Source of the DNA: an uncultured delta proteobacterium
GTDB taxonomy: Bacteria; Desulfobacterota; Desulfobacteria; Desulfobacterales; CAVQMW01
NCBI GenBank assembly: GCA_963713755.1
Contig: CAVQMW010000007.1
Span: 220,465-284,464, forward strand
DNA: 64,000 bases
Direction of reading: 5' to 3'
Shown here: positions 1-64,000 of the stretch, piece after piece
How the letters are laid out: each line of letters begins with the position of its first letter
Numbering within the stretch: the first letter of the stretch is position 1
Translations under genes and position numbers: made by a program
Notes under the pieces: model-generated
What the model was told of the DNA's origin: nothing
Database searches by the model: none
Seen by the model: only the letters and a program-made list of their open reading frames with translations

Positions 1-576
1 GATTCGGGCAGCCCGAAGGCGGTCAGGGTCTGGAGCAGGCCCGCCCGCCGGTCACCGCCCAGCCGGGCGTCTAGGGCCGGCAGCACCGTATCGGCCAGCA
101 TGCGGTGCATCTCCCCGGGCACCCCGGGCAAAAAGAAAAAATCGCAGCGCTCCAGGCTGAGGCGAAACCCGGCCGCCGTTCCCAGGGGGTTGTCGATGAC
201 CCGGGCAGTTTCCGGCAGCATGGCCTGTTTGCGGTTGGAGGGCGCCATGGGGCGCTGGCGGCGCTGGTAAAAGCGCTCGGTCACCGCAAACGCATCCGGA
301 TGAAATACCAGCGGATCGCCCACGGCCAAGGCCGCGGCTTCCGCGGAGCGGTCGTCGCTGGTGGGCCCCAGGCCTCCGGTCACCAGGACCACCCGGGCCC
401 GGGCCGCGCTCTCCTGAAAGACCGCCACCAGCTGCCGCAGGTCATCTCCGGTGGTGGTGTGACGGCCCACGGTAAGGCCGATAGCCTCCAATTGCCCGGC
501 GATGTAAGCGGAGTTGCTGTCCACCAGGGCGCCGGTGCGGATCTCGTCTCCGGTGGCGATAATTTCTGCGATCATC
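1..576 (-). CDS. cinA: CinA-family protein, N-terminal MoCF-biosynthesis-like domain (3' end runs off the window)
   Basis: Absent from the ORF track because there is no stop in the window. My reverse-strand translation starts at the ATG (CAT at 574-576). It reads MIAEIIATGDEIRTGALVDSNSAYIAGQLEAIGLTV...VVLVTGGLGPTSDDRSAEA...NRKQAMLPE...NPLGTAAGF...FFLPGVPGEM, the canonical CinA N-terminal pattern. Confidence 0.8.
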
Positions 577-626
577 GCGGCGATAACTTTCGTTTCAAAG
601 GGGTGGCGGGGTCAGGTGTAAGCAGG

Positions 627-1124
627 TCAGTGATCGGCCTTCCACTCCTCGATGCATTGATTACATTGGGGGTCGTGGTTGCCGCCCCGCCGGCAAAATT
701 CGATGAACGATTCCAGCCAGGCTTTCCCCGCCCGGGGGCAGGTATTAATGTATTGGATGAAACAGATCAAGCGTTCCTTGGTGGTTTTATCGATGGCATG
801 CTCCATCTTGCAGGCGGTGGCCTCGGCGATTTCGGGATCGATTTGCAGGACATTGAGCAGGAAATCCCGCAGCACGGCATGGCGATGAGCAATCTCCCGA
901 GCGATTTTGCGCCCGCTGGCGGTCAAGGTGATGTAGCTGTAGGGCTCATAGTGGATAAACCCTTTTTCACCCAAGCCTTTGAGCGCCCCGGAAGCCGATC
1001 CGCGCTGGACCCCCAGACGGTCGGCGATATCCTTGACCCGGGCCACCTTGTGAACCGATTCCAGCTCAAATATCGCCTCCAGGTAATTCTCCATATTGTC
1101 GGAAAGCTGCTCTTCCTCGATCAT
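627..1124 (-). CDS. DtxR/MntR-family metal-dependent transcriptional regulator with a Cys-rich C-terminal tail
   Basis: 165 aa. The N-terminus reads NMENYLEAIFELE...ARVKDIADRLGVQRGSASGALKGLGEKGFI (wHTH). HRHAVLRDFL is the dimerisation/metal domain. The tail has CPRAG..FC..CNQC. It is divergent from feoA. Confidence 0.88.
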   Translation of the reverse strand: MIEEEQLSDNMENYLEAIFELESVHKVARVKDIADRLGVQRGSASGALKGLGEKGFIHYEPYSYITLTASGRKIAREIAHRHAVLRDFLLNVLQIDPEIAEATACKMEHAIDKTTKERLICFIQYINTCPRAGKAWLESFIEFCRRGGNHDPQCNQCIEEWKADH

Positions 1125-1289
1125 AACCCCCCCCTTACACCCCTTTGTAACCTTGGGCTGCCGGTTGGATTCAAAAGAAGGTGAGGGGTATCACGATTTT
1201 GATAGGCGGATCAACTTTTTTTATTGACAGCGGATTTTGTTTGGAATACCTAACATTCTTCCCCAACCGATCTCACAGCGGAGAAATCC

Positions 1290-1523
1290 ATGGCGAGAGT
1301 GAATATGCGACAGATGCAAAAAGGCCAGGCCGGGGTGATCCGCGCCGTGAAAGCCCAGGGCGAACTGGGCCGGCGGATCCGCGATATGGGACTGGTTCCC
1401 GGCACCGCGATCAAAATCCAGGGCCGGGCGCCCTTGAAGGACCCGGTGGCCTTGCGGGTGATGGGCTTTACCCTCTCGTTGCGCAACAATGAGGCCGACT
1501 ATATTGATGTGGAGGTCATTTAG
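1290..1523 (+). CDS. feoA: Ferrous iron transport protein A
   Basis: 77 aa, small SH3-like FeoA pattern (GQAGVIRAV...RRIRDMGLVPGTAIKI...PLKDPVAL). Its stop TAG overlaps the feoB GTG start by 1 nt. Confidence 0.9.
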   Translation: MARVNMRQMQKGQAGVIRAVKAQGELGRRIRDMGLVPGTAIKIQGRAPLKDPVALRVMGFTLSLRNNEADYIDVEVI

Positions 1524-3736
1524 TGGAGACGATCATCGCCTTGGCCGGCAACCCCAACGCCGGCAAAACCACCCTCTTCAACGCCCTGACCGGCGCCCGG
1601 CAGCACGTGGGCAACTATCCGGGGGTCACCGTTGAAAAAAAAGAGGGTCTCTACATCAACAACGGCCACCGCTTCAATATCGTCGACCTGCCGGGCACCT
1701 ACTCCCTGACCGCCTACTCCCAGGAAGAGGTGGTGGCCCGGGATTTTCTGGTCAATGAAAAGCCGCGGCTGGTGATCAATATCATTGACGCGGCCAACCT
1801 GGAACGCAATCTCTACCTCACCATCCAGCTGCGGGAGATGGGCATTCCGGTCTGCCTGGCCCTCAATATGATGGACGTGGCCGCCAGCCGGGGCATCACC
1901 ATCGACCACCAAAAACTGGCGCAGCTCATGGGCATTGCCGTGGTTCCCACCGTGGCTCGCCGGGGCACCGGCAAGCGCGAACTGATGAACGAAGCCGCCC
2001 GCATGGTGGCCCAGCACGTCAATGGCAGCCCCATGGTGATCTCCTACGGCAAGGATGTCGACCTGGCCCTGGATCGCATGGAAGCCCGCATCCGGGAAAC
2101 CGGGTTTTTGGAGCGTATCGGACCGGCCCGCTGGATCGCCCTGAAATATATGGAGAAAGACAGCCAGGTGATTGCCAAGGGGCATCAGACCGACAGCCGG
2201 ATTTCCAGCGAGCTGGAAGGCATCACCCAGCAGGTGGCGGAGCATCTGCTCAGCACCCTAGACACCTATCCCGAGGCGGTCATCGCCGACCACCGCTATG
2301 GCTACATCCACGCCCTGGTACGCCAGGGGGTGGTTCAACGCAAGATCGATCAAGATCGGCTCTTTATGTCCGACAAGATCGACCGCGTGGTGATGAACCG
2401 CTTTCTGGGGCCGATTCTCATGGTGGCCGTGATCTTCGGTCTCTACCACTTCACCTTTTCATACAGCGAAGTGCCCGTGGGCTGGATGGGGGCGGTGTTC
2501 GGCGGGTTGGGCAGCTTGGCGGACGGCCTTCTGCCCGACGGTCTGCTCAAATCCCTGGTGATTTCGGGCATCATCGACGGCGTGGGCGGGGTGATGGGGT
2601 TTGTGCCCCTGATCATGTTCATGTTTCTGGGGGTCTCCCTGCTGGAAGATTCGGGTTATCTGGCCCGGGTGGCCTTTATGTTGGACCGCATCTTTCGGAT
2701 CTTCGGCCTCCACGGCAGTTCGGTGATGGCCTTTATCGTTTCCGGCGGCATTGCCGGAGGCTGCGCCGTGCCCGGGGTGATGGCCACCCGTACCCTGAAA
2801 TCGCCCCGGGAACGGCTGGCCACCCTGCTCACCGTGCCCTTTATGAATTGCGGCGCCAAACTGCCGGTGTTCGCCCTGCTGGTGGCCGCCTTTTTTGCGG
2901 AAAAAGAGGCTCTGGTGATGCTGGTGATCACCCTGGTCTCCTGGTGCGGGGCTCTGCTGATTGCCCGCCTGTTGCGCTCCACGGTGATCCGGGGCGGTGC
3001 GACCCCCTTCGTCATGGAGCTGCCGCCTTACCGACTGCCCACCTTCAAGGGATTGATGATCCATACCTGGGAGCGCACCTGGCAATATATGAAAAAGGCC
3101 GGCACCGTGATCTTGGGTATATCGGTCATTTTATGGGCCATGATGACCTTTCCGGGACTGCCCGAGGAAGAGCGGGCACGACTTGAGGCCCAACGCCAAA
3201 GCCTGCTGACCACTGCCGACCCTGAATCCGCCGCCCAGATTGAAACTCCTTCGGCGACGAACCCGGCGCCCTCGCCGGAACTCGCTGAACTCAAGGCCCG
3301 CTTAAGCGCCCTTGAGCGCCAGCGATCGGAGATGACCTTGCGCGGTTCCCTGGCCGGCCGCCTGGGAGCCGCTTTGGAACCGGTCAGCCGCTGGGCCGGG
3401 TTCGACTGGCAGACCAACATTGCCCTTTTGGGCGGTTTTGCCGCCAAGGAAGTGATCGTCTCCACCCTGGGCACCGCCTATTCCATGAGCCAAACCCAGG
3501 CCCAGGAAGGTCGGCCGCTTTCCGCAAAATTGGCGGCCAATCCCGCCTGGAGCCCGGTGACCGCCATCAGCTTGATGGTTTTTACCATTTTTTACGCCCC
3601 CTGCTTCGTCACTGTGGTGTGCATTGTCCGTGAATCAGGGTCCTGGAAATGGGGTGTGTTCTCCATGGCCTTCAACACGGCGCTGGCCTTCAGCCTGGCC
3701 ACGGTGGTGTATCAGCTGGGATCGATCTGGAGTTAA
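1523..3736 (+). CDS. feoB: Ferrous iron transporter B (GTPase plus permease)
   Basis: 737 aa. N-terminal G-domain AGNPNAGKTTLFNALTG, DLPGTYSL, followed by polytopic membrane domains. Confidence 0.97.
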   Translation: METIIALAGNPNAGKTTLFNALTGARQHVGNYPGVTVEKKEGLYINNGHRFNIVDLPGTYSLTAYSQEEVVARDFLVNEKPRLVINIIDAANLERNLYLTIQLREMGIPVCLALNMMDVAASRGITIDHQKLAQLMGIAVVPTVARRGTGKRELMNEAARMVAQHVNGSPMVISYGKDVDLALDRMEARIRETGFLERIGPARWIALKYMEKDSQVIAKGHQTDSRISSELEGITQQVAEHLLSTLDTYPEAVIADHRYGYIHALVRQGVVQRKIDQDRLFMSDKIDRVVMNRFLGPILMVAVIFGLYHFTFSYSEVPVGWMGAVFGGLGSLADGLLPDGLLKSLVISGIIDGVGGVMGFVPLIMFMFLGVSLLEDSGYLARVAFMLDRIFRIFGLHGSSVMAFIVSGGIAGGCAVPGVMATRTLKSPRERLATLLTVPFMNCGAKLPVFALLVAAFFAEKEALVMLVITLVSWCGALLIARLLRSTVIRGGATPFVMELPPYRLPTFKGLMIHTWERTWQYMKKAGTVILGISVILWAMMTFPGLPEEERARLEAQRQSLLTTADPESAAQIETPSATNPAPSPELAELKARLSALERQRSEMTLRGSLAGRLGAALEPVSRWAGFDWQTNIALLGGFAAKEVIVSTLGTAYSMSQTQAQEGRPLSAKLAANPAWSPVTAISLMVFTIFYAPCFVTVVCIVRESGSWKWGVFSMAFNTALAFSLATVVYQLGSIWS

Positions 3737-3742
3737 TCCGTT

Positions 3743-3988
3743 ATGCAAACCCTCATCGTGATCCTCATCGTGGCGGCGGCGCTATTTTGGGCCGTGCGCC
3801 ACTTCCAGCGCCTGTTCAGCGCCAAAACCGAAAACCCCTGCGGTTGCGGCTGCAGCGGCTGCAACGGCACCCCCGGCCGGGACAAAGGGCTGGATTGTCC
3901 CTCACAGCAGACTCAGGAGCCCCTGGCTCAACATTCACCGGACCCAACCCGGGAGAACGGTTCGTCCAACCCCCCAGGAGTCGTATAG
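3743..3988 (+). CDS. FeoB-associated Cys-rich small membrane protein (with an extended hydrophilic tail)
   Basis: 81 aa, 6 nt after feoB. It has one N-terminal TM helix (LIVILIVAAALFWAV) followed by CGCGCSGCNG, the signature of the FeoB-associated Cys-rich family. Confidence 0.7.
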   Translation: MQTLIVILIVAAALFWAVRHFQRLFSAKTENPCGCGCSGCNGTPGRDKGLDCPSQQTQEPLAQHSPDPTRENGSSNPPGVV

Positions 3989-4029
3989 AGAGCCTTGTGT
4001 CTGGCGTCTGGTTAACCTGCGCCTGAAAA

Positions 4030-4066
4030 AACCCGCGCCTGAAAATGGCACGGGTTTTTCGTTTTT
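4030..4066 (+). terminator. Rho-independent terminator after the feo operon
   Basis: Stem ACCCGcGCC / GGCaCGGGT with loop tgaaaat, followed by TTTTTCGTTTTT. Confidence 0.7.
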
Positions 4067-4132
4067 AAGCCACGCGGTTGACCGGCAGGGGCGAAAAAAT
4101 ATTGACATCCCGGCGGTTAAAATGGTTTTAAT

Positions 4133-4147
4133 TGATAATAGTTCTCA
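4133..4147. promoter_or_regulatory. Candidate Fur/PerR-type 7-1-7 box upstream of rubrerythrin
   Basis: TGATAAT-A-GTTCTCA compared with the remembered consensus TGATAAT-N-ATTATCA (12/14 matches). It lies 155 nt upstream of the rubrerythrin ATG in an AT-rich patch. Confidence 0.35.
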
Positions 4148-4301
4148 CTAAAAATGGATTATTCCATTAACAATCCCCCTCAAATGGGCGTGTACACTTC
4201 GAACAGGTATGGCGGGTTCCCGAAACCGGCCGTGCTGAGTTTGGTCCCTTCTCCCCCTTAGGGAGATAATATTTAACCTCAAAATCATAGGAGAAAGCTT
4301 C

Positions 4302-4877
4302 ATGCCGACTTTGAAAGGAAGTCAAACCGAAAAAAACCTGTTGGGATCCTTTGCCGGAGAATCTCAGGCCCGCAACCGCTACACCTACTTTGCCGGCCAA
4401 GCCAAAAAGGACGGATTTGTTCAGATCGCCGACATTTTTGAAGAGACGGCCCATCAGGAAAAGGAACACGCCAAACGTTTTTTCAAGTTTCTGGAGGGCG
4501 GGGAAGTGGAAATCGTGGCTGCTTTCCCGGCAGGGGTCATCGGGAGCACCCTGGAGAACCTGAAGGCCGCCGCCGCCGGCGAGCGCTTCGAGCACACTGA
4601 ACTCTATCCAGGCTTTGCCAAGGTGGCCCGGGAAGAAGGCTTTGAAGCCCCGGCCCTGATATGGGAAATGATCAGCGTGGCTGAAAAACAGCATGAAAAG
4701 CGGTATGTGGAGCTGGCGGGCAACATCGAGGCCGACCGGGTTTTCAAACGGCCTGAATCGGTGGTGTGGCGTTGCCGCAATTGCGGCTACCTCCATGCGG
4801 GCACGGAAGCCCCCCAGATGTGCCCGGCCTGCGCCCATCCCCAGGCCCATTTCGAGCTGCTGGGGGAAAACTGGTAG
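4302..4877 (+). CDS. rbr: Rubrerythrin
   Basis: 191 aa. Four-helix di-iron ExxH motifs (EKEHAKRF, EKQHEKRY) plus a C-terminal rubredoxin-like CRNCG...CPAC. Confidence 0.95.
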   Translation: MPTLKGSQTEKNLLGSFAGESQARNRYTYFAGQAKKDGFVQIADIFEETAHQEKEHAKRFFKFLEGGEVEIVAAFPAGVIGSTLENLKAAAAGERFEHTELYPGFAKVAREEGFEAPALIWEMISVAEKQHEKRYVELAGNIEADRVFKRPESVVWRCRNCGYLHAGTEAPQMCPACAHPQAHFELLGENW

Positions 4878-4929
4878 GATCGTTTAACGGTATAGCCGGC
4901 ACCGGCTGGCGTCGCTAAGGTTCCATGAA

Positions 4930-4952
4930 GGGGCGGGTTTGAAACCCGCCCC
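4930..4952. repeat. GC hairpin repeat (family D)
   Basis: Perfect hairpin GGGGCGGGTTT-g-AAACCCGCCCC. Degenerate relatives are at 21868-21890, 32180-32207 and 36097-36124. Confidence 0.8.
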
Positions 4953-5077
4953 CTCATGTCTGAACGGCAGATGGTCAGAGCCAACTCTTGATTGGGGATC
5001 TTTTCCAACCTAAAAAGGAAAAATCCTCCCAACCCCCTTTAAAATAGGGAGAATCGACCCTGCCCTTGAATGCAGGC

Positions 5078-5653
5078 TCAGGAACTTGCGGTCTTGGGGC
5101 GTGATTTTCGATACACGGGCAGGCCGCGGATTTTCATCCTGCGGATTTCATTGCGGACTTCAAAGTCCGCTATTTTTTGCAGATCAACACTCGAAAGTCG
5201 GGGAACCGCCACCACCGGACGCAGCCGGCGGATTTTACGGCGGCGAACCCCGGCGCCTTCCAGCTCCTCCACCTGAAGGATGCCCAGCAGCGTGTAAGGG
5301 GTCGGCGCTGCATCCATGATATCCATCACGGCTTCATCACATCTGAGATTATTGACAAACAGATCCAAAGGATTGCGGGTCCAGCGGGTGTCGAAAACAA
5401 TTTGGCTCAACTTTTGCCGGTAGCCCACGAGACGCCATTTGACGACCCGGCGATTGTTGATCACAGCCACGGCCGAGAAGGTCAGCGAGCGGCCCTCCTG
5501 CGCCGTGGTATCACTGTTATAGCTCAGGTAGTGCATGTTCTGGGTCTCACCGGGCATCCCGCCGATGATCAGAACTTCGCGGAGCAGGCGCACATTGGGT
5601 GCTACCACCCGGCTTACCGCGGTCAGCAAGTCGTCAATAAAGTCATGGCCCAT
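5078..5653 (-). CDS. Hypothetical protein with a basic C-terminal tail
   Basis: 191-aa ORF. Its composition looks more protein-like than the overlapping plus-strand 183-aa ORF. I recognise no family. Confidence 0.5.
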   Translation of the reverse strand: MGHDFIDDLLTAVSRVVAPNVRLLREVLIIGGMPGETQNMHYLSYNSDTTAQEGRSLTFSAVAVINNRRVVKWRLVGYRQKLSQIVFDTRWTRNPLDLFVNNLRCDEAVMDIMDAAPTPYTLLGILQVEELEGAGVRRRKIRRLRPVVAVPRLSSVDLQKIADFEVRNEIRRMKIRGLPVYRKSRPKTASS

Positions 5654-5696
5654 GGTATGGTTCCTTCCGCGCTCCGCCGCTTAATCTCAACTCCGC

Positions 5697-6158
5697 TCAA
5701 CTCACATGGGGCATCAAGGCCCACTTGATGACCCAGCCGCCTTTGTCCGGATCATCCTCCAAACAAACAATCCCGCCATTTTGGAATTTAAAGACCGGCT
5801 TTTCCGCCTTTACGGTAATCAGATAGGCGCAGAGTCGCTCCATGAAGGGCAAGTGGCCCACCAGCATACGCCCGCTATCGCTACGCAAGCTCTGGGCCAG
5901 GGGAACCACATCATCCAGAGGTTTGATGCCCGCAACGGCCGCCAGACCCTGGTAGGGTGCGAGCCTATCCGCCAAGATTTCAGCGGTTTGCCGCGCGCGG
6001 GCTTTCCCGCTGTGCTCAATCCGCGCCACCTTCACGCCATAGGCCATGGCCGTGTCGGCAATTCGCCGCACATCTCTCCGCCCCTCCGTGGCGAGGCCCT
6101 GCTCGGGATCCTCGCTCTTGGGCAGGCTCTTGCCGTGCTGAACCAGAAAAATCGCCAT
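5697..6158 (-). CDS. sixA: Phosphohistidine phosphatase SixA / histidine phosphatase family
   Basis: 153 aa. It has a LVQHGKS N-terminal motif in place of the canonical RHG, HSGKARARQTAE and GHLPF. Confidence 0.8.
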   Translation of the reverse strand: MAIFLVQHGKSLPKSEDPEQGLATEGRRDVRRIADTAMAYGVKVARIEHSGKARARQTAEILADRLAPYQGLAAVAGIKPLDDVVPLAQSLRSDSGRMLVGHLPFMERLCAYLITVKAEKPVFKFQNGGIVCLEDDPDKGGWVIKWALMPHVS

Positions 6159-6188
6159 GGCGGCCTCCTTTCAAGTAGAAAAGGGTCT

Positions 6189-6410
6189 AAATCCCCCCCA
6201 ACCCCCCTTTATAAAGGGGGGTGCAGAAACGATACCCCCTAGCCCCCTTCTCCAGAGGCGGAAACCATTACCCCGGCCGCCGCGCCCTTTCGCGTAAGGT
6301 CGATCCTTCCGGCGGCAATCCCCAAAAGTAGAGGCGAAAAATTTTCGCCCCTCCCCGGGAGCATGGCCGGTTCCCCCTTTGCCAAAGGGGGTTAGGGGGA
6401 TTTCTCCTTT
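6189..6410. repeat. Composite intergenic repeat (family A)
   Basis: AAATCCCCCCCAACCCCCCTTTatAAAGGGGGG ... GTAGAGGCGAAAAATTTTCGCCCCTCC ... TTCCCCCTTTGCCAAAGGGGGTTAGGGGGATTTCTCC. It is collinear with the copy at 21284-21649. Confidence 0.85.
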
Positions 6411-6451
6411 CAAGACAAAGGCATTTAAAATATGACTGGCAGCAACTTTGC

Positions 6452-7432
6452 CTATTCGTGGATGGCTTCAATTGATGACGGCACCTTCGAGGCCGGCGGG
6501 ATCAGTTGAATCTCAAAGATCAGGGACCAACGCTTACCGGTAACCCACAGGCGGTCTTGCCCGGGATCGTGGGCAATGCCGTTGAGCACGCTATCCGGCA
6601 GACCGTCGGAGGCCCGGGCCACCAGACCGCCCAGGTCCACCCAGGCCTCAACCCGGCCGGTCTCCGGATCGATTATCGCCAGCCGCTGGGTCATCCATAT
6701 ATTGGCCCAAACCTGGCCGTGGATGTATTCCAACTCGTTGATGCGGGTGATCGGCCGCCCGTTTTCCCGGACATCAAGGGTGTGATGGAGCTGAAATGTG
6801 TCAAATGTGCGAAAGTAAAGTTTGTCGGACCCGTCACTCTGAATAAAATAAAGCCCGTTGTGGGTCAAGCCCCAGCCTTCGGTGGGATAGGAAAAGGTGC
6901 CCAGAAGTTCGAGATCGCGGCGGCGGTAAACAAACCCGACGCGCCCCTGCCAGGTCAGTTGGTAGAGATCTCCATCGTACAGAGCCAGGCCTTCGCCGAA
7001 ATAAGCTTCCGGCAAAGATTTCCGCCGCAACACACGGCCGTTCGCCGGATCGATCTCCCGAAGGGTCGAGCGCCCCCGCAAGCCGGTGCTTTCGAAAAAC
7101 CGGTCCCGGTCAAACAGAAGGCCCTGGGTAAACGCCTGAGGGTCGTGGGGTACGGTCGCCACCACCCGGTAGCCGAAGCTGGGCACGTGGGATAGGCCCT
7201 TTAGCCACTGGATCGCCGCCCGGGGGGTCAGAGGCCCGGGGGAACCCGGAGGGACCCCAGCCTCCGCCGATCCCCGGAGCGGGCCGCTGAAGATCAGCAG
7301 CAACAGCCAGAGCGCAAGAACCAGCCTCTTTCCCCGGACGAGCGGGCGCCCCTTAAGGTGCGGCGGCCGGATGGGTTTCCAACTCCAGCACGCCCCGCTC
7401 CCCAGCGCACCCCAAGTGCGATCAGGTTTCAT
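6452..7432 (-). CDS. Glutaminyl-peptide cyclotransferase (beta-propeller, plant/bacterial type), secreted
   Basis: The core reads PHDPQAFTQGLLF...FESTGLRGRSTLREID...GEGLALYDGDLYQLTWQ...GWGLTHNG...ELEYIHGQVWANIW...LNGIAHD. A hydrophobic leader LVLALWLLLLIFSG is present. I chose the start at the internal ATG (MKPDR) to limit overlap with the upstream ORF. The start is uncertain. Confidence 0.8.
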   Translation of the reverse strand: MKPDRTWGALGSGACWSWKPIRPPHLKGRPLVRGKRLVLALWLLLLIFSGPLRGSAEAGVPPGSPGPLTPRAAIQWLKGLSHVPSFGYRVVATVPHDPQAFTQGLLFDRDRFFESTGLRGRSTLREIDPANGRVLRRKSLPEAYFGEGLALYDGDLYQLTWQGRVGFVYRRRDLELLGTFSYPTEGWGLTHNGLYFIQSDGSDKLYFRTFDTFQLHHTLDVRENGRPITRINELEYIHGQVWANIWMTQRLAIIDPETGRVEAWVDLGGLVARASDGLPDSVLNGIAHDPGQDRLWVTGKRWSLIFEIQLIPPASKVPSSIEAIHE

Positions 7433-7640
7433 AATGGCGGGGATCGTCGACAAACTGTAAAAATGCAGTTTCTTGCAGGTACTTTGAAACCAATTCACTC
7501 ACTTTATCCGCGGTATCCACGCGATAGTGGCCCTTTTCGTCCGGTGCCGTATGGGCCTTGCAGCGGCTGACGATGGTCTGCAGGGCCGCTTCCGGCAAGT
7601 CGATGTTGACATGGACCCGCAATGTCGGTTGAGATGCCAT
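7422..7640 (-). CDS. Small hypothetical protein (72 aa)
   Basis: A strong RBS AAGGAGG sits 5 nt upstream of the ATG. The ORF overlaps the cyclotransferase start by 11 nt. No family recognised. Confidence 0.55.
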   Translation of the reverse strand: MASQPTLRVHVNIDLPEAALQTIVSRCKAHTAPDEKGHYRVDTADKVSELVSKYLQETAFLQFVDDPRHYET

Positions 7641-7838
7641 ACACCCTCCTTATTGTAACATTTTCTCCGGGCCGGGGACCAGGGGCTCGCACTTCCCTGG
7701 GCCGCGGCCGTAACCCGTGGCCTTTCATTGACATATTTGCTAAGGGGTACGATGTTGAGAATCCTACTGTCAAGGATTGACGGAAGGGGCTTTCATCCGC
7801 CCTTGCCGGCCCCTTGATTCGGGCTGAAAAAACGGAAA

Positions 7839-8339
7839 ATGAACATCATGACGCACCCCACCCATCCCCGCCGCATCGGGGTGATTTCCGATACCCATGG
7901 TCACCTGGACCCCCAAGTGGCCAAAGTTTTGGCGGACGTGGACCTGATTCTGCACGCCGGGGATATCGACACCCCCGCGGTTTTGCGGCAATTGGAGCAG
8001 ATCGCACCAGTGGTGGCCGTGAGGGGCAATATGGACCAGGGCAGCTGGGCCCGGAACCTGAAGTCCCGCGAACTGATTCCCATGGGAAAACATTGGATCT
8101 ATATGCTCCATGATTGCACCCGCCTGGATCTCGATCCCCGAAACGCCGACATCCGGCTGATCATCCACGGCCACACCCACCGGGCCGAGCTGAAGTCCCA
8201 GCAAGAGATCACCTACCTCAACCCCGGCAGCGCCAGCCTGCCCCGGGGTGCCCAGCCCCCCAGCCTGGCCATTGTTCATCTCAATTCCAGGGGAGATTCC
8301 CCCCCTACCCCCCGGGTGGAGCTGATTGAACTCGAGTAG
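7839..8339 (+). CDS. YfcE/MJ0936-family metallophosphoesterase
   Basis: 166 aa with the motifs ISDTHG, HAGD, VRGNMD and GHTH in the canonical order. Confidence 0.9.
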   Translation: MNIMTHPTHPRRIGVISDTHGHLDPQVAKVLADVDLILHAGDIDTPAVLRQLEQIAPVVAVRGNMDQGSWARNLKSRELIPMGKHWIYMLHDCTRLDLDPRNADIRLIIHGHTHRAELKSQQEITYLNPGSASLPRGAQPPSLAIVHLNSRGDSPPTPRVELIELE

Positions 8340-8559
8340 GGCCGGCCAGGCCAACGCCTCGCTCCATGGCCCGGGAGCGCAAGCATTCCCATTGAAATTT
8401 AGGTGCGCTGTCGGAGGCTCAGGCAGATCCGGAACCTTTGACGCGGGTGGGTTTTTCCGCTAAGAGAGGGCATTTCTTTGGCTTGGGGCGGCGCTGAGCC
8501 GTTCCAACCGATCCCCCGTCGCAATCGCTGTTCACTCTTGACGATCATTGGAGCACACC

Positions 8560-10449
8560 ATGGCCTTCCCCATCGACCTTGCGGACTACAGCCCCCTGAA
8601 ACTGGATCTCTCCCAGGATACCCTGGCCCCGGACCAAAAACGGGTCCTGGAAGCCAATGTCCGCCTGGCCCGGGACAGCATCGTTTTTTTTACGGCCCTG
8701 GCCAATGCCAAGGGGCTCGGCGGCCACACCGGCGGCGCCTATGACATTGTTCCCGAAGCGCTCATTGTGGATGGATTCATCAACGGCAGCGATCAGTTCT
8801 ATCCGGTACTGTTCGACGAAGCCGGCCACCGGGTCGCCCTGCAATATCTCATGGCCGCCCTCAAGGGCCATATGCCCGTTGAGCAACTGCTCCACTACCG
8901 GGAATTCGGCCATGGCCTGTACGGCCATCCGGAACGGGATGACGACCGGGGGGTATTCTTCAGCTCCGGGCGCCTGGGCCATCTCTGGTCCTATGTCAAC
9001 GGGATCGCCCTGGCCCACCCCGACAAAACCATCTTCATGTTCGGCAGCGACGGCGCCCAGCAGGAAGGGGGCGACGCCGAAGGGGCGCGCTTTGCCGTGG
9101 CCCAGGGGCTGAATGTCAAGCTGCTCATCGACGACAACGACATCACCATTACCGGCCATCCCAGCCAGTACATGCCCGGTTTCAGCGTGGCCGAAACCCT
9201 GCGCGGCCATGGGCTTCAGGCCAACAGCGGCGACGGCGAGGATCTGGATGCGCTCTACCCGCGGATTCGCGCCGCCATCCTAGCCAAAGGCCCCTTCGCC
9301 CTGGTGAACCGGCGCCCCATGGCCGTAGGCATTTCCGGCCTGGAGGGCTCCCCCAAGGCCCACGATGTGATCAGCGTGGATCTGGCGATCCCCTACCTGA
9401 AAGAAAAGGGGCGCGCCGCGGCAGTTGCCCTGCTGGAGGCCGTGACCAAGGAAAAATCGAGCAGCACCTATCTGGGCAGCACGCCTGAAACAGCCAAAAA
9501 CCGCGACAATTTCGGCAAAATTATCTGCGAGATTCTGGACAACCTGGCGGATCGTCAGCAGCGGGTGGTGGTGATCGACTCCGACCTGGAAGGCTCCTGC
9601 GGCCTGCACCACATCCGCAAAAAGCATCCCGAAGTGTACATCACCGGGGGTATCATGGAGCGCAACAACTTCTCCGCCGCCGCCGGGTTCGGGGCCGCAG
9701 AGGGCAAACAGGGCATCTTCGGCACCTTTTCGGCCTTTCTGGAGATGGTGGTTTCGGAAATCACCATGGCCCGCCTGAACCGCGCCAATGTGCTGGCCCA
9801 CTTCTCCCACGCCGGCGTGGACGATATGGCCGACAACACCTGCCACTTTGGGATCAACAACTTTTTCGCCGACAACGGCCTGGCCCAAGGCGACCTCACC
9901 CGGCTTTACTTTCCCGCGGACAGCTATCAGCTGGCGGCCCTGATTCAGCGCGTGTTTCACGATCCGGGCCTGCGCTTTGTCTTCTCCACCCGCTCGGCAA
10001 CCCCCTACATTCTGAAGGCCGACGGCAGCCCCTATTTCGACGCCGATTACCAGTTCACCCCCGGCCAGGATGAGGTCATCCGCGAGGGGGGCCAGGGCTG
10101 GGTCGTTTCCTACGGGGAGATGCTCTACCGCGGCCTGGATGCCGTGGAGCGGCTGCGCCAGGAGGGACTGGATGTGGGCTTGATCAATAAACCCACCCTC
10201 AATGTAGTGGATGAGGCGATGACCGCCCGGATGGGCGCCGGCGAGTTTGTGCTGGTGGCCGAGACCCAGAACCAAAAAACCGGCCTGGGCAGCCGCCTGG
10301 GCACCTGGCTGTTGGAACGGGGCCACAGCCCCCGCTACGCGGCCCTGGGCAGCACCCGGGAAGGCCAGGGCGGACTGGGAGAACAGATCGGCCACCAGGG
10401 GCTGGCGCCGGCCGATATTCAGAAAAAAGTCCGGGAGCTGGCCGGTTAA
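8560..10449 (+). CDS. Transketolase-family thiamine-diphosphate enzyme (divergent single-chain form)
   Basis: About 630 aa. GGHTGGAYD is the TPP-domain opening, GSDGAQQEGG resembles the GDG..EG Mg/TPP motif, and Pyr and C-terminal domains follow. I prefer the ATG at 8560 (GGAG 7 nt upstream) over the TTG at 8548. Confidence 0.75.
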   Translation: MAFPIDLADYSPLKLDLSQDTLAPDQKRVLEANVRLARDSIVFFTALANAKGLGGHTGGAYDIVPEALIVDGFINGSDQFYPVLFDEAGHRVALQYLMAALKGHMPVEQLLHYREFGHGLYGHPERDDDRGVFFSSGRLGHLWSYVNGIALAHPDKTIFMFGSDGAQQEGGDAEGARFAVAQGLNVKLLIDDNDITITGHPSQYMPGFSVAETLRGHGLQANSGDGEDLDALYPRIRAAILAKGPFALVNRRPMAVGISGLEGSPKAHDVISVDLAIPYLKEKGRAAAVALLEAVTKEKSSSTYLGSTPETAKNRDNFGKIICEILDNLADRQQRVVVIDSDLEGSCGLHHIRKKHPEVYITGGIMERNNFSAAAGFGAAEGKQGIFGTFSAFLEMVVSEITMARLNRANVLAHFSHAGVDDMADNTCHFGINNFFADNGLAQGDLTRLYFPADSYQLAALIQRVFHDPGLRFVFSTRSATPYILKADGSPYFDADYQFTPGQDEVIREGGQGWVVSYGEMLYRGLDAVERLRQEGLDVGLINKPTLNVVDEAMTARMGAGEFVLVAETQNQKTGLGSRLGTWLLERGHSPRYAALGSTREGQGGLGEQIGHQGLAPADIQKKVRELAG

Positions 10450-10487
10450 AAGTGCGGACTTAATCTGGGTGCAAAGAAGAATCCGGG

Positions 10488-10787
10488 GTGCTGCGGGGAA
10501 TCATCTGCGCGGTGGCGGTGCTGGGATGCCTGATTCTGGGGCCGCTGCTCTGGCTGCGCAGCGGCATGGGCGGGCTGGCCGGAGCGCTGGTATGGGTATG
10601 GGCCGTAATAATGATCTATCTGGTGGGCCTCATCATCCTGCGGGTCAAACGGGGTCTGGGGTCCGAGGAGGTGCGTTTTCATACCCAAATGGCCCAATTT
10701 CTGGCCCAGGCCGAGGACCCGGAAACCGCCCACACCGAGGCGCGGGGTGAGCGCCCCGCAATGGAAGATAAGCCCGCCCCGCGGTGA
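10488..10787 (+). CDS. Small membrane protein (2 predicted TM helices)
   Basis: 99-aa ORF with a GTG start and two hydrophobic stretches followed by an acidic tail. No family recognised. Confidence 0.45.
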   Translation: MLRGIICAVAVLGCLILGPLLWLRSGMGGLAGALVWVWAVIMIYLVGLIILRVKRGLGSEEVRFHTQMAQFLAQAEDPETAHTEARGERPAMEDKPAPR

Positions 10788-10831
10788 GGTGGGCCAAGGA
10801 TACATTCTCCGGTGATAAAATGTTTGCCCGT

Positions 10832-10917
10832 GTCATTCTGGCGAACGCCAGACACAAAGAGAAGCTTTCGAGCGATCCAGCATTCTGACTGGATGCCGGG
10901 TCAAGCCCGGCATGACG
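10832..10917. repeat. MITE-like inverted-repeat element (family B, copy 1)
   Basis: Ends GTCATTCTGGCGAACGCCAGA ... CTGGATGCCGGGTCAAGCCCGGCATGAC. The ends are imperfect inverted repeats, and each end is itself a hairpin. Confidence 0.8.
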
Positions 10918-10960
10918 TTGTGGCATATTTCATTGTCGGGTTAACAAGTACATACCCTCC

Positions 10961-11099
10961 GTCATTCTGGCGAAGGCCGGAATCCAGGCAATTAAACTGG
11001 ATGCCCCCGGCTTACTGCCTGACGGGGCAGGCTTATCAGAGCCCGCCCTCAACTCGATTGGGGGCGTGTCCTCAACTCGATTGGGGATCCGGCATGACG
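10961..11099. repeat. MITE-like inverted-repeat element (family B, copy 2, with an internal duplication)
   Basis: GTCATTCTGGCGAAGGCCGGAATCCAG ... GGGGATCCGGCATGAC. It contains two tandem CCTCAACTCGATTGGGG units. Confidence 0.8.
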
Positions 11100-11224
11100 G
11101 AAGTTGCATATTTTATTGCCAGATTGATAAAAGATCCGATGCCAGTGACCATGGTTTGAATCAGCGCCGCTCCCTTACCCCGGGGGCGCCCTCAACCGGG
11201 CGCCGGCCCCATACATGAACCCCC

Positions 11225-11404
11225 ATGTCCATTCGCCTCATCGTCCAGGAGCTGTACCGTCTGCACCGCGTGGTGGCCGCGCTGGAAGCGCAGCTGACCA
11301 CGGCCCCCCTTCCCGAAAAAGAGCGCCTGGTAACCGAACTGCGCAGGGCCCGATCCGATTACCGGCGGGTGCAGCAGGCTTTCGAGGGCCACAAACAGGG
11401 GTGA
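11225..11404 (+). CDS. Possible small coiled-coil protein (59 aa, below the ORF-track cutoff)
   Basis: My translation is MSIRLIVQELYRLHRVVAALEAQLTTAPLPEKERLVTELRRARSDYRRVQQAFEGHKQG*. Third codon positions are GC-rich like the neighbouring genes. No homology support. Confidence 0.3.
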   Translation: MSIRLIVQELYRLHRVVAALEAQLTTAPLPEKERLVTELRRARSDYRRVQQAFEGHKQG

Positions 11405-11437
11405 TCCATCCGGGAACGGCGCGGTTCAACACCGAGC

Positions 11438-11905
11438 CTACTTCTCGAAATAGAGTCCCTCAAACTTCTTAAGGAGATTCCGCAGCGTCTCCACTTGAGC
11501 CGGATCGATGGTCTGTTTGCACTTCATGGTCGCCACCAGCATCTGGTGCAGCACCGCCACCTTTTCGTTGTACTGGGCCTGATCGGGCTTGATGCGCTGG
11601 GTCAAAAAGTACTGGCTGACAATATTCTGAACCTCGTTGGCGTGATGCTCTTTATTGGTCACCCAGCGGATCAGCTGATTGTAGTTAACGGGCGTTTCGG
11701 CCTGGAGCGCCTTGATCTGGGCCATGGATTTCTCGATGGTGCCGGCGTGTTCGGTAATCAGGCTGACCCGCAGGGCATCGTCATAAATTCCGCAGGGTAT
11801 CTCACAATGGGCCAGGGCCGATTCGCCCAGGGGCAGCGCCACGACGCCCAACATAAAAACCAACCCCCATGCCCAACCATGCACTGCCTTAAGTGATTTT
11901 ACCAT
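11438..11905 (-). CDS. sodN: Nickel superoxide dismutase precursor
   Basis: 155 aa. HCEIPCGIYDD matches the Ni-hook HCxxPCGxY. It is preceded by a 32-aa leader ending ALA. Confidence 0.88.
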   Translation of the reverse strand: MVKSLKAVHGWAWGLVFMLGVVALPLGESALAHCEIPCGIYDDALRVSLITEHAGTIEKSMAQIKALQAETPVNYNQLIRWVTNKEHHANEVQNIVSQYFLTQRIKPDQAQYNEKVAVLHQMLVATMKCKQTIDPAQVETLRNLLKKFEGLYFEK

Positions 11906-12158
11906 AATGGCCTCCCTTCAAATTGAGTAATTTAGAGTTACGAATTTGATTTCATGGATATAGTAAGCCCTTGTCGCGGAACAGGCAAATTGTATTTTAC
12001 CACCGGGAATAACTCCATTGCGCTGGGCCGTTGCTGATGGGCAAAGGTTGAGAAATAAAGGCCTTAATGCTAATTAGAGCCAAAGCGTCAACGCTTATCA
12101 GGATCGGCCCAATCGCCGGACTTTGACTGCCCTCACCTTCAACATAGAGCTCAATACC

Positions 12159-13534
12159 ATGCCCCTAACCCGTATCCACAAGATTGTATGTCAGGGGTTC
12201 CTGATTCTCGGTTTGACTGCCCTATGCTTTTCCGAGTCCGGCGCTTTGGCCCGGATCATCTTCTGGACCACGGAGGTGGAGACGGAAAGACTAGAAATTC
12301 AAGAAGAACTCGCCTATGATTTTACCACCCATACCGGGATCCAGGTCAAGGTGATCCCAGTTTCCGAAGACCATCTCGCCACACATTGGGGTGCCGCTGG
12401 ATCGGCCGAACCGGCCCCCGATCTAATCTATCATCCCGCCTATCTGACCGCGGGGTGGGCGGACCAAGGCCTGCTGGATGTTGACTCGGCACATAAAGTG
12501 ATCCAATGCCTGGCCAGGATACCTTCAGCACCGGCGCCCTGAAGCTGGTTCAACAGGAGGGCGGCTACGGAGCGGTCCCCATAGACGGTTGGCGCCAGCT
12601 TTTGTTGTACCGCAAGGATCTCTTTGAGCAACAGGGCTTGCCGGCCCCGGACAATTGGCGGCGAATCCTGCAGGCCGCCCAAGCCCTCCACAATCCGCCG
12701 AAAATCTGGGGGTTCATTGCCGCCACGGAACCGGATAAGATCTATACCGAACAGGTCTTTGAGCATTTCGCGCTCTCCGGCGGGGTCCGGCTGAGGGATT
12801 CAGCGGGAAACATTAGCTTGAACACCCTGGAGATGATCGAAACCCTTAAATTTTATAACACCCTGGCGAAAAAGACACCGCGAGGCAATCTCGGGTTCAT
12901 TGATAGCCGGCACGAATATGTCACCGGACGAGCGGCGATGATCGAGTGGTCACCGTTTATTCTGGATGAAATTTCAGGGCTTCGCCAGGATTTGCCCGTG
13001 GTTCCGGATATTCGGCAAGGCAGGCTGGGTTACCTTGCCCAGAACACCGGGTTCCTGTCGACAATAATTGGCCCAGGGGGTCCCGCGCAGTACTATTCCA
13101 TCAACTGCCTGGGGATTGCCCGGGACGGGAACAAAGCTGACGCTCAGCAGTGGATCGAGTTTCTGCTGTCGGACGGCTACTTGAAATGGCTGAACATGGC
13201 GCCCTGGGGCAAATTGCCCATGCGCAAAGGGACGCCGGAGGATAATACCCGCTATGTCAAGGGATGGATCAATCTTGACCATGGCCCCCGCGAGACTGCG
13301 CAAATCATCGCCTCCTTTGATCAAGAAGAAGTGATGACCCTCGTGGAACACGCTTTTGAAGATTTTGACCGTTGGAGGGTCTTTGAGAACAATGACGCCC
13401 TGATCTCAAAAATCTAGGAAACCAAGGTCATTCCGCAAACCCTCAGGCGCCTGATCGACGGCGACATCAGCGCCGAAGAGGCCGCACGGATCATGAACGC
13501 CCAGGTTAACGCCCTGAATCACGCCAAGCCATGA
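12159..13534 (+). pseudogene. Family-1 ABC/sensor-associated solute-binding protein, disrupted (frameshift near 12513, in-frame TAG at 13415-13417)
   Basis: Two ORFs (12123-12542 and 12506-13417) join to a sensible sequence if 1 nt is restored at ..TGCCTGG^CCAGG... After the TAG the same frame continues for 38 codons (ETKVIPQTLRRLIDGDISAEEAARIMNAQVNALNHAKP). It ends in a TGA that overlaps the next gene's ATG as ATGA. Confidence 0.75.
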
Positions 13535-14588
13535 GAAAATCAATTTTGGTTGCACTCTTGCTGATTGTTGCGATCCTATGTATCGGCTTGTCCGTCTTCC
13601 TTATCCCCAGCAGCGAAGATGCCCCCATCCGGGATATCCGTGTTCAGCACACACGGGCAGGCGGCACATTGATCTGGTATACCTCCCTCCCCCAAATCCA
13701 TGCCGAAAGAATTGCCAACGCGTTCAGGATCGAAACCGATATTGAGGTCGAAATCGTCCGGGGGGCGACCTTTGTTATCCGAGAGCGGATCTTTAATGAA
13801 ATCCAACGCAATGCAGCCGGGCGGACGTTCTGACCCTTGCCGACATCGGCACCATCCTGGAATTGAAGAGCCAGGGGCGGTTACTCGCCCGTTTTTCCCC
13901 TCATTTTCAGAACTTTCCTGACGTCTATAAAGATGACGGCCATTGGGCCGCCTTTGCCGGATTTGGCATTTGCATGGCCTATGACGCGAGCCGAACGCAA
14001 TCGCCGCCCCAGGAGTGGACCGACATTTTGGACCCCAGATGGAGAGGGCGCATCGGACTTGAGGATATCAATGCCGGCGGGTCCCAGTATGGCCAGTACT
14101 ACCTGTTGCGGGAAACCCTGGGCCTTGAATTTTGGCAAACCCTGCTTTCCCTTCAAGAACCGAAAATATATTCCAGCACCGAAGCCCTGGCCGACGCGCT
14201 CCTGGAAGGAGAGATCGATGTCGCCGGCCAGTTCAGCATCCACACGGTTTATGACTACAAAATCAAGAAAAAAACCCCCATCGAAGGCATCTATCCGACC
14301 CAGGGAATTCCCTTTATCACTGACCCACTGGCCATTCTAAAACAATCGAGAAATGTGAAAGCCGCCGGGGAATTCTTTGACTTTCTGCTTTCAAGAGGGA
14401 CTCAAACTCTCATGCAGCGGATCAACTATAAGTACTCCCTGCGCCGCGATGTCCCGCCATTGGCGGGAATCCCCGCACTGGCCCGACTGAATATTCTACA
14501 CCCCGCCAATGGGATTGACTATGCTGCCAAGCGGCGCGCCTATTCAGAGGAATTTAATCGGCTGTTTCAGAAAAGCGAGTTAAAATGA
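13531..14588 (+). pseudogene. Fe3+/thiamine-type periplasmic solute-binding protein, disrupted by a frameshift near 13820
   Basis: ORFs 13531-13833 and 13863-14588. The frame-0 extension reads ADVLTLADIGTILELKSQG immediately after ..NAAGR of the first ORF, so 1 nt is missing in GGGCGG. A signal peptide is present. Confidence 0.75.
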
Positions 14589-16766
14589 GACCTGGCGGCA
14601 TTCATAGTAAAACCATTCTATTCATCGTCATCGCCACGGCCGTGTGCGTCAGCGGATCGGTGCTCCTGATGGCTCGAATTGCTGCAAGGCAAGCCACACT
14701 GAAGCATGAGGCGGATAAAGAAACCACCATGGAGGTGTTAACCTATGCCCTGGCCCCCATGCTCAGCCTATACGATTTTCGCCAGGCCGAAAATCTGCTG
14801 AAGACATCCCTCAAGTTAAAAATCATATCTTCGGCCGCTGTCTACAGCCACAGCGGGAAACTCATCACGTCAGTGGCCGAACACGATGCCATAGAAGCAG
14901 AACTGGAGAGGCAGACCCGCAAGATCACCACCGATCTGGAAGGCATCATCGGGAAGTTGGAGGTCGGTTTCTCAAAGGCGTATATCACCGCCAACACCCG
15001 CAGCGCGATCCGGTCCCTGACCTTGGCCCTTGTGGGCGGCTTTATCCTTCTGGGACTCGCGCTTTACGCCCTTATACGAAAGCATATCGTCAAACCCCTG
15101 GAGGGTCTCACCCAAACCGTAAACGCGTTGACGCCCGACAACCTTTCCCCTCGGGCAGACATCATCCGAAACGATGAAATCGGCATGCTGGCAAACAGTT
15201 TCAATCAGATGGCGGAAAACCTGAAAATATCCCACCTCGGGCTGCAGGAGAGCGAGAGCAAATACCGCTCCATGATGGAAGCGATGCATGATCCCGTCTA
15301 CATCTGCTCAGCAGACTATCGCATTGAATACATGAATCCGGCCATGATCCGTCTCCTGGGGCGTGAAGCCGTGGGTGAACCTTGTTTCCGTGCTGCGTTC
15401 AACCGTGAGGCGAAATGTCCCTGGTGCCGCCACGATGCGGTGCGACAGGGAGAAAGCATGGCTTTCGATATCGTGAATCCTGAGGACGATCAATCCTATC
15501 ACGCGTCCAATGCGCCGATATTCCACAGTGATGGCGGCTTTTCCGTGCTGGCGGTGTTACGGGATACGACCCAGATCAGAACCCTTGAATCGCAGTTGAT
15601 GCAGGCCCAGAAGATGGAATCCATCGGCACCCTGGCCGGGGGCATTGCCCATGATTTCAACAATATTCTCTCCATCATCATTAGGCTACGCGGACATCGC
15701 CCTCCTGGATCTGCCCCGAGATTCGGGGCCGGAGCGCAACCTGAGGAATGTACTCAATGCCGCCCAACGGGCCAAAGATCTGGTGAAACAAATTCTGACC
15801 TTCAGCCGGATGTCGGAAGAGGAGAAAAAGCCGGTCCAGATCTAGGAGATCGTCAAGGAAGCCCTGAAATTCCTGCGGGCATCCCTGCCCAGCACCATCG
15901 AGATTCGTCAAGAGATAGAGACTCAGAATGATACCGTCCTGGCGGACTTTACCAAGATGCATCAAATCCTGCTGAACCTGTGTACCAATGCCAGCCATGC
16001 GATGATGAATAAGGGCGGCGTGCTGGCGGTCCGGCTGGAGAATATCGAATTGGGAGAGGATTTTACTGCCAACACTCCGGAATTGGAGCCGGGGTCTTAT
16101 CTGAAATTGAGTGTCAGCGACACGGGCCACGGGATGTCACCCACGGTTCTCAAGCGGATATTCGAACCCTATTTCACCACTAAAGCGAAAGGTTCGGGGA
16201 CCGGCCTGGGCATGGCCGTGGGGCATGGCATCGTAAAGGGCCATCAGGGGATAATTACGGCCCACAGCGAACCGGGAAAAGGCTCCCGGTTTGATGTCTA
16301 CCTGCCGGTGATCCAAGAAGCGGCACTATCGAAAAAAGCAGCCGCCGGCCCCAATCCCAGGGGCACCGAACGCATTCTGCTCATCGATGACGAAGATGAC
16401 CTGGTGAAACTGGGAAAACAAATGCTCGAAAAATTGGGATACACGGAGGTCACGCGGACCAGCAGCATTGAAGCCCTGGCGCTGTTTCGTCAAAAGCCGG
16501 ATCAATTCGATCTGGTGATCACCGACACCACCATGCCCAATATGACCGGGAACAAGCTGGCCGAAGCGTTGATCAAGATAAACCCGAAGATCGCGATCAT
16601 TATGTGCACCGGCTACAGCGAGGAACTCGTCAAGGATAAAGCCTTGAAAATGGGCGTTCGGGCCTTTGTGATGAAACCCGTTGCCCTACACGACCTCGCC
16701 ACCATCGTGCGCGGCGTATTGGATGAACCCGCCGGCAGCCCCCAGGCGCCGGGGACCCGTTCATAG
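14585..16766 (+). pseudogene. Hybrid sensor histidine kinase (TM-periplasmic-TM-HAMP-PAS-HisKA-HATPase-REC), disrupted (frameshift near 15683, in-frame TAG at 15843-15845)
   Basis: The H-box [13 protein letters not shown] continues as GYADIALL only after a frame change (an extra A in ATTAGGC). [17 protein letters not shown] is in frame with the HATPase region (NLCTNASHAM, DTGHGM, GTGLGMAV) and the REC domain (LLIDDEDD..DLVITD). Its ATG overlaps the upstream stop as ATGA. Confidence 0.8.
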
Positions 16767-16915
16767 CCCCGCCGTTCGACCCCTTCACTACCTCTGTGTT
16801 GCTGCCCTTCCTCCATGCTGGCCTTGCCGTGGGATGTAATCCACCGTCATCGAATTTAATTCTTGTTTTTTATATTTTTTCAGAATATACGACTTATTAA
16901 AAGGATATAATCAGA

Positions 16916-17380
16916 ATGTTAGACGATATTGACCATAAAATACTGAAAATAGTGCAGGCCAAGGCCCGCATCCCCAATGTGGATGTGGCCCGGGAAGTGG
17001 GCATGGCCCCTTCGGCCGTGCGAGAGCGAATTTTGAAGCTGGAAAAACAGGGCTATATCGACGGCTACGAAGTGCGGCTCAATCCGGAGCGATTCGGCAA
17101 GAGCCTGGTGGCCTTTGTTACGGTCACTCCCGTCAGCTCCCATCTCGCCGGCCCCGTGGCACGCCGCTTGGAGCAGATTCCCGAGATTCAGGAGATTCAT
17201 TTTATCAGCGGGGAAGATGCCCTTCTGGTCAAGGTGCGGGTGGCCCACCCCCAGGAGTTGGATCAATTGCTGCGCAAGCAAATCAGCCCCCTGGAGGGAG
17301 TCCGCGCCACCCACACGCGAATCGCCCTGAATACATTCAAGGAAACCGCGCGCATCCCCATTGCGCAAACCGGGAAATAG
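16916..17380 (+). CDS. Lrp/AsnC-family transcriptional regulator
   Basis: 154 aa. LDDIDHKILKIVQAKARIPNVDVAREVGMAPSAVRERILKLEKQGYI followed by a RAM domain. RBS AAGGA is present. Confidence 0.9.
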   Translation: MLDDIDHKILKIVQAKARIPNVDVAREVGMAPSAVRERILKLEKQGYIDGYEVRLNPERFGKSLVAFVTVTPVSSHLAGPVARRLEQIPEIQEIHFISGEDALLVKVRVAHPQELDQLLRKQISPLEGVRATHTRIALNTFKETARIPIAQTGK

Positions 17381-17428
17381 CTTAATTATTGAACTGTGGA
17401 AAATTTTTTTGTTTAGGGAGATTCGCCC

Positions 17429-18709
17429 ATGCCCATGTCAGCAGAATTTGAAAATCGACTCTATCCGCTGCTCCCCGCCATTGTGGACCACTTCGGCACC
17501 CCCTTTCACATCTATGACGAGACCGGCATCCGAGCCACCGGCGAGGCGCTGAAAACGAGCTTTGCCCAATTACCCGAGTTTCGGGAGTACTTTGCAGTCA
17601 AAGCCCTGCCCAATCCCCGTATTTTGCGTATCATGGGAGAGATGGGCTTCGGGTTCGACTGCTCGTCGGTTCCCGAACTGGTACTGAGCCGGCAGGTGGG
17701 CGGCCGAAATGAAGATCTCATGTTCACCTCCAACAACACCACCCCGGAGGAGTTCGCCGCGGCCGCGGCCGAGGGCGGATCGATCATTAATCTGGATGAC
17801 ATCACCTTGCTGGCCAAATTGCCCCGGATACCGGAGCTGATCTGTTTCCGCTACAACCCCGGAACGGAACGGGGCGGTAACGCCATCATCGGCAAACCTG
17901 AAGAGGCCAAATACGGGCTGACCCGCGTCCAGCTCAGGGACGCCTACCGCCAGGCCCAGGCACAGGGCGTTAAGCGTTTCGGCCTGCACACCATGCTGGC
18001 CTCCAACGAACTGGATTACAGCTACATGGTGCAAACCGCCGAAATGCTGCTGGAGATCGTCAAAGAGATCGCCGAAGCCCTGGATATTGCCATTGAATTT
18101 GTCAACATCGGCGGCGGGCTGGGCATCAATTACCGGCCCGAAGAGGCTCCGCTGGACTTGGCAGCCATGGCCCGGGAGATTACCGCGCGCTTAAAAGCCT
18201 TCGAGGTCCGGTTCGGTCGCGTGCCCAAGCTCTACATGGAAAGCGGCCGCTACATGACCGGACCCCACGGGGCGCTGGTCACCCGGGCCATCAACCGCAA
18301 GGAGATCTATCGCACCTATGTGGGGCTGGACGCCAACATGTCGGCCCTCATGCGGCCGGCCATGTACGGTGCCTATCATCATATCACCGTTCCGGCCAAA
18401 CGCGCCGTCAGCGAGCGGGAGGTGGTGGATGTGGTGGGCGCGCTGTGCGAGAACAACGACAAGTTTGCCATTCAGCGAGAATTGCCTCCCATCAGCGACG
18501 GCGATATTGTCTGTATCCACGACACCGGCGCTCATGGCCACAGCATGGGGTTCAACTACAACGGCCGGCTGCGCCCCCAGGAGTTGCTGCTGTGCGTAGA
18601 CGGAAGCGTGGAACGGATCCGACGGGCGGAGACCATCGAGGATTACGTGGCCACCTTGACCTTCGTACCGAAGAAACTCTCCGCGGATCATCTTTCACTG
18701 AAGAACTGA
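17429..18709 (+). CDS. PLP-dependent Orn/DAP/Arg decarboxylase family 2 (diaminopimelate decarboxylase-like)
   Basis: 426 aa. FGTPFHIYDE, FAVKALPNP (PLP lysine), GFGFDCSS, GGGLGI and CENNDKF. Confidence 0.82.
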   Translation: MPMSAEFENRLYPLLPAIVDHFGTPFHIYDETGIRATGEALKTSFAQLPEFREYFAVKALPNPRILRIMGEMGFGFDCSSVPELVLSRQVGGRNEDLMFTSNNTTPEEFAAAAAEGGSIINLDDITLLAKLPRIPELICFRYNPGTERGGNAIIGKPEEAKYGLTRVQLRDAYRQAQAQGVKRFGLHTMLASNELDYSYMVQTAEMLLEIVKEIAEALDIAIEFVNIGGGLGINYRPEEAPLDLAAMAREITARLKAFEVRFGRVPKLYMESGRYMTGPHGALVTRAINRKEIYRTYVGLDANMSALMRPAMYGAYHHITVPAKRAVSEREVVDVVGALCENNDKFAIQRELPPISDGDIVCIHDTGAHGHSMGFNYNGRLRPQELLLCVDGSVERIRRAETIEDYVATLTFVPKKLSADHLSLKN

Positions 18710-18796
18710 GTTCCTTTCTGGAATGCCCCTGGGGACCCCCCTTACCGGTCGGCCTTGGTTTTGGGAAAACCACCGTCTTTAGAGAGGTTGCAGTGC

Positions 18797-19282
18797 ATGC
18801 CGGCCATTGAAATCGTCACCGCCGACCTGACCTGCCCGGACCATCAGGCAGCGGTCCTGACACTCATCGACGCCTATGCTCGGGACCCCCTGGGCAACGG
18901 CCAGCCCTTGAGCGCCGAAGTCCGGAAGAACCTGATTCCCGGACTGCGGCGCCACCCCACGACCCTGATCTTCCTGGCCTGGCAGGGGGAACAGCCCGTG
19001 GGCATTGCGGTCTGCTTTTACGGCTTTTCGACCTTCGCCGCCCGGCCCTTGATCAACATCCACGACTTTGCGGTTCTGCCCGAATGCCGAGGAAACGGCA
19101 TCGGCCGCAAACTGCTGGCCGCCGTTGAAGCCCAAGGGCGCCGGACGGCGTGTTGCAAAATCACCCTGGAAGTCCTGGAAAACAACCACCGCGCCCGGCG
19201 GATTTATGCGACCGCGGGCTTTGAACAGTTGACCTATGTGGAAGGGAGCGGAGGGGCGCTGTTTTTGGCCAAAGCGCTGTAG
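18797..19282 (+). CDS. GNAT-family N-acetyltransferase
   Basis: The acetyl-CoA motif is RGNGIGRKLL. I chose the internal ATG (MPAIEIV), which has an AGAGAGG RBS. Confidence 0.85.
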   Translation: MPAIEIVTADLTCPDHQAAVLTLIDAYARDPLGNGQPLSAEVRKNLIPGLRRHPTTLIFLAWQGEQPVGIAVCFYGFSTFAARPLINIHDFAVLPECRGNGIGRKLLAAVEAQGRRTACCKITLEVLENNHRARRIYATAGFEQLTYVEGSGGALFLAKAL

Positions 19283-19286
19283 GGTA

Positions 19287-20593
19287 TTAGTGCATGATCC
19301 CCGGCAAAAAGAGCGCAATCTGAGGAAAGGCGGTCACCAGGATCACCACGACGATCACCGCCAGCAGGAACGGCAGAGCCCCTTTGAAGACCGTTTCCAT
19401 GGGCACATCCGCAACACCGGCAATCACGAAGATATTGAGCCCCAGGGGCGGAGTGATCAGCCCGGCTTCCATCATCAGCACCGAGATGACCCCAAACCAG
19501 ATGGGATTAAAACCCAACTCTAAAATTGTGGGAAAGATCACGGGTAGGGTCAGCACCATCATGGAGGTGGCATCCAGAAAACAGCCCAGGACCAGGTAGG
19601 CCACCAGCATGATGGATAAAATCAGGTAGGAGGAGAGATCCAAACCGCTCAGCCAGGCCGCCAGGCTCATGGGCAGCTGGGTCAGGGCCATGAAGTAGGT
19701 GAAGACATAGGCCCCGGATAGAATGACAAAGATCATCACCGAGACCCGGGTGGTGGCCATGAGGGCCTCCACCAGCGCCGGCCAGGTCAGTTTCCGTTTC
19801 CAAAGGGTCACCACGAAGAGGAAAAATGCGCCCAGGGCCCCGGCCTCGGTGGGCGTAAAAAACCCCAGATAGATCCCCCCCATCACCAACAGGAAGACGG
19901 CAATCAATTCCCAGGTATGAACCAGGGCCAGCAACTTTCGGCGAAATGTCACCCGCCGGGGAACCGACGGCGCTAGGGCGGGATTAAGCATCACCCACCC
20001 GATGATGATCAGCACATAACTACCCGCCAGCAGAAATCCGGGTAGAAAACCGGAGATCAGCAATTTGCCGATGGATTGCTCGGTCAGAATTCCGTACACC
20101 ACGAAGCCGATGCTCGGTGGAATCAAAAATCCCAGGGTGCCGCCGGCGGCCACACTGCCGGTGGCCAACTTTTCATCGTAGCCGTAGCGCGCCATTTCCG
20201 GCAGGGCCACCCGTCCCAAAGTGGCGGCGGTGGCCACGGATGAGCCGCAAATGGCGGCAAACCCGGAACAGGCGCCGATGGTGGCCACCCCTAGCCCCCC
20301 GGCAGCCGCCGCAGCCATTTGTCGGCCACATCGTAGATGCTCTGGCTCAACCCGGAAGCAGAGGCCAACTCCCCCATGAGCACGAACAAGGGGATGACGG
20401 TAAAGGAGTAAGTGGTAAAGGTGCCGAAAAAAGATCGCACCAGGGTAGGCATGGCAACCGAGACATCGGTCATCAGGCTGACCCCGCCAAACCCCACCAG
20501 GGCCAGGGCAAACCCAATGGGCATGCCAATAAATAGAAGCACAAACAGTACAGCGATCCCGGCGAGCCCCAAAATTTGAGGGTCCAGCGGCAT
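19287..20593 (-). pseudogene. dctM: TRAP transporter large permease (DctM), reading frame broken in a homopolymer
   Basis: ORFs 20291-20593 and 19287-20318 together give ..DKWLRRLPGG|LGVATIGACSGFAAICGSS.., the canonical DctM motif. That requires one more G in the minus-strand G6 run (plus-strand C run at 20295-20300). Confidence 0.8.
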
Positions 20594-20615
20594 AGGTGGA
20601 TCTCCTAGCCCATCA

Positions 20616-21152
20616 TCAGTAGATTGAACGTGAATTTCCGGTCAGCACGAGCTTAAGCGCGGAAATCAGCATGAGCAGCATTTCGAGTCCAATGAAGATA
20701 CTAGCCAAAGCGAGAAGAAAATAAATGGGGAACAGCGGCACTTTCAGCAGATCGGTGGTGGTGCCCGAAGCCATCTCCTCCAAGCCCATGGCCCAGCCTT
20801 GAGTTGCAAGCAGCGCAATGACCCCAATGCAGAGGCAATGGGTCACCACATCCAGCCCGGCGGCAAAACGTTTCGGCAAGGCGTTGACCAGCATGGTCAC
20901 CCGAATATTCGAACCGCTTTGGTGGGTATAAGCAAGTCCCAGAAGACCGAACACCGCCAGCATGATCTCCGTCAGCTCAATTCCGCCGGGAAGCGGTTTG
21001 GAGAAAAAAATGCGCCCGGCCACATCCAACGTGGTCAGCCCCATCATCACCATCACCCACCCCATGCCGATATAGAGGCTGCAGCGGGTGAGGAGGTGAA
21101 TCATCCGCTGAAATATATTTAGCTGATCCTTTGCCGAATCCACCATCTCCAC
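20616..21152 (-). CDS. dctQ: TRAP transporter small permease (DctQ)
   Basis: 178 aa, 4 TM helices, positioned between dctP and dctM. Confidence 0.8.
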   Translation of the reverse strand: MEMVDSAKDQLNIFQRMIHLLTRCSLYIGMGWVMVMMGLTTLDVAGRIFFSKPLPGGIELTEIMLAVFGLLGLAYTHQSGSNIRVTMLVNALPKRFAAGLDVVTHCLCIGVIALLATQGWAMGLEEMASGTTTDLLKVPLFPIYFLLALASIFIGLEMLLMLISALKLVLTGNSRSIY

Positions 21153-21283
21153 TCCCTAAAGCCGACTACAATCGCACGCCTGAAAAGGCTGTAGATCAGC
21201 GGCCGTTGGCGCCCAGCAGCGCACCCGCTGGATCGGAAACCGAAACATGGGCTTGCGACTTATCGCCGGCAGTAAAAAAGCCT

Positions 21284-21607
21284 AAAATCCCCCCCAACCC
21301 CCCTTTTTCAAAGGGGGGAGCAGGAACGATACTCCCCGACCCCGGTTTTCCAAATGGGAAGACCCATTCCCCCGGCTCCGGGTGCCAAAGGCAAAGCGCC
21401 CATCTTTCCGGAGGCAATCCCCCTAAGTTATGTCTGAACAAAAACCCTGTTCTCCCTCCCCCTGGATGGGGGAGGGCCGGGGTGGGGGTGAATGATATCA
21501 AGCTGTTCTATCCCCTCCGCGTACAAGCCGCCAGGGGAAGGGCGTTTTCGGTCGAGCATATAGTAGGGGCGGAAAGTTTTTCGCCCCTACCTGAGTCCAC
21601 TGCCGGT
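21284..21607. repeat. Composite intergenic repeat (family A copy 2, with a family C element nested at about 21450-21558)
   Basis: Collinear with 6189-6410 (AAAATCCCCCCCAACCCCCCTTTTTCAAAGGGGGG ... GGCAATCCCC ... GTAGGGGCGGAAAGTTTTTCGCCCCTAC). The insert TCTCCCTCCCCCTGGATGGGGGAGGGCCGGGGTGGGGGTGAATGATATCA matches 34541-34653. Confidence 0.85.
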
Positions 21608-21815
21608 TCCCCCTTTGCCGAAGGGAGTTAAGGGGATTTCTCCTTCACCTCCCCCTTTACCAAAGGGGGCTAGGGGGATTTCACCTTCCATTCCCCCTTT
21701 GTCAAAGGGGGCTTGGGGGATTTCACCTTCGACTCCCCCTTTTTCAAAGGGGGTTGGGGGGATTTCACCTTCGACTCCCCCTTTTTCAAAGGGGGTTGGG
21801 GGGATTTATTCTTTA
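21608..21815. repeat. Tandem array of five 42-bp hairpin units
   Basis: The unit is TCCCCCTTTnnCAAAGGGGGnTnGGGGGATTTCACCTTCnnc. Copies start at 21608, 21650, 21692, 21734 and 21776. Copies 3, 4 and 5 are nearly identical. Confidence 0.9.
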
Positions 21816-21867
21816 CCGCGACAGGTAATGAAAATGATCGCCCCGGGGTGCGGCATCCCCACCCGTA

Positions 21868-21890
21868 GGGATGGGTTTCCAACCCGCCCC
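21868..21890. repeat. GC hairpin repeat (family D, degenerate)
   Basis: GGGATGGGTTTCCAACCCGCCCC. Confidence 0.6.
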
Positions 21891-21928
21891 TCCCGAGAGA
21901 CAAAATGCCCTGAGTTCACCAAGGATGG

Positions 21929-22984
21929 TTAATAGGGGCAGGCCTCGAAGCTTACATCCAGCTTCTCCAATTCTTCCTTAAATGCCACCAGCGCCTCTTT
22001 GGCCGGCAATCCTTTTGCTTCCAGCTCTTCCGCCCAGGCGGCTACCATTTCTTTGAACTTCTCGTTCCAGCGCGCCTTTTCATCCGCGGGAAGCTCATAG
22101 ATTTCCATGGACCCCTTGAACTCCTCCATGATCTCCGCGTACCACTGCTCATGAAATATTCCGGCAATCTTGTAGGCATCGCGTCCCACCTCGGTTATGA
22201 TGGGCTTGAGATCCCCGGGAACCCGATCCCAAAACTTCTTGTTCACAAAGAGACCTTCGGCGACGCAGCCAAAAGAGATGGGCACCCCGTGCTTGGCGAC
22301 TTCATAGAGCTTGAAGGCCTTGATCAAAGCCGGGCAGGTCACCACCCCATCGATCACGCCGGTTTCCATGGAGAGATAAACTTCGCCTAAGGGCATAAAA
22401 ATGGGCGTCGCACCCAGTGCCTCAATGGCTTTGGTTTGCAGGCCTCCGGGACTGCGGATCTTCAACCCCTTTAAATCCTCCAGAGTCTTCACCGGTTTGG
22501 TGGTCCAGATGTGAGCCATGACACAATTGTTGATGTGCAGCACCTTCACATCTTCAAACTCCTGGTGCAGTACCCGGTCATACATGGCCATGCCCGCCTC
22601 GGCCCCTTTCCATTTCGCCGGACAGACAATGGGCACCGAAAGCACATCGCTCAGGGGAAAGCGACCCGGTGTCCAAGTCAGGGTCGCATAGCCCATATCG
22701 GACAGCCCTGTCTTGACAATATCGAAATGCTCCGGACCTTTTCCCAGGGCCCCCCCTGCAAACATGCTGTAGGTAATGCGCCCATTGCTGCGCGTTTTCA
22801 TCTCCTCCAGCATGGGAATCCAGAGGTTCTTCACATCCGCGCCGGCCGGCACGTGCCAGGTACTGAAGCGGATATTGACGGTATCATCGGCGGCCGCTAC
22901 CGGAGCCATGAAACCCATTGCAAATACCATGACGGCTATCGCCACTACCGCCAAGCCGATTCCCACCTGCGTTGCAGCTTTCAT
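21929..22984 (-). CDS. dctP: TRAP transporter substrate-binding protein (DctP family)
   Basis: Signal peptide followed by a DctP-like fold. I chose the start at MKAATQ, which has the RBS GAGGAGGG. Confidence 0.88.
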   Translation of the reverse strand: MKAATQVGIGLAVVAIAVMVFAMGFMAPVAAADDTVNIRFSTWHVPAGADVKNLWIPMLEEMKTRSNGRITYSMFAGGALGKGPEHFDIVKTGLSDMGYATLTWTPGRFPLSDVLSVPIVCPAKWKGAEAGMAMYDRVLHQEFEDVKVLHINNCVMAHIWTTKPVKTLEDLKGLKIRSPGGLQTKAIEALGATPIFMPLGEVYLSMETGVIDGVVTCPALIKAFKLYEVAKHGVPISFGCVAEGLFVNKKFWDRVPGDLKPIITEVGRDAYKIAGIFHEQWYAEIMEEFKGSMEIYELPADEKARWNEKFKEMVAAWAEELEAKGLPAKEALVAFKEELEKLDVSFEACPY

Positions 22985-23067
22985 AACACCCTCCTCGATT
23001 TTGAGTAATGATCCGTCCCCGTGGTGATTTTTCACGGGAAAACACAAGTATCATCCATAGCCTGATC

Positions 23068-23946
23068 TCAGTCAGGCCTCATCTCATGGACCGCCAGCAT
23101 GTCTTCCAGCCCTTCGGTGATGGTGACCAGACCGCCGGCGGCAACCAGCGACCCAAGCACCACGCCGCAGTGAGTCAGGGCATCGCTTTTATCCACGGCC
23201 CGGGCTACGGCCCGGGCAAACGCCCCAGGGGATAGGGCACCCACTCCCACCGTAACCGGCAATTGAGGGATGTCGCTATCCGGGTCCAGCAGATGGGCCG
23301 GAACTTGTCGGATGGCGGGATCAGGCACCCAACAGGCATTGGCAATGGCCGTTGCAGCCGCATCGGCATAGTTGGCGCGATGCGCCACGGCGGTTACCGC
23401 CGAAGCGATCCCGCGGGTAAAACTTCGCCCCCCAAGCCCGCTGGTGGTCACCCCCCAGCTCGAACTCCGGTCATCGAGCTCAAGGATATGGGTAACCTCC
23501 GGCCGGCGGATATTAGTTCGCACGCCGACACTTACGGTTTCCCCGGGAGCCAGGCGTATCGCCAGATCTCCTCCATTGTCCACAATCACCCGGGTCATGC
23601 CTCGCTCGACCAACCAATCAGCCACCCCATCGGCCAATGTTCCAGCCACGGCGGCCATAGGGGTAAGATCCGCATCGCCCATCGCCTGAGCAGCGGCAAT
23701 CATGGCCTGGGCGAGATCATCCGTGCCGCTCCATTCAATTTTCAATACCGGCCGGCACAAATCAGTCCGCAGGCGGGCAATCCGCTCCAGATAGTCGACT
23801 CCCCGCAAGGCCGCTCGCCGGGCAACATCGGTGCGCGGACCCTTTTGGTCAAACGCTTTGATGGAAAGCCCCATGGGACCGCATACCACGCGCACTGTCT
23901 CGCGGTCAGGCAGAATAGTAATCGGCTGTTGCCAAGAGATAGACAA
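23068..23946 (-). CDS. UPF0280 / ApbE-like superfamily protein
   Basis: 292 aa. MAAVAGTLADGVADWL and VIVDNGGDLAI resemble the ApbE-fold core. Assigned from memory of the UPF0280 family. Confidence 0.6.
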   Translation of the reverse strand: MSISWQQPITILPDRETVRVVCGPMGLSIKAFDQKGPRTDVARRAALRGVDYLERIARLRTDLCRPVLKIEWSGTDDLAQAMIAAAQAMGDADLTPMAAVAGTLADGVADWLVERGMTRVIVDNGGDLAIRLAPGETVSVGVRTNIRRPEVTHILELDDRSSSWGVTTSGLGGRSFTRGIASAVTAVAHRANYADAAATAIANACWVPDPAIRQVPAHLLDPDSDIPQLPVTVGVGALSPGAFARAVARAVDKSDALTHCGVVLGSLVAAGGLVTITEGLEDMLAVHEMRPD

Positions 23947-23966
23947 ATGGAACCACCCGGTAGCAG

Positions 23967-24668
23967 TTAATCCAATTGCGCCACTACAGCGATGCCCTTG
24001 GACTTCATCTCTTCGAGGGCTTTCAGCGTCGTGTCCGGGGCGACGCCTTTGCAGAGGGATTCCACCACGGTGACTTTATAGCCCGCGTTCAGGGCATCGA
24101 TAGCGGTTGCCTTGACGCAGTAGTCCGTAGCAATACCGTAGACGATCACCTCGCTGATCCCATTGCGCTTTAGCACTGTATCCATTTCAGTCTTGGCCCC
24201 ACCGTCATCCTGAAACCCGGAATAGCTGTCATACCGCTTGTCCTTGCCTTTTTTGACCACGGCCTGAAACAGATTGTTATCAACTAAAATCCGCGCATTG
24301 GTCGTGCCCTGAACGCAATGGGGCGGCCATAACACCTGGGTGCGGTCCTCGATCTGGATTGTCTCAAAAGGTTTCTTTTCGCTGTGGTTGGAGAAAAAGG
24401 AAACATGCTCGGCCGGATGCCAATCCTGGGTGGCAAAGATCAGATGCCCATTGGTGTGCAGGTTTTCGGTGACCTTTTGGACCTTTTCGACAAAGGCTTG
24501 ATCCGACTCGGGGACCGCCAAAGAACCATTCTTAAAAGTGGTGAAATCCCCCTGCATGTCCACCACGATCACCCCGACCTTGGATGTTTCTCCGCCAAAA
24601 CTGGCGGATAGCATCCCCCAAACAATGATCATCGCTACCGCTGAACTCATCACCCATAACGCTTTCAT
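23967..24668 (-). CDS. pncA: Nicotinamidase/pyrazinamidase (isochorismatase fold) with an N-terminal signal peptide
   Basis: VVDMQGDF (catalytic Asp), TQDWHPAEHVSF (metal His), KKG (Lys) and GIATDYCV (catalytic Cys). The leader is MKALWVMSSAVAMIIVWGMLSA. I chose the start with the GGAGAG RBS. Confidence 0.85.
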   Translation of the reverse strand: MKALWVMSSAVAMIIVWGMLSASFGGETSKVGVIVVDMQGDFTTFKNGSLAVPESDQAFVEKVQKVTENLHTNGHLIFATQDWHPAEHVSFFSNHSEKKPFETIQIEDRTQVLWPPHCVQGTTNARILVDNNLFQAVVKKGKDKRYDSYSGFQDDGGAKTEMDTVLKRNGISEVIVYGIATDYCVKATAIDALNAGYKVTVVESLCKGVAPDTTLKALEEMKSKGIAVVAQLD

Positions 24669-24713
24669 GACCATCTCTCCTTTCACTCAATTAAGGGTTG
24701 TAGGAAATTCAAT

Positions 24714-26021
24714 TTAATTTCCGGAAAGCAACTTTGGCAGCCATGTCGCCAACTGAGGAAAGAGTATCAGCAGAATGATATTGATATAAATGGCCACCAG
24801 ATAGGGCAGTGCTCCCTTGACAATGGTTCCGATGGGATAATCGGGCACCACGCTGCGCAAAACAAACAGGCTGAGGCCGAAGGGCGGCGTAATCGTGCTT
24901 TGTTCAGCGGCCATCACATACACGACACCCCACCAGATGGGATCGAACCCCAGACCGCCAACAATGGGCATCACAAACGGAAAGGTGAGAAAGAGCATGG
25001 ACCAGGAGTCGAAAAACATCCCCATGAAGAAGTACATCACAAAGAATCCCAGGAGGATCCCGTATTTTCCGATAGTCAGACCGAGCACCTGCTCCTTGAT
25101 TAAGGGGATCATGCCCGCCGAGTTGAATACATGGGAAATCAGAGTGCTCATGGCCATGATGAAGAGGGAAAACGAGGTGATTTTCACCGTGTCCAAAAGG
25201 CTGTCGGAGAATAATTTATAGGTCAGTTTACGGTATCCAAGGGTCAGCACAATACTCAAAAAAGCCCCCAGCCCGCCGGCCTCCGTGGGGGTCATCAAGC
25301 CGCCAAAAATGGCGCCCAACACGCCGATAATCATCAAGGCGAAAGGCAAAGCTTCCCACAAGGCCCGTCGCCGGTCGGCCCAGCTGTACTTGACAGGCGG
25401 CGGGGCCAGAGCCGGGTTGAGCTTGACCATCACCGTAATCGTCACCAGAAAGAGTGCCGTAAGGGTCAGGCCCGGGATCAGGCCCGCGGCGAGCAGATCT
25501 ACGATGGAGACCCCCTGCCAGGCGCCGTAAAGAATGAGTAGAATACTTGGTGGTATCAGGGGCGCCAAAACCGTTCCGGAAGCAATGGAGCCCAACGAAA
25601 AACTGGGGTTGTATTTGCGTTGCTCCATAACTGGAAATGCGATCTTACCGAAAGTGGCCGTCGCAGCTATGGTGGATCCGGACATGGCTCCAAAAACCGC
25701 ATTCCCGCATATGACTGAAACCCCCAAACCGCCGGGCAGGTGCCCCACCCACTTGTCGATGGCATTGAAGAGTCGCTCGTTGACGCCGGTGTTCCCCAGA
25801 ATGGAACCCATCAAGATAAAGAGCGGCATGGCTGTCAAGGTAAAGGAGTTCAATGAACCCCAAAGGGTGTAAGCGATCTGGTTGATGGGTTGATCCACGT
25901 ACCAGATCAAACCCACCACCGCTACAACACCTACCGACCAGGCAATTTCCAGCCCCAGCAACAGGAGCACCAGGAGGCCTGCGATCAGAGCCACGGCAAA
26001 AAGAGCATCGGCGCCCATCAA
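24714..26021 (-). CDS. dctM: TRAP transporter large permease (DctM)
   Basis: 435 aa, polytopic, with WVGHLPGGLGVSVICGNAVFGAMSGS. It overlaps the dctQ stop by 4 nt. Confidence 0.92.
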   Translation of the reverse strand: MMGADALFAVALIAGLLVLLLLGLEIAWSVGVVAVVGLIWYVDQPINQIAYTLWGSLNSFTLTAMPLFILMGSILGNTGVNERLFNAIDKWVGHLPGGLGVSVICGNAVFGAMSGSTIAATATFGKIAFPVMEQRKYNPSFSLGSIASGTVLAPLIPPSILLILYGAWQGVSIVDLLAAGLIPGLTLTALFLVTITVMVKLNPALAPPPVKYSWADRRRALWEALPFALMIIGVLGAIFGGLMTPTEAGGLGAFLSIVLTLGYRKLTYKLFSDSLLDTVKITSFSLFIMAMSTLISHVFNSAGMIPLIKEQVLGLTIGKYGILLGFFVMYFFMGMFFDSWSMLFLTFPFVMPIVGGLGFDPIWWGVVYVMAAEQSTITPPFGLSLFVLRSVVPDYPIGTIVKGALPYLVAIYINIILLILFPQLATWLPKLLSGN

Positions 26022-26533
26022 CCCGCCTCCTCGTCGTTGCCCGCGGCTTTACCCAAGGCTTTGATCAGCTCGATGAAAAGCTGAAAAACAAGCAGTATCG
26101 CGCCGATAATGATGACCATCTGAGGATAGGCAATGGGGGTGCGCAGCCAGCTTCCGCTACGGGTGCCAAACATCAGCGAAAAGGCAACAAGTTGATAACC
26201 AGCGATCACCGTAAACACGGCCAGAGCCAAGGCCAGTGACAAGGTAAAAACCCGCAGCCAGCCCCGCATCGAAGGCGATAGCTTATTGATCAAGAACTCC
26301 ACCCGCACATGGCTGCGTTCCTGCCAGGCGAAGGCCAGACCCATGATGGTTACGGTTACTAGTAAATACCCACCGAACTCCTCGGCAATGGAAAGCGGGT
26401 TGCGCAGAACGTAACGGGAGGTTACATCCACCAAAACCAATACCATCATGGCAAAGATCAGCCAGCCCTGAAGGTGACCGCTGAAGAATGTGATCAACTT
26501 TTCGATAAAGCGAAGTATCCGACCCATGGGCAA
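26018..26533 (-). CDS. dctQ: TRAP transporter small permease (DctQ)
   Basis: 171 aa, 4 TM helices. Confidence 0.85.
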   Translation of the reverse strand: MPMGRILRFIEKLITFFSGHLQGWLIFAMMVLVLVDVTSRYVLRNPLSIAEEFGGYLLVTVTIMGLAFAWQERSHVRVEFLINKLSPSMRGWLRVFTLSLALALAVFTVIAGYQLVAFSLMFGTRSGSWLRTPIAYPQMVIIIGAILLVFQLFIELIKALGKAAGNDEEAG

Positions 26534-26560
26534 TCACCCCAATGTCACACCAATTTTTTA

Positions 26561-27625
26561 TCACTGGCAGCTAAATCCACGATATTGTTCTACAGAGGCC
26601 TTGATGGCATCAAGAAGCTCCTTGCCGTCGTCGCCGGTCTTCTTCAGCCACTCCGCTTCTACGACTTTGCAATTTTCCAGCGCCTTGGCCTGATCGGGAT
26701 CCGGCAGGTTCACCCGCTTGACACCGGAAAGATCCACGGTATCGACACTCATCACGTACTCGGCGGTGGTGGAGTAATTTACCATGCGCTGAAGATCCCG
26801 GCCCACATCCATAACCACCTGCTGAAGATCCTCGGGAAGTTCATCAAAAGATTTCAGATTGAGCAGAGTCACCGCCGTCCAGGTGGGAGAAAGGGGGGTT
26901 AATACAAAATATTCGGAGACTTTGGCCAAACCGATGGAGTAGCCATAACCCAGGCTGGTCAGCACACCGTCAATGGTGCCTGCCATCATGGCCGGCGCCA
27001 GTTCGGAACCGGCAATGGTTACTGGGCTGGCCCCTAAGGCCTTGATTCCCAGGGTAGGAAGATAACCGCCCACGCGGATCTTCATCCCCTGCAGATCATC
27101 CAAGGATTTGATCTCTTTTTTGCTCCATACACCGTTGGCCGGGTCCCACTGGGTAATGAACCAGAACTTGAGATTGAGCTTCTTTAGCGTGCGGTCGTAG
27201 ATCTCCATCACTTTTGGATCTTCGTAGATGGCCAACTCTTCGGCTAACCCCTGAACCGGGTCTTCATCCACAATCCCCGGAATTTCGCCCCAGTTCCATA
27301 GGGGATAGGTTCCCGACTCCCAGGGCATGGCCACATCCGCGCTGTCGGCCTTGCCGGTAGCCACGGCCTGCAGTAACTGATCCGTAGGAAACATGCGGGG
27401 AATGATTTTCAGCTTGATGCGTCCCCCCGACCGCTCGTCCAGCATGCGCTGCATTTCGCCACAGGGGCGATAGACTTGAGCGGCTCGAAATTTAGGCCCC
27501 CAGATGTCATTCCAGGCAAATTTCAATTCGTAGACTTTGTCCGCGGCGACGGTTTGCACAGGAACTGCCATCAGCACTAAAGCCGCGAGCACCGCCAACC
27601 CCAACCGATTGCGTTTTCTTGTCAT
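26561..27625 (-). CDS. dctP: TRAP transporter substrate-binding protein (DctP family)
   Basis: 354 aa with a signal peptide (LAVLAALVLMAVPVQTVAA). KIRVGG and GVLTSLGYG are DctP-like. Confidence 0.88.
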   Translation of the reverse strand: MTRKRNRLGLAVLAALVLMAVPVQTVAADKVYELKFAWNDIWGPKFRAAQVYRPCGEMQRMLDERSGGRIKLKIIPRMFPTDQLLQAVATGKADSADVAMPWESGTYPLWNWGEIPGIVDEDPVQGLAEELAIYEDPKVMEIYDRTLKKLNLKFWFITQWDPANGVWSKKEIKSLDDLQGMKIRVGGYLPTLGIKALGASPVTIAGSELAPAMMAGTIDGVLTSLGYGYSIGLAKVSEYFVLTPLSPTWTAVTLLNLKSFDELPEDLQQVVMDVGRDLQRMVNYSTTAEYVMSVDTVDLSGVKRVNLPDPDQAKALENCKVVEAEWLKKTGDDGKELLDAIKASVEQYRGFSCQ

Positions 27626-27678
27626 TGTTTTCTCCTTTAAATCTTAGAAACTGTATTTACGAACGTCTGAACTTAGCC

Positions 27679-29124
27679 TTAGCCACTGCTGAGTTTTGAA
27701 TCCGCCGCCGCCACCAATTGATCCAATTCCGCGCACAGTTCCGCGGGAGCAGCCGCACTGTTCTCTTTTGCCATGAGGACACGGTAATCCTCCATCACCC
27801 TGTCCATGAGGTTTTTCCGCCCGCTTTTTTCATAATCATCACGGGTCGGCCGTGTGAAGTTGTGAGGTACAAATGCATCGCGACAATGTTCCAATGTGTG
27901 ATCCGCCAGCATGAAATGCATCCCAGGCTCGACAGAGGTGAGAGGTTGCCAGCCCATTTGATCGTCATCCAGACTGAAGGGCATCACCAGCCGCCGGGCC
28001 ATGGCCAGGACCTCATTATCGACAATGAGCTGCAAAGGGCTGACCACGGTGGCAACTTCCAGCTGACCGGCACCGCCGAGGATGTCTAGTCCTGAAGCGG
28101 CCATCCAGGTGGTCAGCATGGCCCGCTCACTCATGGATTGCATATCGGGAATGGGTGAATCGGTCCCGCTGCCGTAATTATGCGTCGGCAGCCCAAACTC
28201 CTGTTTCAGAAACTGGTCTGCCAAGGAGGCTCCCCGCATGGCCTCCACACTGGCCTGCAGACTACGACCGGTGGCCATGTCCGTGGAGAAGATAATGGGG
28301 CAGGCCACCACGGGTGCACCGGGCTGAACGGCCTGGGCCATGGCGACCAGGGCCAGAATTTCGGCGACTGCAAGCAGCACAGTTCCCAGCACGGTGGCGG
28401 GGGCTGTCCCGCCGGCCCCGGGCAGAGAACAGGCGTGGATGGGAATACCAGCTCGGGCCGCTTGAAGGATAACCTCCATGTCCATCTGTTTGAAGGCCCG
28501 GGGCGTCAGGGAGCAGGCAATCATGGAGATCAGCGGATTATCCGACAGCGCCTTTCGGCCTCCGGCCGCGGCAGCCGCCAGATCGATCAGCGCAGCTACG
28601 CTCTCGGCGCAATAGGGCTGGACCCAAAGATGCTTGTCGGTATGCTTAAACAGCGTAGCCAGCGCGTGGATATCCGCCGTAGCCACGGGGGCATCGTCGG
28701 GAAACAGATAGGGCATGAAGCTGATTTCATCCAGATGGTTGACCAGCCGGGCCCAATCCGCCAACCGAGCCAAGGTCACTTTTTCCAATTCAGCAGTCTC
28801 AGGATCGATCCAGCCATGCCCCCCGGTACAGGTGCGGGCGTAGAAGGTGCCATCCGGTCGCGGCAGAGGCAGGGCCCGCTCCGGATTCCGAGCACCCAAT
28901 GTAAAAGTGCGCGGTGCCCGTGCCAGCAATTCTTCGAGGGCTTTACGGGGAAAGCATACCCGCCCGCTGTTGCTGTCCAATTTCAGGCCGGACCGAACCA
29001 ACGTCTCCATAATTTCAGGGTGGTTATCCAGTTTGACGCCATGGTCGGCAAGCAGAGTGAAAACCCTGGTTTTTAATGTGGCCCGTTGACTCTCATCAAG
29101 ATAGGAAAATTTAGCCATACTCAT
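27679..29124 (-). CDS. MttB-superfamily (trimethylamine methyltransferase-like) protein, non-pyrrolysine type
   Basis: 481 aa, an uninterrupted ORF with no internal TAG. It has the family-typical length and a TIM-barrel-like pattern (..YARTCTGGHG.., ..MIACSLTP.., ..GIPIHACSLPGAGGTAP.., ..LDILGGAGQLE..). Confidence 0.8.
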   Translation of the reverse strand: MSMAKFSYLDESQRATLKTRVFTLLADHGVKLDNHPEIMETLVRSGLKLDSNSGRVCFPRKALEELLARAPRTFTLGARNPERALPLPRPDGTFYARTCTGGHGWIDPETAELEKVTLARLADWARLVNHLDEISFMPYLFPDDAPVATADIHALATLFKHTDKHLWVQPYCAESVAALIDLAAAAAGGRKALSDNPLISMIACSLTPRAFKQMDMEVILQAARAGIPIHACSLPGAGGTAPATVLGTVLLAVAEILALVAMAQAVQPGAPVVACPIIFSTDMATGRSLQASVEAMRGASLADQFLKQEFGLPTHNYGSGTDSPIPDMQSMSERAMLTTWMAASGLDILGGAGQLEVATVVSPLQLIVDNEVLAMARRLVMPFSLDDDQMGWQPLTSVEPGMHFMLADHTLEHCRDAFVPHNFTRPTRDDYEKSGRKNLMDRVMEDYRVLMAKENSAAAPAELCAELDQLVAAADSKLSSG

Positions 29125-29214
29125 GGAGAACCTCTTCTTCCCGGATTATTTAGACGTCTGAGCGTTCATGGGTCTTAAAGATCGAGCGCATTTCATATCG
29201 CTGGTTTAGATGAT

Positions 29215-30741
29215 TTATGCAGACGGCTCATCATCATCAGGCAATTGGGCTTCAAAAGGCTTTATCGCCTCCACATGTCCGCCAATCGCCCGGTAGTCCT
29301 CTTCCGTCATGGTGTATTCCAAGGGGCAGATGGTGGCGGGGGTAGGCGTCCAGTAAAAAGACCCGCTCTTGACCTTTTCCACATCCACCATGAAGGAGAT
29401 CCCTCCCCCCGGCCAGATGAATCCCGGAGCTCCACCCACGGAGAGTTGAGCCTGGCCGGCGTGGACGGCGCGGGTGAGCTTGATGGGCGATTTGACCACT
29501 CCGGCGCGGGCGCTGCCCCCTGCCCCGCCGGTGTAGACCGCCGAAACCCGGGAGGGCTCACAGGAGGCGGCAAGGGCCTCAACCGCGGTGCGCGCCTTTT
29601 GCGTTAGAGGTATTTCAGCGAGTTCGCCTTTGACCGTGACCTGGTAAAGCACAGCGTTTTGGCCTGTGGTTTCAGTAATAAGAATGGTCATCCCAGGCCG
29701 GGCCACAGTCATGTCGATGTGCGCGATGACATCCGCCGGCCGGATGATGGAAGTACCGCCCCAGCCGTCGCCGTGGTCCCCGAAACAGCGTCCGGGGGTG
29801 CTCTCCTTAAAAACCAGCTGCACCCCGCTTGGGCGGGCGCCGACAAACTGGCCGGCCACATGGCGGCTCATCTGACCCGTGATATGGGAATCGAGGATGA
29901 TGGCCTCGTCAGCCGCTTCCTTGAGCAGGGGGGCAAAGAGCCCCATGGTGGCGCTGCCGCAGCCTACCCGCATGCTGGCCACTTCCTGGCCGTCGATGAT
30001 CGGAGGATGACCCACTTGAATTTCCAGTCGGCGGCCGTTTTCAATTTTCAGTTTCACCCGTTCGCGGTTGGCAATGCGGGTGATGGTGCGGGCCACCAAG
30101 AACCCGTTGGGCCCGGTGAGGCGGTTGACCCCCCCGATGTGCAGCATTTTGGATCCGTACTGCTCGGTTTCCACCATGCCCACCTCCCGCTTGCCCACTA
30201 GCACTCGGTCGCCCTCCCTTCCCAGAGGCACGTCCGTATCGATCTTTACGATGATGGAGCTGTAGCTTAGGGGCACTTCGGTGACCACGGTGACCACATC
30301 CACACCGTGCTGCTCTCCTTTTACAATGCGCGGGGCCGGTTTGCAGTCCGGATATGTGGTGCCGGATCCGATGGCGGTAATCAGGGGGCGGCGAATGGCT
30401 TGCGGAGGATCGCTGCCAACAATATCGGCCACAGCCTTGTATGCCAGGACCGGGGTGGTGCGTACCAATCGGCCTTCGCGGTTGAGGTAGCGCCGGCAGG
30501 CCCCTTCAAATCCAGGCTGAATCCAGCATTTGATGGGGCAGGCGTCACACTCCACGGCTTCCGCGGGCATGACCGGCGCGACGGTTAGGGCTTCTTGCTC
30601 GCACACCCGGAAACAGACTTTGCAATGGGTGCAGGCGTGATGATCGATAACTGCCTTCTTCTCCTTCAGCCGCACCGCCCCCACGGGGCAATCCCGCACG
30701 CAGTATCCGCAGCCTATGCATTTTTCGAGATCTACTTCCAC
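29215..30741 (-). CDS. Fe-S flavoprotein candidate, 6-hydroxynicotinate reductase-like
   Basis: 508 aa. Two ferredoxin motifs are present: C8xxC11xxC14xxxC18P and C37xxC40xxC43xxxC47. A third Cys group follows (C65xxC68xxxC72x9C82). The gene is adjacent to the enamidase-like gene. The call rests on cofactor-site count and context, not on an alignment. Confidence 0.55.
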   Translation of the reverse strand: MEVDLEKCIGCGYCVRDCPVGAVRLKEKKAVIDHHACTHCKVCFRVCEQEALTVAPVMPAEAVECDACPIKCWIQPGFEGACRRYLNREGRLVRTTPVLAYKAVADIVGSDPPQAIRRPLITAIGSGTTYPDCKPAPRIVKGEQHGVDVVTVVTEVPLSYSSIIVKIDTDVPLGREGDRVLVGKREVGMVETEQYGSKMLHIGGVNRLTGPNGFLVARTITRIANRERVKLKIENGRRLEIQVGHPPIIDGQEVASMRVGCGSATMGLFAPLLKEAADEAIILDSHITGQMSRHVAGQFVGARPSGVQLVFKESTPGRCFGDHGDGWGGTSIIRPADVIAHIDMTVARPGMTILITETTGQNAVLYQVTVKGELAEIPLTQKARTAVEALAASCEPSRVSAVYTGGAGGSARAGVVKSPIKLTRAVHAGQAQLSVGGAPGFIWPGGGISFMVDVEKVKSGSFYWTPTPATICPLEYTMTEEDYRAIGGHVEAIKPFEAQLPDDDEPSA

Positions 30742-30841
30742 AGGTTCGGATTCTCCACGCTAAAGTTTGCTGCTATTAAAATCTGACCAGTCCATAGTTC
30801 TTCTAACCCACTGAAATTATTAGGTTCGATTGGATAGCCTC

Positions 30842-30921
30842 GTCATTCCTGCGAAGGCGGGAATCCAGATAGATTCCAATACATTGGAATCTCTGGATGC
30901 CGGATCAAGTCCGGCATGACG
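30842..30921. repeat. MITE-like inverted-repeat element (family B, copy 3)
   Basis: GTCATTCCTGCGAAGGCGGGAATCCAG ... CTGGATGCCGGATCAAGTCCGGCATGAC. It sits between two genes of the catabolic block. Confidence 0.85.
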
Positions 30922-30986
30922 GAAAACTTTGGGCTCTCAAGTTAGAATTAATTCATCAGAAAAATTGGTCGTGACGCTGCTATCCT

Positions 30987-32147
30987 TTACACAATTTGAG
31001 GCTTCCTCACGGGCGGTGGCGTATTACGGCTTTTCCCGACCACGACTTCCCCATCCACCAGCACCATGGCCACCGCGGGCAGATCCCCGACCTTGATGGC
31101 CGCCAGGGCATTTTCGCCCACCGATCCCATGGGCGTATCCATGATCACCAGGTCCGCGGGTTTCCCCGGAGCGATGGTTCCCTGATCTAGCTTGTGGACC
31201 CGGGCGGTGTTGCCGGTGGCCATGCAGAGCGCCTCCTCGGCTGAAAGATCGCTGAGACTGGCCAAGTGGACGATCGTGCGCAAAATCCCCAGAGGCACAA
31301 CACCTGTGCCCGAGGGCGCGTCGTTGCCGATGACGACCCGTTTGAGGGCACTGTGCGCTTTGCACAGTTTAAGGGCTTCCAGGGCCATTTTGGGATTGCC
31401 GCAATGGACGATTTCAATGGCCATCTCGGTTTCGGTAATCAATCGTCGGGCTTCGTCCAAGGCCACGGCCGTGGGTCCGCCGTTGATATGGGAGGCCACA
31501 TCGGGATCGGTACGGATCACCATATCGGCGGTGACCGTGCTGGATCCAGGGATGGAGGTGCCGCCGGTGTGCATCATCACGGTCATGCCGGCCGCTTTGG
31601 CCCAGCGCACCATGGGTGCGGCATCTTCGGGATCTTTCACGGATCCGAGGCCGATCTCTCCCACCAGACGGACGCCCTGGGCGGCCATCTCCTTAAAGTC
31701 GGCTTCGGTCAACCCCTTCTCCAGAATGACCGCGCCCCCGACCACCTTTCCGCCGCCGGGCCGGAAATTTTCAAAGGCCTTAGCGGCCAGGATCGCCAAC
31801 GCTTTGGTCCCCGCTGGATCCTTGGGCCGCCCGCTGAGGTGGACTTCCCCGGCGGAAATGAACGTCGTAACTCCGCCGTGAACGGCACTTTCCAGAAAAC
31901 CGATCTGCTTCTGGCGCGGGGTGTAGTCCATAAGCACACTGTGGCAGTGAGAATCGATCAGCCCCGGGGTCACCGTAGTTCCGGCGCAGTCGATCACCTT
32001 AGAAAAGTCATCAGCACTGAAATCGACGGCGGCACCCGCCGCAACGATTTTCCCGTTTTCAACGGCGAGCGCATTCCCGCGCAGAATGGGCGCCTGGATA
32101 TCTCCTGAAATTATCGCGCCGATATTCTTAAGAAGTACCTTGGACAT
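30987..32147 (-). CDS. Enamidase-like amidohydrolase (1,4,5,6-tetrahydro-6-oxonicotinate hydrolase candidate)
   Basis: 386 aa. GLIDSHCH is the metal-binding HxH motif. Other motifs are GGVTTFISAG, HTGGTSIPGSS, SHINGGPT, GNDAPSGTG and PGKPADLVIMD. The length and these blocks match my memory of the E. barkeri enamidase. Confidence 0.72.
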   Translation of the reverse strand: MSKVLLKNIGAIISGDIQAPILRGNALAVENGKIVAAGAAVDFSADDFSKVIDCAGTTVTPGLIDSHCHSVLMDYTPRQKQIGFLESAVHGGVTTFISAGEVHLSGRPKDPAGTKALAILAAKAFENFRPGGGKVVGGAVILEKGLTEADFKEMAAQGVRLVGEIGLGSVKDPEDAAPMVRWAKAAGMTVMMHTGGTSIPGSSTVTADMVIRTDPDVASHINGGPTAVALDEARRLITETEMAIEIVHCGNPKMALEALKLCKAHSALKRVVIGNDAPSGTGVVPLGILRTIVHLASLSDLSAEEALCMATGNTARVHKLDQGTIAPGKPADLVIMDTPMGSVGENALAAIKVGDLPAVAMVLVDGEVVVGKSRNTPPPVRKPQIV

Positions 32148-32179
32148 GCGTTCCTCCTATATGACGACCGAATATAAAT

Positions 32180-32207
32180 GGGTAGAGGCAGGCTTGAAAC
32201 CTACCCC
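32180..32207. repeat. GC hairpin repeat (family D, degenerate)
   Basis: GGGTAGAGGCAGGCTTGAAACCTACCCC, in the 69-nt gap between the Mo subunit and the amidohydrolase. Confidence 0.6.
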
Positions 32208-32216
32208 TGCAGCAGC

Positions 32217-34502
32217 TTAGTCTGCTCTTGCCGGCCCAAAATGCCCGCCCTTGATACTCGCCTCGAGGACCCGTTCCAGATTGGCCGGCAAAGTATAGAT
32301 CCGCTCTCCCAGAGCGTCGGCAATGGCGTTGAGTATGGCCGGAGCCGTTGGAATCAGGGCCGGTTCGCCGACCCCTTTCGCGCCGAAGGGTCCGCTGGGT
32401 TCGGGGGATTCGATGATGATGGGCACGATTTCGGGCATATCCGCAATGGTGGGGATAGGGTAGTCCTTCATGGAAATCGTGCTCCCGGGGTGAAATTCTT
32501 CCATCAAACCAAAGCCGATGCCCATGGCCACCCCGCCGCAAATCTGCCCGATCACATTCCCGGGGTGGATGGCCCGGCCCACATCATGCGCGGCCACCAC
32601 CTTCTCCACCTTGACTTCACCGGTGAGTACATCGACGGCGACCCCAACCAGCTGGCAGGCAAATGCGTAGGTCGCGTAGGGCACGCCCTGGCCGGTTTCA
32701 AGGTCCAGGGGAACCGTGTCGGGGTCGAAATAACCGGGCCACTCCAGCCCCCCGCCTTTGGCCTGGATGCGCCGGGCCAGTTGGGAAAAGGAAACCCGTT
32801 TCTCGGGGTCCCTGTTTAGAACGACTTCTCCGTTGTCAAACACCAAGCTCCGCTTAGGCGCTCGCAAACGGTTGACTGCTTCAGTGAGCAACACATCTGA
32901 GAGTTTGGTACAGGCATCGTGTACGGCATTGCCGGAGATGTAAGTCTGGCGGCTGGCCGAGGTGGCGCCGGCATTGGTAGTCAACAGGGTATCCGCCGCC
33001 ACTAGCCGAATTTCATGGGCGGCGAGTCCCAAAACCTCACCGGCGATCTGGGTGAGCACCGTGGAGGAGCCCTGGCCGATGTCCGCACAGCCGCTGTAGA
33101 GGGTAACCCGGCCTTCAAGGTCCATCTCCACCCGGGCCGTGGAGGGGTTCTGCACGCCGGTGTTGCCGATGCCGTACCACATGGCAGCGATGCCCACCCC
33201 CCGCTTCACATAAGGCCCTGCATCTTTGACCTTTTCCCGAGCCAGGGCCCAATGGGGTTGGACCGCCCGCAGGCAATCCATGAATCCCACGCTGTCGGTG
33301 AGCTCCTGGCCCGTGGCGGTGACAGCGCCGACGTGAAGGGCATTGCGCAGGCGAATTTCCAGGGGATCGATATCGAGCGCCCGGGCGTGGAGATCGAGCT
33401 GGCTTTCATGAGCCACGGCGGCCTGGGGTGTGCCAAAGCCGCGCATGGCACCGCAATAGGGATTGTTGGTGTAGACACAGCGGCTTTCAATATCCACGTG
33501 GGGAATTTGATAAGGCCCCGTGATATGCACCGCCGCCCGGGAGGTTACCGCCAGGCCGTAAGAGGCGTAGGCGCCGGTGTCGCAAATGATTCTCGCCCGC
33601 AGCGCCCGCAAGCGCCCCTGAGCGTCGGTTCCGGTTTTAAGTTCAATCGTGAGGGGGTGCCGTTTGGCCGTGGCCAGATAGGCCTCTTCCCGGCTGTAAA
33701 CGTAGCGCACGGGACGCTTGAGATGGTAAAGGGCCAGCCCGATAAATCCCTGGACATTCATGTCCAGCTTGGAACCGAACCCGCCCCCGGTGGCGGCCTG
33801 AATGACGCGCACCCGATCATCGGCCAGACCCAGGAGGGTGACCACCTCTTTGTGGTCGTAATGGGGATTCTGGGTAGAGGCGTAAATCACCAGGGTGCCG
33901 TCGTCATCCACGAACCCCAGACCGGCATCGGGTTCCAGGTAGTTGTGCTCCACCATGCCGGTGCGGTAGGTTTTCTCTACCACGCTGGCGCATTGCGCCC
34001 ACTGACCCTCGGGATCACCGTGTTTGATTCGGCGCGTCACCAGGCAGTTGCCCTTAGGGTGAAGCGACGGGGCCTGGGGTTTTAGCGCTTCTTCGGGGTC
34101 GAACACCGCCGGCAGGGGCTCGTAGATAACTTCAATCGCTTTGAGGGCTGCTGCGGCGGCGGCTTCATTTTCGGCCGCCACCAGAGCCAGCGGTTCGCCT
34201 TTGCAGCGCACCTTGCCCGCAGCCAGCAAGGGTTGGTCCTTGTTGATAATCCCCAAGGCATTTTTGCCGGGAATATCATGGGCCGTGAAAACGGCGACCA
34301 CCCCGGGCAGCGCCGCGGCTGCCTGGGTGTCGATTTCGACCAGGGATGCGTGGGGGTGGGAACTGCGTAAGGCTTTCAGCACCAGGGGCGCATCGGCGCT
34401 CAGGTCCGCGCAGAAGATTGGCGCGCCCTTGAGCTTTTCCTGAGCGCCGAATCGCGGAATGCTGCGGCCGATGGATTTGAAACGAGATTCCATAGGATTC
34501 AT
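32217..34502 (-). CDS. Molybdopterin-binding large subunit of a xanthine-dehydrogenase-family hydroxylase (nicotinate dehydrogenase candidate)
   Basis: 761 aa. GGGFGSK, CGAMRGFG and FGAKGVGEP are typical of the XDH/aldehyde oxidase family. It is a single chain rather than split. Confidence 0.9.
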   Translation of the reverse strand: MNPMESRFKSIGRSIPRFGAQEKLKGAPIFCADLSADAPLVLKALRSSHPHASLVEIDTQAAAALPGVVAVFTAHDIPGKNALGIINKDQPLLAAGKVRCKGEPLALVAAENEAAAAAALKAIEVIYEPLPAVFDPEEALKPQAPSLHPKGNCLVTRRIKHGDPEGQWAQCASVVEKTYRTGMVEHNYLEPDAGLGFVDDDGTLVIYASTQNPHYDHKEVVTLLGLADDRVRVIQAATGGGFGSKLDMNVQGFIGLALYHLKRPVRYVYSREEAYLATAKRHPLTIELKTGTDAQGRLRALRARIICDTGAYASYGLAVTSRAAVHITGPYQIPHVDIESRCVYTNNPYCGAMRGFGTPQAAVAHESQLDLHARALDIDPLEIRLRNALHVGAVTATGQELTDSVGFMDCLRAVQPHWALAREKVKDAGPYVKRGVGIAAMWYGIGNTGVQNPSTARVEMDLEGRVTLYSGCADIGQGSSTVLTQIAGEVLGLAAHEIRLVAADTLLTTNAGATSASRQTYISGNAVHDACTKLSDVLLTEAVNRLRAPKRSLVFDNGEVVLNRDPEKRVSFSQLARRIQAKGGGLEWPGYFDPDTVPLDLETGQGVPYATYAFACQLVGVAVDVLTGEVKVEKVVAAHDVGRAIHPGNVIGQICGGVAMGIGFGLMEEFHPGSTISMKDYPIPTIADMPEIVPIIIESPEPSGPFGAKGVGEPALIPTAPAILNAIADALGERIYTLPANLERVLEASIKGGHFGPARAD

Positions 34503-34540
34503 GAGGGTTTCAGTTTTATTCGTGCCCGGCCGAAAAGCCT

Positions 34541-34653
34541 CTTCTCCCTCCCCCTTGAAGGGGGAGGGCCGGGGTGGGGGTGAATGATATCAGGCCTTTA
34601 TATCCCCCTCCCCCAACCCCTCCCGCCAGGGGAGGGGAGTTTTCGGTCAGGCA
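34541..34653. repeat. GC-rich palindromic repeat (family C, copy 2)
   Basis: CTTCTCCCTCCCCCTTGAAGGGGGAGGGCCGGGGTGGGGGTGAATGATATCA...CGCCAGGGGAGGGGAGTTTTCGGTC. It matches about 21450-21558 and, inverted, 59153-59205. Confidence 0.85.
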
Positions 34654-34699
34654 CTAATTCGAATCGGACCTGACATGGGTTGCCCTTGAAGGTCCGGGT

Positions 34700-35551
34700 T
34701 TAAGTCAGAGGCGCCATGAGGCGCATGAACAGTCCCTGGATGGCCGGTTCTTTGTACACCGTGGAGTGGCGGCGGCCGGTGATGGCGATCATGGTCTCCG
34801 CCATGATCCGGCCCGCCTCCCAAATCCGTTCCGCCGTGGGCCGCTGATCGAACAGAAACGCTTCCACTGCGGTCATACGATGGGGGGTCGGCGTACAGGA
34901 ACCTAAAGCCACGCGAATAAAATCTATCTTACCGTTTTCCTTCCGGCGGACCATGGCCGCCAGATTGAGCCGGGCAATCGCCAGCGCCCGTCGACGGCCG
35001 ATTTTTTGAAAATCCGCAAAGTCCGCTTGGGCCGGTTTGAGAATGAAGCGGGTGATCACTTCTCCAGGCGGCAGGGCACAGGCATAGGGCCCCGAGGCCA
35101 CGGAAGTAATGGGGATGCGGCGCAATCCTCCTTTGCCGGCGAGCTCCACATCAGCCTCATGGATAACCAGGGGCGGCAGAGTGTCCCCGCAAGGAGAACA
35201 GTGCGCCACGTTACCCCCAATCGTGGCCACATTTCGAATCTGGCGGCTGGCAAAGGTTTGGGCGCATTTGTTGAGGGATGGCGCGTGTTGCGCCAGAAGC
35301 TCGGAATTTTCGATCTCGCTGAGGGTGACCGCAGCGCCCACGGAAAGTTCTTCCCCGTTGAGTTCTAAAACCCTGAGTTCGGGGAGGCGGCTCACATCCA
35401 AAAGAACATCGGGAGTCCGTTCTCCGGACCGGAGATCCACCACCACATCGGTCCCACCGGCCAGAATTTGGGTGCTGCGGCCCTTTTCAGCCAGAACATC
35501 CAACGCCGCATTCAGAGAGTCAGGGCGAATGTAATCGAATTCAGCCGGCAT
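34700..35551 (-). CDS. FAD-binding subunit of the Mo-hydroxylase (CoxM/XdhB-like)
   Basis: 283 aa with the FAD_binding_5 pattern ILAGGTDVVVDL and ATIGGNVAH. Confidence 0.9.
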   Translation of the reverse strand: MPAEFDYIRPDSLNAALDVLAEKGRSTQILAGGTDVVVDLRSGERTPDVLLDVSRLPELRVLELNGEELSVGAAVTLSEIENSELLAQHAPSLNKCAQTFASRQIRNVATIGGNVAHCSPCGDTLPPLVIHEADVELAGKGGLRRIPITSVASGPYACALPPGEVITRFILKPAQADFADFQKIGRRRALAIARLNLAAMVRRKENGKIDFIRVALGSCTPTPHRMTAVEAFLFDQRPTAERIWEAGRIMAETMIAITGRRHSTVYKEPAIQGLFMRLMAPLT

Positions 35552-36035
35552 CGGTTGTTCCCTCCACCTTTTGGGCAGCAGCTTCCACGGATTCGAAGAT
35601 CTGCTGGTAGCCGGTACAGCGACACAAATTACCGGCCAACGCAGAACTTACCGCAGCCCGGTCCGGATAAGGATTTTCCCGTAAGAGGGCATCGGTGCTC
35701 ATCAACAAACCCGGTGTGCAAAACCCGCATTGCACGCCGTGCTGCTCTAAGAACGCCTCTTGGATCGGATGCAGCCCTTCCTCCGGAGCCAGCCCCTCCA
35801 CGGTGGTCACCTGGCGCCCATCCAGCTGAGCCGCCAACATCAGGCAGGAATTAACCGCCCGTCCGTCGACCTGGATAGTGCAGGCGCCGCATTCGCCGAT
35901 CCCACAGCCCTCCTTGGTGCCTTTGAGGCCCAATTCTTCTCTGAGCAGCTGCAACGCGGTCAGCGCGGCGGGAATTTCAAGGGATAGGGCTTTACCGTTG
36001 AGTATGATCTGGATGTTTACGCGAGGAGGATTCAT
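35541..36035 (-). CDS. [2Fe-2S]-binding small subunit of the Mo-hydroxylase (CoxS/XdhC-like)
   Basis: GCGIGECGACTV-type (CGIGECGACTIQVDG) and CGFCTPG motifs. The start is uncertain; I chose MNPPRV, but the ORF extends to 36089. Confidence 0.9.
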   Translation of the reverse strand: MNPPRVNIQIILNGKALSLEIPAALTALQLLREELGLKGTKEGCGIGECGACTIQVDGRAVNSCLMLAAQLDGRQVTTVEGLAPEEGLHPIQEAFLEQHGVQCGFCTPGLLMSTDALLRENPYPDRAAVSSALAGNLCRCTGYQQIFESVEAAAQKVEGTTDAG

Positions 36036-36096
36036 GGGCCGCTGCCTTCTGCCGATATGCATGTCACCGTTGAACGGTGTGGATTTCAAGTCCGGC

Positions 36097-36124
36097 GGGG
36101 AGGGGCGGGTTTAGCCCCCGCTCC
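36097..36124. repeat. GC hairpin repeat (family D, degenerate)
   Basis: GGGGAGGGGCGGGTTTAGCCCCCGCTCC, in the gap upstream of the 2Fe-2S subunit. Confidence 0.55.
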
Positions 36125-36176
36125 GAAAGGCTACCCTCTACCGGAGAGATGGGGTAAGGCAAAGAAGAGGCTCGGC

Positions 36177-36770
36177 CTATCGCAGCCCATCCTCACCTTT
36201 GGCATCTTCTTTCCTGAGCCCCCCGATTCGGGGCAACGGTCGTCCGGAATCGGTAACGGCTACAATCAGAACCAATTCATCGGCGCGGGGAGCATCGGGG
36301 ATCCGCACCTCCATGGCATCGAAGTGGGAACGCACAAAGGCGGCATCCTTATACCCCAGGGGGACATCCAGGGCAGCACCGGGGAAAGCCAGTTTTTTGG
36401 CTGAGGGGATGAGGGCCTTACCCCCGCCGACATTTCCCCGCATGGGCTTTCCCAGAGCCGGATGCATGATGGCCGCGCAGTGTTCCAACTCGCCATTTTC
36501 TCCCACCAGGGCGCCCTTGCCGTAACTCTCCACCTCCTCGGGAGCGATTCCCAGGGCGGCCACCGCTTTTTGGGTGAGGATTGCTCCCAATTCTTCGCTG
36601 ATCTCAATCAGCGAAGTAAGATCTTCCTGGTAGCTACCGGCGAATGGATTGGCAAACACCGCGGCAACCGCGGCTTTACGGGTGGCGGGCGATACATCCC
36701 GGGCGCCATCCCGGTGGGTTTCTTCCACAATGGTATAAAATTTTCGAATATGAAGTTGGGACTTGCTCAT
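36177..36770 (-). CDS. 'Amino acid synthesis' family protein (PF06684/DUF1185-like), function unknown
   Basis: About 197 aa. FANPFAG, GKGALVGENGELEHCAAIMH and GGGKALIPSAKK match my memory of this family. I chose the ATG with the GGAGAG RBS. Confidence 0.6.
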   Translation of the reverse strand: MSKSQLHIRKFYTIVEETHRDGARDVSPATRKAAVAAVFANPFAGSYQEDLTSLIEISEELGAILTQKAVAALGIAPEEVESYGKGALVGENGELEHCAAIMHPALGKPMRGNVGGGKALIPSAKKLAFPGAALDVPLGYKDAAFVRSHFDAMEVRIPDAPRADELVLIVAVTDSGRPLPRIGGLRKEDAKGEDGLR

Positions 36771-36803
36771 GGCGCTCTCCATCTCTGGTTCGGTCTTGCG
36801 GGC

Positions 36804-38291
36804 TTAGGCCCAGCGCTCGGTAACCGTCTTTTGATCCAAAAACAGGCGCATAGAATCGATGCGGGATTTGGCCAGCCCAAAGGCCGACTCATTCTTGGAG
36901 CCCAGGGGAAAGAAGGCAAAGGGCTGGGGCACGGGAACGTTGACTCCCACATTGCCCACATCGGCCTGCTTGATAAAGTTTCGGGCCACATGGCCGTCAC
37001 GGGTGAAGATGCAGCCCGAATGGCCGTAGTTGTCTTTTTCATTCATCCAGGCCAGGGCCTGGTCAAGGTCGTCGGCCCGCAGCAGATTGGCTACCGGTCC
37101 GAAGGACTCCTGGCGGGCAATGTGCATATCAGGATGGACTCCTTCGAAGATTGTCGCCCCCAAGAAAAATCCGTTTCTATAAGGCTCCGCCAATTTCGGC
37201 TGGCGGCCGTCCAAGATCATCCGTGCACCTTCATTGAGTCCCATCTCAATGAATTTGAGCACCTTGTTCTTACCTGCTTCGGTGACCAAGGGACCCATTT
37301 CCGTGGCTTCATCCAGTCCGTACCCAAGGGGCATGGCCGCCGAGGCGGCAACGAATTTCTCCTTGAACTCGTCATACGCATCACCGATCACCACGATGTT
37401 GTCGGCTCCCAGACAGCGCTGCCCGGCCATGCCGTAACAGCCCCGCAGCAAGCCGGCCACAGCCTTGTTCAGATCGGCATCGGGCATCAGCACCACATGG
37501 TTTTTGCCGTTACCGTTGACCGAGGCCTCCTTACCCAAGCGCCCGGCCTGGGCGAAGAGTTCCAGCCCCACGCTTGAGGAGCCGATAAACCCTACCCCTT
37601 TGATTGCGGGGTGCTCCAGAATCATCTGATTAATCTTGCGGCCACCGTAGATCAGATTGTTTAAGCCCGGCGGAAATCCTTTGACTTTGCTGACAGTCTC
37701 AAAAATGGCCTGGGCACAAATGGGATCAGCGGAGCTGGGGCTGACGATCACCGGACAACCGCTGGCCAGGGCGTAGGGCACATAGGAGGACCAGGCATGC
37801 ATGGGAATGTTGTTGGGCGTGATGATCAGAAAGACTCCCCGAGGCTCCCAGTAAAGGGTTTGATCCAAACCCATGGCCAGGTCGGGCACATATTCACCCT
37901 TGGTCATCAGCATCAGCGCCGAACAGGCCGATTCGATATTCTCAATACAGCGCCGCAGCGTCCCCCGGGCTTCACCGATGGTACGGCCATGATCCTGAAC
38001 CAGGATTCGGCAGAGCCGGTCATAGTCCAGCTCAAACTGTGCGCGCAAATCAAAGAGGCAGCGCGCCTTGTCCCGCAGAGAAACCTGCTTCCAGGCCGCA
38101 AGTGCCCCCTGGGCGGCTTCGATGGCCTCGGTAACCTCGCCCTCGCTGCTGACGGCAAAGGCGCCGATCTCTTTTCCGGTGGCCGGGTTCACTACTGCCT
38201 GGCTCAGAGGTTCAGAGGCGCTGCGCCACCTACCGTTGATGTACATCTTTAATTTGCCGTAATGACCCCGGACTTCTTCCAAAACTGCCAT
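36804..38291 (-). CDS. CoA-acylating (methyl)malonate-semialdehyde dehydrogenase-family aldehyde dehydrogenase
   Basis: 495 aa. The catalytic Cys lies in AGQRCLG. The family-specific C-terminus is PVPQPFAFFPLGSKNESAFG (compare MmsA/IolA PAPMAFFPFSGWKNSFYG). The Rossmann motif is GFIGSSSVG. Confidence 0.85.
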   Translation of the reverse strand: MAVLEEVRGHYGKLKMYINGRWRSASEPLSQAVVNPATGKEIGAFAVSSEGEVTEAIEAAQGALAAWKQVSLRDKARCLFDLRAQFELDYDRLCRILVQDHGRTIGEARGTLRRCIENIESACSALMLMTKGEYVPDLAMGLDQTLYWEPRGVFLIITPNNIPMHAWSSYVPYALASGCPVIVSPSSADPICAQAIFETVSKVKGFPPGLNNLIYGGRKINQMILEHPAIKGVGFIGSSSVGLELFAQAGRLGKEASVNGNGKNHVVLMPDADLNKAVAGLLRGCYGMAGQRCLGADNIVVIGDAYDEFKEKFVAASAAMPLGYGLDEATEMGPLVTEAGKNKVLKFIEMGLNEGARMILDGRQPKLAEPYRNGFFLGATIFEGVHPDMHIARQESFGPVANLLRADDLDQALAWMNEKDNYGHSGCIFTRDGHVARNFIKQADVGNVGVNVPVPQPFAFFPLGSKNESAFGLAKSRIDSMRLFLDQKTVTERWA

Positions 38292-38374
38292 GCTATCTTC
38301 TCCTTGGTTTACTTAAACGCATATTACCGTAAAAAATCTTGAGGCTATGTTGTGTGTTCAAGTGCCTCCGTTTC

Positions 38375-39085
38375 CTAGTCAATGGAGATTGCCATTTCCG
38401 CAGTGGCTTGGGAATCTCCTTGTCTCAACGCTTCATGGGTCGGGGCAATGAGTTTGGCCGCCACCTCCAACGCTTCCAATACATGGGTTTTCATCAATCG
38501 GCACGCCTTGGCCCGCTCCCGGCGGCGAATGGCGCTTAAGATATCCTGGTGGAAACGGATGGATTCCCTGAGATGCCGGGTATCCTGGAGGGTGCGGTAG
38601 CTGAAGCGCTGGATCTGCAAGTGCAATGTGGAGGCGAATTGCGTCAGGCGTTCGTTGGCGGCCACCTCTAAAATCAGATGGTGATAGGCGTGGTGCAGCT
38701 TCTGATAACGCAGCAAATCCGGCGGCTGCCGGCTCACGCAGGACTCCATCTCATCCACCAGGTGCCCCAGGTGGGTAATATGTTGGTCATGGAACCGGTC
38801 CAGAGCTATATCGACGGCCATGGCATACAGATGGGCCTTGAGGGTGTAGACCTCCCAAACATCCTTAAGGGTCATTTCGGTGACAAAGACGCCCCTGCGG
38901 GGCCGGCGAACCACCAGACCTTCGGCTTCCAGGCCTTTGAAGGCCTCCCGGACAGGCGGCCGGCTGATATTGAGACCGCTGGCGATCTCCTCTTCCTTGA
39001 TCTGCTGGCCGGGCGCCAGATCCCCGCGGGCAATGCGTTTCATGATATGGTCTCGGGCCAGATCGGATAAGGATTGAACTTCCAT
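38375..39085 (-). CDS. GntR-family regulator with an FCD (FadR C-terminal) ligand domain
   Basis: 236 aa. The wHTH is EEEIASGLNISRPPVREAFKGLEAEGLV, followed by a helical FCD domain with His residues. Confidence 0.9.
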   Translation of the reverse strand: MEVQSLSDLARDHIMKRIARGDLAPGQQIKEEEIASGLNISRPPVREAFKGLEAEGLVVRRPRRGVFVTEMTLKDVWEVYTLKAHLYAMAVDIALDRFHDQHITHLGHLVDEMESCVSRQPPDLLRYQKLHHAYHHLILEVAANERLTQFASTLHLQIQRFSYRTLQDTRHLRESIRFHQDILSAIRRRERAKACRLMKTHVLEALEVAAKLIAPTHEALRQGDSQATAEMAISID

Positions 39086-39131
39086 GATCCTCCAAGGTGA
39101 TGGATGGGGGTCGCGATGGGGTTCAATATTG

Positions 39132-39161
39132 TTTATTGTCTTTTGTAGACAATTCTGTCAA
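39132..39161 (-). promoter_or_regulatory. Candidate sigma70 promoter with an embedded GntR-type palindrome
   Basis: On the minus strand: TTGACA-18 nt-AATAAA. The spacer carries the inverted repeat ATTGTCT-tttgt-AGACAAT (39135-39153), which fits the GT..AC operator style of GntR/FadR regulators. It lies about 50 nt upstream of the GntR ATG. Confidence 0.4.
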
Positions 39162-39163
39162 CT

Positions 39164-39213
39164 AAAAAAATCCTCCATACCATCATGCATTCCAACACAT
39201 GGATGATGTATGG
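39164..39213 (-). terminator. Rho-independent terminator after the OYE gene
   Basis: On the minus strand: CCATACATCATcCATG-loop-CATGATGGTATGG followed by AGGATTTTTTTAG. Confidence 0.65.
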
Positions 39214-39289
39214 CAAAATCACCCATTCCAGGATGATCCGCAACGGGGATTTTATCTATCACTTTAAATTGCGAGACAGCAGTTGTGGT

Positions 39290-40411
39290 CTAGGATTGGA
39301 GTGATTTCTCGTGTTCCTTCTTTTCCACCACACAATAGATGCCGCCCTCTTCCAGGGCGGGCTTGAAGCAGCTGTTGCAGGAGATGCACTTAGCGGGGGG
39401 GCAATCCCCCCGCTGCCAGCGGTTGGGCAGTTCCGGTTCGCGGATCAGGGGGCGGGAGAGGGCCACATAATCCAGGCCCTCGGCATCAACGGCCCGGGCG
39501 GCCACCTCGTATGAGCGAAATCCCCCCACGCAGATCAGCGGGCAGCCCACCTGGGCTTTAACCGCCTTGGCCAACTCCAAATTGTAGGCTTCCCGCTCCG
39601 GGGAGTTAATGCGGGTTCGGGCTGGGGTTTTGGAACCCGAGGCCGGGGTGCCTGCCGAGACTTCAATGGCGTCGATTCCGGCCCGATCCAATTTTCTAGC
39701 AGCAAACAGGGCGTCCTCGAGGGTCAGCCCGCCATCGAGATTGTCACTGGCGTTGAGCTTGATGAACAGCGGATAGTCATGCCCCAGGGTTTGACGCACC
39801 TCTTCATACACCTCCATGAGGAACCGGCAGCGGTTTTCAAGGGATCCACCGTATTGGTCACCGCGCCGGTTGGTCAGGGGGGAGAGGAATTGATTGATCA
39901 GGTAGCCATGGGCGCCGTGAAGCTGAACCCCGTCAAAGCCCCACTGCTTGGCGCGTCGGGCGCCCTCGGCAAATGCGGCCACGATCCGGGCGATCTCCTC
40001 CCGGGTCAGCTCCGCGGGCACCACGGGATACTGGACTGTTTCCACGGCGGAGGGCGCCAGCGGCAGACCATCGATGAACTGGGCCTGGGCCTGCCCGCCG
40101 GCATGGACCAGCTGGATAGCGATTTTTCCGCCGGATTGATGGACCGCGGCGGTGAGCGCCCGAAACGATTCCTCAAAGGCATCGCTGTAAATTCCCATCT
40201 TGCCTTTCTGCTGTTTACCTTCCGGGCTCACGTAGGTGTATCCCGATATGATCAGACCGACCCCGCCCGCGGCCAGCTCCCCATAGCAGGCCGCCAGTTT
40301 CGCCGTCGGCCGGCCGTCGCTGTCACACATGCCTTCCCAGGTCGCCGAGCGCACCAGCCGGTTGGCAAGCTGCATCCCGTTTAACCGCGTTACCTCAAAT
40401 AATTCCGCCAT
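39290..40411 (-). CDS. Old-Yellow-Enzyme-family FMN oxidoreductase with a C-terminal 4-Cys motif (short form)
   Basis: SATWEG, HGAHGYLINQFLSP and the TIM-barrel pattern are present. The tail reads CISCNSC...GGIYC. I chose the start at MAELFE, which has the RBS GAGGAG. Confidence 0.85.
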   Translation of the reverse strand: MAELFEVTRLNGMQLANRLVRSATWEGMCDSDGRPTAKLAACYGELAAGGVGLIISGYTYVSPEGKQQKGKMGIYSDAFEESFRALTAAVHQSGGKIAIQLVHAGGQAQAQFIDGLPLAPSAVETVQYPVVPAELTREEIARIVAAFAEGARRAKQWGFDGVQLHGAHGYLINQFLSPLTNRRGDQYGGSLENRCRFLMEVYEEVRQTLGHDYPLFIKLNASDNLDGGLTLEDALFAARKLDRAGIDAIEVSAGTPASGSKTPARTRINSPEREAYNLELAKAVKAQVGCPLICVGGFRSYEVAARAVDAEGLDYVALSRPLIREPELPNRWQRGDCPPAKCISCNSCFKPALEEGGIYCVVEKKEHEKSLQS

Positions 40412-40724
40412 GAAGCTCCTCGTTCGCTGCCGCGGGTATCTCTGCAATCCTCTTCGGGCAGCAGGTTCAATTTAATGGAATTGTCGCTGAATGCTTTGGC
40501 ATGCTGACATTTTCGCTGAGGAAAATCAACCAAGCAATGCCCCTTGCGGCAAGGGATAAATCCAGTAACGGGTCAGGCTCGCCGCCGACAGTTGCCGGCC
40601 TGCCGGGTTCATTGACCCATGCCGGATGGATGGCGAATCCACCGGTTTATATCCCTTGACTTTGGGACTGAAAATCCTTAAATCGCTAGAGCAAATTACT
40701 TAACAACAAAAAAGGAGATCGGAT

Positions 40725-41174
40725 ATGCTTAAGGAATTCAAGGAATTTATTTTGAAGGGCAACGCGATGGACATGGCCGTGGGGATTATCATCGGGGCGG
40801 CCTTCGGCACGGTGGTGAAATCCCTGGTGGAAGATGTGATTATGCCCCCCATCGGGCTGCTGCTGGGGAATGTTGACTTTTCCAACCTATTTATAGTGAT
40901 CAAGGAAGGCGCCGCCGCAGCCCCCTATGCCTCCTTGAAGGCTGCCGAGGAGGCCGGCGCAATCACCCTCAACTTCGGCATCTTTTTCAACAACATCATC
41001 AGCCTCTTGATCGTGGGGTTTGCCGTATTTATCCTGGTGAAAAATATCAATCGCTTACAAAAGGAAGAGCCCGAAGAAGCCCCCACCACCAAGGATTGCC
41101 CCTTTTGCAAGTCGGAAATCGCCCTGGAAGCGGTGCGCTGTCCCCATTGTACCTCGGAAATCCCGGCGGCCTGA
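40725..41174 (+). CDS. mscL: Large-conductance mechanosensitive channel with a C-terminal CxxC..CxxC tail
   Basis: [28 protein letters not shown] is the canonical MscL N-terminus. RBS AAAGGAG is present. The tail reads [18 protein letters not shown]. Confidence 0.92.
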
Positions 41175-41184
41175 TCTACGCCGG

Positions 41185-41230
41185 AAGGCAAGGTGGCGAT
41201 CGTAATCTTCCGCCCCTTGCCTTGATTTTT
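41185..41230 (+). terminator. Hairpin plus T-run between the convergent mscL and FKBP genes
   Basis: AAGGCAAGG-21 nt-CCTTGCCTT followed by GATTTTT. Confidence 0.55.
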
Positions 41231-41233
41231 CTC

Positions 41234-41662
41234 TCAATAGAGCACCAGCAGCACCACTTCAAAGACCAAATCCTTGCCGGCAAAGGGATGGTTGGCGTCC
41301 AAAGTCACCGCATCGTCGTGGACCTGGACAATGATCATGTTGACCATCCCGCCGGACTCCCCCATGTACTGCACGGTGCGGCCCACGGCGATATCCTGCT
41401 GGGTGGGCAGTTCCTCTTTTTTAACGGTGATCACTCGGGATTCATCCCGCCGGCCATAGCCCTCTTCAGCAGGTATCTCGATGGTGCGGGACTCTCCCAC
41501 CTCCATCCCGACAATCCCCTGCTCCAGTTTTTTAATCAGTTTGCCCTTGCCCAAAGTAAATTCCAGGGGCGGCCCGCTTTTGGAGGTGCCCAGCACCTCG
41601 CCGCCGGGCAGCTTGACGGTGTAGTGGATTTTGGCGCGGTCACCGATTTGAGCGGTCTTCAT
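41234..41662 (-). CDS. FKBP-type peptidyl-prolyl isomerase (SlyD-like)
   Basis: KIHYTVKL..GEVLGTS....LEFTLGKGKLIKKLEQGIVGMEVGE....IPAEEGYG with an insert-in-flap region. I chose the start at MKTAQIGD. Confidence 0.85.
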   Translation of the reverse strand: MKTAQIGDRAKIHYTVKLPGGEVLGTSKSGPPLEFTLGKGKLIKKLEQGIVGMEVGESRTIEIPAEEGYGRRDESRVITVKKEELPTQQDIAVGRTVQYMGESGGMVNMIIVQVHDDAVTLDANHPFAGKDLVFEVVLLVLY

Positions 41663-41880
41663 TTCGATACCCCGTTGATGTTGAACTAAGGAAAGTGGTT
41701 TCGTTTTTGGGCCTCGGACCCACACAAACTTCTTAAATTTCACCGCGGAGACGCAAAGTCCGCAAAGTTTTTTAGGATAAGTTCTCTCTTTGTGATCTTT
41801 GCGGCTTTGGAGTGATAAACAGATATTGCCATGGTTTCCCCCATTTTGTCGGTGTTCGTCATTGTGGGTCTGTGGCTAAA

Positions 41881-43731
41881 TCACTTTTTCCCTTTGTCCC
41901 CCTTTTTTCCCGCGCCCCGCTGGAGGTAGCGCTGACTCACAGGCAGTACCGCCTTTCGCAGACGGATGGACAGGGGGGTTACCTCCACCAGTTCGTCCTG
42001 ACGAATGAAACTGATGGCCTGTTCCAGGGTCATAGATTTCACCGGGGAGAGCAGCACGGCATCGTCCTTGCCGGCGGCGCGGATATTGGTCAGCTTCTTT
42101 TCCTTGCAGGCATTAACGTCCAGGTCGGGGCCCCGATTGTGCTCACCGATGATCATGCCCTCGTAAACCGGGGTGCCGGGGGTGATGAAGAGCCGGCCCC
42201 GGGGCTCCAGATTGTATAGGGCGTAGGGCACGGCGCTGCCCCTGCGGTCGGCCACGATGGACCCGGTAAAACGGCTGGGGCATTCGCCCCGGTGGGCCTC
42301 GTAGCCGTCGAAAATGGAATACATGATCCCAGTGCCCCGGGTATCGGTGAGAAATTCGTCCCGGTAGCCGATGAGGGTGCGCGCGGGCACCGAAAATTCC
42401 ACCCGCACCCGGCCCAGGCCGTTGTTGACCAGATTGGTCATCTTGCCCTTGCGCAGGGCCAGCTTTTCCGTCACCACCCCCAGAAACTGATCTTCGCAAT
42501 CCACCAGCAGCTTCTCGATGGGCTCCAGGCGGGTGCCGTTTTCATAGCGATAGATCACCTCGGGCCGCCCTACGCAAAATTCATAGCCCTCCCGGCGCAT
42601 GGTCTCGATGAGAATCGCCAGCTGGAACTCACCGCGCCCCTTGACCAGAATGCAGTCCCGGTCGGCCAGGGGTTCCACCTGGATGGCCACGTTGCTCAGG
42701 GTCTCTTTGATCAGCCGCTCGCGGATCCGCCGGGACTGGACATACTTGCCCTCCTGCCCGCCCATAGGCGAATTGTTGATGGTAAACTGCATGGCCACCG
42801 TGGGCTCGTCCACGGTGATCCGCGGCAGGGCCCGGGGCGCCTCCAGGTTGCAGATGGTGTCGCCGATGCGCACATCTTCGATCCCCGCCAGCACCACGAT
42901 GTCACCGGCCTGCACCTGATCCGCATCCACCAGTTCCATGCCCTGATAGACCTGCAGTTTGGAGACCTTTAGAGAGATCTGGTCGCCTCCCTCGCCGATA
43001 CAGACCAAGCTGTCCCGGGAGCGCGCCGTGCCGTTGGCGATTTTGCCCACCGCCAGCCGCCCCAGATAGTCGGAGTAGCCCAGGTCGGCCACCAGCATCT
43101 GAAATGGCGCCTCGGGATCGTGGGCCGGTCCGGGAATAGACGCTACAATAGTGTCCAGCAGGGGGTGCAGGTTGGTGCCCGGCTCTTCCAGGGAAACCCC
43201 GGCGATCCCATCCCGGCCCACGGCGTAGAGCACGGGAAATTCGAGTTGGTCATCCCTGGCGTCCAGGTCGATGAACAGGTCGTAAATTTCATCCAACACC
43301 TGCTCGGGACGGGCGTCGGAACGATCGATCTTGTTGATCACGCCGATGATGGGCAGCCGCGCCTCCAATGCCTTTTTGAGCACAAAGCGCGTCTGGGGTA
43401 AGGGGCCTTCGGCGGCGTCCACCAGCAGGATGGCGCCGTCGGCCATGGAGAGCGCCCGCTCCACCTCCCCGCCGAAATCGGCGTGGCCGGGGGTGTCGAT
43501 GATATTGATGCGCACCCCCTTCCAGAGCACGGAGCAGTTCTTGGCGGCGATGGTGATGCCCCGTTCGCGCTCCAGGTCCAGGGTGTCCATGAGGCGTTCA
43601 TCCACGGTCTGATGCGCCTGAAACAGGCCGCTCTGGCGGAACATGGCATCCACCAGGGTGGTTTTGCCATGATCCACGTGGGCGATAATGGCGATATTTC
43701 GAAGATGATTGTTGCGGATCAAGGTTGACAT
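41881..43731 (-). CDS. typA: Translational GTPase TypA/BipA
   Basis: [32 protein letters not shown] and NKIDR. It has EF-G-like domains and a basic C-terminal tail. The start is at MSTLIRNN (CAT at 43729-43731). Confidence 0.95.
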
Positions 43732-43924
43732 ACAGTCTGCGGACCTCCTTGGGATTTTGGCGAAAAGGGGCACTATACCCATTTGCCCGCGGATTGCAAT
43801 GGCGGCCGCCAGGCACGGCACCAAATAGCGGCTGTAAGGAATTGCATTTCAAAGTCGAATATTAGAGAAAGAACGGAACGGTTCGGATCAGTGGTCCAAT
43901 TCCTTACCCCCAAGGAGGGTCCCC

Positions 43925-44734
43925 ATGTCGGCACCACCCAAACTCACCCAGGGGCTGGAGCGTCGGGTTCTGCGACACCTGGAGCGCCCCAACCGGCGCT
44001 ACCGCCGCTACGCTTTCAACAATATGACGCGGCTCTTTGAGACGATTCAGCCCGGGGATGTGCTCCTGGTGGAGGGCAATTCGGAGATCAGCCGCTGGAT
44101 CAAACTCTTCAGCAATAGCCAATGGAGCCATGTGGCTTACTATGTCGGTGACGCCCTGATAAGCCCGGAGCATCCTGTGGCTAAAGCGACCCGGCAGCGA
44201 CATGCCGAGGGCGCCTCGCGACTGCTGGTGGAGGCCTTCACCGGCCGGGGCGTCATCACCACCCCCCTGGAGGCCTACCGGGACTACAACATCCGCATCT
44301 GCCGGCCCTACGGGATCCAGCCCGAGGATCAGCGCCGGGTTACCCGAAGAGTGGTGGCCGATATCGGCAAGCACTACGACACCCGCAATATCCTGGACAT
44401 CGCCCTGATGACCCTGCCCCTGGCCCTCAACCCCTTTCGCCGGCGCAGCATCAAGGCCTGCCTGGGGGGCTGCAGCGACTACCAAGTGATCTGTTCCGGC
44501 ATGATCGCCAAGGCCTTCCAGTCCGTGGACTACCCCATCGTGCCCGCCTTTGACGCCCCGCCGGGAAGCCTGCCGGACTTCAAGCGCGGCCCCTACGGCG
44601 CCCGGCTGATCATGCGCCACTACTCCCAGATCCTGCCCCGGGATTTCGACCTCAGCCCCAATTTCGAGGTGATCAAGTTCAACCTGCCCAAGGATGAGCC
44701 CTTTGACTATCAATCCCTGTGGGCCGATGGTTAG
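43925..44734 (+). CDS. YiiX/C92-like permuted papain-fold hydrolase candidate
   Basis: 269 aa. The pattern is IQPGDVLLVEG..SHVAYYVG...LLVEA...Y....CSGMIAKAF. RBS AAGGAGGG is present. Confidence 0.5.
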   Translation: MSAPPKLTQGLERRVLRHLERPNRRYRRYAFNNMTRLFETIQPGDVLLVEGNSEISRWIKLFSNSQWSHVAYYVGDALISPEHPVAKATRQRHAEGASRLLVEAFTGRGVITTPLEAYRDYNIRICRPYGIQPEDQRRVTRRVVADIGKHYDTRNILDIALMTLPLALNPFRRRSIKACLGGCSDYQVICSGMIAKAFQSVDYPIVPAFDAPPGSLPDFKRGPYGARLIMRHYSQILPRDFDLSPNFEVIKFNLPKDEPFDYQSLWADG

Positions 44735-44916
44735 GCTGACAATTACCCTCGCGTGAGACTTTTGATTTCCGGTTAAGGTTGTTTGTTCATTTTCTCACCT
44801 TCTGCTGGTGTTCTCTTGATAGTATTCTTCTTTATCGCGTAGCGATATATATGAAACTGGCACCCCTGCCCACATTGGGTAGGCGACAGCGGCTCTGCAT
44901 TGGAATCAACCAGAAT

Positions 44917-45936
44917 TCAGGAGTGGGGAGCCAGTTTCATCTGCAGCCGCTTCAATTCGGACTCTCCATCCCGGATCAGCTCCTGGATGATCTCCGCCAG
45001 GGGCTGCACCTTCTCCACCAGCCCCACAGACTGGCCCGCCATGAGGGAGCCTTTGGTCACGTCGCCGTCGATGACCGCCTCTTTCAAGGCCCCCACCCAG
45101 AAGCGCTCCACCTCGTATTGGGCGCTCTGGCGGTCCATGAGGCCATGGTCCAGCTTGTGCAAAAGCTCCAATTGGAGCTTTTGAAACTCGATGCTCCCCT
45201 CGTTTTTTAGGGAGCGCACCGGAATCACCGGCAGGCGGCTGTCGAACTGAGGGGTGGCCGTGGCGTCCCGCGCCTTGGCCCTGGCAAAAACCGCCTTGAA
45301 GGCGTCGTGGGCCTTGCACTCCTCGGCCATGATAAAGCGGGTGCCCATCTGCACCCCGGCGGCGCCCATGAGCAGCAGGTGGGCCATCATGCGGCCGGTG
45401 GCTACCCCGCCGGCCACGAACACCGGCACATGCGCCACGGTAAAGAGAATCTGCTGTAGCAGGATGGAGAGGGCCACGGGCCCGATGTGCCCTCCGGCCT
45501 CGGAGCCCTCCAAAATCAGGGCGTCGGCCCCGCGCTCGATAAGCTGCATCGCCAAAGGCGCGGTGGGGGCAAAGCAGATCACCCGCGCCCCGCAAGCCTT
45601 GGCCCGTGCGATCTCTTTTTTCTTGGGAATCCCCCCGGCGAATACCACCACCTCGCAGCCCAGGTCGCACACCAGATTCAACTGCTCTCGGTAGACCGGC
45701 GCCAGGGTGATCAGGTTGACGCCGAAGGGATGGGGGCTTAGGGCCTGGGTCTCCCGGATTTCCTCTCTGAATTGGGCCACGGGCATATTCCCGCCGGCCA
45801 GCAGGCCGAACCCGCCGGCTTCACCCATGGCCGTGACCAATTGGGGATCGCTGACCCAGGTCATGGCCCCGCACATAATGGGATAGGGGCAGCCCAAGAA
45901 ATCCCGCCCTTGCTTAAAAAATCGATCCAATAACAT
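44917..45936 (-). CDS. Nitronate monooxygenase / FabK-like FMN enzyme
   Basis: YPIMCGAMTWVS, EGSEAGGHIG, GGVATGR and GAAGVQMGTRF. The start is at MLLDRF, which has the RBS AGGGAGG. Confidence 0.85.
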   Translation of the reverse strand: MLLDRFFKQGRDFLGCPYPIMCGAMTWVSDPQLVTAMGEAGGFGLLAGGNMPVAQFREEIRETQALSPHPFGVNLITLAPVYREQLNLVCDLGCEVVVFAGGIPKKKEIARAKACGARVICFAPTAPLAMQLIERGADALILEGSEAGGHIGPVALSILLQQILFTVAHVPVFVAGGVATGRMMAHLLLMGAAGVQMGTRFIMAEECKAHDAFKAVFARAKARDATATPQFDSRLPVIPVRSLKNEGSIEFQKLQLELLHKLDHGLMDRQSAQYEVERFWVGALKEAVIDGDVTKGSLMAGQSVGLVEKVQPLAEIIQELIRDGESELKRLQMKLAPHS

Positions 45937-46081
45937 CGGCGCCTCCCTGGCTGAGCTCTTTATCTCGAAAGATCGTCCCTCCGGCGGCGGATTGTTCGGC
46001 CCGAACTCTCTATTAGCGAGGGGAAAAGCCACAGGTGGAATCCGGAAGCCGGCGGAGCAGATGGTGAATTCTCGGCGCTTA

Positions 46082-46468
46082 TTATATCCAAAAGGCGAAA
46101 TAGGGCCCCAAAACCAGAATTCCGATCACCACCGCCCCCAGGGCGGCGATCAGCACCGCTCCGGCGGCGACATCCTTGGCGTGTTTCACCTGGGGGTTCA
46201 ATTCAGGACAGACCGCATCAGCCAAAAACTCCAGGGCTGTATTAAGGGCTTCGCTGATCCACACCGCCATCATGGCCAGAACCAGCCAGCACCACTCCCC
46301 GGGAGTCACATCGAGCCAGATACCGCAGCCCACAACGGCCAAGGTTGCCGTCCCATGGATCCGGGCATTGGGCTGGGATCTCAACAGAGTCCCCAGCCCG
46401 GCAAGGGCGAAGGCGAAGCTGCGGATTCGCGCCGCCCGGGAAGATGGTTTTGCAGACATCTTGCCCAT
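46082..46468 (-). CDS. dgkA: Diacylglycerol kinase (DgkA family)
   Basis: EALNTALEFLAD and KDVAAGAVLIAA motifs with three TM helices. The start is uncertain (the ORF extends to 46534). Confidence 0.8.
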   Translation of the reverse strand: MGKMSAKPSSRAARIRSFAFALAGLGTLLRSQPNARIHGTATLAVVGCGIWLDVTPGEWCWLVLAMMAVWISEALNTALEFLADAVCPELNPQVKHAKDVAAGAVLIAALGAVVIGILVLGPYFAFWI

Positions 46469-46543
46469 ATCCCCTAACCCCGCAACCCCGGGAACAGATG
46501 CTGCAGACGGTAGCTGTTCAGGGATATTGAGCAATTCGGCGGT

Positions 46544-46987
46544 TTATGAATTGCGCATCTCATGGATAAACACCCGGATATAGCGCAGGCTGGACAAGAT
46601 CAGGGCCAGACCGATGGTCGTGTAGAGGCTCACCAGGTAATGCCGGGGGATGGTCGAATGGCGCAGCAGACTCCCCAGGCTGACCATCACCAGAATCAGC
46701 AGGTAACTTTTCCAGGTGATGAACCCGAAGAGGCATTTTCTCTCGACCATGGGCCGAATGCGGGCGATATTCTTGTCGGCCACCTTGAGAAATCCGAAAT
46801 GATGGACGGCCAGGGCCGAAGCAACGCCTATCGAGCCATAAATAGAGGCGGCTTTTAGGGCAAGCTCCGGCAGCCAGGCCCAGACATAGCTCAGCAGCAA
46901 ACTCCCCACCGCAAACCAGGCCACTCCCGCCAGCAGCAGCAGCACACTCTTGGCCACGGCAGGCTTGAATGAACCCCCCGCTGTCAT
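46544..46987 (-). CDS. Hypothetical integral membrane protein (about 4 TM helices)
   Basis: 147-aa ORF with hydrophobic periodicity. No family recognised. Confidence 0.5.
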   Translation of the reverse strand: MTAGGSFKPAVAKSVLLLLAGVAWFAVGSLLLSYVWAWLPELALKAASIYGSIGVASALAVHHFGFLKVADKNIARIRPMVERKCLFGFITWKSYLLILVMVSLGSLLRHSTIPRHYLVSLYTTIGLALILSSLRYIRVFIHEMRNS

Positions 46988-47230
46988 CGTAGAATCTTCG
47001 ACAAATTTACCACCAAAGAAAAATGGGCCATCAGCTTTAAAGGGTTTGAGACCTTGAAGCCCTCAATTGGGTGCGGTCAGCTCTATTCCATCCCTGATCC
47101 AGGGATAAAATCAAAAAAAGCCGAAAGCAACCCGATCCATTCATGGCGGCAAGTCGTGTCAGTCGATTAAAATTCCATCTCGACGCCTTGGATCTACGAC
47201 CTTCGGCTTCTAAAATATATCGGTCGTGAA

Positions 47231-47509
47231 CTACTTCCCTGCAACCATTGATATTTCCACCAAAACCGGGGCGCCGGGTTTACTGCCCGGAAGCGCACCC
47301 ACCTCTACGGTAGCACGGGCCGGCGGAGTCAGGCCTTCGTTTGTCCAATAGGGGCCGTAAACCTCGTTGAAATCCCCATACAGGCCAAGGTCGGTGATAA
47401 ATACGGTTGCTTTTAGCACATTCTTGAATGTCATGCCCGCCTCCGCAAGCACGATCTTCAGGTTTTCCATCACGGTGGCGGTTTCGTTTGAAAAATCAAT
47501 CTTAAATGC
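47231..47509 (-). pseudogene. RidA/YjgF-family remnant lacking its N-terminal third
   Basis: The 80-aa ORF (47231-47473) matches only the C-terminal two thirds of RidA (NLKIVLEAAG.., KATVFITDL..F..N.VY..YW, PARATVEV..LP). The in-frame upstream codons (AFKIDFSNETAT) still look RidA-like. They run into a TAG at 47510-47512 with no start codon. Confidence 0.5.
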
Positions 47510-47522
47510 CTAAAACCTCCCT

Positions 47523-48038
47523 ATGAAACCCGGCCTTGCAAGTATCCCCTGGTCTTATTCCGAGCAGTGGCAAGAGGCTAATTTCAGCCTGAAGCAGATC
47601 ATTGCCCGGGCAGGCCGGGGGTTGGATGGATCCCGGGATTTGGCTGTGCAGCTTTCGGCGGCCTACCGATCCATCTTTCCCGACCTGGACCGGCTTTGCC
47701 GGGTCACCTGTCCCCGGTGCAGGGACAACTGCTGCCGCCGGGCCTGGGTCTGGTTCGATTTCAAGGATCTGCTTTTTCTGAACCTGGCCCGCCTTCCCAT
47801 CCCTCCCGGGCAACTACTCACCCAGCGAGGCGAGCGCTGCCGCTATATCACAACCTCCGGGTGCTGTTTGGACCGCCTCCAGCGCCCCTTTGTCTGCACC
47901 TGGTATCTGTGCCCCACCCAAACCCGGCGCCTTGACCGACAATCCGCAGACGGGAAAGTGATGATCCAACACCGCCTGGCGGATATTAAGCACCTTCGTC
48001 GGAAGATGGAAAGCGTTTTTATACAGCATACCACCTGA
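47523..48038 (+). CDS. YkgJ/UPF0153-family Cys-cluster protein
   Basis: 171 aa with the CPRCRDNCC (CxxCxxCC) signature plus further Cys residues. Confidence 0.7.
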   Translation: MKPGLASIPWSYSEQWQEANFSLKQIIARAGRGLDGSRDLAVQLSAAYRSIFPDLDRLCRVTCPRCRDNCCRRAWVWFDFKDLLFLNLARLPIPPGQLLTQRGERCRYITTSGCCLDRLQRPFVCTWYLCPTQTRRLDRQSADGKVMIQHRLADIKHLRRKMESVFIQHTT

Positions 48039-48142
48039 TCAATCCTACCGCAGCCCTGGCATGAAAAAGCCCCCATACCCCAACTGCAGGGTGTGGAGGC
48101 GCAATGAATCCAACTAAAATTTCGCACCAGCGGAATTTTAAA

Positions 48143-48898
48143 TTACAGGATCTGGGACAAAAAGAGCTTGGAGCGTTCTTCCTTGGGGTTCTTGAAAAAG
48201 GTTTCCGGATCGGCGATCTCCACAATCTGGCCGTCATCCATGAAGACCACCCGGTCGGCCACTTCCCGGGCAAAGCCCATTTCGTGGGTCACGCAGACCA
48301 TGGTCATGCCCTCCCGGGCCAGGGTCTTCATCACGTCCAGCACCTCCCCGATCATCTCCGGATCCAGGGCGCTGGTGGGCTCGTCAAAGAGCATGATCAG
48401 CGGCTCCATGGCCAGGGCCCGGGCAATGGCCACCCGCTGCTGCTGCCCGCCGGAAAGCTGGATGGGATAAGAGTCGGCTTTTTCCTTGATGCCCACCTTG
48501 GTGAGCAGGGCGTGGGCCGTGGCCCGGCTTTCAGCCTGCTTTTTCTTGCGCACCACCCGCTGGGCCAGGCAGACATTCTCCTCCACCGTGAGATGGGGAA
48601 AGAGATTGAAGGACTGGAACACCATGCCCACTTCGGCGCGAATCTCGTTGATGTTGGTGTTGCGATCCTGGAGACTGACCCCGTCGATGATAATCTCCCC
48701 GCTATCGATGGTTTCCAGGTGGTTGATGCTGCGCAGCAGGGTCGATTTGCCCGAACCCGAAGGGCCGCACACCACCACCACCTCGCCCTTGCAGACCTCG
48801 TGAGAGACATCCACCAGGGCGGGCACCACGATGGTGGTGCGGAAGGTTTTGCATACGTTCTTGATCTGAATGATCGGCGGTTGGTCTGGCTGATTCAT
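48143..48898 (-). CDS. Polar amino acid ABC transporter ATP-binding protein
   Basis: 251 aa. [24 protein letters not shown] and [10 protein letters not shown]. The start is the ATG at 48898, overlapping the permease stop as ATGA. Confidence 0.95.
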
Positions 48899-49710
48899 TC
48901 CCGCACCCCCACACCCATCTTGACCTCCATCCATTGAATCAGAATGGAGAGCGTGAATGTCAGCACCAGGTACATAAACGCCACCGTGAGGTAGATCTCG
49001 AAATTGGCGAAACTCACCGTGGAGACTTCCCGGCCCGCCTTGGTCAACTCCGTCAGGGCGATGGCCGACAACAGCGAGGAGTCCTTGATCAGATTGATGA
49101 ACTGCCCGGCCAGGGGCGGCAGAATCCGGCGCAGGGCCTGGGGCAGAATCACGTAGCGCATGGCGGCGAAATAGCCCATGCCCAAAGAGCGCGCGGCTTC
49201 CATCTGCCCGCGGCTGATGGATTGGATCCCGGCCCGCACAATCTCCCCCACGTAAGCGCCGGAGAAAAAAGCCAGGGCCGCCACCCCTGCGCCCAGGCGG
49301 GAAAGCCCCAGGGCCGTGCCGATGCAAAAATACCAGATCAGGATCTGTACCAATAGGGGCGTGCCGCGAATCAGTTCCACATAGCCCGTGGAGAGCCAGC
49401 GCAGCACCGGGATGGCCGATATCCTGCAAATCCCGGTGATCAGCCCGATGAAGATGGCGAAGATGGTAGCGTAGATGGAGGTTTCCAGAGTAACGCCAAG
49501 TCCCTGGAGCAAGGGCCCGGCGGCCCAGCCCAGAAACCCGCCCTCGGCTTCGCGGTAGGCCAGATAGTCTGGGACGATATTCCAGCGCCAGTGATAATCG
49601 ATCTGGGCCATGGAGTAGTAGAGCCCCCAGACCAGCCCCCCCCCAAAGATCAACAAGAGCAGGAGATTGACATCCTTACGTCGGATCGCTTCGTTGGCTA
49701 AAGCTTTCAC
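48895..49710 (-). CDS. Polar amino acid ABC transporter permease (HisM/GlnP type)
   Basis: The EAA-like loop is [17 protein letters not shown], and GTPLLVQI is present. I chose the GTG start with the RBS AAGGGGG. Confidence 0.88.
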
Positions 49711-49763
49711 TGAGCCCCCTTGGGCAACCCGGCGCGCTGCCGCGCCGGGTGTTGGTTTTGGGA

Positions 49764-50582
49764 TTACTGCAGGGCATCCAGCCAATCCGTGGTTTTGAAC
49801 CACTTGGCGTAGAGCACATCATAGGTGCCGTCCCCCTTGATTTGGCGCAGAAAATTGTTCAGCCAGTTCAGGAAGTCCGGATCCCCTTTGCGCACGGCCC
49901 AGCCCAGGGGCTCAAAGGTGAAAGGCTCATCCAGAAAGATGAATTTGCCCGGAAACTTGGCGAAGTAGGTGGCGCACTGGGGCATGTCATAGACATGGGC
50001 GTCCGCCCGGCCCTGAATTACCTCCTGGACGCAGACTTGCTCGTCTTCAAAGGCCACCCGTTTGGCTTTGGGCATGAATTTCTGCACGGCGAAGTCACCG
50101 GTGGTGCCCAGCTTCACCGAGATGGTGTATTTGGGGTCGTTGAGCTGCTCGTAGGAGGTGATGGTGCCTTCATGTTTTTTGTGAACCAGGGCGGTCTGAC
50201 CCACCACGATGTAAGGATCCACGAAATTGACCCGCAGATTGCGTTCGGCCTTGATGGTCATACCCGACATGAGAATGTCGAATTTTTTGGTGATCAGGGC
50301 GGGGATGATCCCGTCCCAGGCGGTATTGACCAGCTCCAGCTCCACGCCCATGGCCTTGGCCATCTCCGTGGCCAGATCCACATCGAAACCGATGATTTCT
50401 CCCTTCTTGTTGCGCATCTCGAAGGGCATGTAGCCGGCTTCCAAACCGACCCGCAATTTTTTTTCGGCCAGAATGGAGTTGAGGGTCGAGTTTTGAGCCA
50501 CATCGGCATCTTGAGCCAGGGCCGGGGCGGCAAAGGATGCCAGTACTAGAAACAGCGTCGCCAATCCAATCCACTTCTTCAT
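49764..50582 (-). CDS. Family-3 amino acid ABC substrate-binding protein
   Basis: 272 aa. Signal peptide, then LRVGLEAGYMPFE, GFDVDLA and DILMSGMTI. Confidence 0.9.
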   Translation of the reverse strand: MKKWIGLATLFLVLASFAAPALAQDADVAQNSTLNSILAEKKLRVGLEAGYMPFEMRNKKGEIIGFDVDLATEMAKAMGVELELVNTAWDGIIPALITKKFDILMSGMTIKAERNLRVNFVDPYIVVGQTALVHKKHEGTITSYEQLNDPKYTISVKLGTTGDFAVQKFMPKAKRVAFEDEQVCVQEVIQGRADAHVYDMPQCATYFAKFPGKFIFLDEPFTFEPLGWAVRKGDPDFLNWLNNFLRQIKGDGTYDVLYAKWFKTTDWLDALQ

Positions 50583-50730
50583 AACTCCTCCTTTGCGAGG
50601 AACCGGCTTCAGCCTTACAGCTCCGGCTCCTAAATTAAGAATTGCGCAGCCTCTAACAATACCGGCGACATGCCGATGCCTGGAGGCCGCAACCCAACCC
50701 GGTCCGTCCGGGCTTGATTGTGCTGGGGGT

Positions 50731-51513
50731 TCAAGGCAGTTGGTTCATTATGATGGACGAGCAGGTCATCCCCGAATCGGCCTTGATCAATTCGGACACA
50801 TCAATGGGCGTCGGATCATAGCCGGCCTGCCGCAGTTTCTGCAAGGTGAGCGAATAGCCGGCATAGACCGCGATCCGCTCGCCGATGCGCAGCACATTGG
50901 CCCCCCGAGGCTCTTCCGGAACCACGTCGATAAACTTGAACCCTTCAAAATATTCCTTGGAGATGGCTTCCGGATTGATGATCAAGGTCTCATCGTCCAG
51001 GCAACCCAAGGCCGATTTGAGGTGCAGGGTGCCGGCCAGGGGCACGGCAATCACCTCGTAGCCGTGGGTCGCCAGAATCTGCCGCAGGGCCGCAACACCG
51101 ACGGCATTGGTGCGGGTGGAGAGCCCGGCCCAGAGTTTGCGCCCCACCTGGAGCACATCACCGCCTTCCAGGGTGGCGCCGGGACCTCCTACATCGACCA
51201 AGTGCGTCAGCGGACGGTATTGGGCCAGAACCGGCGCCATGCATACCACCTCTCCTCGTCGCGAGGCCACGCCCATGGGGGTCACCACCGCCACCTCATC
51301 CACCACGACAGCGTTATCCTCCACGAAAACGGAATCGGGAAATTCAGGATTGATGTTGAGTTTGACCACTTCACAACCGGCCTGGGCCAGCCATTGGCAG
51401 TAGGCATCGTGTTGTCGGCGCGCCAGGGAGACGTCGATGGGTTCTCGTTCCCTAAAATTGACCTCGCATTGGGTGATCCGCTCGGATACTTCGTGGGTCA
51501 GGGCAAGTTTCAT
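50731..51513 (-). CDS. Dimethylarginine dimethylaminohydrolase-like amidinotransferase-fold enzyme
   Basis: 260 aa. FVEDNAVV, TLHLKS and a C-terminal nucleophile context DSGMTCSS. Confidence 0.75.
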   Translation of the reverse strand: MKLALTHEVSERITQCEVNFREREPIDVSLARRQHDAYCQWLAQAGCEVVKLNINPEFPDSVFVEDNAVVVDEVAVVTPMGVASRRGEVVCMAPVLAQYRPLTHLVDVGGPGATLEGGDVLQVGRKLWAGLSTRTNAVGVAALRQILATHGYEVIAVPLAGTLHLKSALGCLDDETLIINPEAISKEYFEGFKFIDVVPEEPRGANVLRIGERIAVYAGYSLTLQKLRQAGYDPTPIDVSELIKADSGMTCSSIIMNQLP

Positions 51514-51823
51514 GGGTCAATTTCAATCTGCTTTCAGTGGGTTAACAGCCGCGGAGGCCAAGGGAGCCGTTTTCCCCCGGCATTAATGAATCGCCGAATC
51601 GAGCCGAAAAACTATGGCAGATCCCTAAAAAAGAGTCAATAATTTTGAGAATCCAATAAGTTGGACCATAACATCAAAGTGATTGACCCCCGGGCCTGGA
51701 AGCCCCATTGAACGCAGCTGCATGGGGCCGAAGACTGGCCGAAAAGGTGAATCAGCTTGCGTGCCGGATGGGCGTTCCGAGACCGGGCAAGATGACCTGC
51801 GCGGGGAAACAGCTCGGATGGAT

Positions 51824-51870
51824 AGAAAAAAATGGCGGGGTCTAAATTGGATCCCAATTTAGACCCCGCC
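51824..51870 (-). terminator. Strong rho-independent terminator after the Gly/Asn/Ser-rich protein gene
   Basis: A 17-bp perfect stem GGCGGGGTCTAAATTGG-atc-CCAATTTAGACCCCGCC. On the minus strand it is followed by ATTTTTTTC. Confidence 0.8.
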
Positions 51871-51914
51871 GGGGATGTTAAGAATCGCGATTAAACGGAT
51901 TTTAAAGGTGAGTG

Positions 51915-52958
51915 CTAACCCTTGCCGCCACCCCCGCCGTTTCCGCCCCCGCTGCCGCCGGAGTTGCCCCCACTGTTACCACCGCTGTTGCCGCCGGAGT
52001 TGCCTCCCGCGTTACCGCCGCCGCTATTCCCACCGCTGTTGCCGCCTGAATTGCCACCCGCATTGCCGCCGGCGTTGCTGCCGTCGCTATTTCCACTGCT
52101 GCTGCCGCCCGCATTGCCGCCGCCTTTGCCGCTGTTGTCACTGCCCTCTTGGCCTTCACCACCGGCGTTGGCGCCCTGGCGGCCATGGCTAAGCCCCTTA
52201 CCCGTATTTCCGGTTTGGGCAGCGTTGTGAAGCTGGGTGGCAACCCGGCTGCGAGTCTGAAGCTGGGCTGGGGTGTGATCGGCCGGCGCGCCGATTCCAT
52301 ATCCATGTCCCTGGGACCACCCGGTTTTCAGGTTGCGCTGGGTCATGGCCTGGATTTCCGTGGTCAGTTCCTCCTCGTCGGGATAAGGGTTGAAATTGCG
52401 TTGCTGGTGGCGGTGCCCGAGCTGCTGTTTTTGGCCCAGGCCGACCACGCTGGGATCAATTCCCAATTCAAGACAAATCTGCCCCCAGCCCATGGTCTTG
52501 CGCATCTCGTAGATATCGGCCACCGGCACACCGGCCAATTCCGCCAGAGTAGCATCGGCCAAGGCCTGGGCTTCCTCATTGGCCGCAAGGGCCTGATCAT
52601 GGGCATCCTGGGCATCGGCCAGAGCCTGGGTGGCCAAGTCGACCTCTTCCTGAGTGGCATCATCCGGCAATTGGTCCAGGGCCTGCTGGGCCGCGGCCAG
52701 GTCCGCCTCAGCGGCTTCCAAAGCCGCGGCTTTCGCCTCCGCATCCTCAAGGATCGCGATATCTTCTTCGCTGGGTTCCGTGGCCGTGGCCTCAGAGATA
52801 CTTTCCGCTTTCTGGGCCTGAGCCGGGTTGGTAAAGGCTGGTGTCTCATCGAGCGTGTCGGTTGCGGTTTGGGCGCTGGCGGTCACAGCCCCCAGGGCCA
52901 TCGCCAGCACAGCGGCGAAAATCAGTGAAATAAGATGGGGTGTTCGGTGGCGTTGCAT
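51915..52958 (-). CDS. Secreted protein with an acidic coiled-coil middle and a C-terminal GGNSG low-complexity tail
   Basis: 347 aa. The signal peptide is LISLIFAAVLAMALGAVTASA. The final part of the protein (about 70 aa) is GN(A/S)GG repeats encoded by 15-nt tandem repeats. Confidence 0.7.
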   Translation of the reverse strand: MQRHRTPHLISLIFAAVLAMALGAVTASAQTATDTLDETPAFTNPAQAQKAESISEATATEPSEEDIAILEDAEAKAAALEAAEADLAAAQQALDQLPDDATQEEVDLATQALADAQDAHDQALAANEEAQALADATLAELAGVPVADIYEMRKTMGWGQICLELGIDPSVVGLGQKQQLGHRHQQRNFNPYPDEEELTTEIQAMTQRNLKTGWSQGHGYGIGAPADHTPAQLQTRSRVATQLHNAAQTGNTGKGLSHGRQGANAGGEGQEGSDNSGKGGGNAGGSSSGNSDGSNAGGNAGGNSGGNSGGNSGGGNAGGNSGGNSGGNSGGNSGGSGGGNGGGGGKG

Positions 52959-52970
52959 GGTTTCTTCCTC

Positions 52971-54224
52971 CTAAACTGAGTTGAGATTTACGGGCTGGGT
53001 GAATATCTGCAGAGACTCCTTGAGTTCCTGGAGGCGTTTCCCCTGCCGAACCTGTTCCGGGACCCCGAACCAGCTCAAGCGGATGTGCTCGGCCGGCAGC
53101 TCGGGATACAGTCCCATCAACTTGCCTTTGATCTGCTGGACGCGGCAGCGCGCCAGGGACGCATTGCCCTCGGCATAGCCTACAAGGTGCAGCACCATTT
53201 CCGGGATATGGGGCATGATCCGCGCTCCCAGCTCCTGCAGGACCGCCAGGTCTTCGGGCACAAGTTGGCAGGGATCGGCACCAAAGCGGAGCGTTTTGAT
53301 AACCCAGCGCTGGGCGCCCAGCCGATGGCTGCGGTAGGAAAAATCACCGTTGGCGTTGAGCCGGGCCGCGGCCGCAAGGGCCTGGGGCCCTGTGGGATAA
53401 TGCAACAAAAAGGTACGCCAGATTTCATTTTCGGCACCCCCCGGATCGATGTGATGCAGGGCGACCCCCGAATTAAAAAGCGCCTGGGCGTGATCGGGCA
53501 GCGCTTCGAGAACCCGTTGGTAGTGGGCCAGGGCCGCTTGCCACTGCCGACGTTCCATGAAGTGATGTCCGGCGTAAACATGGGCGGGCAGAAAGCCGGG
53601 GTCCAGCGCCAGGGTGCGCTGATAGCCGGCCAACTCCTGATCGGGGGCCTTAAGAGCGTAATGGCAAAGCCCCAACCAGAAATGGTATTCGGGCCGAGGG
53701 GATTCGGTTTCCAGGGCCCGCTGAAAGTGATCCAGAGCTTCCCGGGGTTGGGCCAAGGCCAGATAGGTGCGCCCCAGATAGAAGTTGAGGGCCGGTTCCC
53801 GGGCCGCCTGGCCTTGGCGCTGGGCAAACCAGACCTGAGCCTCGGCAAAACGCTGGGATTCCAGCAGATCGACCCCTTCGGCCAGATCGAGGGGTGGCCC
53901 GGAGCTTGTTAAGTCCGGATCGACTCCGGGAAGCCCGCCAAAGCGCAGGAGGACCAGGGCGGCCAGAAGCCCCAGGGCCACCGCACCCCACTTGAAGGGC
54001 GCGATGCTGAAGGCCCATTGCGCCGTGCGCAGCCGTTGGAACGCCACCCTGGCCCGCGCCAACAGGGAGATCCGTTGCGCCGGCAGACGGGACATCACCT
54101 GGGCGCTGAAATCCGCCGGCGGTTCGGCTTCGGGCAAGGCTTGAATACGGGCAATCAGATCGGCATATTCCTCCTGCCGGTCGTCCGGACCGTCATCTAA
54201 CGAATAATTAATTTTTATATTCAT
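52971..54224 (-). CDS. Membrane-anchored TPR protein, probable anti-sigma factor partner
   Basis: It overlaps the sigma gene stop. It has a cytoplasmic N-terminus, one TM helix (WGAVALGLLAALVLL), TPR repeats and a C-terminal domain paralogous to 55022-56050. I chose the start at MNIKIN, which has the RBS GAGGA. Confidence 0.6.
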   Translation of the reverse strand: MNIKINYSLDDGPDDRQEEYADLIARIQALPEAEPPADFSAQVMSRLPAQRISLLARARVAFQRLRTAQWAFSIAPFKWGAVALGLLAALVLLRFGGLPGVDPDLTSSGPPLDLAEGVDLLESQRFAEAQVWFAQRQGQAAREPALNFYLGRTYLALAQPREALDHFQRALETESPRPEYHFWLGLCHYALKAPDQELAGYQRTLALDPGFLPAHVYAGHHFMERRQWQAALAHYQRVLEALPDHAQALFNSGVALHHIDPGGAENEIWRTFLLHYPTGPQALAAAARLNANGDFSYRSHRLGAQRWVIKTLRFGADPCQLVPEDLAVLQELGARIMPHIPEMVLHLVGYAEGNASLARCRVQQIKGKLMGLYPELPAEHIRLSWFGVPEQVRQGKRLQELKESLQIFTQPVNLNSV

Positions 54225-54783
54225 GGTGTTCCTCATTTTCCATGAGGGTTCGCAATTGGGCCAAGCCCCGCTGAATGCGCATTTTTATGGCGCTTTCGGA
54301 AACGTCGAAGACCTCGGCAATCTCCTGGTGGGTCAGCTCGTAATGGAATTTCAATATTAAGGCCTCCCGCTGGTTCAGGGCAATGCGCGACAATCCCTGC
54401 CGGAGGGATTGCAGCGCTACCCAATGCGCTTCCGGGTTGGGGACGATCGCCCCCTGACTGCCGCGCCGGAGATCCGCTTCCGGGTCGATGCCCTCGCGGC
54501 TCCCTTGGCGCTTTAGGCGCCGCAAGTGGTCCCGGGCCGTGTTGACGCCGATGGCATAAAGCCAGGAAAAAAATTTCCTTCTGCCGGGCCGATAGGTCCT
54601 GATTCGGGAAAAGGCCTTGAGAAATACCTCCTGGGCTAGTTCGGCGGCGTCCTCGACCGAAGGCACGGCGCGGCACATGAGATTGTAGATGGGCGCCTGG
54701 TATTTGGCCACCAACATCCCGAAGGCGTTGCGATCCCCGGCCAGCACGCGGGTTACGATGATTTGGTCGTCGATTTCATACAT
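54208..54783 (-). CDS. ECF (sigma-70 family group 4) RNA polymerase sigma factor
   Basis: Region 2 is AELAQEVFLKAF...FFSWLYAIGVNTARDHLR. Region 4 is REALILKFHYELTHQEIAEVFDVSESAIKMRIQRG. I chose the start at MYEIDD. Confidence 0.9.
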   Translation of the reverse strand: MYEIDDQIIVTRVLAGDRNAFGMLVAKYQAPIYNLMCRAVPSVEDAAELAQEVFLKAFSRIRTYRPGRRKFFSWLYAIGVNTARDHLRRLKRQGSREGIDPEADLRRGSQGAIVPNPEAHWVALQSLRQGLSRIALNQREALILKFHYELTHQEIAEVFDVSESAIKMRIQRGLAQLRTLMENEEHHEYKN

Positions 54784-54883
54784 CCTGGAATGGACCGGGG
54801 AACATGCATCTGCTCCGGTTGATGAAGGTGTCCGGCACTTAACCGGTGAGTGCCTGCCATTTTTAACGCGATTCATAAAGATA

Positions 54884-54908
54884 TACGCCCCACCCGCCTG
54901 AAAGGTCA
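54884..54908 (-). promoter_or_regulatory. Candidate ECF-type promoter
   Basis: On the minus strand: TGACCT-15 nt-CGTA, about 100 nt upstream of the sigma ATG. It resembles the AAC...CGT architecture of autoregulated ECF promoters. This is a weak call. Confidence 0.25.
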
Positions 54909-55021
54909 CATAGCGGCTCCCGGCACCCTCGCCAGGACCCCGGGATTACCCCAGGGGAGGGCCGCCTCGCGGTCTAAAGGCAGTCCCGGCCGCTTCCAGA
55001 TTAAGAAAGTGCGGTCTGAGA

Positions 55022-56050
55022 TCAGGGGGTGCTGAAGAGCTGCACGGAGCTGTCCAGGTGGTGGGTCCGGCCGCCCAGGGTCAGTTCCTGGGGAACCTGA
55101 AACCAGCTGGTCTGGATGCGGGCTGGGCCCAGGGAAGGGTGCTGCTTGAGCAGAGTCGCTTTGAGTTGCAGGGCGCGGGCTTTGGCCAGGGCCGGGTTAT
55201 TTTTCTGGTAGCAGATAATCTGAAGGTTGAGCTCGGGGCCTTGGGAGAGGATGCGCCCCAGGCGATCCAGAGTCTGCCCGCTGACGGAATCGATCTGATC
55301 CGACAGGGGCAAGAACCCCAGGCGCGGCATGGCCAGACGCCGTTTACCAATGCGATAGAGGCGATACTCGAAATCGCCGTGCCGGTTTAAGTGGGCCACA
55401 GCCCGGCGGGCAAACGGCCCGTCGGGATAATAGGCCAGGTAAATCTTCCCGGCCGTGAGGGCCTCGGGGGTGCGTCCGAGGCGATCCAGGGCAAAGGCGC
55501 GGTTGTAGAGCGCCTGGGGATGGGTGGGAAGTTGCGCCAGCCCCCGCTGGTACAGGGATAGCGCCGCCTCATAGCGCCGGGCATTGAGCAGGTTGTGACC
55601 CAGATAGATCAAGGTCAGGGGATGTTGAGGATCCAGTTCGAGACAACGGGTGTAGGTCTGGCGCTCCCGGCGGGGATGGCCGGCGGCTCCTCGGGCCATG
55701 CCCAGCCAGAAACAGAAATCCGCGTTGGCCGGATCCAGCTCAAACGCCTGGGTGAGGTGGTTGCGGCCGGCCTCGATCTGCTCCAGGGCCAGGTGGCAGC
55801 GGCCCAGGTAGTAGTGCAGATCGGCATTGGCGGACTGGCGGTCCGCCTCTGGAGTAAACGCAACGATTCCTTCCTGATATTTGCCTTGGCTCAGATAGTA
55901 TTCGCCCTGGGTTCGAAGAGCCAGATTGGCCATCCGCTGGCCGGCGTTCTGGGTCACAGCGCATCCGGATAGCAGGGCGAGAGCCGCCCACACCAGGCCG
56001 GCAATGAAAAGTTTCAACCGGAATTTTCCGGGATAGCCCATGTGGGTCAC
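55022..56050 (-). CDS. TPR-repeat lipoprotein, paralog of the anti-sigma-like protein
   Basis: The lipobox is ALALLSGC. It has TPR repeats and a C-terminal domain alignable to that of 52971-54224 (YP.GP.A....LN..GDF.YR...SWF.VP). Confidence 0.7.
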   Translation of the reverse strand: MTHMGYPGKFRLKLFIAGLVWAALALLSGCAVTQNAGQRMANLALRTQGEYYLSQGKYQEGIVAFTPEADRQSANADLHYYLGRCHLALEQIEAGRNHLTQAFELDPANADFCFWLGMARGAAGHPRRERQTYTRCLELDPQHPLTLIYLGHNLLNARRYEAALSLYQRGLAQLPTHPQALYNRAFALDRLGRTPEALTAGKIYLAYYPDGPFARRAVAHLNRHGDFEYRLYRIGKRRLAMPRLGFLPLSDQIDSVSGQTLDRLGRILSQGPELNLQIICYQKNNPALAKARALQLKATLLKQHPSLGPARIQTSWFQVPQELTLGGRTHHLDSSVQLFSTP

Positions 56051-56070
56051 ACCTCGCCTCGATGTCGGTC

Positions 56071-56688
56071 CTACACGTGAAGGGGTACAAAGTTAAAACC
56101 GTAGAACTCCTCTTCAACCACCCGGCCGGAAGGATCTTTTAGCACCAGGAAGATGGAGGATTGGACCGGGATCACCAGCCGCCCGCCCAAATCGAGTTGC
56201 GCGATGAGGGGGGCGGGAATGGTGCGGGCGGCCGCGGAGACCAGAATCCGGTCAAACAACTCTCCGGGTTGGCCCACGGTTTTGCCAGCGGGGTCGATCC
56301 GGGCCTGGGGAAAATCAAATTTAGCCAGATTTTCCCGGCCAAAAGAGATCAGATCGGCGACGATCTCCATGCCCTGCACGGTTCCCGTCGGCCCGGCAAT
56401 ATGGGCCAGCAGGGCCGTGGTCCAGCCGGACCCGCAGCCCACATCCAGAATCCGCTGGCCGGTTTGGGGCTGAAGTTTTTCCAGCATGAAGGCCACGGTG
56501 TAGGGCTGGGAAATAGTTTGCCCCTGGCCGATGGAGAGGGGATGGTCGCCGTAGGCCTCCCCCTGGGTGTTGGGCCGCACAAAATGGATGCGATCCACCG
56601 CCTCGAAGGCGGCGGTCAAGGCCGGGGTTTGCAGAACCCCGCGGCGTTTTAAGTGGGCCACCAATTCGGTGTTGTTGCGCATGCCCAA
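56071..56688 (-). CDS. pcm: Protein-L-isoaspartate O-methyltransferase
   Basis: QTISQPYTVAFMLE, and VGCGSGW is the SAM motif. Confidence 0.9.
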   Translation of the reverse strand: MGMRNNTELVAHLKRRGVLQTPALTAAFEAVDRIHFVRPNTQGEAYGDHPLSIGQGQTISQPYTVAFMLEKLQPQTGQRILDVGCGSGWTTALLAHIAGPTGTVQGMEIVADLISFGRENLAKFDFPQARIDPAGKTVGQPGELFDRILVSAAARTIPAPLIAQLDLGGRLVIPVQSSIFLVLKDPSGRVVEEEFYGFNFVPLHV

Positions 56689-56721
56689 ATTCCTTGAAGC
56701 GTCCGTTCCACGGAAGTGGAA

Positions 56722-57153
56722 TCAAGACCCGCCGAGTTGCCCTTTTTTGAGGGCCACGCCCTGGTTGAATTTTTCGGCATTGATGATGAAGCGCTCGTGG
56801 GTGCCGGTGGTGATCTGATCCACACCGTCATGGGCTTTCAGTGAAAAGGTCAGCTTTTTGGCCTCCACCGCCTCCAGCCGTCCTTCGACCCGGATGGTAA
56901 ACCCAGGGGGGGTGGCCGCGCTGTGGCTGATTTGAATACCGATCCCCACACTCTGCTCCCGGGGCCAGTCGATATGGGGGTTGATAAAGCGGATACAGGC
57001 GAACTCCAGCAGGCCCACCAGGTAACCCGTGGCAAACACCTCGGGCATCACGGCACCTTCCTCGATATCCGGATAGAGATGGGGCACGGTTTTGTCCGCG
57101 GGCACCTGATAGGTGAAGTCAAAGGTCATTCCCGGCTGCAGGGACGAGGCCAT
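56722..57153 (-). CDS. Hotdog-fold thioesterase-like protein
   Basis: 143 aa. VFATGYLVGLLEFACI and HSAATPPG resemble FlK/YbgC-like thioesterases. Confidence 0.6.
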   Translation of the reverse strand: MASSLQPGMTFDFTYQVPADKTVPHLYPDIEEGAVMPEVFATGYLVGLLEFACIRFINPHIDWPREQSVGIGIQISHSAATPPGFTIRVEGRLEAVEAKKLTFSLKAHDGVDQITTGTHERFIINAEKFNQGVALKKGQLGGS

Positions 57154-57385
57154 GGCAATTGCTCCTGATTTTAGATGAATTCACTCTTCCGCTGCTCCCG
57201 CGGATCGGAACCGGCGGGACCGAAGCGGCGCACTTTCCGATGACTCCCAATGTAGCGCGACACCCGCGATCAGGCAATATTTTAGAACCAGCGCAGGGTT
57301 AAGTTTCTCCTTGCCGGGCAGGTTATCTAAAGCTAAATTACCCCGCAACGCATTTCAACCCACCCGGCCCCAAGGGAATCACCCC

Positions 57386-59059
57386 ATGACACATCCACCC
57401 CTCAACAGCTGCGTGAGCCCCGAGGGCAAATTCATCTGGGGGCTGCACAGACCCCAGCTGGGGGCCCACAATTTCCGCAATACCGACGTCATCCAACCCC
57501 TGGGGCGCCTGGCCGACGGAACCGTGATCGACAACCGGGTCAACTTCCCCGAAGGCCATCTGCCCCCCCGGAATGCGGATCCTGTGTATGAAATCCCCAA
57601 TCCGTTTCCCTTTCGGGGAAGCACCTTTATCATCAAACCTGAGGCGGACCGGCAGGCGGCCCAGATCTCCGGCATCGCCCTGCCGCCGGCCCCGCAATTT
57701 TCCTTCAGCGACTGGATGACAGATGCCCTGCAGCGCCCCCCCCGGCCCGAGGAGCGCGCCCGTTTTCTGGCCACCCTGCCCGCCCCGTTGCAGCTCACCA
57801 TCGCAAGTTGCTGCAACGATCCAGCGGATCTGAGGGGCCTGGCCCACCTGGCCTGCGAGATCGACATGCAGCCCGGCTCGCGACAGCCCCGGGGAATGGT
57901 CATGCAGCCCGGTCCCGAGGGGGTACCCCGGCCGCTGATCCATCATCCGGAACTATTCAAGGTGCTGGTCAACAACCCCTGGCTTCCCGACGGCTACAAG
58001 GCGGTCATGGTGCTGCGACCCGGAATCCAAGGCAGCAGTCCGGTCGTGGGGGAAAGCGGACGGGCCGGGGGAGAGAGCCATGTCAGCGAATATCTGCGCC
58101 ACAACAGCTACATCCCCTGGGGCCACTATGCCGCCAACATGGCCGCCGATGCCGTCCGCTACCGGATCGACGCCCTGCGCCTGGCCGATCTGGAGGCCAT
58201 GCGTCGGCTCTATTACCAGCGCACCTATGCCCGGCTGGGGGCCGAACTGGGGCTCGAAATTCCAGCCCGCCGGCGACCCTTGACCTCTGGGGAACTGGAG
58301 AACCTGCGCCAGGAAAGCCAGATGGCCATGGAAAAGATGGATGAACCCCAAACCCTGCCCTTCACCGGCACCCTCTGGGGCTGGAACCTGGGATTTGATT
58401 TCAGCCCCAGCGGCTATCGCCTCCACGCCTCCCACCAGCAGATCCACCAGCAGTTCGCCCTGGTGCCGGCAACGGTTCCAAGGGCCGCTCTGCCCCGGAA
58501 CCGCCCCTGGCAGGAAGATACGATCCCCGCTTTTCATTGCGGGCGGTTAATCCAATCCTTCATTGCCGACTATCGCCGGTTGGGGGGACGCCCCTTTTTC
58601 GATGCCTACCTGGAGGCCATTGCCGCCAACCGCCGCACCGACGGCAACCCGGCCGGGCCCTGCTCCCTGGTGGTGTGGGCCACCTCACAGGTCATGCTGC
58701 TGGTGCCCAAGGCCCAAACCTCCCAGTGGGAACTGCAGATCCTAACCCTTCCCCCGGTGGGTAATATCCTGGAAGCCCCTCCCGGGCTGCGCCGGGATCT
58801 GGACCGCGCCTTGTGGATCGCCGTGCGGGTTCTGGCGGCCTTGGGGGCCAAAATGATCACCAGCATCGAATACAGCAAGCCCTTTTGGGGGGGAGAAACC
58901 GACCAGCGTCTGGTTTACGCCCTCATGCCCAAAATGCCCTACTCCCCCGGTTCGTTTACTGAAGCCCAACTGCGCTGGATCAATGGCCACTACCCCGAGG
59001 ATTTCGCCGAAGCGTGCCGGCGGCAGCTGACCCCCGAGCTGACCGCCCCATCGGAATGA
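57386..59059 (+). CDS. Large uncharacterised protein (558 aa)
   Basis: A long ORF with protein-like composition and an ATG preceded by AAGGGA. The only hint to function is a LHASHQQIH element and a C-terminal half reminiscent of GalT/HIT-type nucleotidyl transferases. Confidence 0.6.
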   Translation: MTHPPLNSCVSPEGKFIWGLHRPQLGAHNFRNTDVIQPLGRLADGTVIDNRVNFPEGHLPPRNADPVYEIPNPFPFRGSTFIIKPEADRQAAQISGIALPPAPQFSFSDWMTDALQRPPRPEERARFLATLPAPLQLTIASCCNDPADLRGLAHLACEIDMQPGSRQPRGMVMQPGPEGVPRPLIHHPELFKVLVNNPWLPDGYKAVMVLRPGIQGSSPVVGESGRAGGESHVSEYLRHNSYIPWGHYAANMAADAVRYRIDALRLADLEAMRRLYYQRTYARLGAELGLEIPARRRPLTSGELENLRQESQMAMEKMDEPQTLPFTGTLWGWNLGFDFSPSGYRLHASHQQIHQQFALVPATVPRAALPRNRPWQEDTIPAFHCGRLIQSFIADYRRLGGRPFFDAYLEAIAANRRTDGNPAGPCSLVVWATSQVMLLVPKAQTSQWELQILTLPPVGNILEAPPGLRRDLDRALWIAVRVLAALGAKMITSIEYSKPFWGGETDQRLVYALMPKMPYSPGSFTEAQLRWINGHYPEDFAEACRRQLTPELTAPSE

Positions 59060-59152
59060 CGCCTCGGCAGCAGATCCCAAATCAGCGGAGTTAAAAACTA
59101 TTTCAATGGATTGGCGGTGCTACCAGCGTCCCCCAGCAGGGAGTTGTTGCCC

Positions 59153-59205
59153 GGCCGAAAACTCCCCTCCCCTGGCGGGAGGGGTCGGGGGAGGGGGAAG
59201 AAGAT
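59153..59205. repeat. GC-rich palindromic repeat (family C fragment, inverted)
   Basis: GCCGAAAACTCCCCTCCCCTGGCGGGAGGGGTCGGGGGAGGGGG is the reverse complement of the right half of 34541-34653. Confidence 0.8.
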
Positions 59206-59222
59206 TTCCGTTCAACCCCGAG

Positions 59223-60164
59223 TTACTGCCCGGCGGTTCCCGCCAGCCAGACGACCGCCTCGAGATAGGCGTTCAACCCGCGTTGGAAGATATCGTTGTG
59301 GTTGGCCCCCGGAATCATCAGCAGTTTCTTTTCCCGGGCGGGAGAGGCATCATAGAGGGCCTGGCCGTCGGAAAAGGGGATGATGTGGTCGAACTGGGCA
59401 TGAATGACTAAGGTGGGACCCGGATAGGTTTTGATGTTGGAAATGTTGAAGGCGTCCCAGGCCGGGTCAAATCCAAGGCTCTGGATACGGACCCCCAATA
59501 GCTCCAAAAGGGGCGTAATGGAGGCAAAACCGCTCTCCACGATCAGGCCGGCGATGGCCCCGGCCTGGTCCGCGGCCAGCTTCAGAGCTGAAGCGCTGCC
59601 CAGAGAGCGCCCCATGACGATGATAGGACCGCTGTAGCCAAGGGTTTTCAGCCAGCGGGTGGTGTACTCGAAAACCCCTCCGGCGTCGGCCATCATGGCG
59701 GCCACCGTGGGGCTGCCCGTGGAGCGGCCATAGCCGCGGTAGTCCACCGGCAAAAAATTGATCCCCATGCGAGTGTAGAGCGGCCCCAATTCGTCGTAAT
59801 CGGCCACGATCTCGCCGTTGCCGTGGAAGAAGAGGATCGTGGGACTCGCCTTGCCGGCCGGATGAAAACGCGCCCCCACTTCAACTCCCGGGGCCACGGG
59901 AATTTGGATGGCCTCTCCCGGGCGGTCGGCATCCCCGGCGCCCATTTCCGGACGCGGATGAAAGAGCACCCTCAGCACCTCGGGACGATCCAGCACGCCA
60001 TAGTCGGGTTCGATGGATTGAGCCATGCAAATACCTCCTGTAAGGCCGGCCAAATGCCAGGGCAGTCCAGGGAGCGCCCCTAAGATGGCCGGCATCATCA
60101 ACAGCTGAAACAGCAGGGCGACCTTGGAACCGGGGCGATATGGAGGCAGCCGATTGCAGCCCAT
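59223..60164 (-). CDS. Alpha/beta hydrolase with an N-terminal membrane anchor
   Basis: The nucleophile elbow is GRSLGS, and HGNGE is present. Its ATG directly abuts the upstream stop (TAGATG). Confidence 0.85.
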   Translation of the reverse strand: MGCNRLPPYRPGSKVALLFQLLMMPAILGALPGLPWHLAGLTGGICMAQSIEPDYGVLDRPEVLRVLFHPRPEMGAGDADRPGEAIQIPVAPGVEVGARFHPAGKASPTILFFHGNGEIVADYDELGPLYTRMGINFLPVDYRGYGRSTGSPTVAAMMADAGGVFEYTTRWLKTLGYSGPIIVMGRSLGSASALKLAADQAGAIAGLIVESGFASITPLLELLGVRIQSLGFDPAWDAFNISNIKTYPGPTLVIHAQFDHIIPFSDGQALYDASPAREKKLLMIPGANHNDIFQRGLNAYLEAVVWLAGTAGQ

Positions 60165-60887
60165 CTATCCCCCCTGACGCAGGGTAAGCTCAGCGAAACG
60201 CCGCAGAATCCGGGCGCCCCAAGGGGTCTCCTGGGTTTGGGCCAGCAGTTGCGCCGGGTCCAGGCCCTGACGGGTCAACTCCTGCTGATATTCACGAATA
60301 TAAAAACGCATGGCCTGAGCGCTGAACTCGGGGTGAAACTGAACGCCCCAGGCCCAATCGCCCACCCGGAAGGCCTGGTGGCGGTCGCCGGCGCTGTGGG
60401 CCAGCGGGGTTGCCCCGGGCGGCAGTTCCAACACACTCTGGGTATGGCACACCTGCACGCTGAGGGGATTGGCCAGCTTGCCCAACAGCCGATCGGTCCA
60501 CCCCGCGCCGTTGAGTTCCACGGCCGCGGTGCCGAATTCCATTCCCCGGGGATTGTCCCCCACCTTGCCCCCCAGGGCACTGGCCAAAAGCTGGTGCCCG
60601 TAACAGATGCCCAAGACTGGGACCTTGCGGGCCACACCGTCTGCCAGCCAGGTTTGGGTCCGCCGGCTCCAGGCCGGGTTGTCGGTCACCATGGCATGGG
60701 AGCCGGTCACCACAACCCCCGCCAAGCGTCCCCAGGCAGGCAGGCGCTTCCCCCGCCGGACATCGGCAACCGCTATATTTTCGCGGTCCAGGGCCAGGCC
60801 GTCGGCAATCCAATCTTCAAAATCCCCGCACTGGCCCGCCAAATCTGGAGAGGTATCGCCGGTTTTGATGATGAGCACTTTTTTCAT
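60165..60887 (-). CDS. Class I glutamine amidotransferase-like protein
   Basis: The catalytic Cys is in GICYGHQLLA and the His in QFHPEF. The start may instead be at 60911. Confidence 0.85.
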   Translation of the reverse strand: MKKVLIIKTGDTSPDLAGQCGDFEDWIADGLALDRENIAVADVRRGKRLPAWGRLAGVVVTGSHAMVTDNPAWSRRTQTWLADGVARKVPVLGICYGHQLLASALGGKVGDNPRGMEFGTAAVELNGAGWTDRLLGKLANPLSVQVCHTQSVLELPPGATPLAHSAGDRHQAFRVGDWAWGVQFHPEFSAQAMRFYIREYQQELTRQGLDPAQLLAQTQETPWGARILRRFAELTLRQGG

Positions 60888-60894
60888 AGGCTGT

Positions 60895-61407
60895 TCAGCG
60901 TCGCTGAGCATCGAAGCTCAAGGTCAGGGTGTCCATTTTGGGCACCAGTTGGCGGTAAGCCACGCCGGACTTGTCCAGCATATATTTGGAGGCCTTGACC
61001 ACATCCGTTGCCGCGTATTTATCCGCCAAAAACACCACCTCTTTGATACCGGACTGAATGATCACCTTGGTGCATTCATTGCATGGAAACAGCGCCACGT
61101 AAATGGTGCAATCATTGAGATCCGCCGAGATGCTGTTGAGAATGGCGTTCAACTCGGCGTGGCACACATAGGCATACTTGGTCTCCAGAAAATTGCCGTC
61201 CCGGGCCCAGGGGAATTCATCATCCGAGCAGCCCATGGGCAGGCCGTTATAGCCGACCCCCACGATTTTATTTTGCCGGTTGACAATGCAGGCCCCCACC
61301 TGCGTATTGGGATCCTTGCTGCGCTCGGCCGACAACAGGGAAATCGCCATAAAGTACTCATCCCAGGAGAGGTAGTCGCTGCGTTTGGTGATGGGGTTTA
61401 GGCTCAT
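60895..61407 (-). CDS. dCMP deaminase
   Basis: HAELNAI and PCNECTKVI are the zinc motifs, and WDEYFM is at the N-terminus. I chose the start at MSLNPI. Confidence 0.9.
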
Positions 61408-61436
61408 GGGCGGGAGCGGCTCCTTTTTAGATGGCG

Positions 61437-62102
61437 TTACGATCGGGTCTGGGACCCGGGGAGGAACTGGAGGCGGCAAGGCGCGGCGTCCACCCGCGCC
61501 AGCCGTTCCAGCAGGAGGTCCAAATTGCCCACCTCTCCCAGGGTCCGGCCGTGGCGGATCAGCCCCTCCCGGGCCTTGCGTGCCAGTTTGCGGGCAGCCG
61601 AGTCATGGCCGGCGGCCAGATGAATATAAACACCCGCGGCTTGAATTAAAGCCTGCAGGGCCCTGGAACGGGATCCGCGAGAATGATGCCACAGCGCTTC
61701 CAACAGTTCGTGACACTCGAAATAGAGACACAGGTTCCAGGCCATCACGACGCGGGCCAAGGGATCGCTGAGTTGATCTTTCCTGATCTGTTGCCACAAC
61801 GCTTCATAGCGGGCCAGCCGCCGCTCCAGATAGTCCCGACAGGCTGCCGGAGAGGCCAGGGTCCGCCAGCGCTCAATCACGCCGCGAAAAATCTCGGAAT
61901 CGTTGCGCTCCAAGGCCTCGGCCAGGCCTAAAGAGAGGCTGTTGCGAATATCCCGGGAGAGCCGATCCGTAAAGGGATCAAAGCGTCCGTCGACAGGCCG
62001 AGAAGCCATCCCAGCGGCGGTATACTTGGCGAGAATGCGCTCCGCACCGGCGGGCAAATGGGCTGATCGAAGCCCCGGGTTTTCCAGATCATCATCCCCC
62101 AT
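61437..62102 (-). CDS. DUF309-domain protein
   Basis: [17 protein letters not shown]...[14 protein letters not shown] fits the DUF309 helical signature. Confidence 0.65.
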
Positions 62103-62290
62103 GCCGACCCTCCTGATGCAACCCTTCAGTTACTCCAAATTGAGGCCAAAATCACCCCAAAATGGGTGTTAGCGGCCGTTAAAAAGGGGTTTACAAATTT
62201 AGCCTATATTTGATATGTGACTCCTTCTAGACGAAAAGGCCCAAGATTTCAATCATATGCTAAGAATATCCTAACTTCTAAGGGGTGTGT

Positions 62291-63706
62291 ATGGCAAAAG
62301 AAAAGGAACCCAAGAGCACCGGCGCCAAAAAGAAATCCGCCACCAAGAAAAAGGCACCTGCCAAGAAAGCCGCTGCAAAAAAAAAGGGTGCTTCTAAAAA
62401 AACCAGCACCCAATCCCCCGCGAAAAAGAAATCTTCCCCCAACCCCGATCTGAAAGCCGACGAAAAGGCAGCCGCCGAGAAAGCCGCTGCCGAAAAGGCC
62501 GCCCAAGAGAAAACCGCTGCCGAGAAGGCCGCCGCTGAAAAGGCCGCCGCTGAAAAGGCCGCCCAAGAGAAAGCCGAAGCCGAGAAGGCCGCCGCTGAAA
62601 AGGCCGCCCAAGAGAAAGCCGAGGCCGAGAAGGCCGCCGCTGAAAAGGCCGCCCAAGAGAAAGCCGAGGCCGAGAAGGCCGCCGCTGAAAAGGCCGCCCA
62701 AGAGAAAGCCGAGGCCGAGAAGGCCGCCGCTGAAAAGGCCGCCCAAGAGAAAGCCGCTGCCGAGAAGGCCGCCGCTGAAAAGGCCGCCGCTGAAAAGGCC
62801 GCCCAAGAGAAAGCCGAAGCCGAGAAGGCCGCCGCTGAAAAGGCCGCCCAAGAGAAAGCCGAGGCCGAGAAGGCCGCCGCTGAAAAGGCCGCCCAAGAGA
62901 AAGCCGCTGCCGAGAAGGCCGCCCAAGAGAAAGCCGCTGCCGAGAAGGCCGCCCAAGAGAAAGCCGAAGCCGAGAAGGCCGCGGCGGAACAAACCCCGGA
63001 TGTCAGTGTTTCCTACGAACTTCCCCAAACCAAAGAGAGTGAACCTATGAATACACCCATGAAAATCGCCATTGGCGGATTTGTCGGCCTCGTCCTGCTG
63101 GTTGTCCTGGCGAGCTTTTCCAACTCCGGCAATTTCTACCTTCAGCCGGCGGAGGGGGCCCTGGAGATCTGGCAGGGCAAATTTGCACCCTTGGGCCAAG
63201 AGAAGCTCATCGAACTGCCCGGCATCGCGGCACCCGAGCTCATCAAAGAGAGCTACGGCAAAAAAGAGGTCTTCCCCTATGCCTTTAACTACTATCTGGA
63301 CCGCGCCGATCATCTCCTGGACCAATCGGCCACCCCAGATTTCGAGGCGATACAATCGGAATTGGACATGGCCAAACGCTTTGCCGTGAACCGCGACCAG
63401 CACCGGCAAATCAACGCGCGCCTGGACGGGCTGCAAGTCATGACCCTGATGGTCAAGGCCAGCGTGGCCGCAAGCCGGGGGACCCCGGAGAGCCTGGAAA
63501 AAGCCCTGGACTATTATAAAACCGCCGCCTTTGTTACCCGGGACGAAGGATTGGAAGCTCAGATCAAGGAAAAAATGAGCGCCATCAAGGCCGGTTTGGC
63601 CGGGGAAGAGACCCCCGCCCACAGCGCTTCTGCGCCTGCGGTGACGGGTGCGGAAAGCTCAAAACCCAGTGCCAGCGAGGCCCATATCAAATCCGCACAC
63701 GATTAG
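62291..63706 (+). CDS. Repeat-rich single-pass membrane protein (Lys-rich N-terminus, about 35 AEKAA pentads, TM helix, C-terminal domain)
   Basis: The ATG is preceded by AAGGGG. The N-terminus is KKKSATKKKAPAKKAAAKKKGASKK. The TM helix is IAIGGFVGLVLLVVLASF. A strong terminator lies downstream. Confidence 0.75.
   Translation: MAKEKEPKSTGAKKKSATKKKAPAKKAAAKKKGASKKTSTQSPAKKKSSPNPDLKADEKAAAEKAAAEKAAQEKTAAEKAAAEKAAAEKAAQEKAEAEKAAAEKAAQEKAEAEKAAAEKAAQEKAEAEKAAAEKAAQEKAEAEKAAAEKAAQEKAAAEKAAAEKAAAEKAAQEKAEAEKAAAEKAAQEKAEAEKAAAEKAAQEKAAAEKAAQEKAAAEKAAQEKAEAEKAAAEQTPDVSVSYELPQTKESEPMNTPMKIAIGGFVGLVLLVVLASFSNSGNFYLQPAEGALEIWQGKFAPLGQEKLIELPGIAAPELIKESYGKKEVFPYAFNYYLDRADHLLDQSATPDFEAIQSELDMAKRFAVNRDQHRQINARLDGLQVMTLMVKASVAASRGTPESLEKALDYYKTAAFVTRDEGLEAQIKEKMSAIKAGLAGEETPAHSASAPAVTGAESSKPSASEAHIKSAHD
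62461..62988 (+). repeat. Coding tandem repeat, 15-nt unit with 45-nt higher-order periodicity
   Basis: The units GCCGCTGAAAAGGCC, GCCCAAGAGAAAGCC and GAGGCCGAGAAGGCC recur. Several consecutive 45-nt blocks are identical. Confidence 0.9.
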
Positions 63707-63731
63707 ACCCCGTTCAAGTTCTATAAATCGC

Positions 63732-63766
63732 AAAGGCCATGGATTGAGGCGATCCATGGCCTTTTT
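63732..63766 (+). terminator. Rho-independent terminator
   Basis: AAAGGCCATGGAT-tgaggcg-ATCCATGGCCTTT followed by TT. Confidence 0.85.
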
Positions 63767-63890
63767 AGCATTGACATTTTGAAAAGTCTATTGGCGCTCC
63801 CTCGGGCGGCCCACCGTCTTCCCCTATCGGTTTGGGTCCGCTCCGCGGGCGCTTTTAAAGGGCGCCATTTCAATCATACAGGAGCAATTT

Positions 63891-64000
63891 ATGCGCTGGC
63901 GAACAGGTCGCAGGAGCAGCAATGTTGAGGATCGGCGAAGGGGCGGCCGGGTGGTGCGCCGCAGTGTAGGCGGCGGACTGGGAGCCATCGTGATCGCGCT
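63891..64000 (+). CDS. YpfJ-family putative neutral zinc metallopeptidase (5' end only)
   Basis: MRWRTGRRSSNVEDRRRGG matches the conserved family N-terminus MRW.GRR.S.NVEDRR. RBS AGGAG is present. The gene runs off the window. Confidence 0.7.
   Translation, partial: MRWRTGRRSSNVEDRRRGGRVVRRSVGGGLGAIVIA

Follow-up and report, generated by a model that had tools for sequence, protein, structure and literature searches.

In the window analysed here (the whole stretch of DNA, 64,000 nucleotides long) we found a gene for a Ni-superoxide dismutase (NiSOD), sodN, whose product is probably exported as a precursor, cut by signal peptidase I so that His33 is exposed, and loaded with nickel in the periplasm. 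This reading starts from what the data support directly, that is, the family and the fold of the protein, the anatomy of its leader, the presence of LepB in a genome where no sodX was found, and the mutual exclusion of signal-type leaders and sodX in the phylum sample. The comparative analysis also revealed that the signal-leader design characterises a very large NiSOD branch, of which the studied gene is an ordinary member.

The sodN gene and its start codon

The features of the gene, all on the minus strand of the window, are listed below.

11438..11905, minus: sodN gene of the signal-peptide type, coding for a 155 aa precursor, with the stop codon at 11438-11440 (ORF listing and Pfam Sod_Ni)
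11911..11916, minus: Shine-Dalgarno sequence GGGAGG, spaced 5 nt from the ATG (direct reading of the sequence)
11810..11905, minus: predicted Sec-type signal peptide, residues 1-32 (sequence, scripted partition and architecture shared by the relatives)
11783..11809, minus: Ni-hook HCEIPCGIY, residues 33-41, His33 being the residue with which the mature protein is predicted to begin (sequence and alignment)
11441..11782, minus: residues 42-155, which form the four-helix-bundle body once the enzyme is mature (AlphaFold2 model and Foldseek)

The translation reads MVKSLKAVHGWAWGLVFMLGVVALPLGESALA, followed by HCEIPCGIYDD, with the codon of His33 at 11807-11809; the ORF listing and the sequence confirm on this point the initial annotation of the region, which had described an ORF at 11438-11905 with a leader directly followed by this motif. 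A genome-wide profile search revealed that sodN is the sole Sod_Ni gene of the genome. The public gene call (P0001) begins at an internal TTG (codon 15, 11861-11863) and yields a product of 141 aa. We prefer the ATG at 11905, since a strong Shine-Dalgarno sequence stands before it and since the closest homologs (MGSYQKAV.., METLQKAF..) can be aligned as far as the beginning of the leader; the TTG appears less likely to be the correct start. In the 217-bp region upstream of sodN, a promoter and terminator scan and a search for inverted repeats gave nothing usable. Antisense to sodN, and within it, runs an ORF of 133 aa (window 11495-11896, plus strand) that has similar counterparts in 77 related loci; rather than a gene, it probably represents a shadow of the conserved coding strand.

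A divergent but genuine NiSOD

The Pfam profile PF09055 (Sod_Ni) matches the product with 112 bits (cut-off 25) over residues 29-154, corresponding to profile positions 2-125 of 127, and the NCBIfam sodN equivalog TIGR02753 gives 58.4 bits, below its cut-off of 90. The single sequence, used as a query against the PDB, returned no match at E<=0.001, and a profile built from 77 sequences matched the Streptomyces NiSOD weakly (20 bits), in an alignment that begins at the hook. In this alignment HCEIPCGIY falls on residues 1-9 of PDB 1Q0D, and within the 77 sequences H33, C34, E35, P37, C38, G39, and Y41 are invariant.

Since the sequence and profile searches of the PDB gave either nothing or a weak match, it was the fold search that settled the identity of the protein. 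The AlphaFold2 model (mean pLDDT 88.6, and 90-99 across the body) contains one helix in the leader (residues 6-28) and four in the body (43-68, 75-101, 112-131, and 135-153). When this model was compared with the PDB by Foldseek, all 16 best matches were NiSODs (1T6U, 1Q0D, 3G50), with a target-normalised TM of 0.76-0.84, an rmsd of 2.1-3.5 A and an identity of about 20% to these characterised enzymes. Because of the Pfam match, the fold match and the invariant hook, the sodN product is a genuine though divergent member of the NiSOD family, and the initial annotation of the gene as a Ni-superoxide dismutase agrees with both the profile and the fold.

A different question is whether a protein so divergent, even if exported and processed, might have a periplasmic role other than the dismutation of superoxide, such as the capture or delivery of nickel or a different redox reaction. 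The whole branch is only about 20% identical to the characterised enzymes, scores below the sodN equivalog cut-off and is without a characterised member; moreover, in the available text of one study, other exported proteins whose first residue is a histidine serve as modules that capture metals (PMC12537917). However, the hook as a whole does not vary, Tyr41 (the counterpart of Tyr9 in the Streptomyces enzyme) included, the fold agrees with that of NiSOD over its full length, and the family-wide Pfam model matches end to end, so that we consider a function of this kind improbable.

Anatomy and conservation of the leader

A scripted partition divides the leader into an n-region (MVKSLKAVH, net charge +2), an uncharged core of 18 aa (GWAWGLVFMLGVVALPLG) and a c-region (ESALA). 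The motif A-L-A directly precedes His33, with alanine at both -3 and -1; twin arginines are absent from the leader, and no cysteine is found at +1. Cys34 cannot be regarded as a lipobox cysteine because a histidine, which is disallowed there, would sit at -1 (the preceding residues being L-A-H). Judged by rules and by conservation, the leader follows the three-part scheme of Sec/signal peptidase I substrates. This is in agreement with the earlier description of a Sec-like leader in which A-L-A lies exactly before the histidine, the partition placing the site at 32/33.

The same architecture recurs in the relatives. In the nearest clusters, 113 of the 120 leaders are at least 20 residues long and strongly hydrophobic, the other seven being truncated at the N-terminus; complete ones usually have a basic start (MKK-like), a mode length of 23-24 residues and an end of the type A/V-x-A before HCE[IV]PCG. 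A, S or G occupies position -1 in 94% of 125 relatives chosen as representatives (mutually <=50% identical), and A, V, L, S, I or G occupies position -3 in 99% of them; at position -2 the residue varies and is often bulky. Of the same representatives, 95% have an n-region with a net positive charge, an RR-like motif occurs in two of the 125, and outside the -3/-1 cleavage positions the leader is not conserved. The maintenance of -3 and -1 within an otherwise unconserved leader therefore indicates that selection acts on the cleavage site itself, and the pattern, as read from the sequences, has the signature of signal peptidase I substrates whose cut is fixed at the histidine.

Some more distant relatives depart from this scheme. 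In P0266, P0274, P0314, and P0322 the signal peptide is followed by a hydrophilic linker of 20-25 residues before the hook histidine; the action of signal peptidase would leave His1 still covered in these proteins, and a second processing step would be needed. Some proteins of the signal type continue well past the C-terminal end of the body of about 125 residues, as was observed in P0321 (708 aa), P0287 (370 aa), and P0251 and P0305 (both about 300 aa).

Signal peptidases and the search for sodX

The assembly of the genome is 99.9% complete. The best genome-wide match to the sodX model (TIGR02754, cut-off 63) reaches 29.8 bits and falls inside a LepB paralog; no sodX-like or S26 ORF was found in about 1.5 kb on either side of sodN. 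In another genome of the phylum (G032, see below) the gene that is probably a true sodX likewise scores below this cut-off, so that the absence of sodX rests on relative scores, gene size and position. The initial statement that no sodX lies nearby holds, and the genome-wide check that had been proposed with it points in the same direction.

Three S26-like genes were recognized. LepB-1 (241 aa) scores 175.7 bits on TIGR02227 and possesses a membrane helix together with the SGSM and KR motifs, which bear the catalytic Ser and Lys. LepB-2 (197 aa; G000:C5:1184678-1185265, L008 1483..2076, plus strand) scores 155 bits on the same model. The third gene (G000:C3:1842572-1842796, L009 1261..1749, plus strand) is TraF-like, with 42.8 bits on TIGR02771 (cut-off 100), and was rejected as a sodX on this ground; it presumably sits among genes of conjugative transfer, which the surrounding ORFs resemble.

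LepB-2 deserves closer attention, because it might belong to a scheme in which some protease that is not SodX takes off the hydrophobic propeptide inside the cytoplasm, the enzyme remaining there like the classical NiSOD. LepB-2 retains the catalytic Ser and Lys motifs, lacks the N-terminal membrane helix, is not preceded by an ORF able to supply one, and gives the best, though weak, TIGR02754 match of the genome. On the other hand, no close ortholog of it occurs in the 400 other genomes of the phylum sample, including those bearing NiSOD; none of six NiSOD genomes of the same order (0/6) contains a LepB-2 match at E<=1e-20; and the matches found elsewhere are ordinary LepB proteins (31-50% identity), mostly in genomes without NiSOD. 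Lacking any co-occurrence with signal-type sodN, LepB-2 was rejected as a hidden substitute of SodX. Moreover, an n-region of charge +2 joined to an uncharged core of 18 residues would engage the Sec or SRP machinery regardless of LepB-2, and the signal-type leader is conserved in hundreds of species without a LepB-2-like paralog. Cytoplasmic removal of the leader appears, on these grounds, very improbable.

Signal-type leaders and sodX in the phylum

Sod_Ni was detected in 30 genomes (29 besides the studied one) of a sample of 401 Thermodesulfobacteriota. Twenty-seven of these 29 carry a signal-type leader, one is a fragment with an unreadable leader, and one (G032) has a hydrophilic leader. 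None of the 27 genomes with a signal-type leader has a TIGR02754 match above 37 bits. In G032, by contrast, the leader MYKLIKALDSKFGFDQAKA stands before HCDVPCGIYDP, sodN scores 165 bits on the classical model TIGR02753, and a gene of 100 aa, whose best family is sod_Ni_protease (54.9 bits), is found 51 nt downstream of it. Since all 27 signal-type genomes are without sodX and the sole genome with a hydrophilic leader has a sodX-like gene, the two traits are mutually exclusive in this sample. The idea, already present in the initial annotation, that signal peptidase I could expose His1 is in agreement with this exclusion, as well as with the presence of LepB-1 and the failure to find sodX in the genome.

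The NiSOD of G032 is 100% identical to a Dissulfuribacter thermophilus protein. The G032 pair (L039 949..1788) is a classical sodN-sodX pair whose named nearest relatives come from Anaerolineae and other Chloroflexi bins, which hints at a horizontal transfer.

The two kinds of leader are also well separated in hydropathy, the maximum 10-residue mean averaging 2.9 in the signal-type leaders and 0.47 in the classical ones. The classical-type propeptides, i.e., those of the relatives of the Dissulfuribacter sodN, end with A-K-A before the histidine, which fits the view of SodX as an S26 peptidase obeying the same -3/-1 rule. In the phylogenetic tree the signal-type and the classical sequences split with 100/100 support; since each of the two sets was chosen as the neighbours of one query, this split does not speak for a single origin of the signal peptide.

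Breadth of the signal-type branch

Close relatives of sodN were found in at least 562 species genomes, one genome per species being scanned; the species that share the design are for the most part anaerobes. The best 80 of them are mostly from Desulfobacterota and also include bins of Acidobacteriota, Nitrospirae, Zixibacteria, and Planctomycetaceae, as well as the cultured strains Desulfacinum infernum DSM 9756, Desulforhopalus vacuolatus DSM 9700, and NaphS2; all the readable leaders among these best 80 (78/78) are of the signal type. The nearest named homolog belongs to Desulfonema ishimotonii (70% identity). An exhaustive search of 1.84 billion representatives at 50% identity returned 863 clusters at E<=0.001, and the leader is signal-type in 134 of the best 150.

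We also compared the neighbourhoods of 110 loci, 109 of which are signal-type, by clustering all the ORFs in flanks of about 1.5-3 kb. No conserved partner (nickel chaperone, permease or protease) emerged from the ORF clustering of the 110 loci. No sodX-like ORF was present at the 109 signal-type loci, the only one of the whole set being that of G032. The second-largest ORF cluster of the 110 loci is the antisense shadow ORF of sodN.

The interpretation given in the initial annotation is supported by these sequence comparisons, with one correction: the design is not peculiar to the studied genome, being common to a very large branch and touched on in the literature. It is in our opinion likely that the signal-peptide NiSODs form a large, SodX-independent periplasmic branch, in which signal peptidase would create the metal site and nickel would be loaded outside without a helper; in anaerobes, they would represent the outer layer of a two-compartment defence, with exported SODs outside and superoxide reductases inside.

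A possible route of export and maturation

We propose that the 32-residue Sec-type leader would carry the unfolded chain across the inner membrane and that the housekeeping LepB would cut after Ala-Leu-Ala32, freeing the alpha-amino group of His33, a ligand that the Ni-hook needs. Nickel would be bound in the periplasm by the amine of His33, the amide of Cys34 and the thiolates of Cys34 and Cys38, and the four-helix subunits would assemble in the same compartment. In such a scheme, one general enzyme (LepB) would replace the dedicated SodX of the Streptomyces and cyanobacterial system, and NiSOD would clear superoxide outside the cytoplasm, with four superoxide reductases covering the cytoplasm. 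Export, the exact cleavage site, the periplasmic loading of nickel and the SOD activity are what we infer from the sequence.

The Tat route would make little sense for this protein, because the hook cannot form before cleavage. A point against the export reading is that Cys34 and Cys38 would have to remain in the reduced state after export to the periplasm, yet a DSBA-family gene is present in the genome. That the leader might instead be an uncleaved membrane anchor, or might be left without a basic n-region and a working signal by the TTG start used in the public gene call P0001, is hardly credible, given that without cleavage the amino group of His33, needed by the hook, would be blocked and the enzyme inactive, that -3 and -1 are conserved across distant relatives in an otherwise unconserved leader, that the ATG has the stronger case (Shine-Dalgarno sequence and homologs aligned to the start of the leader), and that nearly all relatives begin with a basic, MKK-type n-region.

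Comparison with known systems

According to the usual account, NiSOD is a cytoplasmic enzyme that requires its own protease, SodX. The studied protein shares with the SodN-SodX systems of Streptomyces coelicolor and S. seoulensis (1T6U, 1Q0D) and with the cyanobacterial sodN-sodX the Pfam family, the HCxxPCGxY hook and the four-helix fold, and both the classical and the studied NiSOD need His1 to be exposed by a cut after a small-x-small motif. They differ in the leader, which is a hydrophobic Sec signal of 32 residues in the studied protein and a hydrophilic propeptide of 14-20 residues in the classical one; in the compartment, which is predicted to be the periplasm in the former and is the cytoplasm in the latter; and in the protease, as sodX was not found in the studied genome and the classical system has a dedicated SodX.

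The feasibility of a Sec route to NiSOD is suggested by its laboratory production: the Streptomyces enzyme has been made in E. coli from pET-22b-pelB-NiSOD and freed by osmotic shock (PMC10685849). In this construct His1 follows immediately on a Sec signal, an arrangement that the studied gene appears to have naturally, and osmotic shock releases the periplasmic contents (PMC10685849). Unlike the studied gene, which is natural, pelB-NiSOD was engineered from the Streptomyces enzyme. With pelB-NiSOD, nickel is usually added after purification.

A signal peptide on a NiSOD has already been seen, since in the 'Signal-strapping' study (Nat Commun 2025) the signal peptide of the Roseiconus lacunae NiSOD served as a search bait with which, according to the available text, many Ni-SODs were retrieved (PMC12537917). 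As far as that text goes, the R. lacunae protein (WP_230780104.1, PF09055) has, like the studied one, a signal peptide directly before an N-terminal histidine, and the account does not address the SodX independence, the localisation or the activity of signal-peptide NiSODs (PMC12537917). The studied gene differs from it in coming from a Thermodesulfobacteriota lineage. In the literature searched we found no experimental study of the export, cleavage, nickel or activity of a signal-peptide NiSOD; term searches in the accessible text of papers on NiSOD evolution and distribution gave no mention of a signal peptide, and papers on sulfate reducers list a NiSOD gene without comment. Genome surveys of cyanobacteria have treated a sodN without sodX as possibly non-functional (PMC8346466). 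If signal peptidase I matures the branch, many "orphan" sodN genes would be functional, the insertion of nickel into the hook would be possible in the periplasm without a chaperone, and strict anaerobes would invest in a nickel enzyme against superoxide outside the cytoplasm.

Oxygen defence and genome context of sodN

The defence of the organism is of the anaerobe type: the genome contains four superoxide reductase (SOR) genes and a [NiFeSe] hydrogenase, in line with the earlier suggestion of a putative anaerobe. The large subunit of this [NiFe] hydrogenase (G000:C5:414249-415736) has one in-frame TGA, which is consistent with a selenocysteine-containing [NiFeSe] enzyme. No CuZnSOD gene was found in the genome. 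The only other SOD is of the Fe/Mn type (230 aa; G000:C3:1454458-1454748, L129 1480..2172, minus strand) and starts with MQRREFLTLAMQSGALALLGSTGLAGC, which resembles a twin-arginine (Tat) signal with a lipobox; it may be a Tat-exported lipoprotein. Since the Fe/Mn SOD, like the NiSOD, bears an export-type leader, both SODs would work outside the cytoplasm.

In sulfate reducers such as Desulfovibrio, SOD is found outside and superoxide reductase inside. The layout of SODs and superoxide reductases in the studied genome, here predicted from genes, matches this arrangement. Among Gram-negative bacteria, periplasmic SODs such as SodC (a CuZnSOD) and the Fe-SOD that Desulfovibrio vulgaris exports have the job and compartment predicted for the studied NiSOD, their folds and metals being unrelated.

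As regards nickel, a single gene for a CbiM/NikM-type transporter was found by the genome-wide check of uptake genes that the initial annotation had called for. No nickel chaperone occurs among the genes within about 5 kb of sodN, as had been noticed at first sight, and no nickel-specific gene adjoins sodN in the window. These neighbours include a transketolase-like gene, solute-binding proteins and a hybrid histidine kinase. Three of them (window 12123-13417, 13531-14588, and 14585-16766, plus strand), namely two solute-binding proteins and the hybrid histidine kinase, each appear to be split into at least two frames, the H-box region of the kinase continuing at 15645-15845 in another frame; they are either pseudogenes or the product of indel errors in the assembly.

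Follow-up and report, generated by a model that had tools for sequence, protein, structure and literature searches.

A gene cluster predicted to encode anaerobic nicotinate and nicotinamide catabolism in an uncultured Desulfobacterales bacterium

A cluster of about 21 kb that likely forms a set of catabolic operons for nicotinate and nicotinamide was found in an anaerobic Desulfobacterales bacterium. It lies in a 64,000-nt window of contig CAVQMW010000007.1 of an uncultured delta proteobacterium (assembly GCA_963713755.1, forward strand, 220,465–284,464), whose GTDB lineage is Desulfobacterota; Desulfobacteria; Desulfobacterales; CAVQMW01. This interpretation includes a putative exit step and a putative MttB step, and every function was assigned from homology and gene context. 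Comparison with the published Eubacterium barkeri locus, whose ena is 100% identical to PDB 2VUN, supports the prediction that the cluster encodes the known anaerobic nicotinate route, with a probably different exit step and an added MttB module. The region 23068–40447 consists of 15 successive ORFs, all on the minus strand and separated by gaps of approximately 20–245 bp, which agrees with the co-directional run from 40411 to 23068 described in an earlier sequence-only reading. A second TRAP system (19287–23047), also on the minus strand, extends the cluster leftward. Its limits were set at 19287–39085, with 40447 perhaps being the right end. Since the GC content (0.53–0.61) blends with that of the flanks, the term "island" used in that reading is not supported in its compositional sense. 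The second TRAP system and the genes for an MttB-family protein, a PF06684 protein, a methylmalonate-semialdehyde dehydrogenase (MSDH)-like aldehyde dehydrogenase (ALDH), an ApbE-like protein and an Old-yellow-enzyme (OYE) flavoprotein were absent from its listing.

The E. barkeri proteins Ena, Hnr, NdhS, NdhF, NdhL and NdhM all gave full-length matches, and each found its counterpart as the sole hit in the window. The gene for the 2x[2Fe-2S] subunit of nicotinate dehydrogenase, ndhS (35541–36089; PF00111 and PF01799), shares 44% identity with E. barkeri NdhS; because this alignment begins at residue 23, the previously proposed start at 36035 is plausible, and the true start is probably located near it. 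The FAD subunit gene ndhF (34700–35551; PF00941 and PF03450) is 28% identical to its counterpart over the full length. As had been read from the sequence, the hydroxylase has three subunits with a single-chain molybdopterin subunit of 761 aa (ndhLM, 32217–34502), in which a domain search located Ald_Xan_dh_C, MoCoBD_1 and MoCoBD_2. Its top solved relatives are 3HRD_A (NdhL, matching residues 8–414 with 393 bits) and 3HRD_B (NdhM, matching residues 433–741 with 260 bits), and the identities to the corresponding E. barkeri ORFs are 45% and 46%. NdhL and NdhM are separate in E. barkeri but fused into one chain here. The fusion was correctly recognized in the earlier reading, and it is common among orthologues, including those of Firmicutes. 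Among the solved structures, 4-hydroxybenzoyl-CoA reductase scored 380 bits over the whole length, xanthine and CO dehydrogenases scored below it, and NdhL and NdhM combined outscored all other Mo enzymes.

The hnr gene (29215–30741) encodes a 508-aa protein that aligns with the hnr ORF of E. barkeri over 498 aa, at 47.6% identity. It contains an N-terminal 2x[4Fe-4S] ferredoxin domain, and the two ferredoxin motifs (C8/11/14/18 and C37/40/43/47) and third four-Cys group (C65/68/72/82) noted earlier are each at least 95% conserved in 59 orthologues, in which 12 cysteines are conserved and the motif MRxGCGSA is invariant. Some homologues carry the NCBI or JGI name 6-hydroxynicotinate reductase; a structure model was of too poor quality for mechanistic detail. 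The 386-aa amidohydrolase encoded by ena (30987–32147) aligns gap-free with the enamidase of E. barkeri (PDB 2VUN) across residues 1–385, at 59% identity and E = 2.5e-145. Enamidase converts 1,4,5,6-tetrahydro-6-oxonicotinate to 2-formylglutarate and ammonia. The proposed trio of nicotinate dehydrogenase, Hnr and enamidase was thus borne out, and none of the contrary findings that its proposer had named was encountered, as far as these can be read from sequence. Judging by orthology to characterized enzymes, PncA would convert nicotinamide to nicotinate and ammonia, NdhS-NdhF-NdhLM would convert nicotinate to 6-hydroxynicotinate, and Hnr, as an iron-sulfur flavoprotein, would use ferredoxin to generate 1,4,5,6-tetrahydro-6-oxonicotinate, whose ring would be opened by the enamidase.

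Desulfocicer (Desulfococcus) niacini is a cultured sulfate reducer that was isolated on nicotinic acid. Its genome carries the same cluster, with identities to the window proteins of 72% for ALDH, 72% for PF06684, 65% for FeS, 57% for FAD, 66% for Mo and 70% for Ena, followed by Hnr. In a survey of 80 Ena-anchored core loci (L001–L080), the gene order FeS-FAD-Mo-Ena-Hnr-ApbE-like-PF06684 was seen again in species genomes of the Firmicutes type (20) and of the Desulfobacterota type (60). The cluster is therefore widespread in Desulfobacterota, and the view that the pathway was "transplanted" into this genome does not hold, as roughly 60 species genomes of Desulfobacterota, that of D. niacini among them, contain the same core. 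Its occurrence outside the clostridia was confirmed, though not as a first report, since the enzyme trio has already been published for Proteobacteria (PMC3511419).

Two accessory genes are common to this cluster and that of E. barkeri. The ApbE-like protein (UPF0280/PF27030; 23068–23946) was recognized by a weak PF02424 match, a precomputed PF27030 hit and NF003322 (189 bits). It shares 38% identity with the product of the E. barkeri ORF that immediately follows hnr, and its gene adjoins hnr in 44 of the 54 loci holding both. It may be a flavin transferase that matures Hnr by attaching the covalent flavin. The PF06684 protein (DUF1185/AA_synth; 36177–36782; 241 bits; PDB 2QTP, E = 6.8e-75) shares 55% identity with the product of the next ORF after ena in E. 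barkeri, and was found in 20/20 Firmicutes-type and 45/60 Desulfobacterota-type loci. This pathway accessory might aid the enamidase step, one option being the handling of its enamine or aldehyde product. The nicotinamidase gene pncA (23967–24686) exceeded the cut-off of the NF008623 equivalog (180.5 versus 174 bits) and has orthologues in 10/60 Desulfobacterota-type loci; at another locus (L027), a nicotinate phosphoribosyltransferase gene adjoins the nicotinate cluster. The GntR/FCD regulator (38375–39085; PF00392 and PF07729), with orthologues in 18/60 Desulfobacterota-type loci plus L092, may control the cluster genes. Both pncA and this regulator had been named in the sequence-only reading.

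DctP1 and DctP2 share only about 25–28% identity, indicating two distinct TRAP systems. Orthologues of dctP2 (21929–23047; PF03480; 50–72% identity) lie in or beside nicotinate clusters in 27/60 Desulfobacterota-type loci, in a single locus from Firmicutes and also in L087 and L092; this is the TRAP system conserved with the cluster, and DctP2 is a probable receptor for nicotinate or 6-hydroxynicotinate. Together with the small permease gene dctQ2 (20616–21152; PF04290), which adjoins dctP2 and dctM2 in related loci, and the large permease gene dctM2 (19287–20593; DctM Pfam and TIGR00786; orthologues in 23/60 Desulfobacterota-type loci), it would import the substrate. One frameshift occurs in dctM2 near 20285, where residues 1–100 and 103–433 of the L034 orthologue align by tblastn in two frames beside a G6 run, reflecting either a broken importer or an assembly indel error. 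The other system, dctM1-dctQ1-dctP1 (24714–27625; Pfam DctM, DctQ and DctP), is indeed a complete TRAP importer as had been claimed, but not the pathway's own, since it travels with MttB: its orthologues (74–82% identity) adjoin MttB homologues in L061, L085 and L087, and the same layout is seen by Pfam annotation only in L088 and L089.

The ALDH (36804–38291) resembles CoA-acylating MSDH. Its ten best solved relatives are all MSDHs, the catalytic Arg-Cys motif is retained (GQRC), and Glu is missing at the ALDH general-base position; its TIGR01722 score of 350 bits is below the curated cut-off of 448, so that its substrate and CoA use are assigned tentatively. Such an ALDH is encoded in 39/60 Desulfobacterota-type and 1/20 Firmicutes-type loci. 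As 2-formylglutarate is a 2-substituted malonate semialdehyde, the enzyme probably converts it by oxidative decarboxylation to glutaryl-CoA and CO2, and glutaryl-CoA may proceed via crotonyl-CoA to acetyl-CoA through genes elsewhere in the genome; a glutaryl-CoA dehydrogenase gene was found neither in the window nor in most related loci. By passing through a glutaryl unit, this exit would resemble that of Azorhizobium, unlike the B12-dependent fermentation of E. barkeri. In A. caulinodans, the tetrahydro-oxonicotinate intermediate reaches central metabolites via glutarate (PMC3511419), which, with the low MSDH model score and the chorismate-mutase-like fold of the PF06684 protein, whose gene often adjoins ena, suits a free-acid exit: 2-formylglutarate would lose CO2, spontaneously or aided by PF06684, and the ALDH would oxidize glutarate semialdehyde to glutarate for activation to glutaryl-CoA elsewhere. 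We regard this as rather unlikely, since the closest solved relatives are CoA-acylating and decarboxylating, the missing general-base Glu is required for hydrolytic release, PF06684 also occurs in E. barkeri-type clusters where 2-formylglutarate keeps its CO2, and a CoA-transferase gene is missing from the cluster. The three upper-pathway enzymes and the two accessory genes, being common to E. barkeri, would also fit its complete fermentation, which yields propionate and pyruvate by way of 2-(hydroxymethyl)glutarate, the B12-dependent 2-methyleneglutarate mutase and dimethylmalate, but the lower-pathway ORFs matched nothing in the 64-kb window and occur in 0/60 Desulfobacterota-type loci (a 301-aa ORF in 1/60) versus 4–18 of 19 Firmicutes-type loci, making this extremely improbable. 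Another substrate altogether, such as a different pyridine carboxylate, a purine or 4-hydroxybenzoyl-CoA, with the nicotinate likeness merely reflecting family membership, is very unlikely. Mo hydroxylase specificity is unreadable from sequence alone, and the best NCBIfam models for the Mo subunit are PucD xanthine dehydrogenase (566 bits) and 4-hydroxybenzoyl-CoA reductase alpha (541 bits); all such scores are below cut-off, however, and these models rank first because the library holds no nicotinate-specific one. The joint NdhL and NdhM scores, the highly specific markers Ena (59%) and Hnr (48%) in the E. barkeri gene order with its accessory genes, the linkage of pncA and nicotinate phosphoribosyltransferase genes, and the cluster in nicotinate-grown D. 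niacini all argue for nicotinate.

The MttB-superfamily methyltransferase without pyrrolysine (27679–29124), a full-length PF06253 protein in an uninterrupted ORF, is a candidate trigonelline:corrinoid methyltransferase (demethylase). TRAP1 may take up an N-methylated precursor, for which trigonelline is the most plausible candidate, and MttB would convert this precursor to nicotinate by passing the methyl group to a corrinoid protein encoded elsewhere; if so, the cell may also use this plant and algal compound. Homologues with 60–67% identity adjoin corrinoid proteins, pterin-binding methyltransferases and nicotinate clusters. The order in L087 is Mo-Ena-Hnr-ApbE-TRAP2-MttB-corrinoid protein-TRAP1-RidA-pterin methyltransferase, and in L061 the nicotinate cluster contains MttB and a corrinoid protein. 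Some equally close homologues, however, adjoin a 4-hydroxybenzoyl-CoA reductase-like Mo enzyme (L083, L084 and L086) or stand alone (L085, L088 and L089), so that the substrate of this clade is not firmly tied to the nicotinate pathway. MttB and TRAP1 could be a module that demethylates some other betaine, such as glycine betaine or a different osmolyte, and was inserted here by chance, and this is a real, if somewhat doubtful, possibility. Genes for a corrinoid protein, a pterin methyltransferase, yqeB and yqeC were not found in the 64-kb window, and to our knowledge, all characterized MttB-family enzymes without pyrrolysine act on aliphatic betaines. The solved glycine betaine methyltransferase is nevertheless only a distant match (142 bits, E = 2.5e-40), and nicotinate-linked MttB genes fall in three sublineages of one clade, in or beside nicotinate clusters at four separate insertion points (L027, L039 and L040; L061 and L079; the window; L087). 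Furthermore, in a Firmicutes locus (L005), ena and hnr have a 37%-identical MttB and two corrinoid proteins as neighbors, and the D. niacini cluster itself contains a corrinoid protein and a pterin methyltransferase, which favors a link of the module to nicotinate.

The OYE-family flavoprotein gene (39290–40447; PF00724) is a doubtful member of the pathway, as it is not conserved with the cluster and has orthologues in 0/80 Ena-anchored loci. An OYE-domain protein of 644 aa encoded at L092 shares only 36% identity with it.

Fifteen ORFs follow one another on the minus strand between 23068 and 40447, and their products were assigned with Pfam and NCBIfam. Starting from the high-coordinate end, they encode an old-yellow-enzyme-family (OYE) flavoprotein (39290–40447), a GntR/FCD regulator (38375–39085), an aldehyde dehydrogenase (ALDH, 36804–38291), a PF06684 protein (36177–36782), the 2Fe-2S (35541–36089), FAD (34700–35551) and 761-aa molybdopterin (32217–34502) subunits of a molybdenum enzyme, a 386-aa amidohydrolase (30987–32147), and a 508-aa ferredoxin-domain protein (29215–30741). 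These are followed by an MttB-family protein (27679–29124), the DctP, DctQ and DctM components of a TRAP transporter (24714–27625), a nicotinamidase that scored above the cut-off of its equivalog model (23967–24686), and an ApbE-like protein (23068–23946). Every gene named in the sequence-only reading, which had interpreted 23068–40411 as an anaerobic nicotinate pathway, was found in place by the ORF listing, Pfam and NCBIfam. The genes flanking the cluster are housekeeping genes, and the description of 23068–40447 as a compositional island was rejected because its GC content resembles that of the flanks. Promoter-like sites in the window did not exceed the chance level, terminator-like sites were modestly above it (29 found, 20.6 ± 4.7 expected), and an Rfam search of the window gave no match.

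The reference locus of Eubacterium barkeri was obtained by scanning species-representative genomes with an alignment of two enamidases. The top locus (L001) was that of E. barkeri VPI 5359, whose ena is 100% identical to 2VUN, and the ORF taken as hnr, the 6-hydroxynicotinate reductase (Hnr) gene, was assigned by its position in the published cluster together with the source names of its homologues. The 386-aa protein aligned without gaps to the E. barkeri enamidase (Ena, PDB 2VUN) over residues 1–385 (E = 2.5e-145, 59% identity). Residues H67, H69, H193, H220 and D276 are identical in the two proteins and are presumably the metal ligands typical of amidohydrolases. For the 508-aa protein, BLASTP gave 47.6% identity to E. 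barkeri Hnr over 498 of the 508 aa; its homologues number at least several thousand, some of which carry the source name 6-hydroxynicotinate reductase. The twelve cysteines that had been noticed in this protein, arranged in three groups of four, are all conserved across 59 orthologues. We presume that they ligate two [4Fe-4S] and one [2Fe-2S] clusters, the types being assigned from the published cofactor content.

The 2×[2Fe-2S], FAD and molybdopterin modules of the putative nicotinate dehydrogenase (Ndh) are separate proteins encoded together, as judged from their Pfam domains. BLASTP against the ORFs of L001 gave identities of 28% for NdhF, 44% for NdhS, 45% for NdhL and 46% for NdhM. In a search of solved structures, residues 8–414 of the Mo subunit matched NdhL (3HRD_A, 393 bits) and residues 433–741 matched NdhM (3HRD_B, 260 bits), so that the two E. 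barkeri subunits correspond here to one 761-aa chain. Such a fused subunit was seen in many orthologous loci, Firmicutes included, and the NdhL/NdhM split is therefore a lineage trait and not a functional requirement. 4-Hydroxybenzoyl-CoA reductase (HcrA, PDB 1RM6) shares the three-subunit architecture and a single-chain alpha subunit of similar length and matched the whole chain with 380 bits, but this score is far under that of NdhL and NdhM combined. Lower scores were obtained for aldehyde oxidoreductase (321 bits), XDH (266) and CoxL (215). Ranked by score alone, the Mo subunit is nearer to NdhL/NdhM than to the other Mo hydroxylases.

In the reverse search, every E. barkeri upper-pathway protein matched its counterpart alone in the window. 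The comparison of Ena, Hnr and Ndh with E. barkeri that the earlier reading had proposed thus returned full-length alignments in one direction and counterpart-only matches in the other. Together with the conserved cysteines and a conserved motif of Hnr, these matches therefore support the assignment of Ndh, Hnr and Ena as the upper nicotinate pathway. The E. barkeri-type Ndh carries labile selenium at its Mo site, and yqeB and yqeC serve as maturation genes. Neither gene was found when sought in the 64 kb window. Genes for Se-dependent molybdenum-cofactor maturation do occur inside or adjoining related nicotinate clusters, namely that of YqeB in a sulfate reducer isolated on nicotinic acid (L090, 11872–12717), and those of YqeB, YqeC and MocA beside the cluster of a second isolate-linked locus (L092, 6558–8852). 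Their presence in these related clusters suggests a nicotinate dehydrogenase that depends on Se, as in E. barkeri.

The conserved Hnr motif, MRxGCGSA at residues 257–264 (29950–29973), is invariant in the 59 orthologues and lies outside the iron-sulfur domain, in a protein whose catalytic part comprises roughly 420 aa. For the covalent flavin of Hnr, the motif is a candidate site and the adjacent ApbE-like gene a candidate maturation gene. A canonical ApbE flavinylation motif was rejected, as the conserved GCGSA does not fit it and T265 is not invariant among the 59 orthologues. With 47 homologues as input, AlphaFold2 gave a poor model of Hnr (mean pLDDT 62, pTM 0.41), and Foldseek of this poor model against the PDB gave no match at E ≤ 0.001. 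The ApbE-like protein shares 38% identity with the ORF directly after hnr in E. barkeri, and 54 loci have both hnr and the ApbE-like gene, which are neighbours in 44 of them. It scored 22.3 bits against PF02424, under the cut-off of 25.6, whereas an identical protein carries a precomputed match to PF27030 (AbpE_bact); a solved relative was sought by sequence and not found. We propose that it would install the covalent flavin of Hnr, since the function of the ApbE family is known, hnr is adjacent, and the flavin has been reported. The PF06684 protein is 55% identical to the ORF directly after ena in E. barkeri; its gene has been kept beside ena from E. barkeri to Desulfobacterota, and it is therefore regarded as an upper-pathway protein. 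In this way the orphan families PF06684/DUF1185 and UPF0280/ApbE-like each gain a place at a particular step of a defined pathway.

The enamidase-alignment scan of species-representative genomes confirmed 114 loci, of which 80 were kept. Twenty are of the Firmicutes type, and the other 60 belong almost entirely to Desulfobacterota (Desulfobacterales, Desulfarculaceae, Desulfomonilaceae, Syntrophales and Desulfatiglandaceae). The gene order FeS-FAD-Mo-Ena-Hnr-ApbE-like-PF06684 recurs throughout the kept loci, and the neighbourhood survey suggested by the sequence-only reading accordingly recovered it across the 60 Desulfobacterota-type loci. Membership of the OYE gene (39290–40447) in the pathway was rejected as unsupported, because its orthologue is absent from all 80 loci. 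Desulfocicer niacini, the current name of Desulfococcus niacini, is the sulfate reducer isolated on nicotinic acid, and its contig (L090) carries the genes in the order ALDH, YqeB, corrinoid protein, pterin methyltransferase, PF06684, FeS, FAD, Mo, Ena and Hnr. The cluster genes are 57–72% identical to those in the window, and a protein search gave 72% for ALDH. In the second isolate-linked locus (L092), ALDH is identical to that of Desulfospira joergensenii. The wide spread among Desulfobacterota and the D. niacini locus therefore indicate a cluster native to the phylum and tied to a cultured nicotinate degrader, contrary to the earlier view of a transplanted pathway. A 1983 description of D. 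niacini as a nicotinate-oxidising sulfate reducer in culture appears in the reference list of PMC12700296, and the literature searched contained no description of genes for nicotinate oxidation in sulfate reducers. The cluster, common to D. niacini and about 60 other Desulfobacterota species, is a candidate genetic basis of this process. In a further Desulfobacterales locus (L027, 13955–20425), the nicotinate cluster is directly followed by genes for a branched-chain-type ABC transporter and for nicotinate phosphoribosyltransferase.

The lower pathway appears to differ. In E. barkeri it comprises 2-(hydroxymethyl)glutarate dehydrogenase and dehydratase, 2-methyleneglutarate mutase, methylitaconate isomerase, and dimethylmalate dehydratase and lyase. 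The ORFs of this lower part gave no tblastn match in the window, and they were found in none of the 60 Desulfobacterota-type loci (except a 301-aa ORF in 1 of 60), versus 4–18 of 19 Firmicutes-type loci. ALDH has the opposite distribution, occurring in 39 of 60 Desulfobacterota-type and 1 of 20 Firmicutes-type loci. Its ten best PDB matches are all CoA-acylating methylmalonate-semialdehyde dehydrogenases (MSDHs, for example 5TJR, 4ZZ7 and 1T90), the family of its best solved full-length relatives; like them, it retains the Arg-Cys motif (GQRC) and is without the hydrolytic general base. Unlike them, it falls under the subfamily cut-off (350 bits against 448 for the curated MSDH model TIGR01722), and its gene sits within nicotinate clusters, for which reason a substrate with a carboxyethyl in place of the methyl group is proposed. 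Because 2-formylglutarate is a 2-substituted malonate semialdehyde, we infer that ALDH would oxidatively decarboxylate it to glutaryl-CoA. An acyl-CoA dehydrogenase adjoins the related cluster in L065 only. The inferred glutaryl-CoA exit would fit the glutaryl-CoA metabolism of complete-oxidising sulfate reducers. It would also fit the glutarate route reported for Azorhizobium (PMC3511419). With ALDH, the cluster offers a candidate enzyme for turning 2-formylglutarate into a glutaryl unit, a step that has so far been undefined.

Two sets of genes encode TRAP P, Q and M components together, one beside the MttB gene (TRAP1, 24714–27625) and one at 19287–23047 (TRAP2), outside the range of the earlier reading. 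Of the two, it is TRAP2 that is conserved together with nicotinate clusters: orthologues of DctP2 with 50–72% identity were found in 27 of the 60 Desulfobacterota-type loci, a single Firmicutes locus, and the comparison loci L087 and L092. Its dctM2 is split by a single frameshift at about 20282–20290, adjoining a run of six G, which may reflect either a pseudogene or an indel in the assembly. Searching the PDB by sequence with the two TRAP binding proteins returned distant matches only, which were uninformative on the ligand. The gap between dctQ2 and dctP2 is unusually long (780 bp) and contains all copies of a 42-nt repeat, located at 21294–21359 and 21607–21816 as a tandem array of 4.8 copies (89% matching) with two more copies about 300 bp off; each array unit contains the palindrome CCCCCTTT..AAAGGGGG. 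An element of about 120 nt containing a G+C-rich hairpin (CCCTCCCCC...GGGGGAGGG) occurs in two copies of 87–89% identity, one in the same gap (21441–21558) and the other in the 197 bp that separate the FAD subunit gene from the Mo subunit gene (34533–34653). The element resembles a small intergenic repeat of the dispersed type.

The cluster of E. barkeri nicotinate fermentation (NdhFSLM, Hnr, Ena and others) is that of Alhapel et al. 2006, as cited in PMC3511419 and PMC10331938. The window shares with it the three upper-pathway enzymes in full-length homology and the two accessory genes that come after hnr (ApbE-like) and after ena (PF06684). It differs in the fusion of NdhL and NdhM and in the absence of the B12-dependent lower pathway, and adds the MSDH-like ALDH, the TRAP transporters, pncA, the GntR regulator and the MttB module. 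The nicotinate cluster of Azorhizobium caulinodans and Bradyrhizobiaceae encodes an aerobic “hybrid” pathway via tetrahydro-oxonicotinate and glutarate, and these aerobes use an ABC transporter (PMC3511419), whereas the window has TRAP systems in an anaerobic Desulfobacterales host. The upper-pathway core is one more member of an already known pathway, and what is new here is the predicted glutaryl-CoA exit, TRAP transporters and MttB module.

The MttB-family protein (27679–29124) matched PF06253 over residues 4–472 with 213 bits and belongs to a compact clade. Its ORF is uninterrupted, so there is no amber codon and no pyrrolysine. It resembles MttB-superfamily systems such as glycine betaine methyltransferase (MtgB; PDB 2QNE, 9YCE) in its full-length fold family and lack of pyrrolysine, and in the corrinoid protein, pterin-binding methyltransferase and RACo-type activase encoded in orthologous loci. 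It differs in that the match to MtgB is distant (142 bits), in that the module is found together with a TRAP carboxylate importer and nicotinate or Mo-hydroxylase clusters, and in that partners are missing from the window, where tblastn for the corrinoid protein and the pterin methyltransferase (methyl-corrinoid:tetrahydrofolate methyltransferase) found neither in the 64 kb. Such partners adjoin MttB homologues of 57–67% identity in L061, L083, L086, L087 and L088. The genes of L087 are Mo, Ena, Hnr, ApbE, TRAP2, MttB, corrinoid protein, TRAP1, RidA and pterin methyltransferase, and those of L088 are RACo-type activase, pterin methyltransferase, MttB, corrinoid protein and TRAP1; L085 and L089 have MttB, TRAP1 and RidA. 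In L083 and L086, MttB and the corrinoid protein adjoin a different Mo enzyme, whose best solved match in L086, the one compared, is 4-hydroxybenzoyl-CoA reductase. In L084, MttB stands next to a gene for a CoA ligase and to another Mo enzyme, which shares 36% identity with the window Mo subunit. Clade members lie inside or adjoining the nicotinate cluster in five Ena-anchored loci (L027, L039, L040, L061 and L079), with a corrinoid protein also present in L061. In the Firmicutes locus L005, an MttB of 37% identity and two corrinoid proteins adjoin ena and hnr. The nicotinate-linked members fall into three sublineages and are inserted at four different places.

Read most simply, the module would bring in an N-methylated carboxylate and remove its methyl group, giving a product that enters the nicotinate pathway. 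Trigonelline (N-methylnicotinate) would fit best as this substrate; its methyl group would pass to tetrahydrofolate and its ring to the nicotinate pathway. Whether the protein founds a clade of corrinoid-dependent trigonelline demethylases, supplied by a dedicated TRAP, we put tentatively, at somewhat below an even chance. The literature searched describes no trigonelline:corrinoid methyltransferase, and trigonelline has been named as a possible unknown substrate of methylotrophy (PMC10805028). If true, this would be the first anaerobic trigonelline route, would widen the substrate range of the MttB superfamily beyond aliphatic compounds to pyridinium ones, and would connect sulfate reduction in sediments with the turnover of an abundant osmolyte of plants and algae. 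The module suggests a substrate class that is new for this large and mostly uncharacterised methyltransferase superfamily, and is the part most worth experiment.

A second three-subunit Mo enzyme adjoins the nicotinate cluster in D. niacini (L090, 2484–6362) and MttB homologues elsewhere (L083, 1316–5153; L086, 16908–20740). Its alpha subunit has 784–793 aa and its FAD subunit 328–336 aa, it is only about 27–29% identical to the enzyme in the window, and for the alpha subunit of L086, the only one compared, the best solved match was 1RM6. The FAD subunit has 283 aa in the window versus 325–336 aa across all the separate Mo enzymes near MttB homologues and in D. niacini. Elsewhere in the window, the minus-strand ORF 51915–52958, which has no Pfam match, contains GC-rich repeats at 51953–52132 with periods of 12, 24 and 63 nt (GCC/GCCGCC-type). 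A minus-strand ORF at 62249–63622, the only one scanned of an overlapping pair, also has no Pfam match; it and the plus-strand ORF 62285–63706 enclose a long in-frame repeat of 15 nt (5 residues) at 62461–62989, which is Glu/Lys/Ala-rich on the plus strand; the AT skew of the surrounding region is 0.31.

Follow-up and report, generated by a model that had tools for sequence, protein, structure and literature searches.

What does a methyltransferase of the MttB superfamily do among genes for the breakdown of nicotinate, and which methylated compound would it act on? The gene lies in the window, by which we mean the whole stretch of 64,000 nucleotides that was analyzed, and the window comes from a sulfate-reducer-type bacterium. 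Trigonelline (N-methylnicotinate) is a major metabolite of plants, algae, and invertebrates, and an earlier note on this DNA had proposed that the enzyme demethylates it and so supplies nicotinate to the neighboring genes. As read from the sequence, the MttB-family protein is probably the substrate-specific methyltransferase (MT1) of a corrinoid-dependent demethylation of trigonelline that yields nicotinate. The support for this reading is comparative-genomic, and we infer what the substrate is, that the reaction runs toward demethylation, and that this genome encodes the partner proteins.

The MttB-family gene lies in a nicotinate island

The MttB-family open reading frame (ORF) starts with ATG, ends with TAA, and holds zero in-frame TAG codons, and the closest in-frame stop upstream is 24 nt from the ATG. 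Pfam MTTB (PF06253) matched the 481-aa protein with 212.8 bits (cut-off, 25), and the span of the match (profile positions 29 to 493 of 500) indicates that the protein is full length. The gene follows the gene for a 6-hydroxynicotinate-reductase-like (Hnr-like) protein after 90 nt and is followed by dctP after 53 nt, with DctP and DctQ 27 nt apart and DctQ and DctM overlapping by 4 nt, all on one strand. The layout described earlier, a full-length MttB ORF free of internal TAG between an Fe-S reductase-like gene and dctPQM, with co-directional neighbors and gaps all below 100 nt, was thus confirmed. The features are collected in Table 1.

Table 1. Features of the island around the MttB-family gene, with positions counted from the first letter of the window
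Feature	Position	Strand	Basis
Second TRAP system, candidate nicotinate-side importer	19287..23047	-	Pfam
DctM2	19287..20318	-	Apparently frameshifted
DctQ2	20616..21152	-	
DctP2	21929..23047	-	
ApbE-like (PRK04334) protein	23068..23946	-	NF003322, E 1e-55, 188.7 bits, below cut-off of 290
Nicotinamidase PncA	23967..24686	-	NCBIfam NF008623, 180.5 bits vs cut-off of 174
TRAP large membrane subunit DctM1	24714..26021	-	Pfam DctM, 293 bits; overlaps dctQ by 4 nt
TRAP small membrane subunit DctQ1	26018..26533	-	Pfam DctQ; orthologs accompany DctP1
TRAP solute-binding protein DctP1, candidate trigonelline receptor	26561..27625	-	Pfam DctP; N-terminal signal-like sequence
MttB-superfamily methyltransferase, non-pyrrolysine; candidate trigonelline:corrinoid methyltransferase (MT1)	27679..29124	-	481 aa; Pfam MTTB
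Hnr-like Fe-S protein, 508 aa	29215..30741	-	Pfam, N-terminal 2x[4Fe-4S] domain only
Enamidase (1,4,5,6-tetrahydro-6-oxonicotinate hydrolase)	30987..32147	-	Full-length match to E. barkeri 2VUN, E 2.5e-145
Nicotinate dehydrogenase-like molybdopterin subunit, NdhL and NdhM fused	32217..34502	-	Best PDB matches 3HRD chains A and B
FAD-binding subunit, Mo hydroxylase	34700..35551	-	Pfam FAD_binding_5, CO_deh_flav_C
[2Fe-2S] subunit, Mo hydroxylase	35541..36089	-	Pfam Fer2_2, Fer2
PF06684 (AA_synth) protein, conserved nicotinate-cluster member	36177..36782	-	Pfam, 241 bits
Aldehyde dehydrogenase, closest to CoA-acylating methylmalonate-semialdehyde dehydrogenase (MMSDH)	36804..38291	-	Pfam Aldedh
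GntR/FCD regulator of the island	38375..39085	-	Pfam

The nicotinate setting seen earlier proved real, with a 2VUN-type enamidase (Ena), a 3HRD-like Mo subunit, a nicotinamidase, and the Hnr-like Fe-S protein. The trio known from Eubacterium barkeri, that is, the enamidase and the nicotinate dehydrogenase-like (Ndh-like) and 6-hydroxynicotinate-reductase-like genes, is present together. The Mo subunit matched E. barkeri nicotinate dehydrogenase (3HRD) with E values of 4e-116 for chain A and 6e-76 for chain B. The Hnr-like protein was assigned through its homologs at 71 to 74% identity, which NCBI and JGI name 6-hydroxynicotinate reductase, and its gene adjoins the enamidase gene in related loci (numbered with an L below). 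The aldehyde dehydrogenase, which scored 350 bits against TIGR01722, under the cut-off, has orthologs in L016, L021, and L023; its substrate is probably 2-formylglutarate or the product of that compound. The PF06684 gene occurs with the enamidase and aldehyde dehydrogenase genes in L016, L021, L023, L070, and L081, and orthologs of the GntR/FCD regulator adjoin MttB in L016, L021, and L023 to L025. The ApbE-like protein, whose orthologs adjoin Hnr-like genes in seven loci (L016, L018, L019, L021, L025, L070, and L087), is probably a maturation factor for the Hnr-like reductase. PncA would feed nicotinamide into the same nicotinate pathway.

The adjacent importer DctP1QM has all three TRAP components. 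Orthologs of DctM1 in related loci are 71 to 83% identical. At least 12 loci have a DctP1 ortholog (69 to 87% identity) beside the MttB ortholog, and these include loci that lack nicotinate genes. In an alignment with two TRAP binding proteins of known structure, 4N6D and 2PFY, Arg184 of DctP1 falls on their Arg, and it is kept in 11 of 13 DctP1 orthologs (the exceptions are F in L011 and S in L008). In TRAP receptors, the Arg at this position binds the carboxylate of the ligand. As for the second importer, an ortholog of DctP2 (66%) in L087 adjoins ApbE-like and Hnr-like genes.

The link to nicotinate genes recurs across Desulfobacterota

Next, we looked at 31 distinct Desulfobacterota loci with MttB orthologs at 47 to 79% identity. 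Orthologs of Hnr, Ena, or Ndh were found at most 10 kb from the MttB ortholog in 11 of them, in several Desulfobacterota families; the other 20, several of them short contigs, had no nicotinate gene within reach. The nearest relative (L085, 79% identity) repeats the order Ena-Hnr-MttB-DctPQ. Locus L087 carries, on one strand, FAD-Mo-Ena-Hnr-ApbE-DctPQM-MttB-CoP-DctPQM-RidA-MT2, where CoP is a corrinoid protein and MT2 is a methyl-corrinoid:tetrahydrofolate (THF) methyltransferase. We know of no MttB-family gene in the characterized clusters of the E. barkeri/Azorhizobium type. The refutation tests of the trigonelline proposal that could be run all favored it.

A second context recurred in the clade: a different Mo enzyme, resembling 4-hydroxybenzoyl-CoA reductase, together with CoA ligases (L001, L002, L012, L014, L020, and L091), which suggests that members of the clade may differ in substrate or at any rate in downstream route. 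The same corrinoid mechanism could then serve another cationic N-methyl heteroaromatic, such as homarine (N-methylpicolinate) or 1-methylnicotinamide (followed by the nicotinamidase), or N-methylpyridinium carboxylates more broadly. Besides the members tied to this other Mo hydroxylase rather than to Ena and Hnr, the start of the PncA gene only 27 nt past dctM1 speaks for such a substrate, as does the fact that homarine, an isomer of trigonelline, is like it a common marine metabolite (PMC13236597). We nevertheless consider it unlikely. The catabolic genes seen most often near MttB are those for the enamidase and the Hnr-like reductase, both tied specifically to the 6-hydroxynicotinate route, PncA is absent from all other clade loci compared, and the carboxylate-binding Arg retained in DctP1 argues against the amide 1-methylnicotinamide. 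Moreover, members from the nicotinate and corrinoid-protein contexts are interleaved in the clade tree, and the positions that correspond to the substrate contacts of MtgB and to the pyrrolysine (Pyl) of MttB (see below) are conserved or nearly so in both contexts.

The protein probably falls outside the clades of known specificity

We compared a structure model of the 481-aa protein (AF2, pLDDT 85, pTM 0.87) with known structures by Foldseek. It matched MtgB of Desulfitobacterium hafniense (9YCE, 2QNE) with TM scores of 0.89 to 0.90 at 25 to 26% identity and MttB of Methanosarcina barkeri (7XCL) with TM scores of 0.87 to 0.90 at 22 to 23% identity. On this model, the protein has the TIM-barrel fold of MtgB and MttB, including the C-terminal helical extension.

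An identity as a Pyl-dependent MttB was considered and rejected. In addition to the lack of an in-frame TAG, the codon at the position of M. barkeri Pyl334 is GGG, encoding Gly320, with Gly in 26 of 26 clade sequences, and the score against TIGR02369 (Pyl-dependent trimethylamine methyltransferase MttB) was 258.2 bits, below the equivalog cut-off of 525. The protein thus shares superfamily and fold with the M. barkeri enzyme but not its pyrrolysine.

Mutagenesis and a ligand-bound structure of MtgB have identified Y97 and F356 as cation-pi contacts of glycine betaine and R312 and H348 as contacts of its carboxylate (PMC13080624). In the window protein, Y97 is matched by T100, R312 by H315, H348 by G350, and F356 by A358, so that all four are replaced, and each of the 83 related loci shows this T/H/G/A signature as well. 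The second MttB paralogs of L018 and L019 served as a control and retain Y/R/H/Y at these positions. R312 is reported to be conserved in MtcB, MtpB, MthB, and MtyB (PMC13080624), whereas its equivalent is an invariant His315 across the clade studied here. At least 150 other representatives of 50%-identity clusters outscored MtgB and MttB against the 481-aa protein. Together with the low identity to MtgB and MttB, these results suggest that the protein lies outside the clades of known specificity, an outcome favorable to the earlier proposal. Relatives at 42 to 48% identity with the same T/H/G/A signature are present in Rhodobacterales.

These observations bear on whether the protein is an ordinary quaternary-amine methyltransferase, for glycine betaine, proline betaine, carnitine-type compounds, or similar, that lies near nicotinate genes by chance or through osmolyte co-regulation. 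All characterized non-Pyl homologs of MttB use aliphatic quaternary amines (PMC13080624, PMC8604678, PMC12155760), and some clade loci show no nicotinate genes. We regard this as improbable, given the loss of every glycine-betaine contact, the Arg reported in the other quaternary-amine enzymes included; the presence of MtgB-motif paralogs as separate genes in L018 and L019; and the linkage to nicotinate genes, which are rare, in 11 loci from several families, far beyond chance.

Corrinoid partners are found at related loci

A corrinoid-dependent MT1 would need partners, and the earlier note had cautioned that no cobalamin-binding protein, methyl-corrinoid:THF methyltransferase, or RamA-type activase was recognizable in the window. 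That caveat held. Of the 50 window ORFs scanned with Pfam, none had a B12-binding, Pterin_bind, or RamA domain, and a six-frame HMM search of the 64-kb window for a corrinoid protein and MT2 returned noise only (best E value = 0.16, against 1e-94 and 1e-168 for the positive controls). The best 120 matches in a search for corrinoid proteins included none from the 690-kb contig of the window.

Partners were present beside MttB orthologs elsewhere. A corrinoid protein carrying the DxHxxG motif directly adjoins MttB orthologs (56 to 67% identity) in 11/31 loci, a Pterin_bind methyltransferase (MT2) lies beside them in 6/31, and a RamA-type activase with DUF1638 does so in 1/31 (L089). Two loci, L087 and L021, join nicotinate genes with a corrinoid protein and so answer the main caveat. 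Furthermore, in Ruegeria pomeroyi, MtgB, MtgC, and MtgD are encoded apart and the partners are shared by up to seven MttB paralogs (PMC12478193), a precedent for the partner-less arrangement of the window. We infer that this genome encodes corrinoid partners outside the 64-kb window.

A role other than catabolic demethylation would also fit the lack of partners in the window and the setting of the MttB gene in L016, which lies between the aldehyde dehydrogenase and GntR genes and has neither a transporter nor a corrinoid protein inside 10 kb. The enzyme might run in reverse and methylate nicotinate with methyl-THF, so that trigonelline is made for use as a compatible solute, or it might be a TIM-barrel protein that catalyzes some other reaction of nicotinate degradation. 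We regard such a role as highly improbable, since at related loci MttB comes with an importer, a corrinoid protein, and MT2 as well as with a RamA-type activase, the island is a catabolic one under GntR or cupin regulators, and the E. barkeri-type pathway, associated with Alhapel and colleagues (2006), reportedly requires no such step.

Proposed route and comparison with known systems

In the trigonelline route that we propose, DctP1QM would take up trigonelline, and the MttB-family enzyme would move its N-methyl group onto a small corrinoid protein in the Co(I) state, releasing nicotinate. A pterin-binding MT2 would pass the methyl group to tetrahydrofolate for oxidation, and a RamA-type activase would repair oxidized corrinoid. 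Nicotinate would be converted to 6-hydroxynicotinate by the Mo-dependent nicotinate dehydrogenase, to tetrahydro-6-oxonicotinate by the Hnr-like reductase, and to 2-formylglutarate by the enamidase, with the PF06684 protein and the aldehyde dehydrogenase serving later steps. Pyridine being the better leaving group, an N-methylpyridinium donates its methyl group more readily than a tetraalkylammonium does.

Among known systems, MtgB shares the Pfam family, the TIM barrel, and the absence of pyrrolysine, and partners of its kind (a small corrinoid protein with DxHxxG, an MT2 of the pterin-binding type, and a RamA-type activase) are seen at the related loci of the clade. The window protein differs from it in sequence and in the contact residues, and its gene is accompanied by genes for nicotinate breakdown and for a TRAP importer instead of by glycine-betaine genes. 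MtpB, MtcB, MtyB, and MthB of Eubacterium limosum, the enzymes for proline betaine, carnitine, gamma-butyrobetaine, and choline, are likewise non-Pyl MT1s that send methyl groups via a corrinoid protein to THF (PMC8604678, PMC12155760). Their substrates are aliphatic quaternary amines, and they are reported to have Arg where the clade has its invariant His; no E. limosum locus was among the best 80 genome matches to the window protein. The MtgBCD system of R. pomeroyi and other aerobic marine bacteria, with MT1 genes apart from shared MtgC and MtgD, is established for glycine betaine and in aerobes (PMC12478193).

TgnAB of Acinetobacter (trigonelline) and HomAB (homarine) act on the same class of substrate, N-methylpyridine carboxylates, but there flavin/oxygen-dependent enzymes open the still-methylated ring and the methyl group is removed later (PMC13236597); here, the methyl group would go first, without oxygen, giving nicotinate. 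From catabolism of the E. barkeri/Azorhizobium type (Ndh, Hnr, and Ena), the island has the enamidase ortholog, the Ndh-like Mo enzyme, and the Hnr-like reductase, and it differs downstream, where PF06684 and the MMSDH-like aldehyde dehydrogenase stand in place of the B12-dependent mutase route.

In the literature searched, bacterial routes for trigonelline and homarine were aerobic only, with ring opening before methyl removal, and no link between MttB and nicotinate was found, nor, in line with the earlier note, an anaerobic trigonelline demethylase. On balance, we lean toward the view that this clade is the first of the MttB family whose substrate is an aromatic N-methylpyridinium (trigonelline) and not an aliphatic quaternary amine, and that it opens a demethylation-first, oxygen-independent route combining methylotrophy (methyl to THF) with nicotinate fermentation in marine and sediment Desulfobacterota.

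Implications

The literature searched gave no account of the fate of trigonelline in anoxic sediments, wetlands, or guts; a wetland multi-omics study has explicitly pointed to it as an aromatic methylamine that might support methylotrophy (PMC10805028). If our reading is true, the substrate range of the MttB superfamily would extend to heteroaromatic cations, and the gene would provide a marker for anaerobic trigonelline demethylation in metagenomes. Osmolyte turnover would be linked to the supply of vitamin B3 (nicotinate) in a cobalamin-dependent manner. One of the many orphan MttB paralogs would be explained; genomes of R. pomeroyi and other aerobic marine bacteria carry several with no assigned substrate (PMC12478193). 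In that case, the relatives that bear the T/H/G/A residues, found in Rhodobacterales and in other aerobic marine bacteria, would suggest a widespread cobalamin-dependent sink for trigonelline-type osmolytes.

Organization of the gene block

On its minus strand, the window has a block of co-directional genes at positions 19287 to 40447, and this gene block is a nicotinate island. The amidohydrolase matches the E. barkeri enamidase (2VUN) from end to end (E value = 2.5 × 10−145), the best solved relatives of the molybdenum (Mo) subunit (hereafter, Ndh-like) are the two Mo chains, A and B, of 3HRD, the nicotinate dehydrogenase of E. barkeri, which are fused in the window protein, and the isochorismatase-family protein scores above the NCBIfam nicotinamidase cutoff. 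The only Pfam domain in the 508-aa Fe-S protein is an N-terminal ferredoxin; its homologs at 71 to 74% identity are named 6-hydroxynicotinate reductase by NCBI and JGI (hereafter, Hnr-like).

Members of the co-directional block, with coordinates in the window and the basis of assignment
Feature	Coordinates	Strand	Basis
OYE	39290-40447	-	
GntR	38375-39085	-	
Aldehyde dehydrogenase	36804-38291	-	Closest to CoA-acylating methylmalonate-semialdehyde dehydrogenase (MMSDH)
PF06684 "AA_synth" protein	36177-36782	-	
[2Fe-2S] subunit	35541-36089	-	
FAD subunit	34700-35551	-	
Mo subunit, Ndh-like	32217-34502	-	Best solved relatives, 3HRD A and B
Amidohydrolase (enamidase), 386 aa	30987-32147	-	2VUN match
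Fe-S protein, Hnr-like, 508 aa	29215-30741	-	Named homologs
MttB-family ORF, 481 aa	27679-29124	-	Pfam MTTB
DctP (DctP1)	26561-27625	-	TRAP binding protein
DctQ (DctQ1)	26018-26533	-	TRAP set
DctM (DctM1)	24714-26021	-	TRAP set
Isochorismatase-family protein (nicotinamidase)	23967-24686	-	Above NCBIfam nicotinamidase cutoff
ApbE-like protein	23068-23946	-	PRK04334
Second DctPQM set	19287-23047	-	

The earlier note had placed mttB between the Fe-S gene and dctPQM, co-directional and with gaps under 100 nt, and the spacing agrees: 90 nt separate the Fe-S gene from mttB, 53 nt separate mttB from dctP, and 27 nt separate dctP from dctQ, while dctQ and dctM overlap by 4 nt. A promoter and terminator scan of positions 19000 to 38500 gave counts near the shuffled expectation, with terminator-like sites about 2 standard deviations above it, and no minus-strand site separating hnr, mttB, and dctP was convincing as a terminator, a result that is compatible with cotranscription but does not prove it. 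The G+C content per gene dips over dctPQM and the nicotinamidase gene (0.53 to 0.55, versus about 0.60). Lower G+C is typical of membrane-protein genes, and we did not accept this modest dip as a sign of recent insertion. Elsewhere in the window, this Desulfobacterales genome carries a nickel superoxide dismutase gene (positions 11438 to 11905, minus strand; Pfam Sod_Ni, E value = 3.6 × 10−32).

Arg184 of DctP1 aligns with the carboxylate-binding arginine of solved TRAP receptors. The PDB relatives of DctP1 are distant (best E value = 6 × 10−19), too distant for any of them to suggest a ligand. Two DctP1 orthologs, in the compared loci L011 (12186 to 13250, 75% identity) and L008 (11734 to 12762, 69% identity), carry Phe or Ser at the position of the conserved Arg184. 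In the second TRAP set, DctM2 (19287 to 20318, minus strand) is missing its first ~85 residues, and a DctM-like N terminus lies in another frame at about 20330 to 20600 and ends in a stop; the region from 19287 to 20620 contains a frameshift, which reflects either a pseudogene or an assembly error. The gap between dctP2 and dctQ2 is unusually long (776 nt, 21153 to 21928) and holds a strong plus-strand terminator-like hairpin at 21749 to 21779.

Family and active site of the MttB-family protein

The mttB ORF runs from ATG to TAA without an in-frame TAG, with an in-frame stop 24 nt upstream of the ATG, and its Pfam MTTB match covers profile positions 29 to 493 of 500, which bears out the earlier description of a full-length 481-aa ORF. 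The full-length match and the absence of an in-frame TAG rule out both pyrrolysine read-through and a truncated gene. Furthermore, the codon at the position of Pyl334 is GGG (Gly320), this Gly is invariant in the clade, and the protein scores 258 bits against a cutoff of 525 with the TMA equivalog model; judged by its sequence, the protein is not a Pyl enzyme. An AlphaFold2 model (pLDDT = 85, pTM = 0.87) superposed on MtgB (9YCE and 2QNE) and MttB (7XCL) with TM scores of 0.87 to 0.90 at 22 to 26% identity. By sequence, MtgB scored ~142 bits and MttB ~135 bits, and both were outscored by the representatives of at least 150 other clusters built at 50% identity.

We compared the active site with that of MtgB, in which Y97 and F356 (cation-pi) and R312 and H348 (carboxylate) are essential, as found in a 2026 study (PMC13080624). 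All four contacts are replaced in the window protein: T100, A358, H315, and G350 align with Y97, F356, R312, and H348, respectively. The earlier note would have given up its trigonelline reading had the protein fallen within a clade of known specificity, such as that for glycine betaine; by the criteria of the 2026 study, the contact motif rules out glycine betaine specificity. The signature T/H/G/A (in the order Y97/R312/H348/F356) was found in 26 of 26 sequences of the Desulfobacterota clade and in essentially all of 57 more distant relatives. Moreover, MtcB, MtpB, MthB, and MtyB are stated to retain the R312 equivalent (PMC13080624), whereas the clade has an invariant His315, which by that description would set it apart from these enzymes as well. 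Two Desulfotignum metagenome-assembled genomes provided an internal control, which gave the expected result: 3.5 kb upstream of the gene for the candidate enzyme, they encode a second, unrelated MttB paralog (L018, 6216 to 7616; L019, 6444 to 7859) that shares 26% identity with the window protein, keeps Y/R/H/Y at the contact positions, and has Leu at the Pyl position. From these residues, the second paralogs look like true MtgB. The Gly and Ala replacements at the MtgB-contact positions would be expected to open the pocket, which would fit a flat aromatic ligand.

Genomic context across the Desulfobacterota clade

More than 120 proteins in the protein collection are 58 to 79% identical to the window protein, and the named ones belong to the Desulfobacterales, Desulfatirhabdiaceae, and Desulfococcaceae. 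We assembled loci by scanning a single genome for each species (best 80 loci) and from contigs of individual homologs, and all flanks were compared with the window proteins by tblastn. Within the clade, this comparison covered 31 distinct loci at 47 to 79% identity, from the Desulfobacteraceae, Desulfococcaceae, Desulfatirhabdiaceae, Desulfotignum, Desulfomonilaceae, Desulfarculaceae, Desulfohalobiaceae, and others.

In 11 of the 31 loci, the mttB homolog has an ortholog of the Hnr-like protein, the enamidase, or the Ndh-like Mo subunit (52 to 85% identity) within 10 kb, and DctP1 orthologs (69 to 87% identity) lie within the same distance in at least 12. The 10-kb flanks also encode a corrinoid protein of 208 aa with the DxHxxG motif in 11/31 loci and a Pterin_bind methyltransferase in 6/31; L089 has a RamA-type activase (Fer2/Raco_middle/RACo_C_ter) with a DUF1638 protein. 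Among the loci counted with full 10-kb flanks, 14 of 14 have one or more of these partners, and most of the six loci that have none are on contigs that are short or cut. Genomes carry no more than about one copy of the enamidase and Hnr-like genes. Their presence within 10 kb of the clade's mttB in a third of the loci, from several families, is not due to chance.

In L087, one strand carries the whole set, in the order FAD subunit, Mo subunit, enamidase, Hnr-like protein, ApbE-like protein, DctPQM (DctP2 type), MttB (10001 to 11443), corrinoid protein (11469 to 12095), DctPQM (DctP1 type), RidA, and pterin-binding methyltransferase (15618 to 16415). L021 brings together nicotinate genes, MttB, a corrinoid protein, and DctP1QM, and L085, whose MttB is the nearest to that of the window (79% identity), repeats the order enamidase-Hnr-MttB-DctPQ. 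An ApbE-like protein (PF27030 AbpE_bact in L087) accompanies the Hnr-like gene in L016, L018, L019, L021, L025, L070, and L087 and probably serves 6-hydroxynicotinate reductase in flavin transfer or maturation.

In a neighbor-joining tree, nicotinate-type and corrinoid-type contexts were interleaved, and at the positions of the MtgB contacts and of Pyl the two context types differed little or not at all. On the evidence of these sequences, this pattern argues for a single function carried on a mobile module. A unit of cupin regulator, MttB, DctPQM, and RidA in L090 (2390 to 8628) is flanked by transposases and preceded by several transposase/integrase genes, suggesting that the module moves between genomes.

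Among the best 120 matches to the corrinoid protein of L001, a query from a very large family, none lay on the window's own contig; L003, L016, L018, L019, and L023 also have no corrinoid partners within 10 kb. A similar arrangement is known from R. pomeroyi, which encodes its MttB-family proteins, MtgC, and MtgD at scattered sites, with as many as seven MttB paralogs using common partners (PMC12478193): there the partners are encoded apart from the MttB-family gene, and here the window has none.

A second context and more distant relatives

A second recurrent context (L012, 9364 to 21431; L020; L001; and L014) consists of a cupin-HTH regulator, MttB, a corrinoid protein, a transporter of either the ABC (branched-chain) or the TRAP type, a Mo enzyme, and a pterin-binding methyltransferase. 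This Mo enzyme has three subunits, is 28 to 29% identical to the Ndh-like subunit, and has 4-hydroxybenzoyl-CoA reductase as its best solved relative. The gene immediately before MttB in L002 and L091 encodes a CoA ligase. The second context may represent an alternative, CoA-dependent nicotinate route or serve another substrate, such as homarine.

The 57 more distant relatives (L027 to L083, 42 to 48% identity), which share the T/H/G/A signature, come mostly from aerobic marine organisms (Rhodobacterales, Hyphomicrobiales, Kiloniellales, SAR324, and others). Clustering of the neighbors of these alpha- and gammaproteobacterial genes gave no functional lead: no family occurred in more than 8 loci, and the common ones were mostly housekeeping (TrpA, YchF, L25, and FMN dehydrogenase). 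Most of these relatives have housekeeping genes around them. Several adjoin a corrinoid protein, and only L064, L070, L078, and L081 lie near nicotinate-type genes (Hnr-like, enamidase, or PF06684). These relatives may use the same class of substrate aerobically.

Proposed pathway

We propose that trigonelline would be imported by DctP1QM and that the MttB homolog would move its N-methyl group onto Co(I) of a corrinoid protein, freeing nicotinate. The methyl group would then pass to tetrahydrofolate via the pterin-binding methyltransferase and be oxidized, and Co(II) would be reactivated by a RamA-type enzyme; in the window's genome, the corrinoid protein, methyltransferase, and activase would have to lie outside the window. 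Nicotinate would be hydroxylated by the Ndh-like enzyme, reduced by the Hnr-like protein, and hydrolyzed by the enamidase, and the nicotinamidase would give nicotinamide as a second entry. The window's aldehyde dehydrogenase scores 350 bits with TIGR01722, under the cutoff, and such a dehydrogenase pairs with the PF06684 protein in several nicotinate loci. From this score and the chemistry, the two proteins may process 2-formylglutarate, possibly to glutaryl-CoA. Direct conversion would be an undescribed downstream step and is plausible because 2-formylglutarate is a 2-substituted malonate semialdehyde.

The routes for trigonelline (TgnAB) and homarine (HomAB) that we found in the literature are aerobic, with ring opening ahead of demethylation (PMC13236597). 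Our search of a library of papers returned none joining MttB with nicotinate, although a description in a subscription journal is possible, and papers pairing trigonelline with MttB or corrinoid mentioned trigonelline only in passing. Corrinoid-dependent demethylation of trigonelline is the best current hypothesis for the window's MttB system, and we consider it reasonably probable. The corrinoid-dependent MttB-superfamily system is itself known; what is new is its likely substrate, an aromatic N-methylpyridinium carboxylate, and its setting in nicotinate fermentation.

Follow-up and report, generated by a model that had tools for sequence, protein, structure and literature searches.

The 64-kb stretch of DNA analysed here (the window) carries the nicotinate (vitamin B3) catabolic island of a Desulfobacterales bacterium of the sulfate-reducer type. 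With a probability that we put at about 60%, the island joins an upper module shared with other nicotinate degraders to an aldehyde dehydrogenase (ALDH) of the methylmalonate-semialdehyde dehydrogenase type (MSDH; MmsA/IolA, EC 1.2.1.27), which replaces the B12-dependent lower branch and converts 2-formylglutarate to glutaryl-CoA. This reading builds on gene content, residues, synteny and exclusivity with B12 genes, all of which were seen directly.

Organisation of the nicotinate island

The nicotinate fermentation cluster of Eubacterium barkeri, reportedly described by Alhapel et al. in 2006, is represented in our comparisons by two clusters of the same type (L061 and L062). In the window, all the genes described below lie on the minus strand. 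A gene for a GntR/FCD-family regulator (38375-39085; Pfam GntR and FCD), which probably regulates the island, precedes the gene for the MSDH-like ALDH (36804-38291, 495 aa; 'nic-ALDH'), assigned by HMM, PDB matches, residues and synteny. After 21 nt follows the gene for a PF06684 (AA_synth/DUF1185) protein (36177-36782, 201 aa), a TgnF homolog. As the earlier note had placed them, these two ORFs stand immediately ahead of the genes for Mo-hydroxylase, enamidase and Hnr, on the same strand.

Specifically, the Mo-hydroxylase, a nicotinate dehydrogenase candidate, is encoded as a [2Fe-2S] small subunit (35541-36089; Pfam Fer2_2/Fer2), an FAD subunit (34700-35551; Pfam FAD_binding_5 and CO_deh_flav_C) and a molybdopterin large subunit (32217-34502; Pfam MoCoBD_1/2 and Ald_Xan_dh_C). 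The enamidase (30987-32147), the THON hydrolase that forms 2-formylglutarate and NH3, matches the E. barkeri enamidase (PDB 2VUN) with E = 2.5e-145, residues 1-385 of 386 being aligned. The 6-hydroxynicotinate reductase (Hnr) homolog (29215-30741) has an N-terminal 4Fe-4S domain and shares 47% identity with the Fer4 protein that takes the place of Hnr in L061. The window therefore holds the clustered Mo-hydroxylase subunits, Hnr and enamidase of a THON-type upper module.

Further along lie a non-pyrrolysine MttB-superfamily methyltransferase (27679-29124; Pfam MTTB), a TRAP transporter DctP-DctQ-DctM (24714-27625; Pfam), an isochorismatase-family hydrolase and nicotinamidase candidate (23967-24686; Pfam Isochorismatase), an AbpE/UPF0280-like protein (23068-23946) and a second TRAP system (19287-23047; Pfam), made up of DctP (21929-23047), DctQ (20616-21152) and a DctM split in two (20291-20593 and 19287-20318). 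The methyltransferase, which may serve the demethylation of N-methylnicotinate, has homologs in L063, L156 and L157 and is recurrent in Desulfobacterales nicotinate islands. The AbpE-like protein shows a weak ApbE match and 45% identity to the AbpE_bact gene adjoining Hnr in L003; such a gene adjoins Hnr in L061, L062 and L151 too, and is thus a companion of Hnr in every cluster type. A GntR gene ahead of the ALDH is found also in L003, L156, L157 and L158. A promoter and terminator scan of the window gave no signal above shuffled expectation and is therefore no guide to operon borders.

The absence of the B12-dependent lower pathway from the island, as claimed in the earlier note, is confirmed over the 64-kb window: tblastn with queries taken from L061 gave no match at E <= 1e-3 for Hgd, Hmd, Mgm, Mii, MutL, Dml, DmdA or DmdB, and Pfam scans of all the other large ORFs returned no B12-binding, PrpF, aconitase, PEP_mutase or NAD_binding_2 domain. 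The Hgd, Hmd, Mgm, Mii, DmdAB and Dml set of the full E. barkeri-type pathway is accordingly not present within the window, and neither are genes of the glutaryl-CoA dehydrogenase route. By Pfam scans and tblastn of the window, the ALDH is the sole aldehyde-handling enzyme of the island.

The ALDH belongs to the MSDH superclade

The MmsA-type features that had been ascribed to the ALDH are indeed there: it carries AGQRCLG (residues 289-295), FAFFPLGSKNESAFG (residues 458-472) and all the MSDH diagnostic residues. It is a Pfam Aldedh protein (368 bits), whose top NCBIfam family is TIGR01722 (MMSDH), at 349.7 bits and so below the curated cut-off of 448.5, and its top PDB matches are all MSDHs (MSDH structures 1T90, 4ZZ7, 5TJR and 4E4G). 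Specifically, R114, N161 and R292-C293 correspond to Arg124, Asn169 and Arg301-Cys302 of MSDH, and Glu268 is absent, with NGNGKNH at the site where hydrolytic ALDHs read ELGGK. Arg124 and Arg301 of MSDH reportedly bind the beta-carboxylate of the substrate (work of Talfournier et al. in 2011). By direct residue count, Arg124, Asn169 and Cys302 are invariant in all 130 Desulfobacterota and all 6 Bacillota nic-ALDHs; Arg301 is conserved across them in alignment blocks, and Glu268 is absent. The non-MSDH outgroup ALDHs have ELGG and are missing Arg124.

In the phylogeny, an MSDH-like superclade that includes the nic-ALDHs is separated from other ALDHs with 100% bootstrap support. Within it, the nic-ALDHs form two lineages, one of Desulfobacterota and one of Bacillota (100% support each), outside the canonical MSDH clade (86%); their union in a single clade receives 38% support only, and the tree gives no firm branching order among these three lineages. 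The ALDH is 33-39% identical to canonical MSDHs, from which both nic lineages differ at four common sites, H424, K466, K475 and R477, with one exception, at K466. Canonical MSDHs have Asn in place of H424 and Trp in place of K466. The basic residues K466, K475 and R477 would fit a substrate with an extra carboxylate. In addition, the NAD-specifying Glu195 is replaced in nic-ALDH, and the Desulfobacterota lineage has Ser in place of Lys192.

In conclusion, the placement of the ALDH in the MSDH superclade by its diagnostic residues is well supported, and the canonical MmsA/IolA clade, at 86% support, leaves it out. Its MSDH chemistry is extrapolated, since the score lies below the TIGR01722 cut-off, and the enzyme is probably CoA-acylating and decarboxylating.

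Proposed route to glutaryl-CoA

The upper module, which is shared with Eubacterium barkeri and Proteobacteria, is expected to act in three steps: nicotinate would be converted to 6-hydroxynicotinate by the Mo hydroxylase, 6-hydroxynicotinate to THON by Hnr with its AbpE-like companion, and THON to 2-formylglutarate and NH3 by the enamidase with its PF06684 companion. The lower branch would then consist of one branch-specific gene, that of the MSDH-type ALDH, in place of the B12-dependent branch of E. barkeri. By analogy with MSDH, Cys293 would attack the aldehyde of 2-formylglutarate and a hydride would pass from the adduct to NAD(P)+; the thioacyl-enzyme would lose the 2-carboxylate as CO2, Arg114 and Arg292 being the putative counterparts of the carboxylate-binding Arg124 and Arg301. 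As no Glu268 is present to activate water, CoA would release the product as glutaryl-CoA, which could enter the glutaryl-CoA dehydrogenase route. We infer this substrate and these products, glutaryl-CoA and CO2, as the best available reading, because the MSDH residues are present and the ALDH is embedded only in clusters without the B12 set.

It is also conceivable, if rather unlikely, that the ALDH oxidises glutarate semialdehyde to glutaryl-CoA or glutarate after a loss of CO2 that is spontaneous or mediated by the PF06684 protein, since Azorhizobium, in the work of Kitts in 1992, reportedly decarboxylates before oxidation and passes through free glutarate. The trigonelline pathway, in the account attributed to Perchat (2018), is likewise said to decarboxylate ahead of the TgnE/TgnF aldehyde step. 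Moreover, PF06684 is kept in all the cluster types and duplicated in the proteobacterial ones, which do without an ALDH within 10 kb. However, both beta-carboxylate arginines of MSDH are retained in the ALDH, which groups with MSDH and not with succinate or glutarate semialdehyde dehydrogenases (227 bits against the semialdehyde dehydrogenase family TIGR01780, compared with about 350 for TIGR01722), and in the B12-type clusters, where PF06684 also occurs, decarboxylation would destroy the substrate of Hgd. Direct action of the ALDH on 2-formylglutarate is thus the reading that we retain.

Distribution of the ALDH among nicotinate clusters

The ALDH, PF06684, enamidase, Hnr and Mo hydroxylase genes were found together in ALDH-anchored loci of two phyla, comprising Desulfocicer niacini, Desulfospira, three Desulfobacterales MAGs/genomes, Desulfomonile and four Bacillota contigs. 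D. niacini is a cultured sulfate reducer that degrades nicotinate (PMC12700296). The contig scan used 8-mers from a single ALDH query; it yielded mostly unrelated ALDHs with at most 30% identity, and L009-L015 were the only informative loci.

In a metagenome sample of 29 enamidase-anchored loci that contain Hnr and span at least 9 kb, nic-ALDH was present in 12 and a B12 or Hgd gene in 9, while none had both and 8 had neither. The corresponding Fisher p of 0.003 is descriptive only, because the 29 loci are phylogenetically related.

These data bear on the improbable case in which the genome encodes a B12 lower pathway outside the window and the ALDH is a side-branch or aldehyde-detoxifying enzyme. 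Our analysis covered 64 kb of a contig of ~690 kb, and one Bacillota cluster (L013) carries an Hgd-like gene beside the ALDH, both of which would suit such a case. On the other hand, the genes of the lower pathway directly adjoin enamidase and Hnr in all the B12-type loci sampled, no ALDH-type locus sampled has Mgm, Mii, Dml or Hmd within 10 kb, and the position of the ALDH and its GntR regulator are conserved in many genomes.

The PF06684 protein is part of the upper module

The PF06684 protein scores 241 bits against Pfam AA_synth (gathering threshold 27) and matches PDB entries 2QTP (E = 6.8e-75) and 3BYQ (E = 1.2e-33); its AlphaFold model is poor (pLDDT 53.5). It is 37.5% identical to the PF06684 gene product of a tgn cluster, and the crystallised SPO0826 is located in a nicotinate cluster. 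Conserved genes of unknown function in proteobacterial nicotinate clusters have been noted before (PMC3511419).

According to the earlier note, the PF06684 protein and the ALDH together might replace the lower pathway, and the note called for a test of their co-occurrence with enamidase. The ALDH occurs with enamidase in clusters without the B12 set only; PF06684 is present in 27/29 Hnr-containing loci whatever their lower branch. Because the gene also comes immediately after enamidase in the E. barkeri-type B12 clusters, PF06684 is part of the conserved upper module, not a lower-branch replacement. A joint role of the two proteins as the replacement branch is accordingly quite improbable, even though their genes are adjacent, 21 nt apart, and a PF06684 protein, TgnF, is reported to stimulate an ALDH, namely succinate-semialdehyde dehydrogenase in the breakdown of trigonelline (PMC7913881, citing Perchat 2018): PF06684 is equally present in B12-type clusters and in the ALDH-free proteobacterial ones, where it is duplicated, and it pairs with enamidase-like genes even where Hnr is absent. 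Mean PF06684 identity is 67% among ALDH-type clusters across the two phyla and 55-57% against B12-type clusters, some of which reach 63-68%. A role of PF06684 as 2-formylglutarate decarboxylase was down-weighted, since B12-type clusters also carry the gene.

The family is linked with N-heterocycle pathways in which an enamide is hydrolysed, not with 'amino acid synthesis', and by analogy with TgnF we infer that the protein most likely acts as a helper, handing the aldehyde from enamide hydrolysis to the next dehydrogenase. The 'first pathway context' that had been anticipated for PF06684 is pre-empted by TgnF, already known in trigonelline catabolism (PMC7913881).

Finally, the chance presence of an ordinary MmsA/IolA of valine, beta-alanine or inositol catabolism beside nicotinate genes is hardly credible, and genomic context and phylogeny led us to reject a canonical MmsA role: MSDH is the closest characterised family, but the ALDH lies outside the canonical clade at the low identity given above, its nicotinate synteny is kept across two phyla, and no mmsB, iol or aminotransferase neighbour, of the kind that the earlier note would have counted against its reading, occurs in any of about 25 loci, although genes of this sort do flank canonical MSDHs on plasmids.

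Significance of the proposed gene assignment

To our knowledge, the B12-dependent route of E. barkeri is the only one with known genes for the steps beyond 2-formylglutarate. Our literature searches found neither a gene assignment for the glutarate/glutaryl-CoA route of 1992 nor a description of an ALDH acting in the THON pathway. A corrinoid-independent branch, as proposed in the earlier note, is not new as such, since biochemical work on Azorhizobium had already established a conversion of 2-formylglutarate via glutarate to glutaryl-CoA (Kitts 1992, cited in PMC3511419). The B12-free route has therefore been known since 1992, and it is the gene assignment that appears new.

If our reading is correct, a single enzyme leading from the enamidase reaction to glutaryl-CoA would account for the complete oxidation of nicotinate by sulfate reducers such as Desulfocicer niacini in the absence of a corrinoid mutase. 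The MSDH family would gain a dicarboxylic semialdehyde among its substrates, and the ALDH would be an annotation marker separating three lower branches. The record of PF06684 is also corrected, the family being linked to N-heterocycle enamide hydrolysis, with SPO0826 as a member in a nicotinate cluster.

We offer more tentatively the wider proposal that MSDH-type enzymes were recruited, possibly twice, as a third lower branch from THON, and that PF06684 proteins are a general helper class. Such a branch would be corrinoid-independent, thioester-conserving and typical of anaerobic respirers (Desulfobacterota and Peptococcaceae-like Bacillota). The helpers would process or hand over the 2-formyl-dicarboxylates or enamines formed by enamide hydrolysis in the degradation of nicotinate, trigonelline and other N-heterocycles.

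Comparison with known systems

With MSDH, the ALDH has in common Cys302, Asn169, Arg124 and Arg301, the lack of Glu268, and the KNH and C-terminal AFFP motifs. It differs in its nicotinate context, as opposed to valine, inositol or beta-alanine, in its score below the TIGR01722 cut-off, in its own H424, K466, K475 and R477, and in the replacement of Glu195.

The island resembles the E. barkeri-type cluster in its nicotinate dehydrogenase subunits, Hnr, AbpE-like gene, enamidase (59% identity) and PF06684 gene, which there follows enamidase. In contrast, the window is without Hgd, Hmd, Mgm, Mii, the MutL-like reactivase, Dml and DmdAB, and has instead the MSDH-like ALDH, TRAP transporters and the MttB-like gene.

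The Azorhizobium caulinodans, Bradyrhizobiaceae and Roseobacter type is similar in that THON leads into a C5 branch, independent of corrinoids, to glutaryl-CoA, with Hnr, the AbpE-like gene, enamidase and PF06684 conserved (R. pomeroyi locus L151). Those clusters, however, have two PF06684 paralogs and no ALDH within 10 kb, a CoA-transferase or CoA-ligase gene near enamidase, with free glutarate as the reported intermediate, and a transporter of the ABC type where the window has TRAP systems.

As regards TgnF/TgnE of Acinetobacter baylyi trigonelline catabolism, the hydrolase partner is an alpha/beta hydrolase and not an amidohydrolase, the annotation of TgnE is that of an ordinary succinate-semialdehyde dehydrogenase, and PF06684 identity is about 37%; nevertheless, the two systems share an order of events in which enamide hydrolysis yields an aldehyde acid that is taken up by a dehydrogenase, with a PF06684 protein involved.

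An MSDH-like aldehyde dehydrogenase in the nicotinate island

ORF calls, motifs and domain matches confirmed the two genes singled out in the earlier note, one encoding an aldehyde dehydrogenase (ALDH; 495 aa, 36804-38291) and the other a protein with a PF06684 domain (201 aa, 36177-36782), both on the minus strand. They belong to a co-directional array with short gaps between genes, in the order GntR regulator, ALDH, PF06684, Mo-hydroxylase S, F and L, enamidase and a homolog of 6-hydroxynicotinate reductase (Hnr), followed by an MttB-like gene, TRAP DctPQM, isochorismatase, an AbpE-like gene and a second TRAP set. The enamidase aligns over its full length with E. barkeri enamidase 2VUN (E = 2.5e-145, 59% identity), and on this comparison its identity is secure. 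The isochorismatase-family hydrolase inside the island (23967-24686, minus strand), found also in comparison loci L063, L069 and L094, is a plausible nicotinamidase bringing nicotinamide into the pathway. DctM of the second TRAP system (19287-20593, minus strand) is split into two ORFs of 100 and 343 aa; the gene may be frameshifted or a pseudogene, or the assembly may be wrong here.

The ALDH, 100% identical to a protein on record from a Desulfobacterales MAG, carries AGQRCLG at residues 289-295 and FAFFPLGSKNESAFG at 458-472. Among NCBIfam models TIGR01722 (MMSDH) scores highest, although its 349.7 bits fall short of the 448.5 cut-off, and the best PDB matches are without exception methylmalonate-semialdehyde dehydrogenases (MSDHs). 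Plasmid matches at E <= 1e-60 number 428, none of them reaching 40% identity to it, and the annotated entries among those listed are MSDHs. When the window ALDH was aligned with solved MSDH structures (five) and with outgroup ALDHs, the MSDH key residues Arg124, Asn169 and Arg301-Cys302 were found in it as R114, N161 and R292-C293; the hydrolytic Glu268 is missing (NGNGKNH, versus LGGAKNH in canonical MSDHs and ELGGK in the outgroup). When residues were counted, R114, N161 and C293 were invariant across 130 Desulfobacterota and 6 Bacillota relatives. In neighbour-joining trees (200 bootstraps), support was 100% for the MSDH-like superclade and for each of the two nicotinate-linked lineages, Desulfobacterota and Bacillota, and 86% for canonical MSDH, with no resolved branching order among the three lineages. 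All together, these data bear out the MmsA/IolA-type features previously ascribed to the ALDH, which is MSDH-like by every sequence criterion checked and predicted to have an MSDH-type function, yet is placed in a sister lineage outside canonical MSDH.

Four sites share a residue in both nicotinate-linked lineages and differ in canonical MSDHs: H424 (Asn in canonical MSDHs), K466 (K or R; Trp of GGWK, except for one haloarchaeal MSDH with Arg), K475 (K or R; His or Asn) and R477 (Tyr, His or Asn). The three extra basic residues, K466, K475 and R477, would match a substrate that bears a second carboxylate. In addition, at window residues 184 and 187, the near-universal Lys192 is Ser in 130/130 Desulfobacterota nicotinate-linked ALDHs, and the NAD-specifying Glu195 is lost in both lineages, being Lys, Arg or Ser in the Desulfobacterota one. 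These changes hint at an altered cofactor site, perhaps of the NADP+ type.

Three lower-branch variants

At the ALDH-anchored loci, every ALDH lies alongside nicotinate genes. The loci come from Desulfocicer (Desulfococcus) niacini, a sulfate reducer described as degrading nicotinic acid (PMC12700296), Desulfospira joergensenii, three further Desulfobacterales genomes or MAGs, Desulfomonile MAGs and four Bacillota contigs. PF06684, enamidase, Hnr and Mo hydroxylase are also present wherever the flank is long enough, and the shortest contigs show just PF06684 or TRAP genes beside the ALDH. An association with valine, inositol or beta-alanine catabolism, named beforehand as counting against the proposal, was not seen, since mmsB, iol and aminotransferase genes never occur beside the ALDH at these loci.

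Within the 64-kb window, the claimed absence of the B12-dependent lower pathway holds. The reference was L061, an E. barkeri-type cluster with an enamidase 97% identical to 2VUN and the gene set Hnr, AbpE, Hgd, NdhFSLM, Ena, PF06684, Mgm, Mii, MutL, Dml, Hmd and DmdAB; its lower-pathway proteins gave zero tblastn matches in the window at E <= 1e-3, and Pfam scans of all other large ORFs detected no B12-branch domains. The scans of the large ORFs detected no acyl-CoA dehydrogenase either, so the window does not encode the steps leading on from glutaryl-CoA.

As an independent sample, metagenome contigs were scanned with an enamidase alignment and 80 loci were annotated against reference proteins, lower branches being counted in the 29 Hnr-containing loci that span 9 kb or more. 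Near the enamidase, 12/29 had a nicotinate-type ALDH, 9/29 the B12 set or Hgd, 8/29 neither and 0/29 both (Fisher p = 0.003, a purely descriptive value, as the loci are phylogenetically related). Seven of the eight loci with neither are of a proteobacterial type, with a CoA-transferase or CoA-ligase near the enamidase in place of the ALDH; this type has no ALDH within 10 kb. We conclude from these locus types that one conserved upper module is joined to three lower-branch variants, and that the ALDH is a marker of one.

The Bacillota nicotinate cluster L013 (9072-13115) has an MSDH-like ALDH, then an MFS transporter, then an Hgd-like dehydrogenase (NAD_binding_2) sharing 43% identity with E. 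barkeri-type Hgd; Mgm, Mii and Dml are absent from the contig. The two enzymes may work as a pair resembling MmsA and MmsB, with 2-formylglutarate and 2-(hydroxymethyl)glutarate as substrates. In a complete Desulfobacterales genome (CP070771.1; L156, 3594-15813) the island is apparently decayed, with an isochorismatase fragment of 73 aa, a Mo large subunit cut short at 466 aa, no enamidase or Hnr, and intact GntR, ALDH and PF06684.

The PF06684 protein and other recurring island genes

The PF06684 gene is not specific to any lower branch: it comes straight after the enamidase in L061 and L062, both of the B12 type, is present in 27/29 loci with Hnr (the other two are truncated at a contig edge) and is duplicated in proteobacterial clusters. 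The idea that it helps to replace the B12 branch is thus not borne out. Nor is this its first pathway context, as the earlier note had supposed, since the gene is present in trigonelline (tgn) clusters and TgnF of A. baylyi reportedly stimulates the oxidation of succinate semialdehyde that depends on TgnE (PMC7913881, citing Perchat 2018). Common to both pathways is an enamide hydrolysis giving an aldehyde acid that a dehydrogenase consumes; by analogy, PF06684 proteins may act at this aldehyde hand-over. About 20 polar residues invariant across all contexts, including E98, E100, H101, H107, R151 and H153, suggest that they are enzymes, with tautomerase, dehydratase, enamine hydrolase or decarboxylase as candidate chemistries.

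Pairs of PF06684 and an enamidase-like amidohydrolase also occur without Hnr, for example in Thermomicrobium roseum (L007, 9035-13179) and Agrobacterium vitis pAt (L005, 11399-13194), and in L101, L104, L105, L107, L117 and L121. Their neighbours are other Mo hydroxylases, a ring-hydroxylating dioxygenase or an FAD monooxygenase, and they probably represent the same ring-opening module in pathways for other N-heterocycles. SPO0826 (PDB 2QTP), a crystallised DUF1185 member 61% identical to the window protein, is encoded in the Ruegeria pomeroyi nicotinate-type cluster (L151, 3507-18032: XDH subunits, Hnr-like, AbpE, two PF06684 genes, ABC transporter, MarR, family III CoA-transferase, enamidase). 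Its gene adjoins a branched-chain-type ABC transporter, on which the 'amino-acid metabolism' proposal for SPO0826 had rested (PMC2954203).

A non-pyrrolysine MttB-superfamily methyltransferase recurs within Desulfobacterales nicotinate islands, and the D. niacini cluster has, between ALDH and PF06684, a corrinoid protein together with a methyltransferase of the pterin-binding kind (window 27679-29124, minus strand; L063; L156, 7272-8711; L157, 7401-8840; L001, 12848-14416). These genes point to a corrinoid-dependent route by which an N-methylpyridinium compound, trigonelline for example, is demethylated to nicotinate; our literature search surfaced no MttB-family enzyme for trigonelline. In each of the three cluster types Hnr has an AbpE/UPF0280-like companion gene, which in most cases comes directly downstream of it (window 23068-23946, minus strand; L003, 18140-19051; L061, 2824-3672; L151, 8561-9430). 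E. barkeri Hnr is reported to have a covalently bound flavin, for which the AbpE-like protein is a candidate flavin transferase.

Proposed reaction and comparison with known routes

Because 2-formylglutarate is a 2-substituted malonate semialdehyde, we propose an MSDH-type cycle for the ALDH, which has the residues required at every step. A thiohemiacetal would form on the enzyme from 2-formylglutarate, hydride transfer would give NAD(P)H, the thioacyl-enzyme would lose CO2 by beta-decarboxylation, and CoA attack would yield glutaryl-CoA, the overall products being glutaryl-CoA, CO2 and NAD(P)H. The main rival places a separate decarboxylation first and has the ALDH oxidise glutarate semialdehyde; two points speak against it, the retention of both carboxylate-binding arginines and the fact that B12-type clusters have PF06684 as well. 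By inference, 2-formylglutarate would be the ALDH substrate and glutaryl-CoA its product, and the comparative evidence supports this ALDH proposal well.

A corrinoid-independent branch is already old biochemistry, and our literature search found no paper giving an ALDH to it. The Azorhizobium route is reported, where PMC3511419 cites Kitts 1992, to pass through free glutarate, and the CoA-transferase or CoA-ligase of the proteobacterial clusters matches the route as described there.
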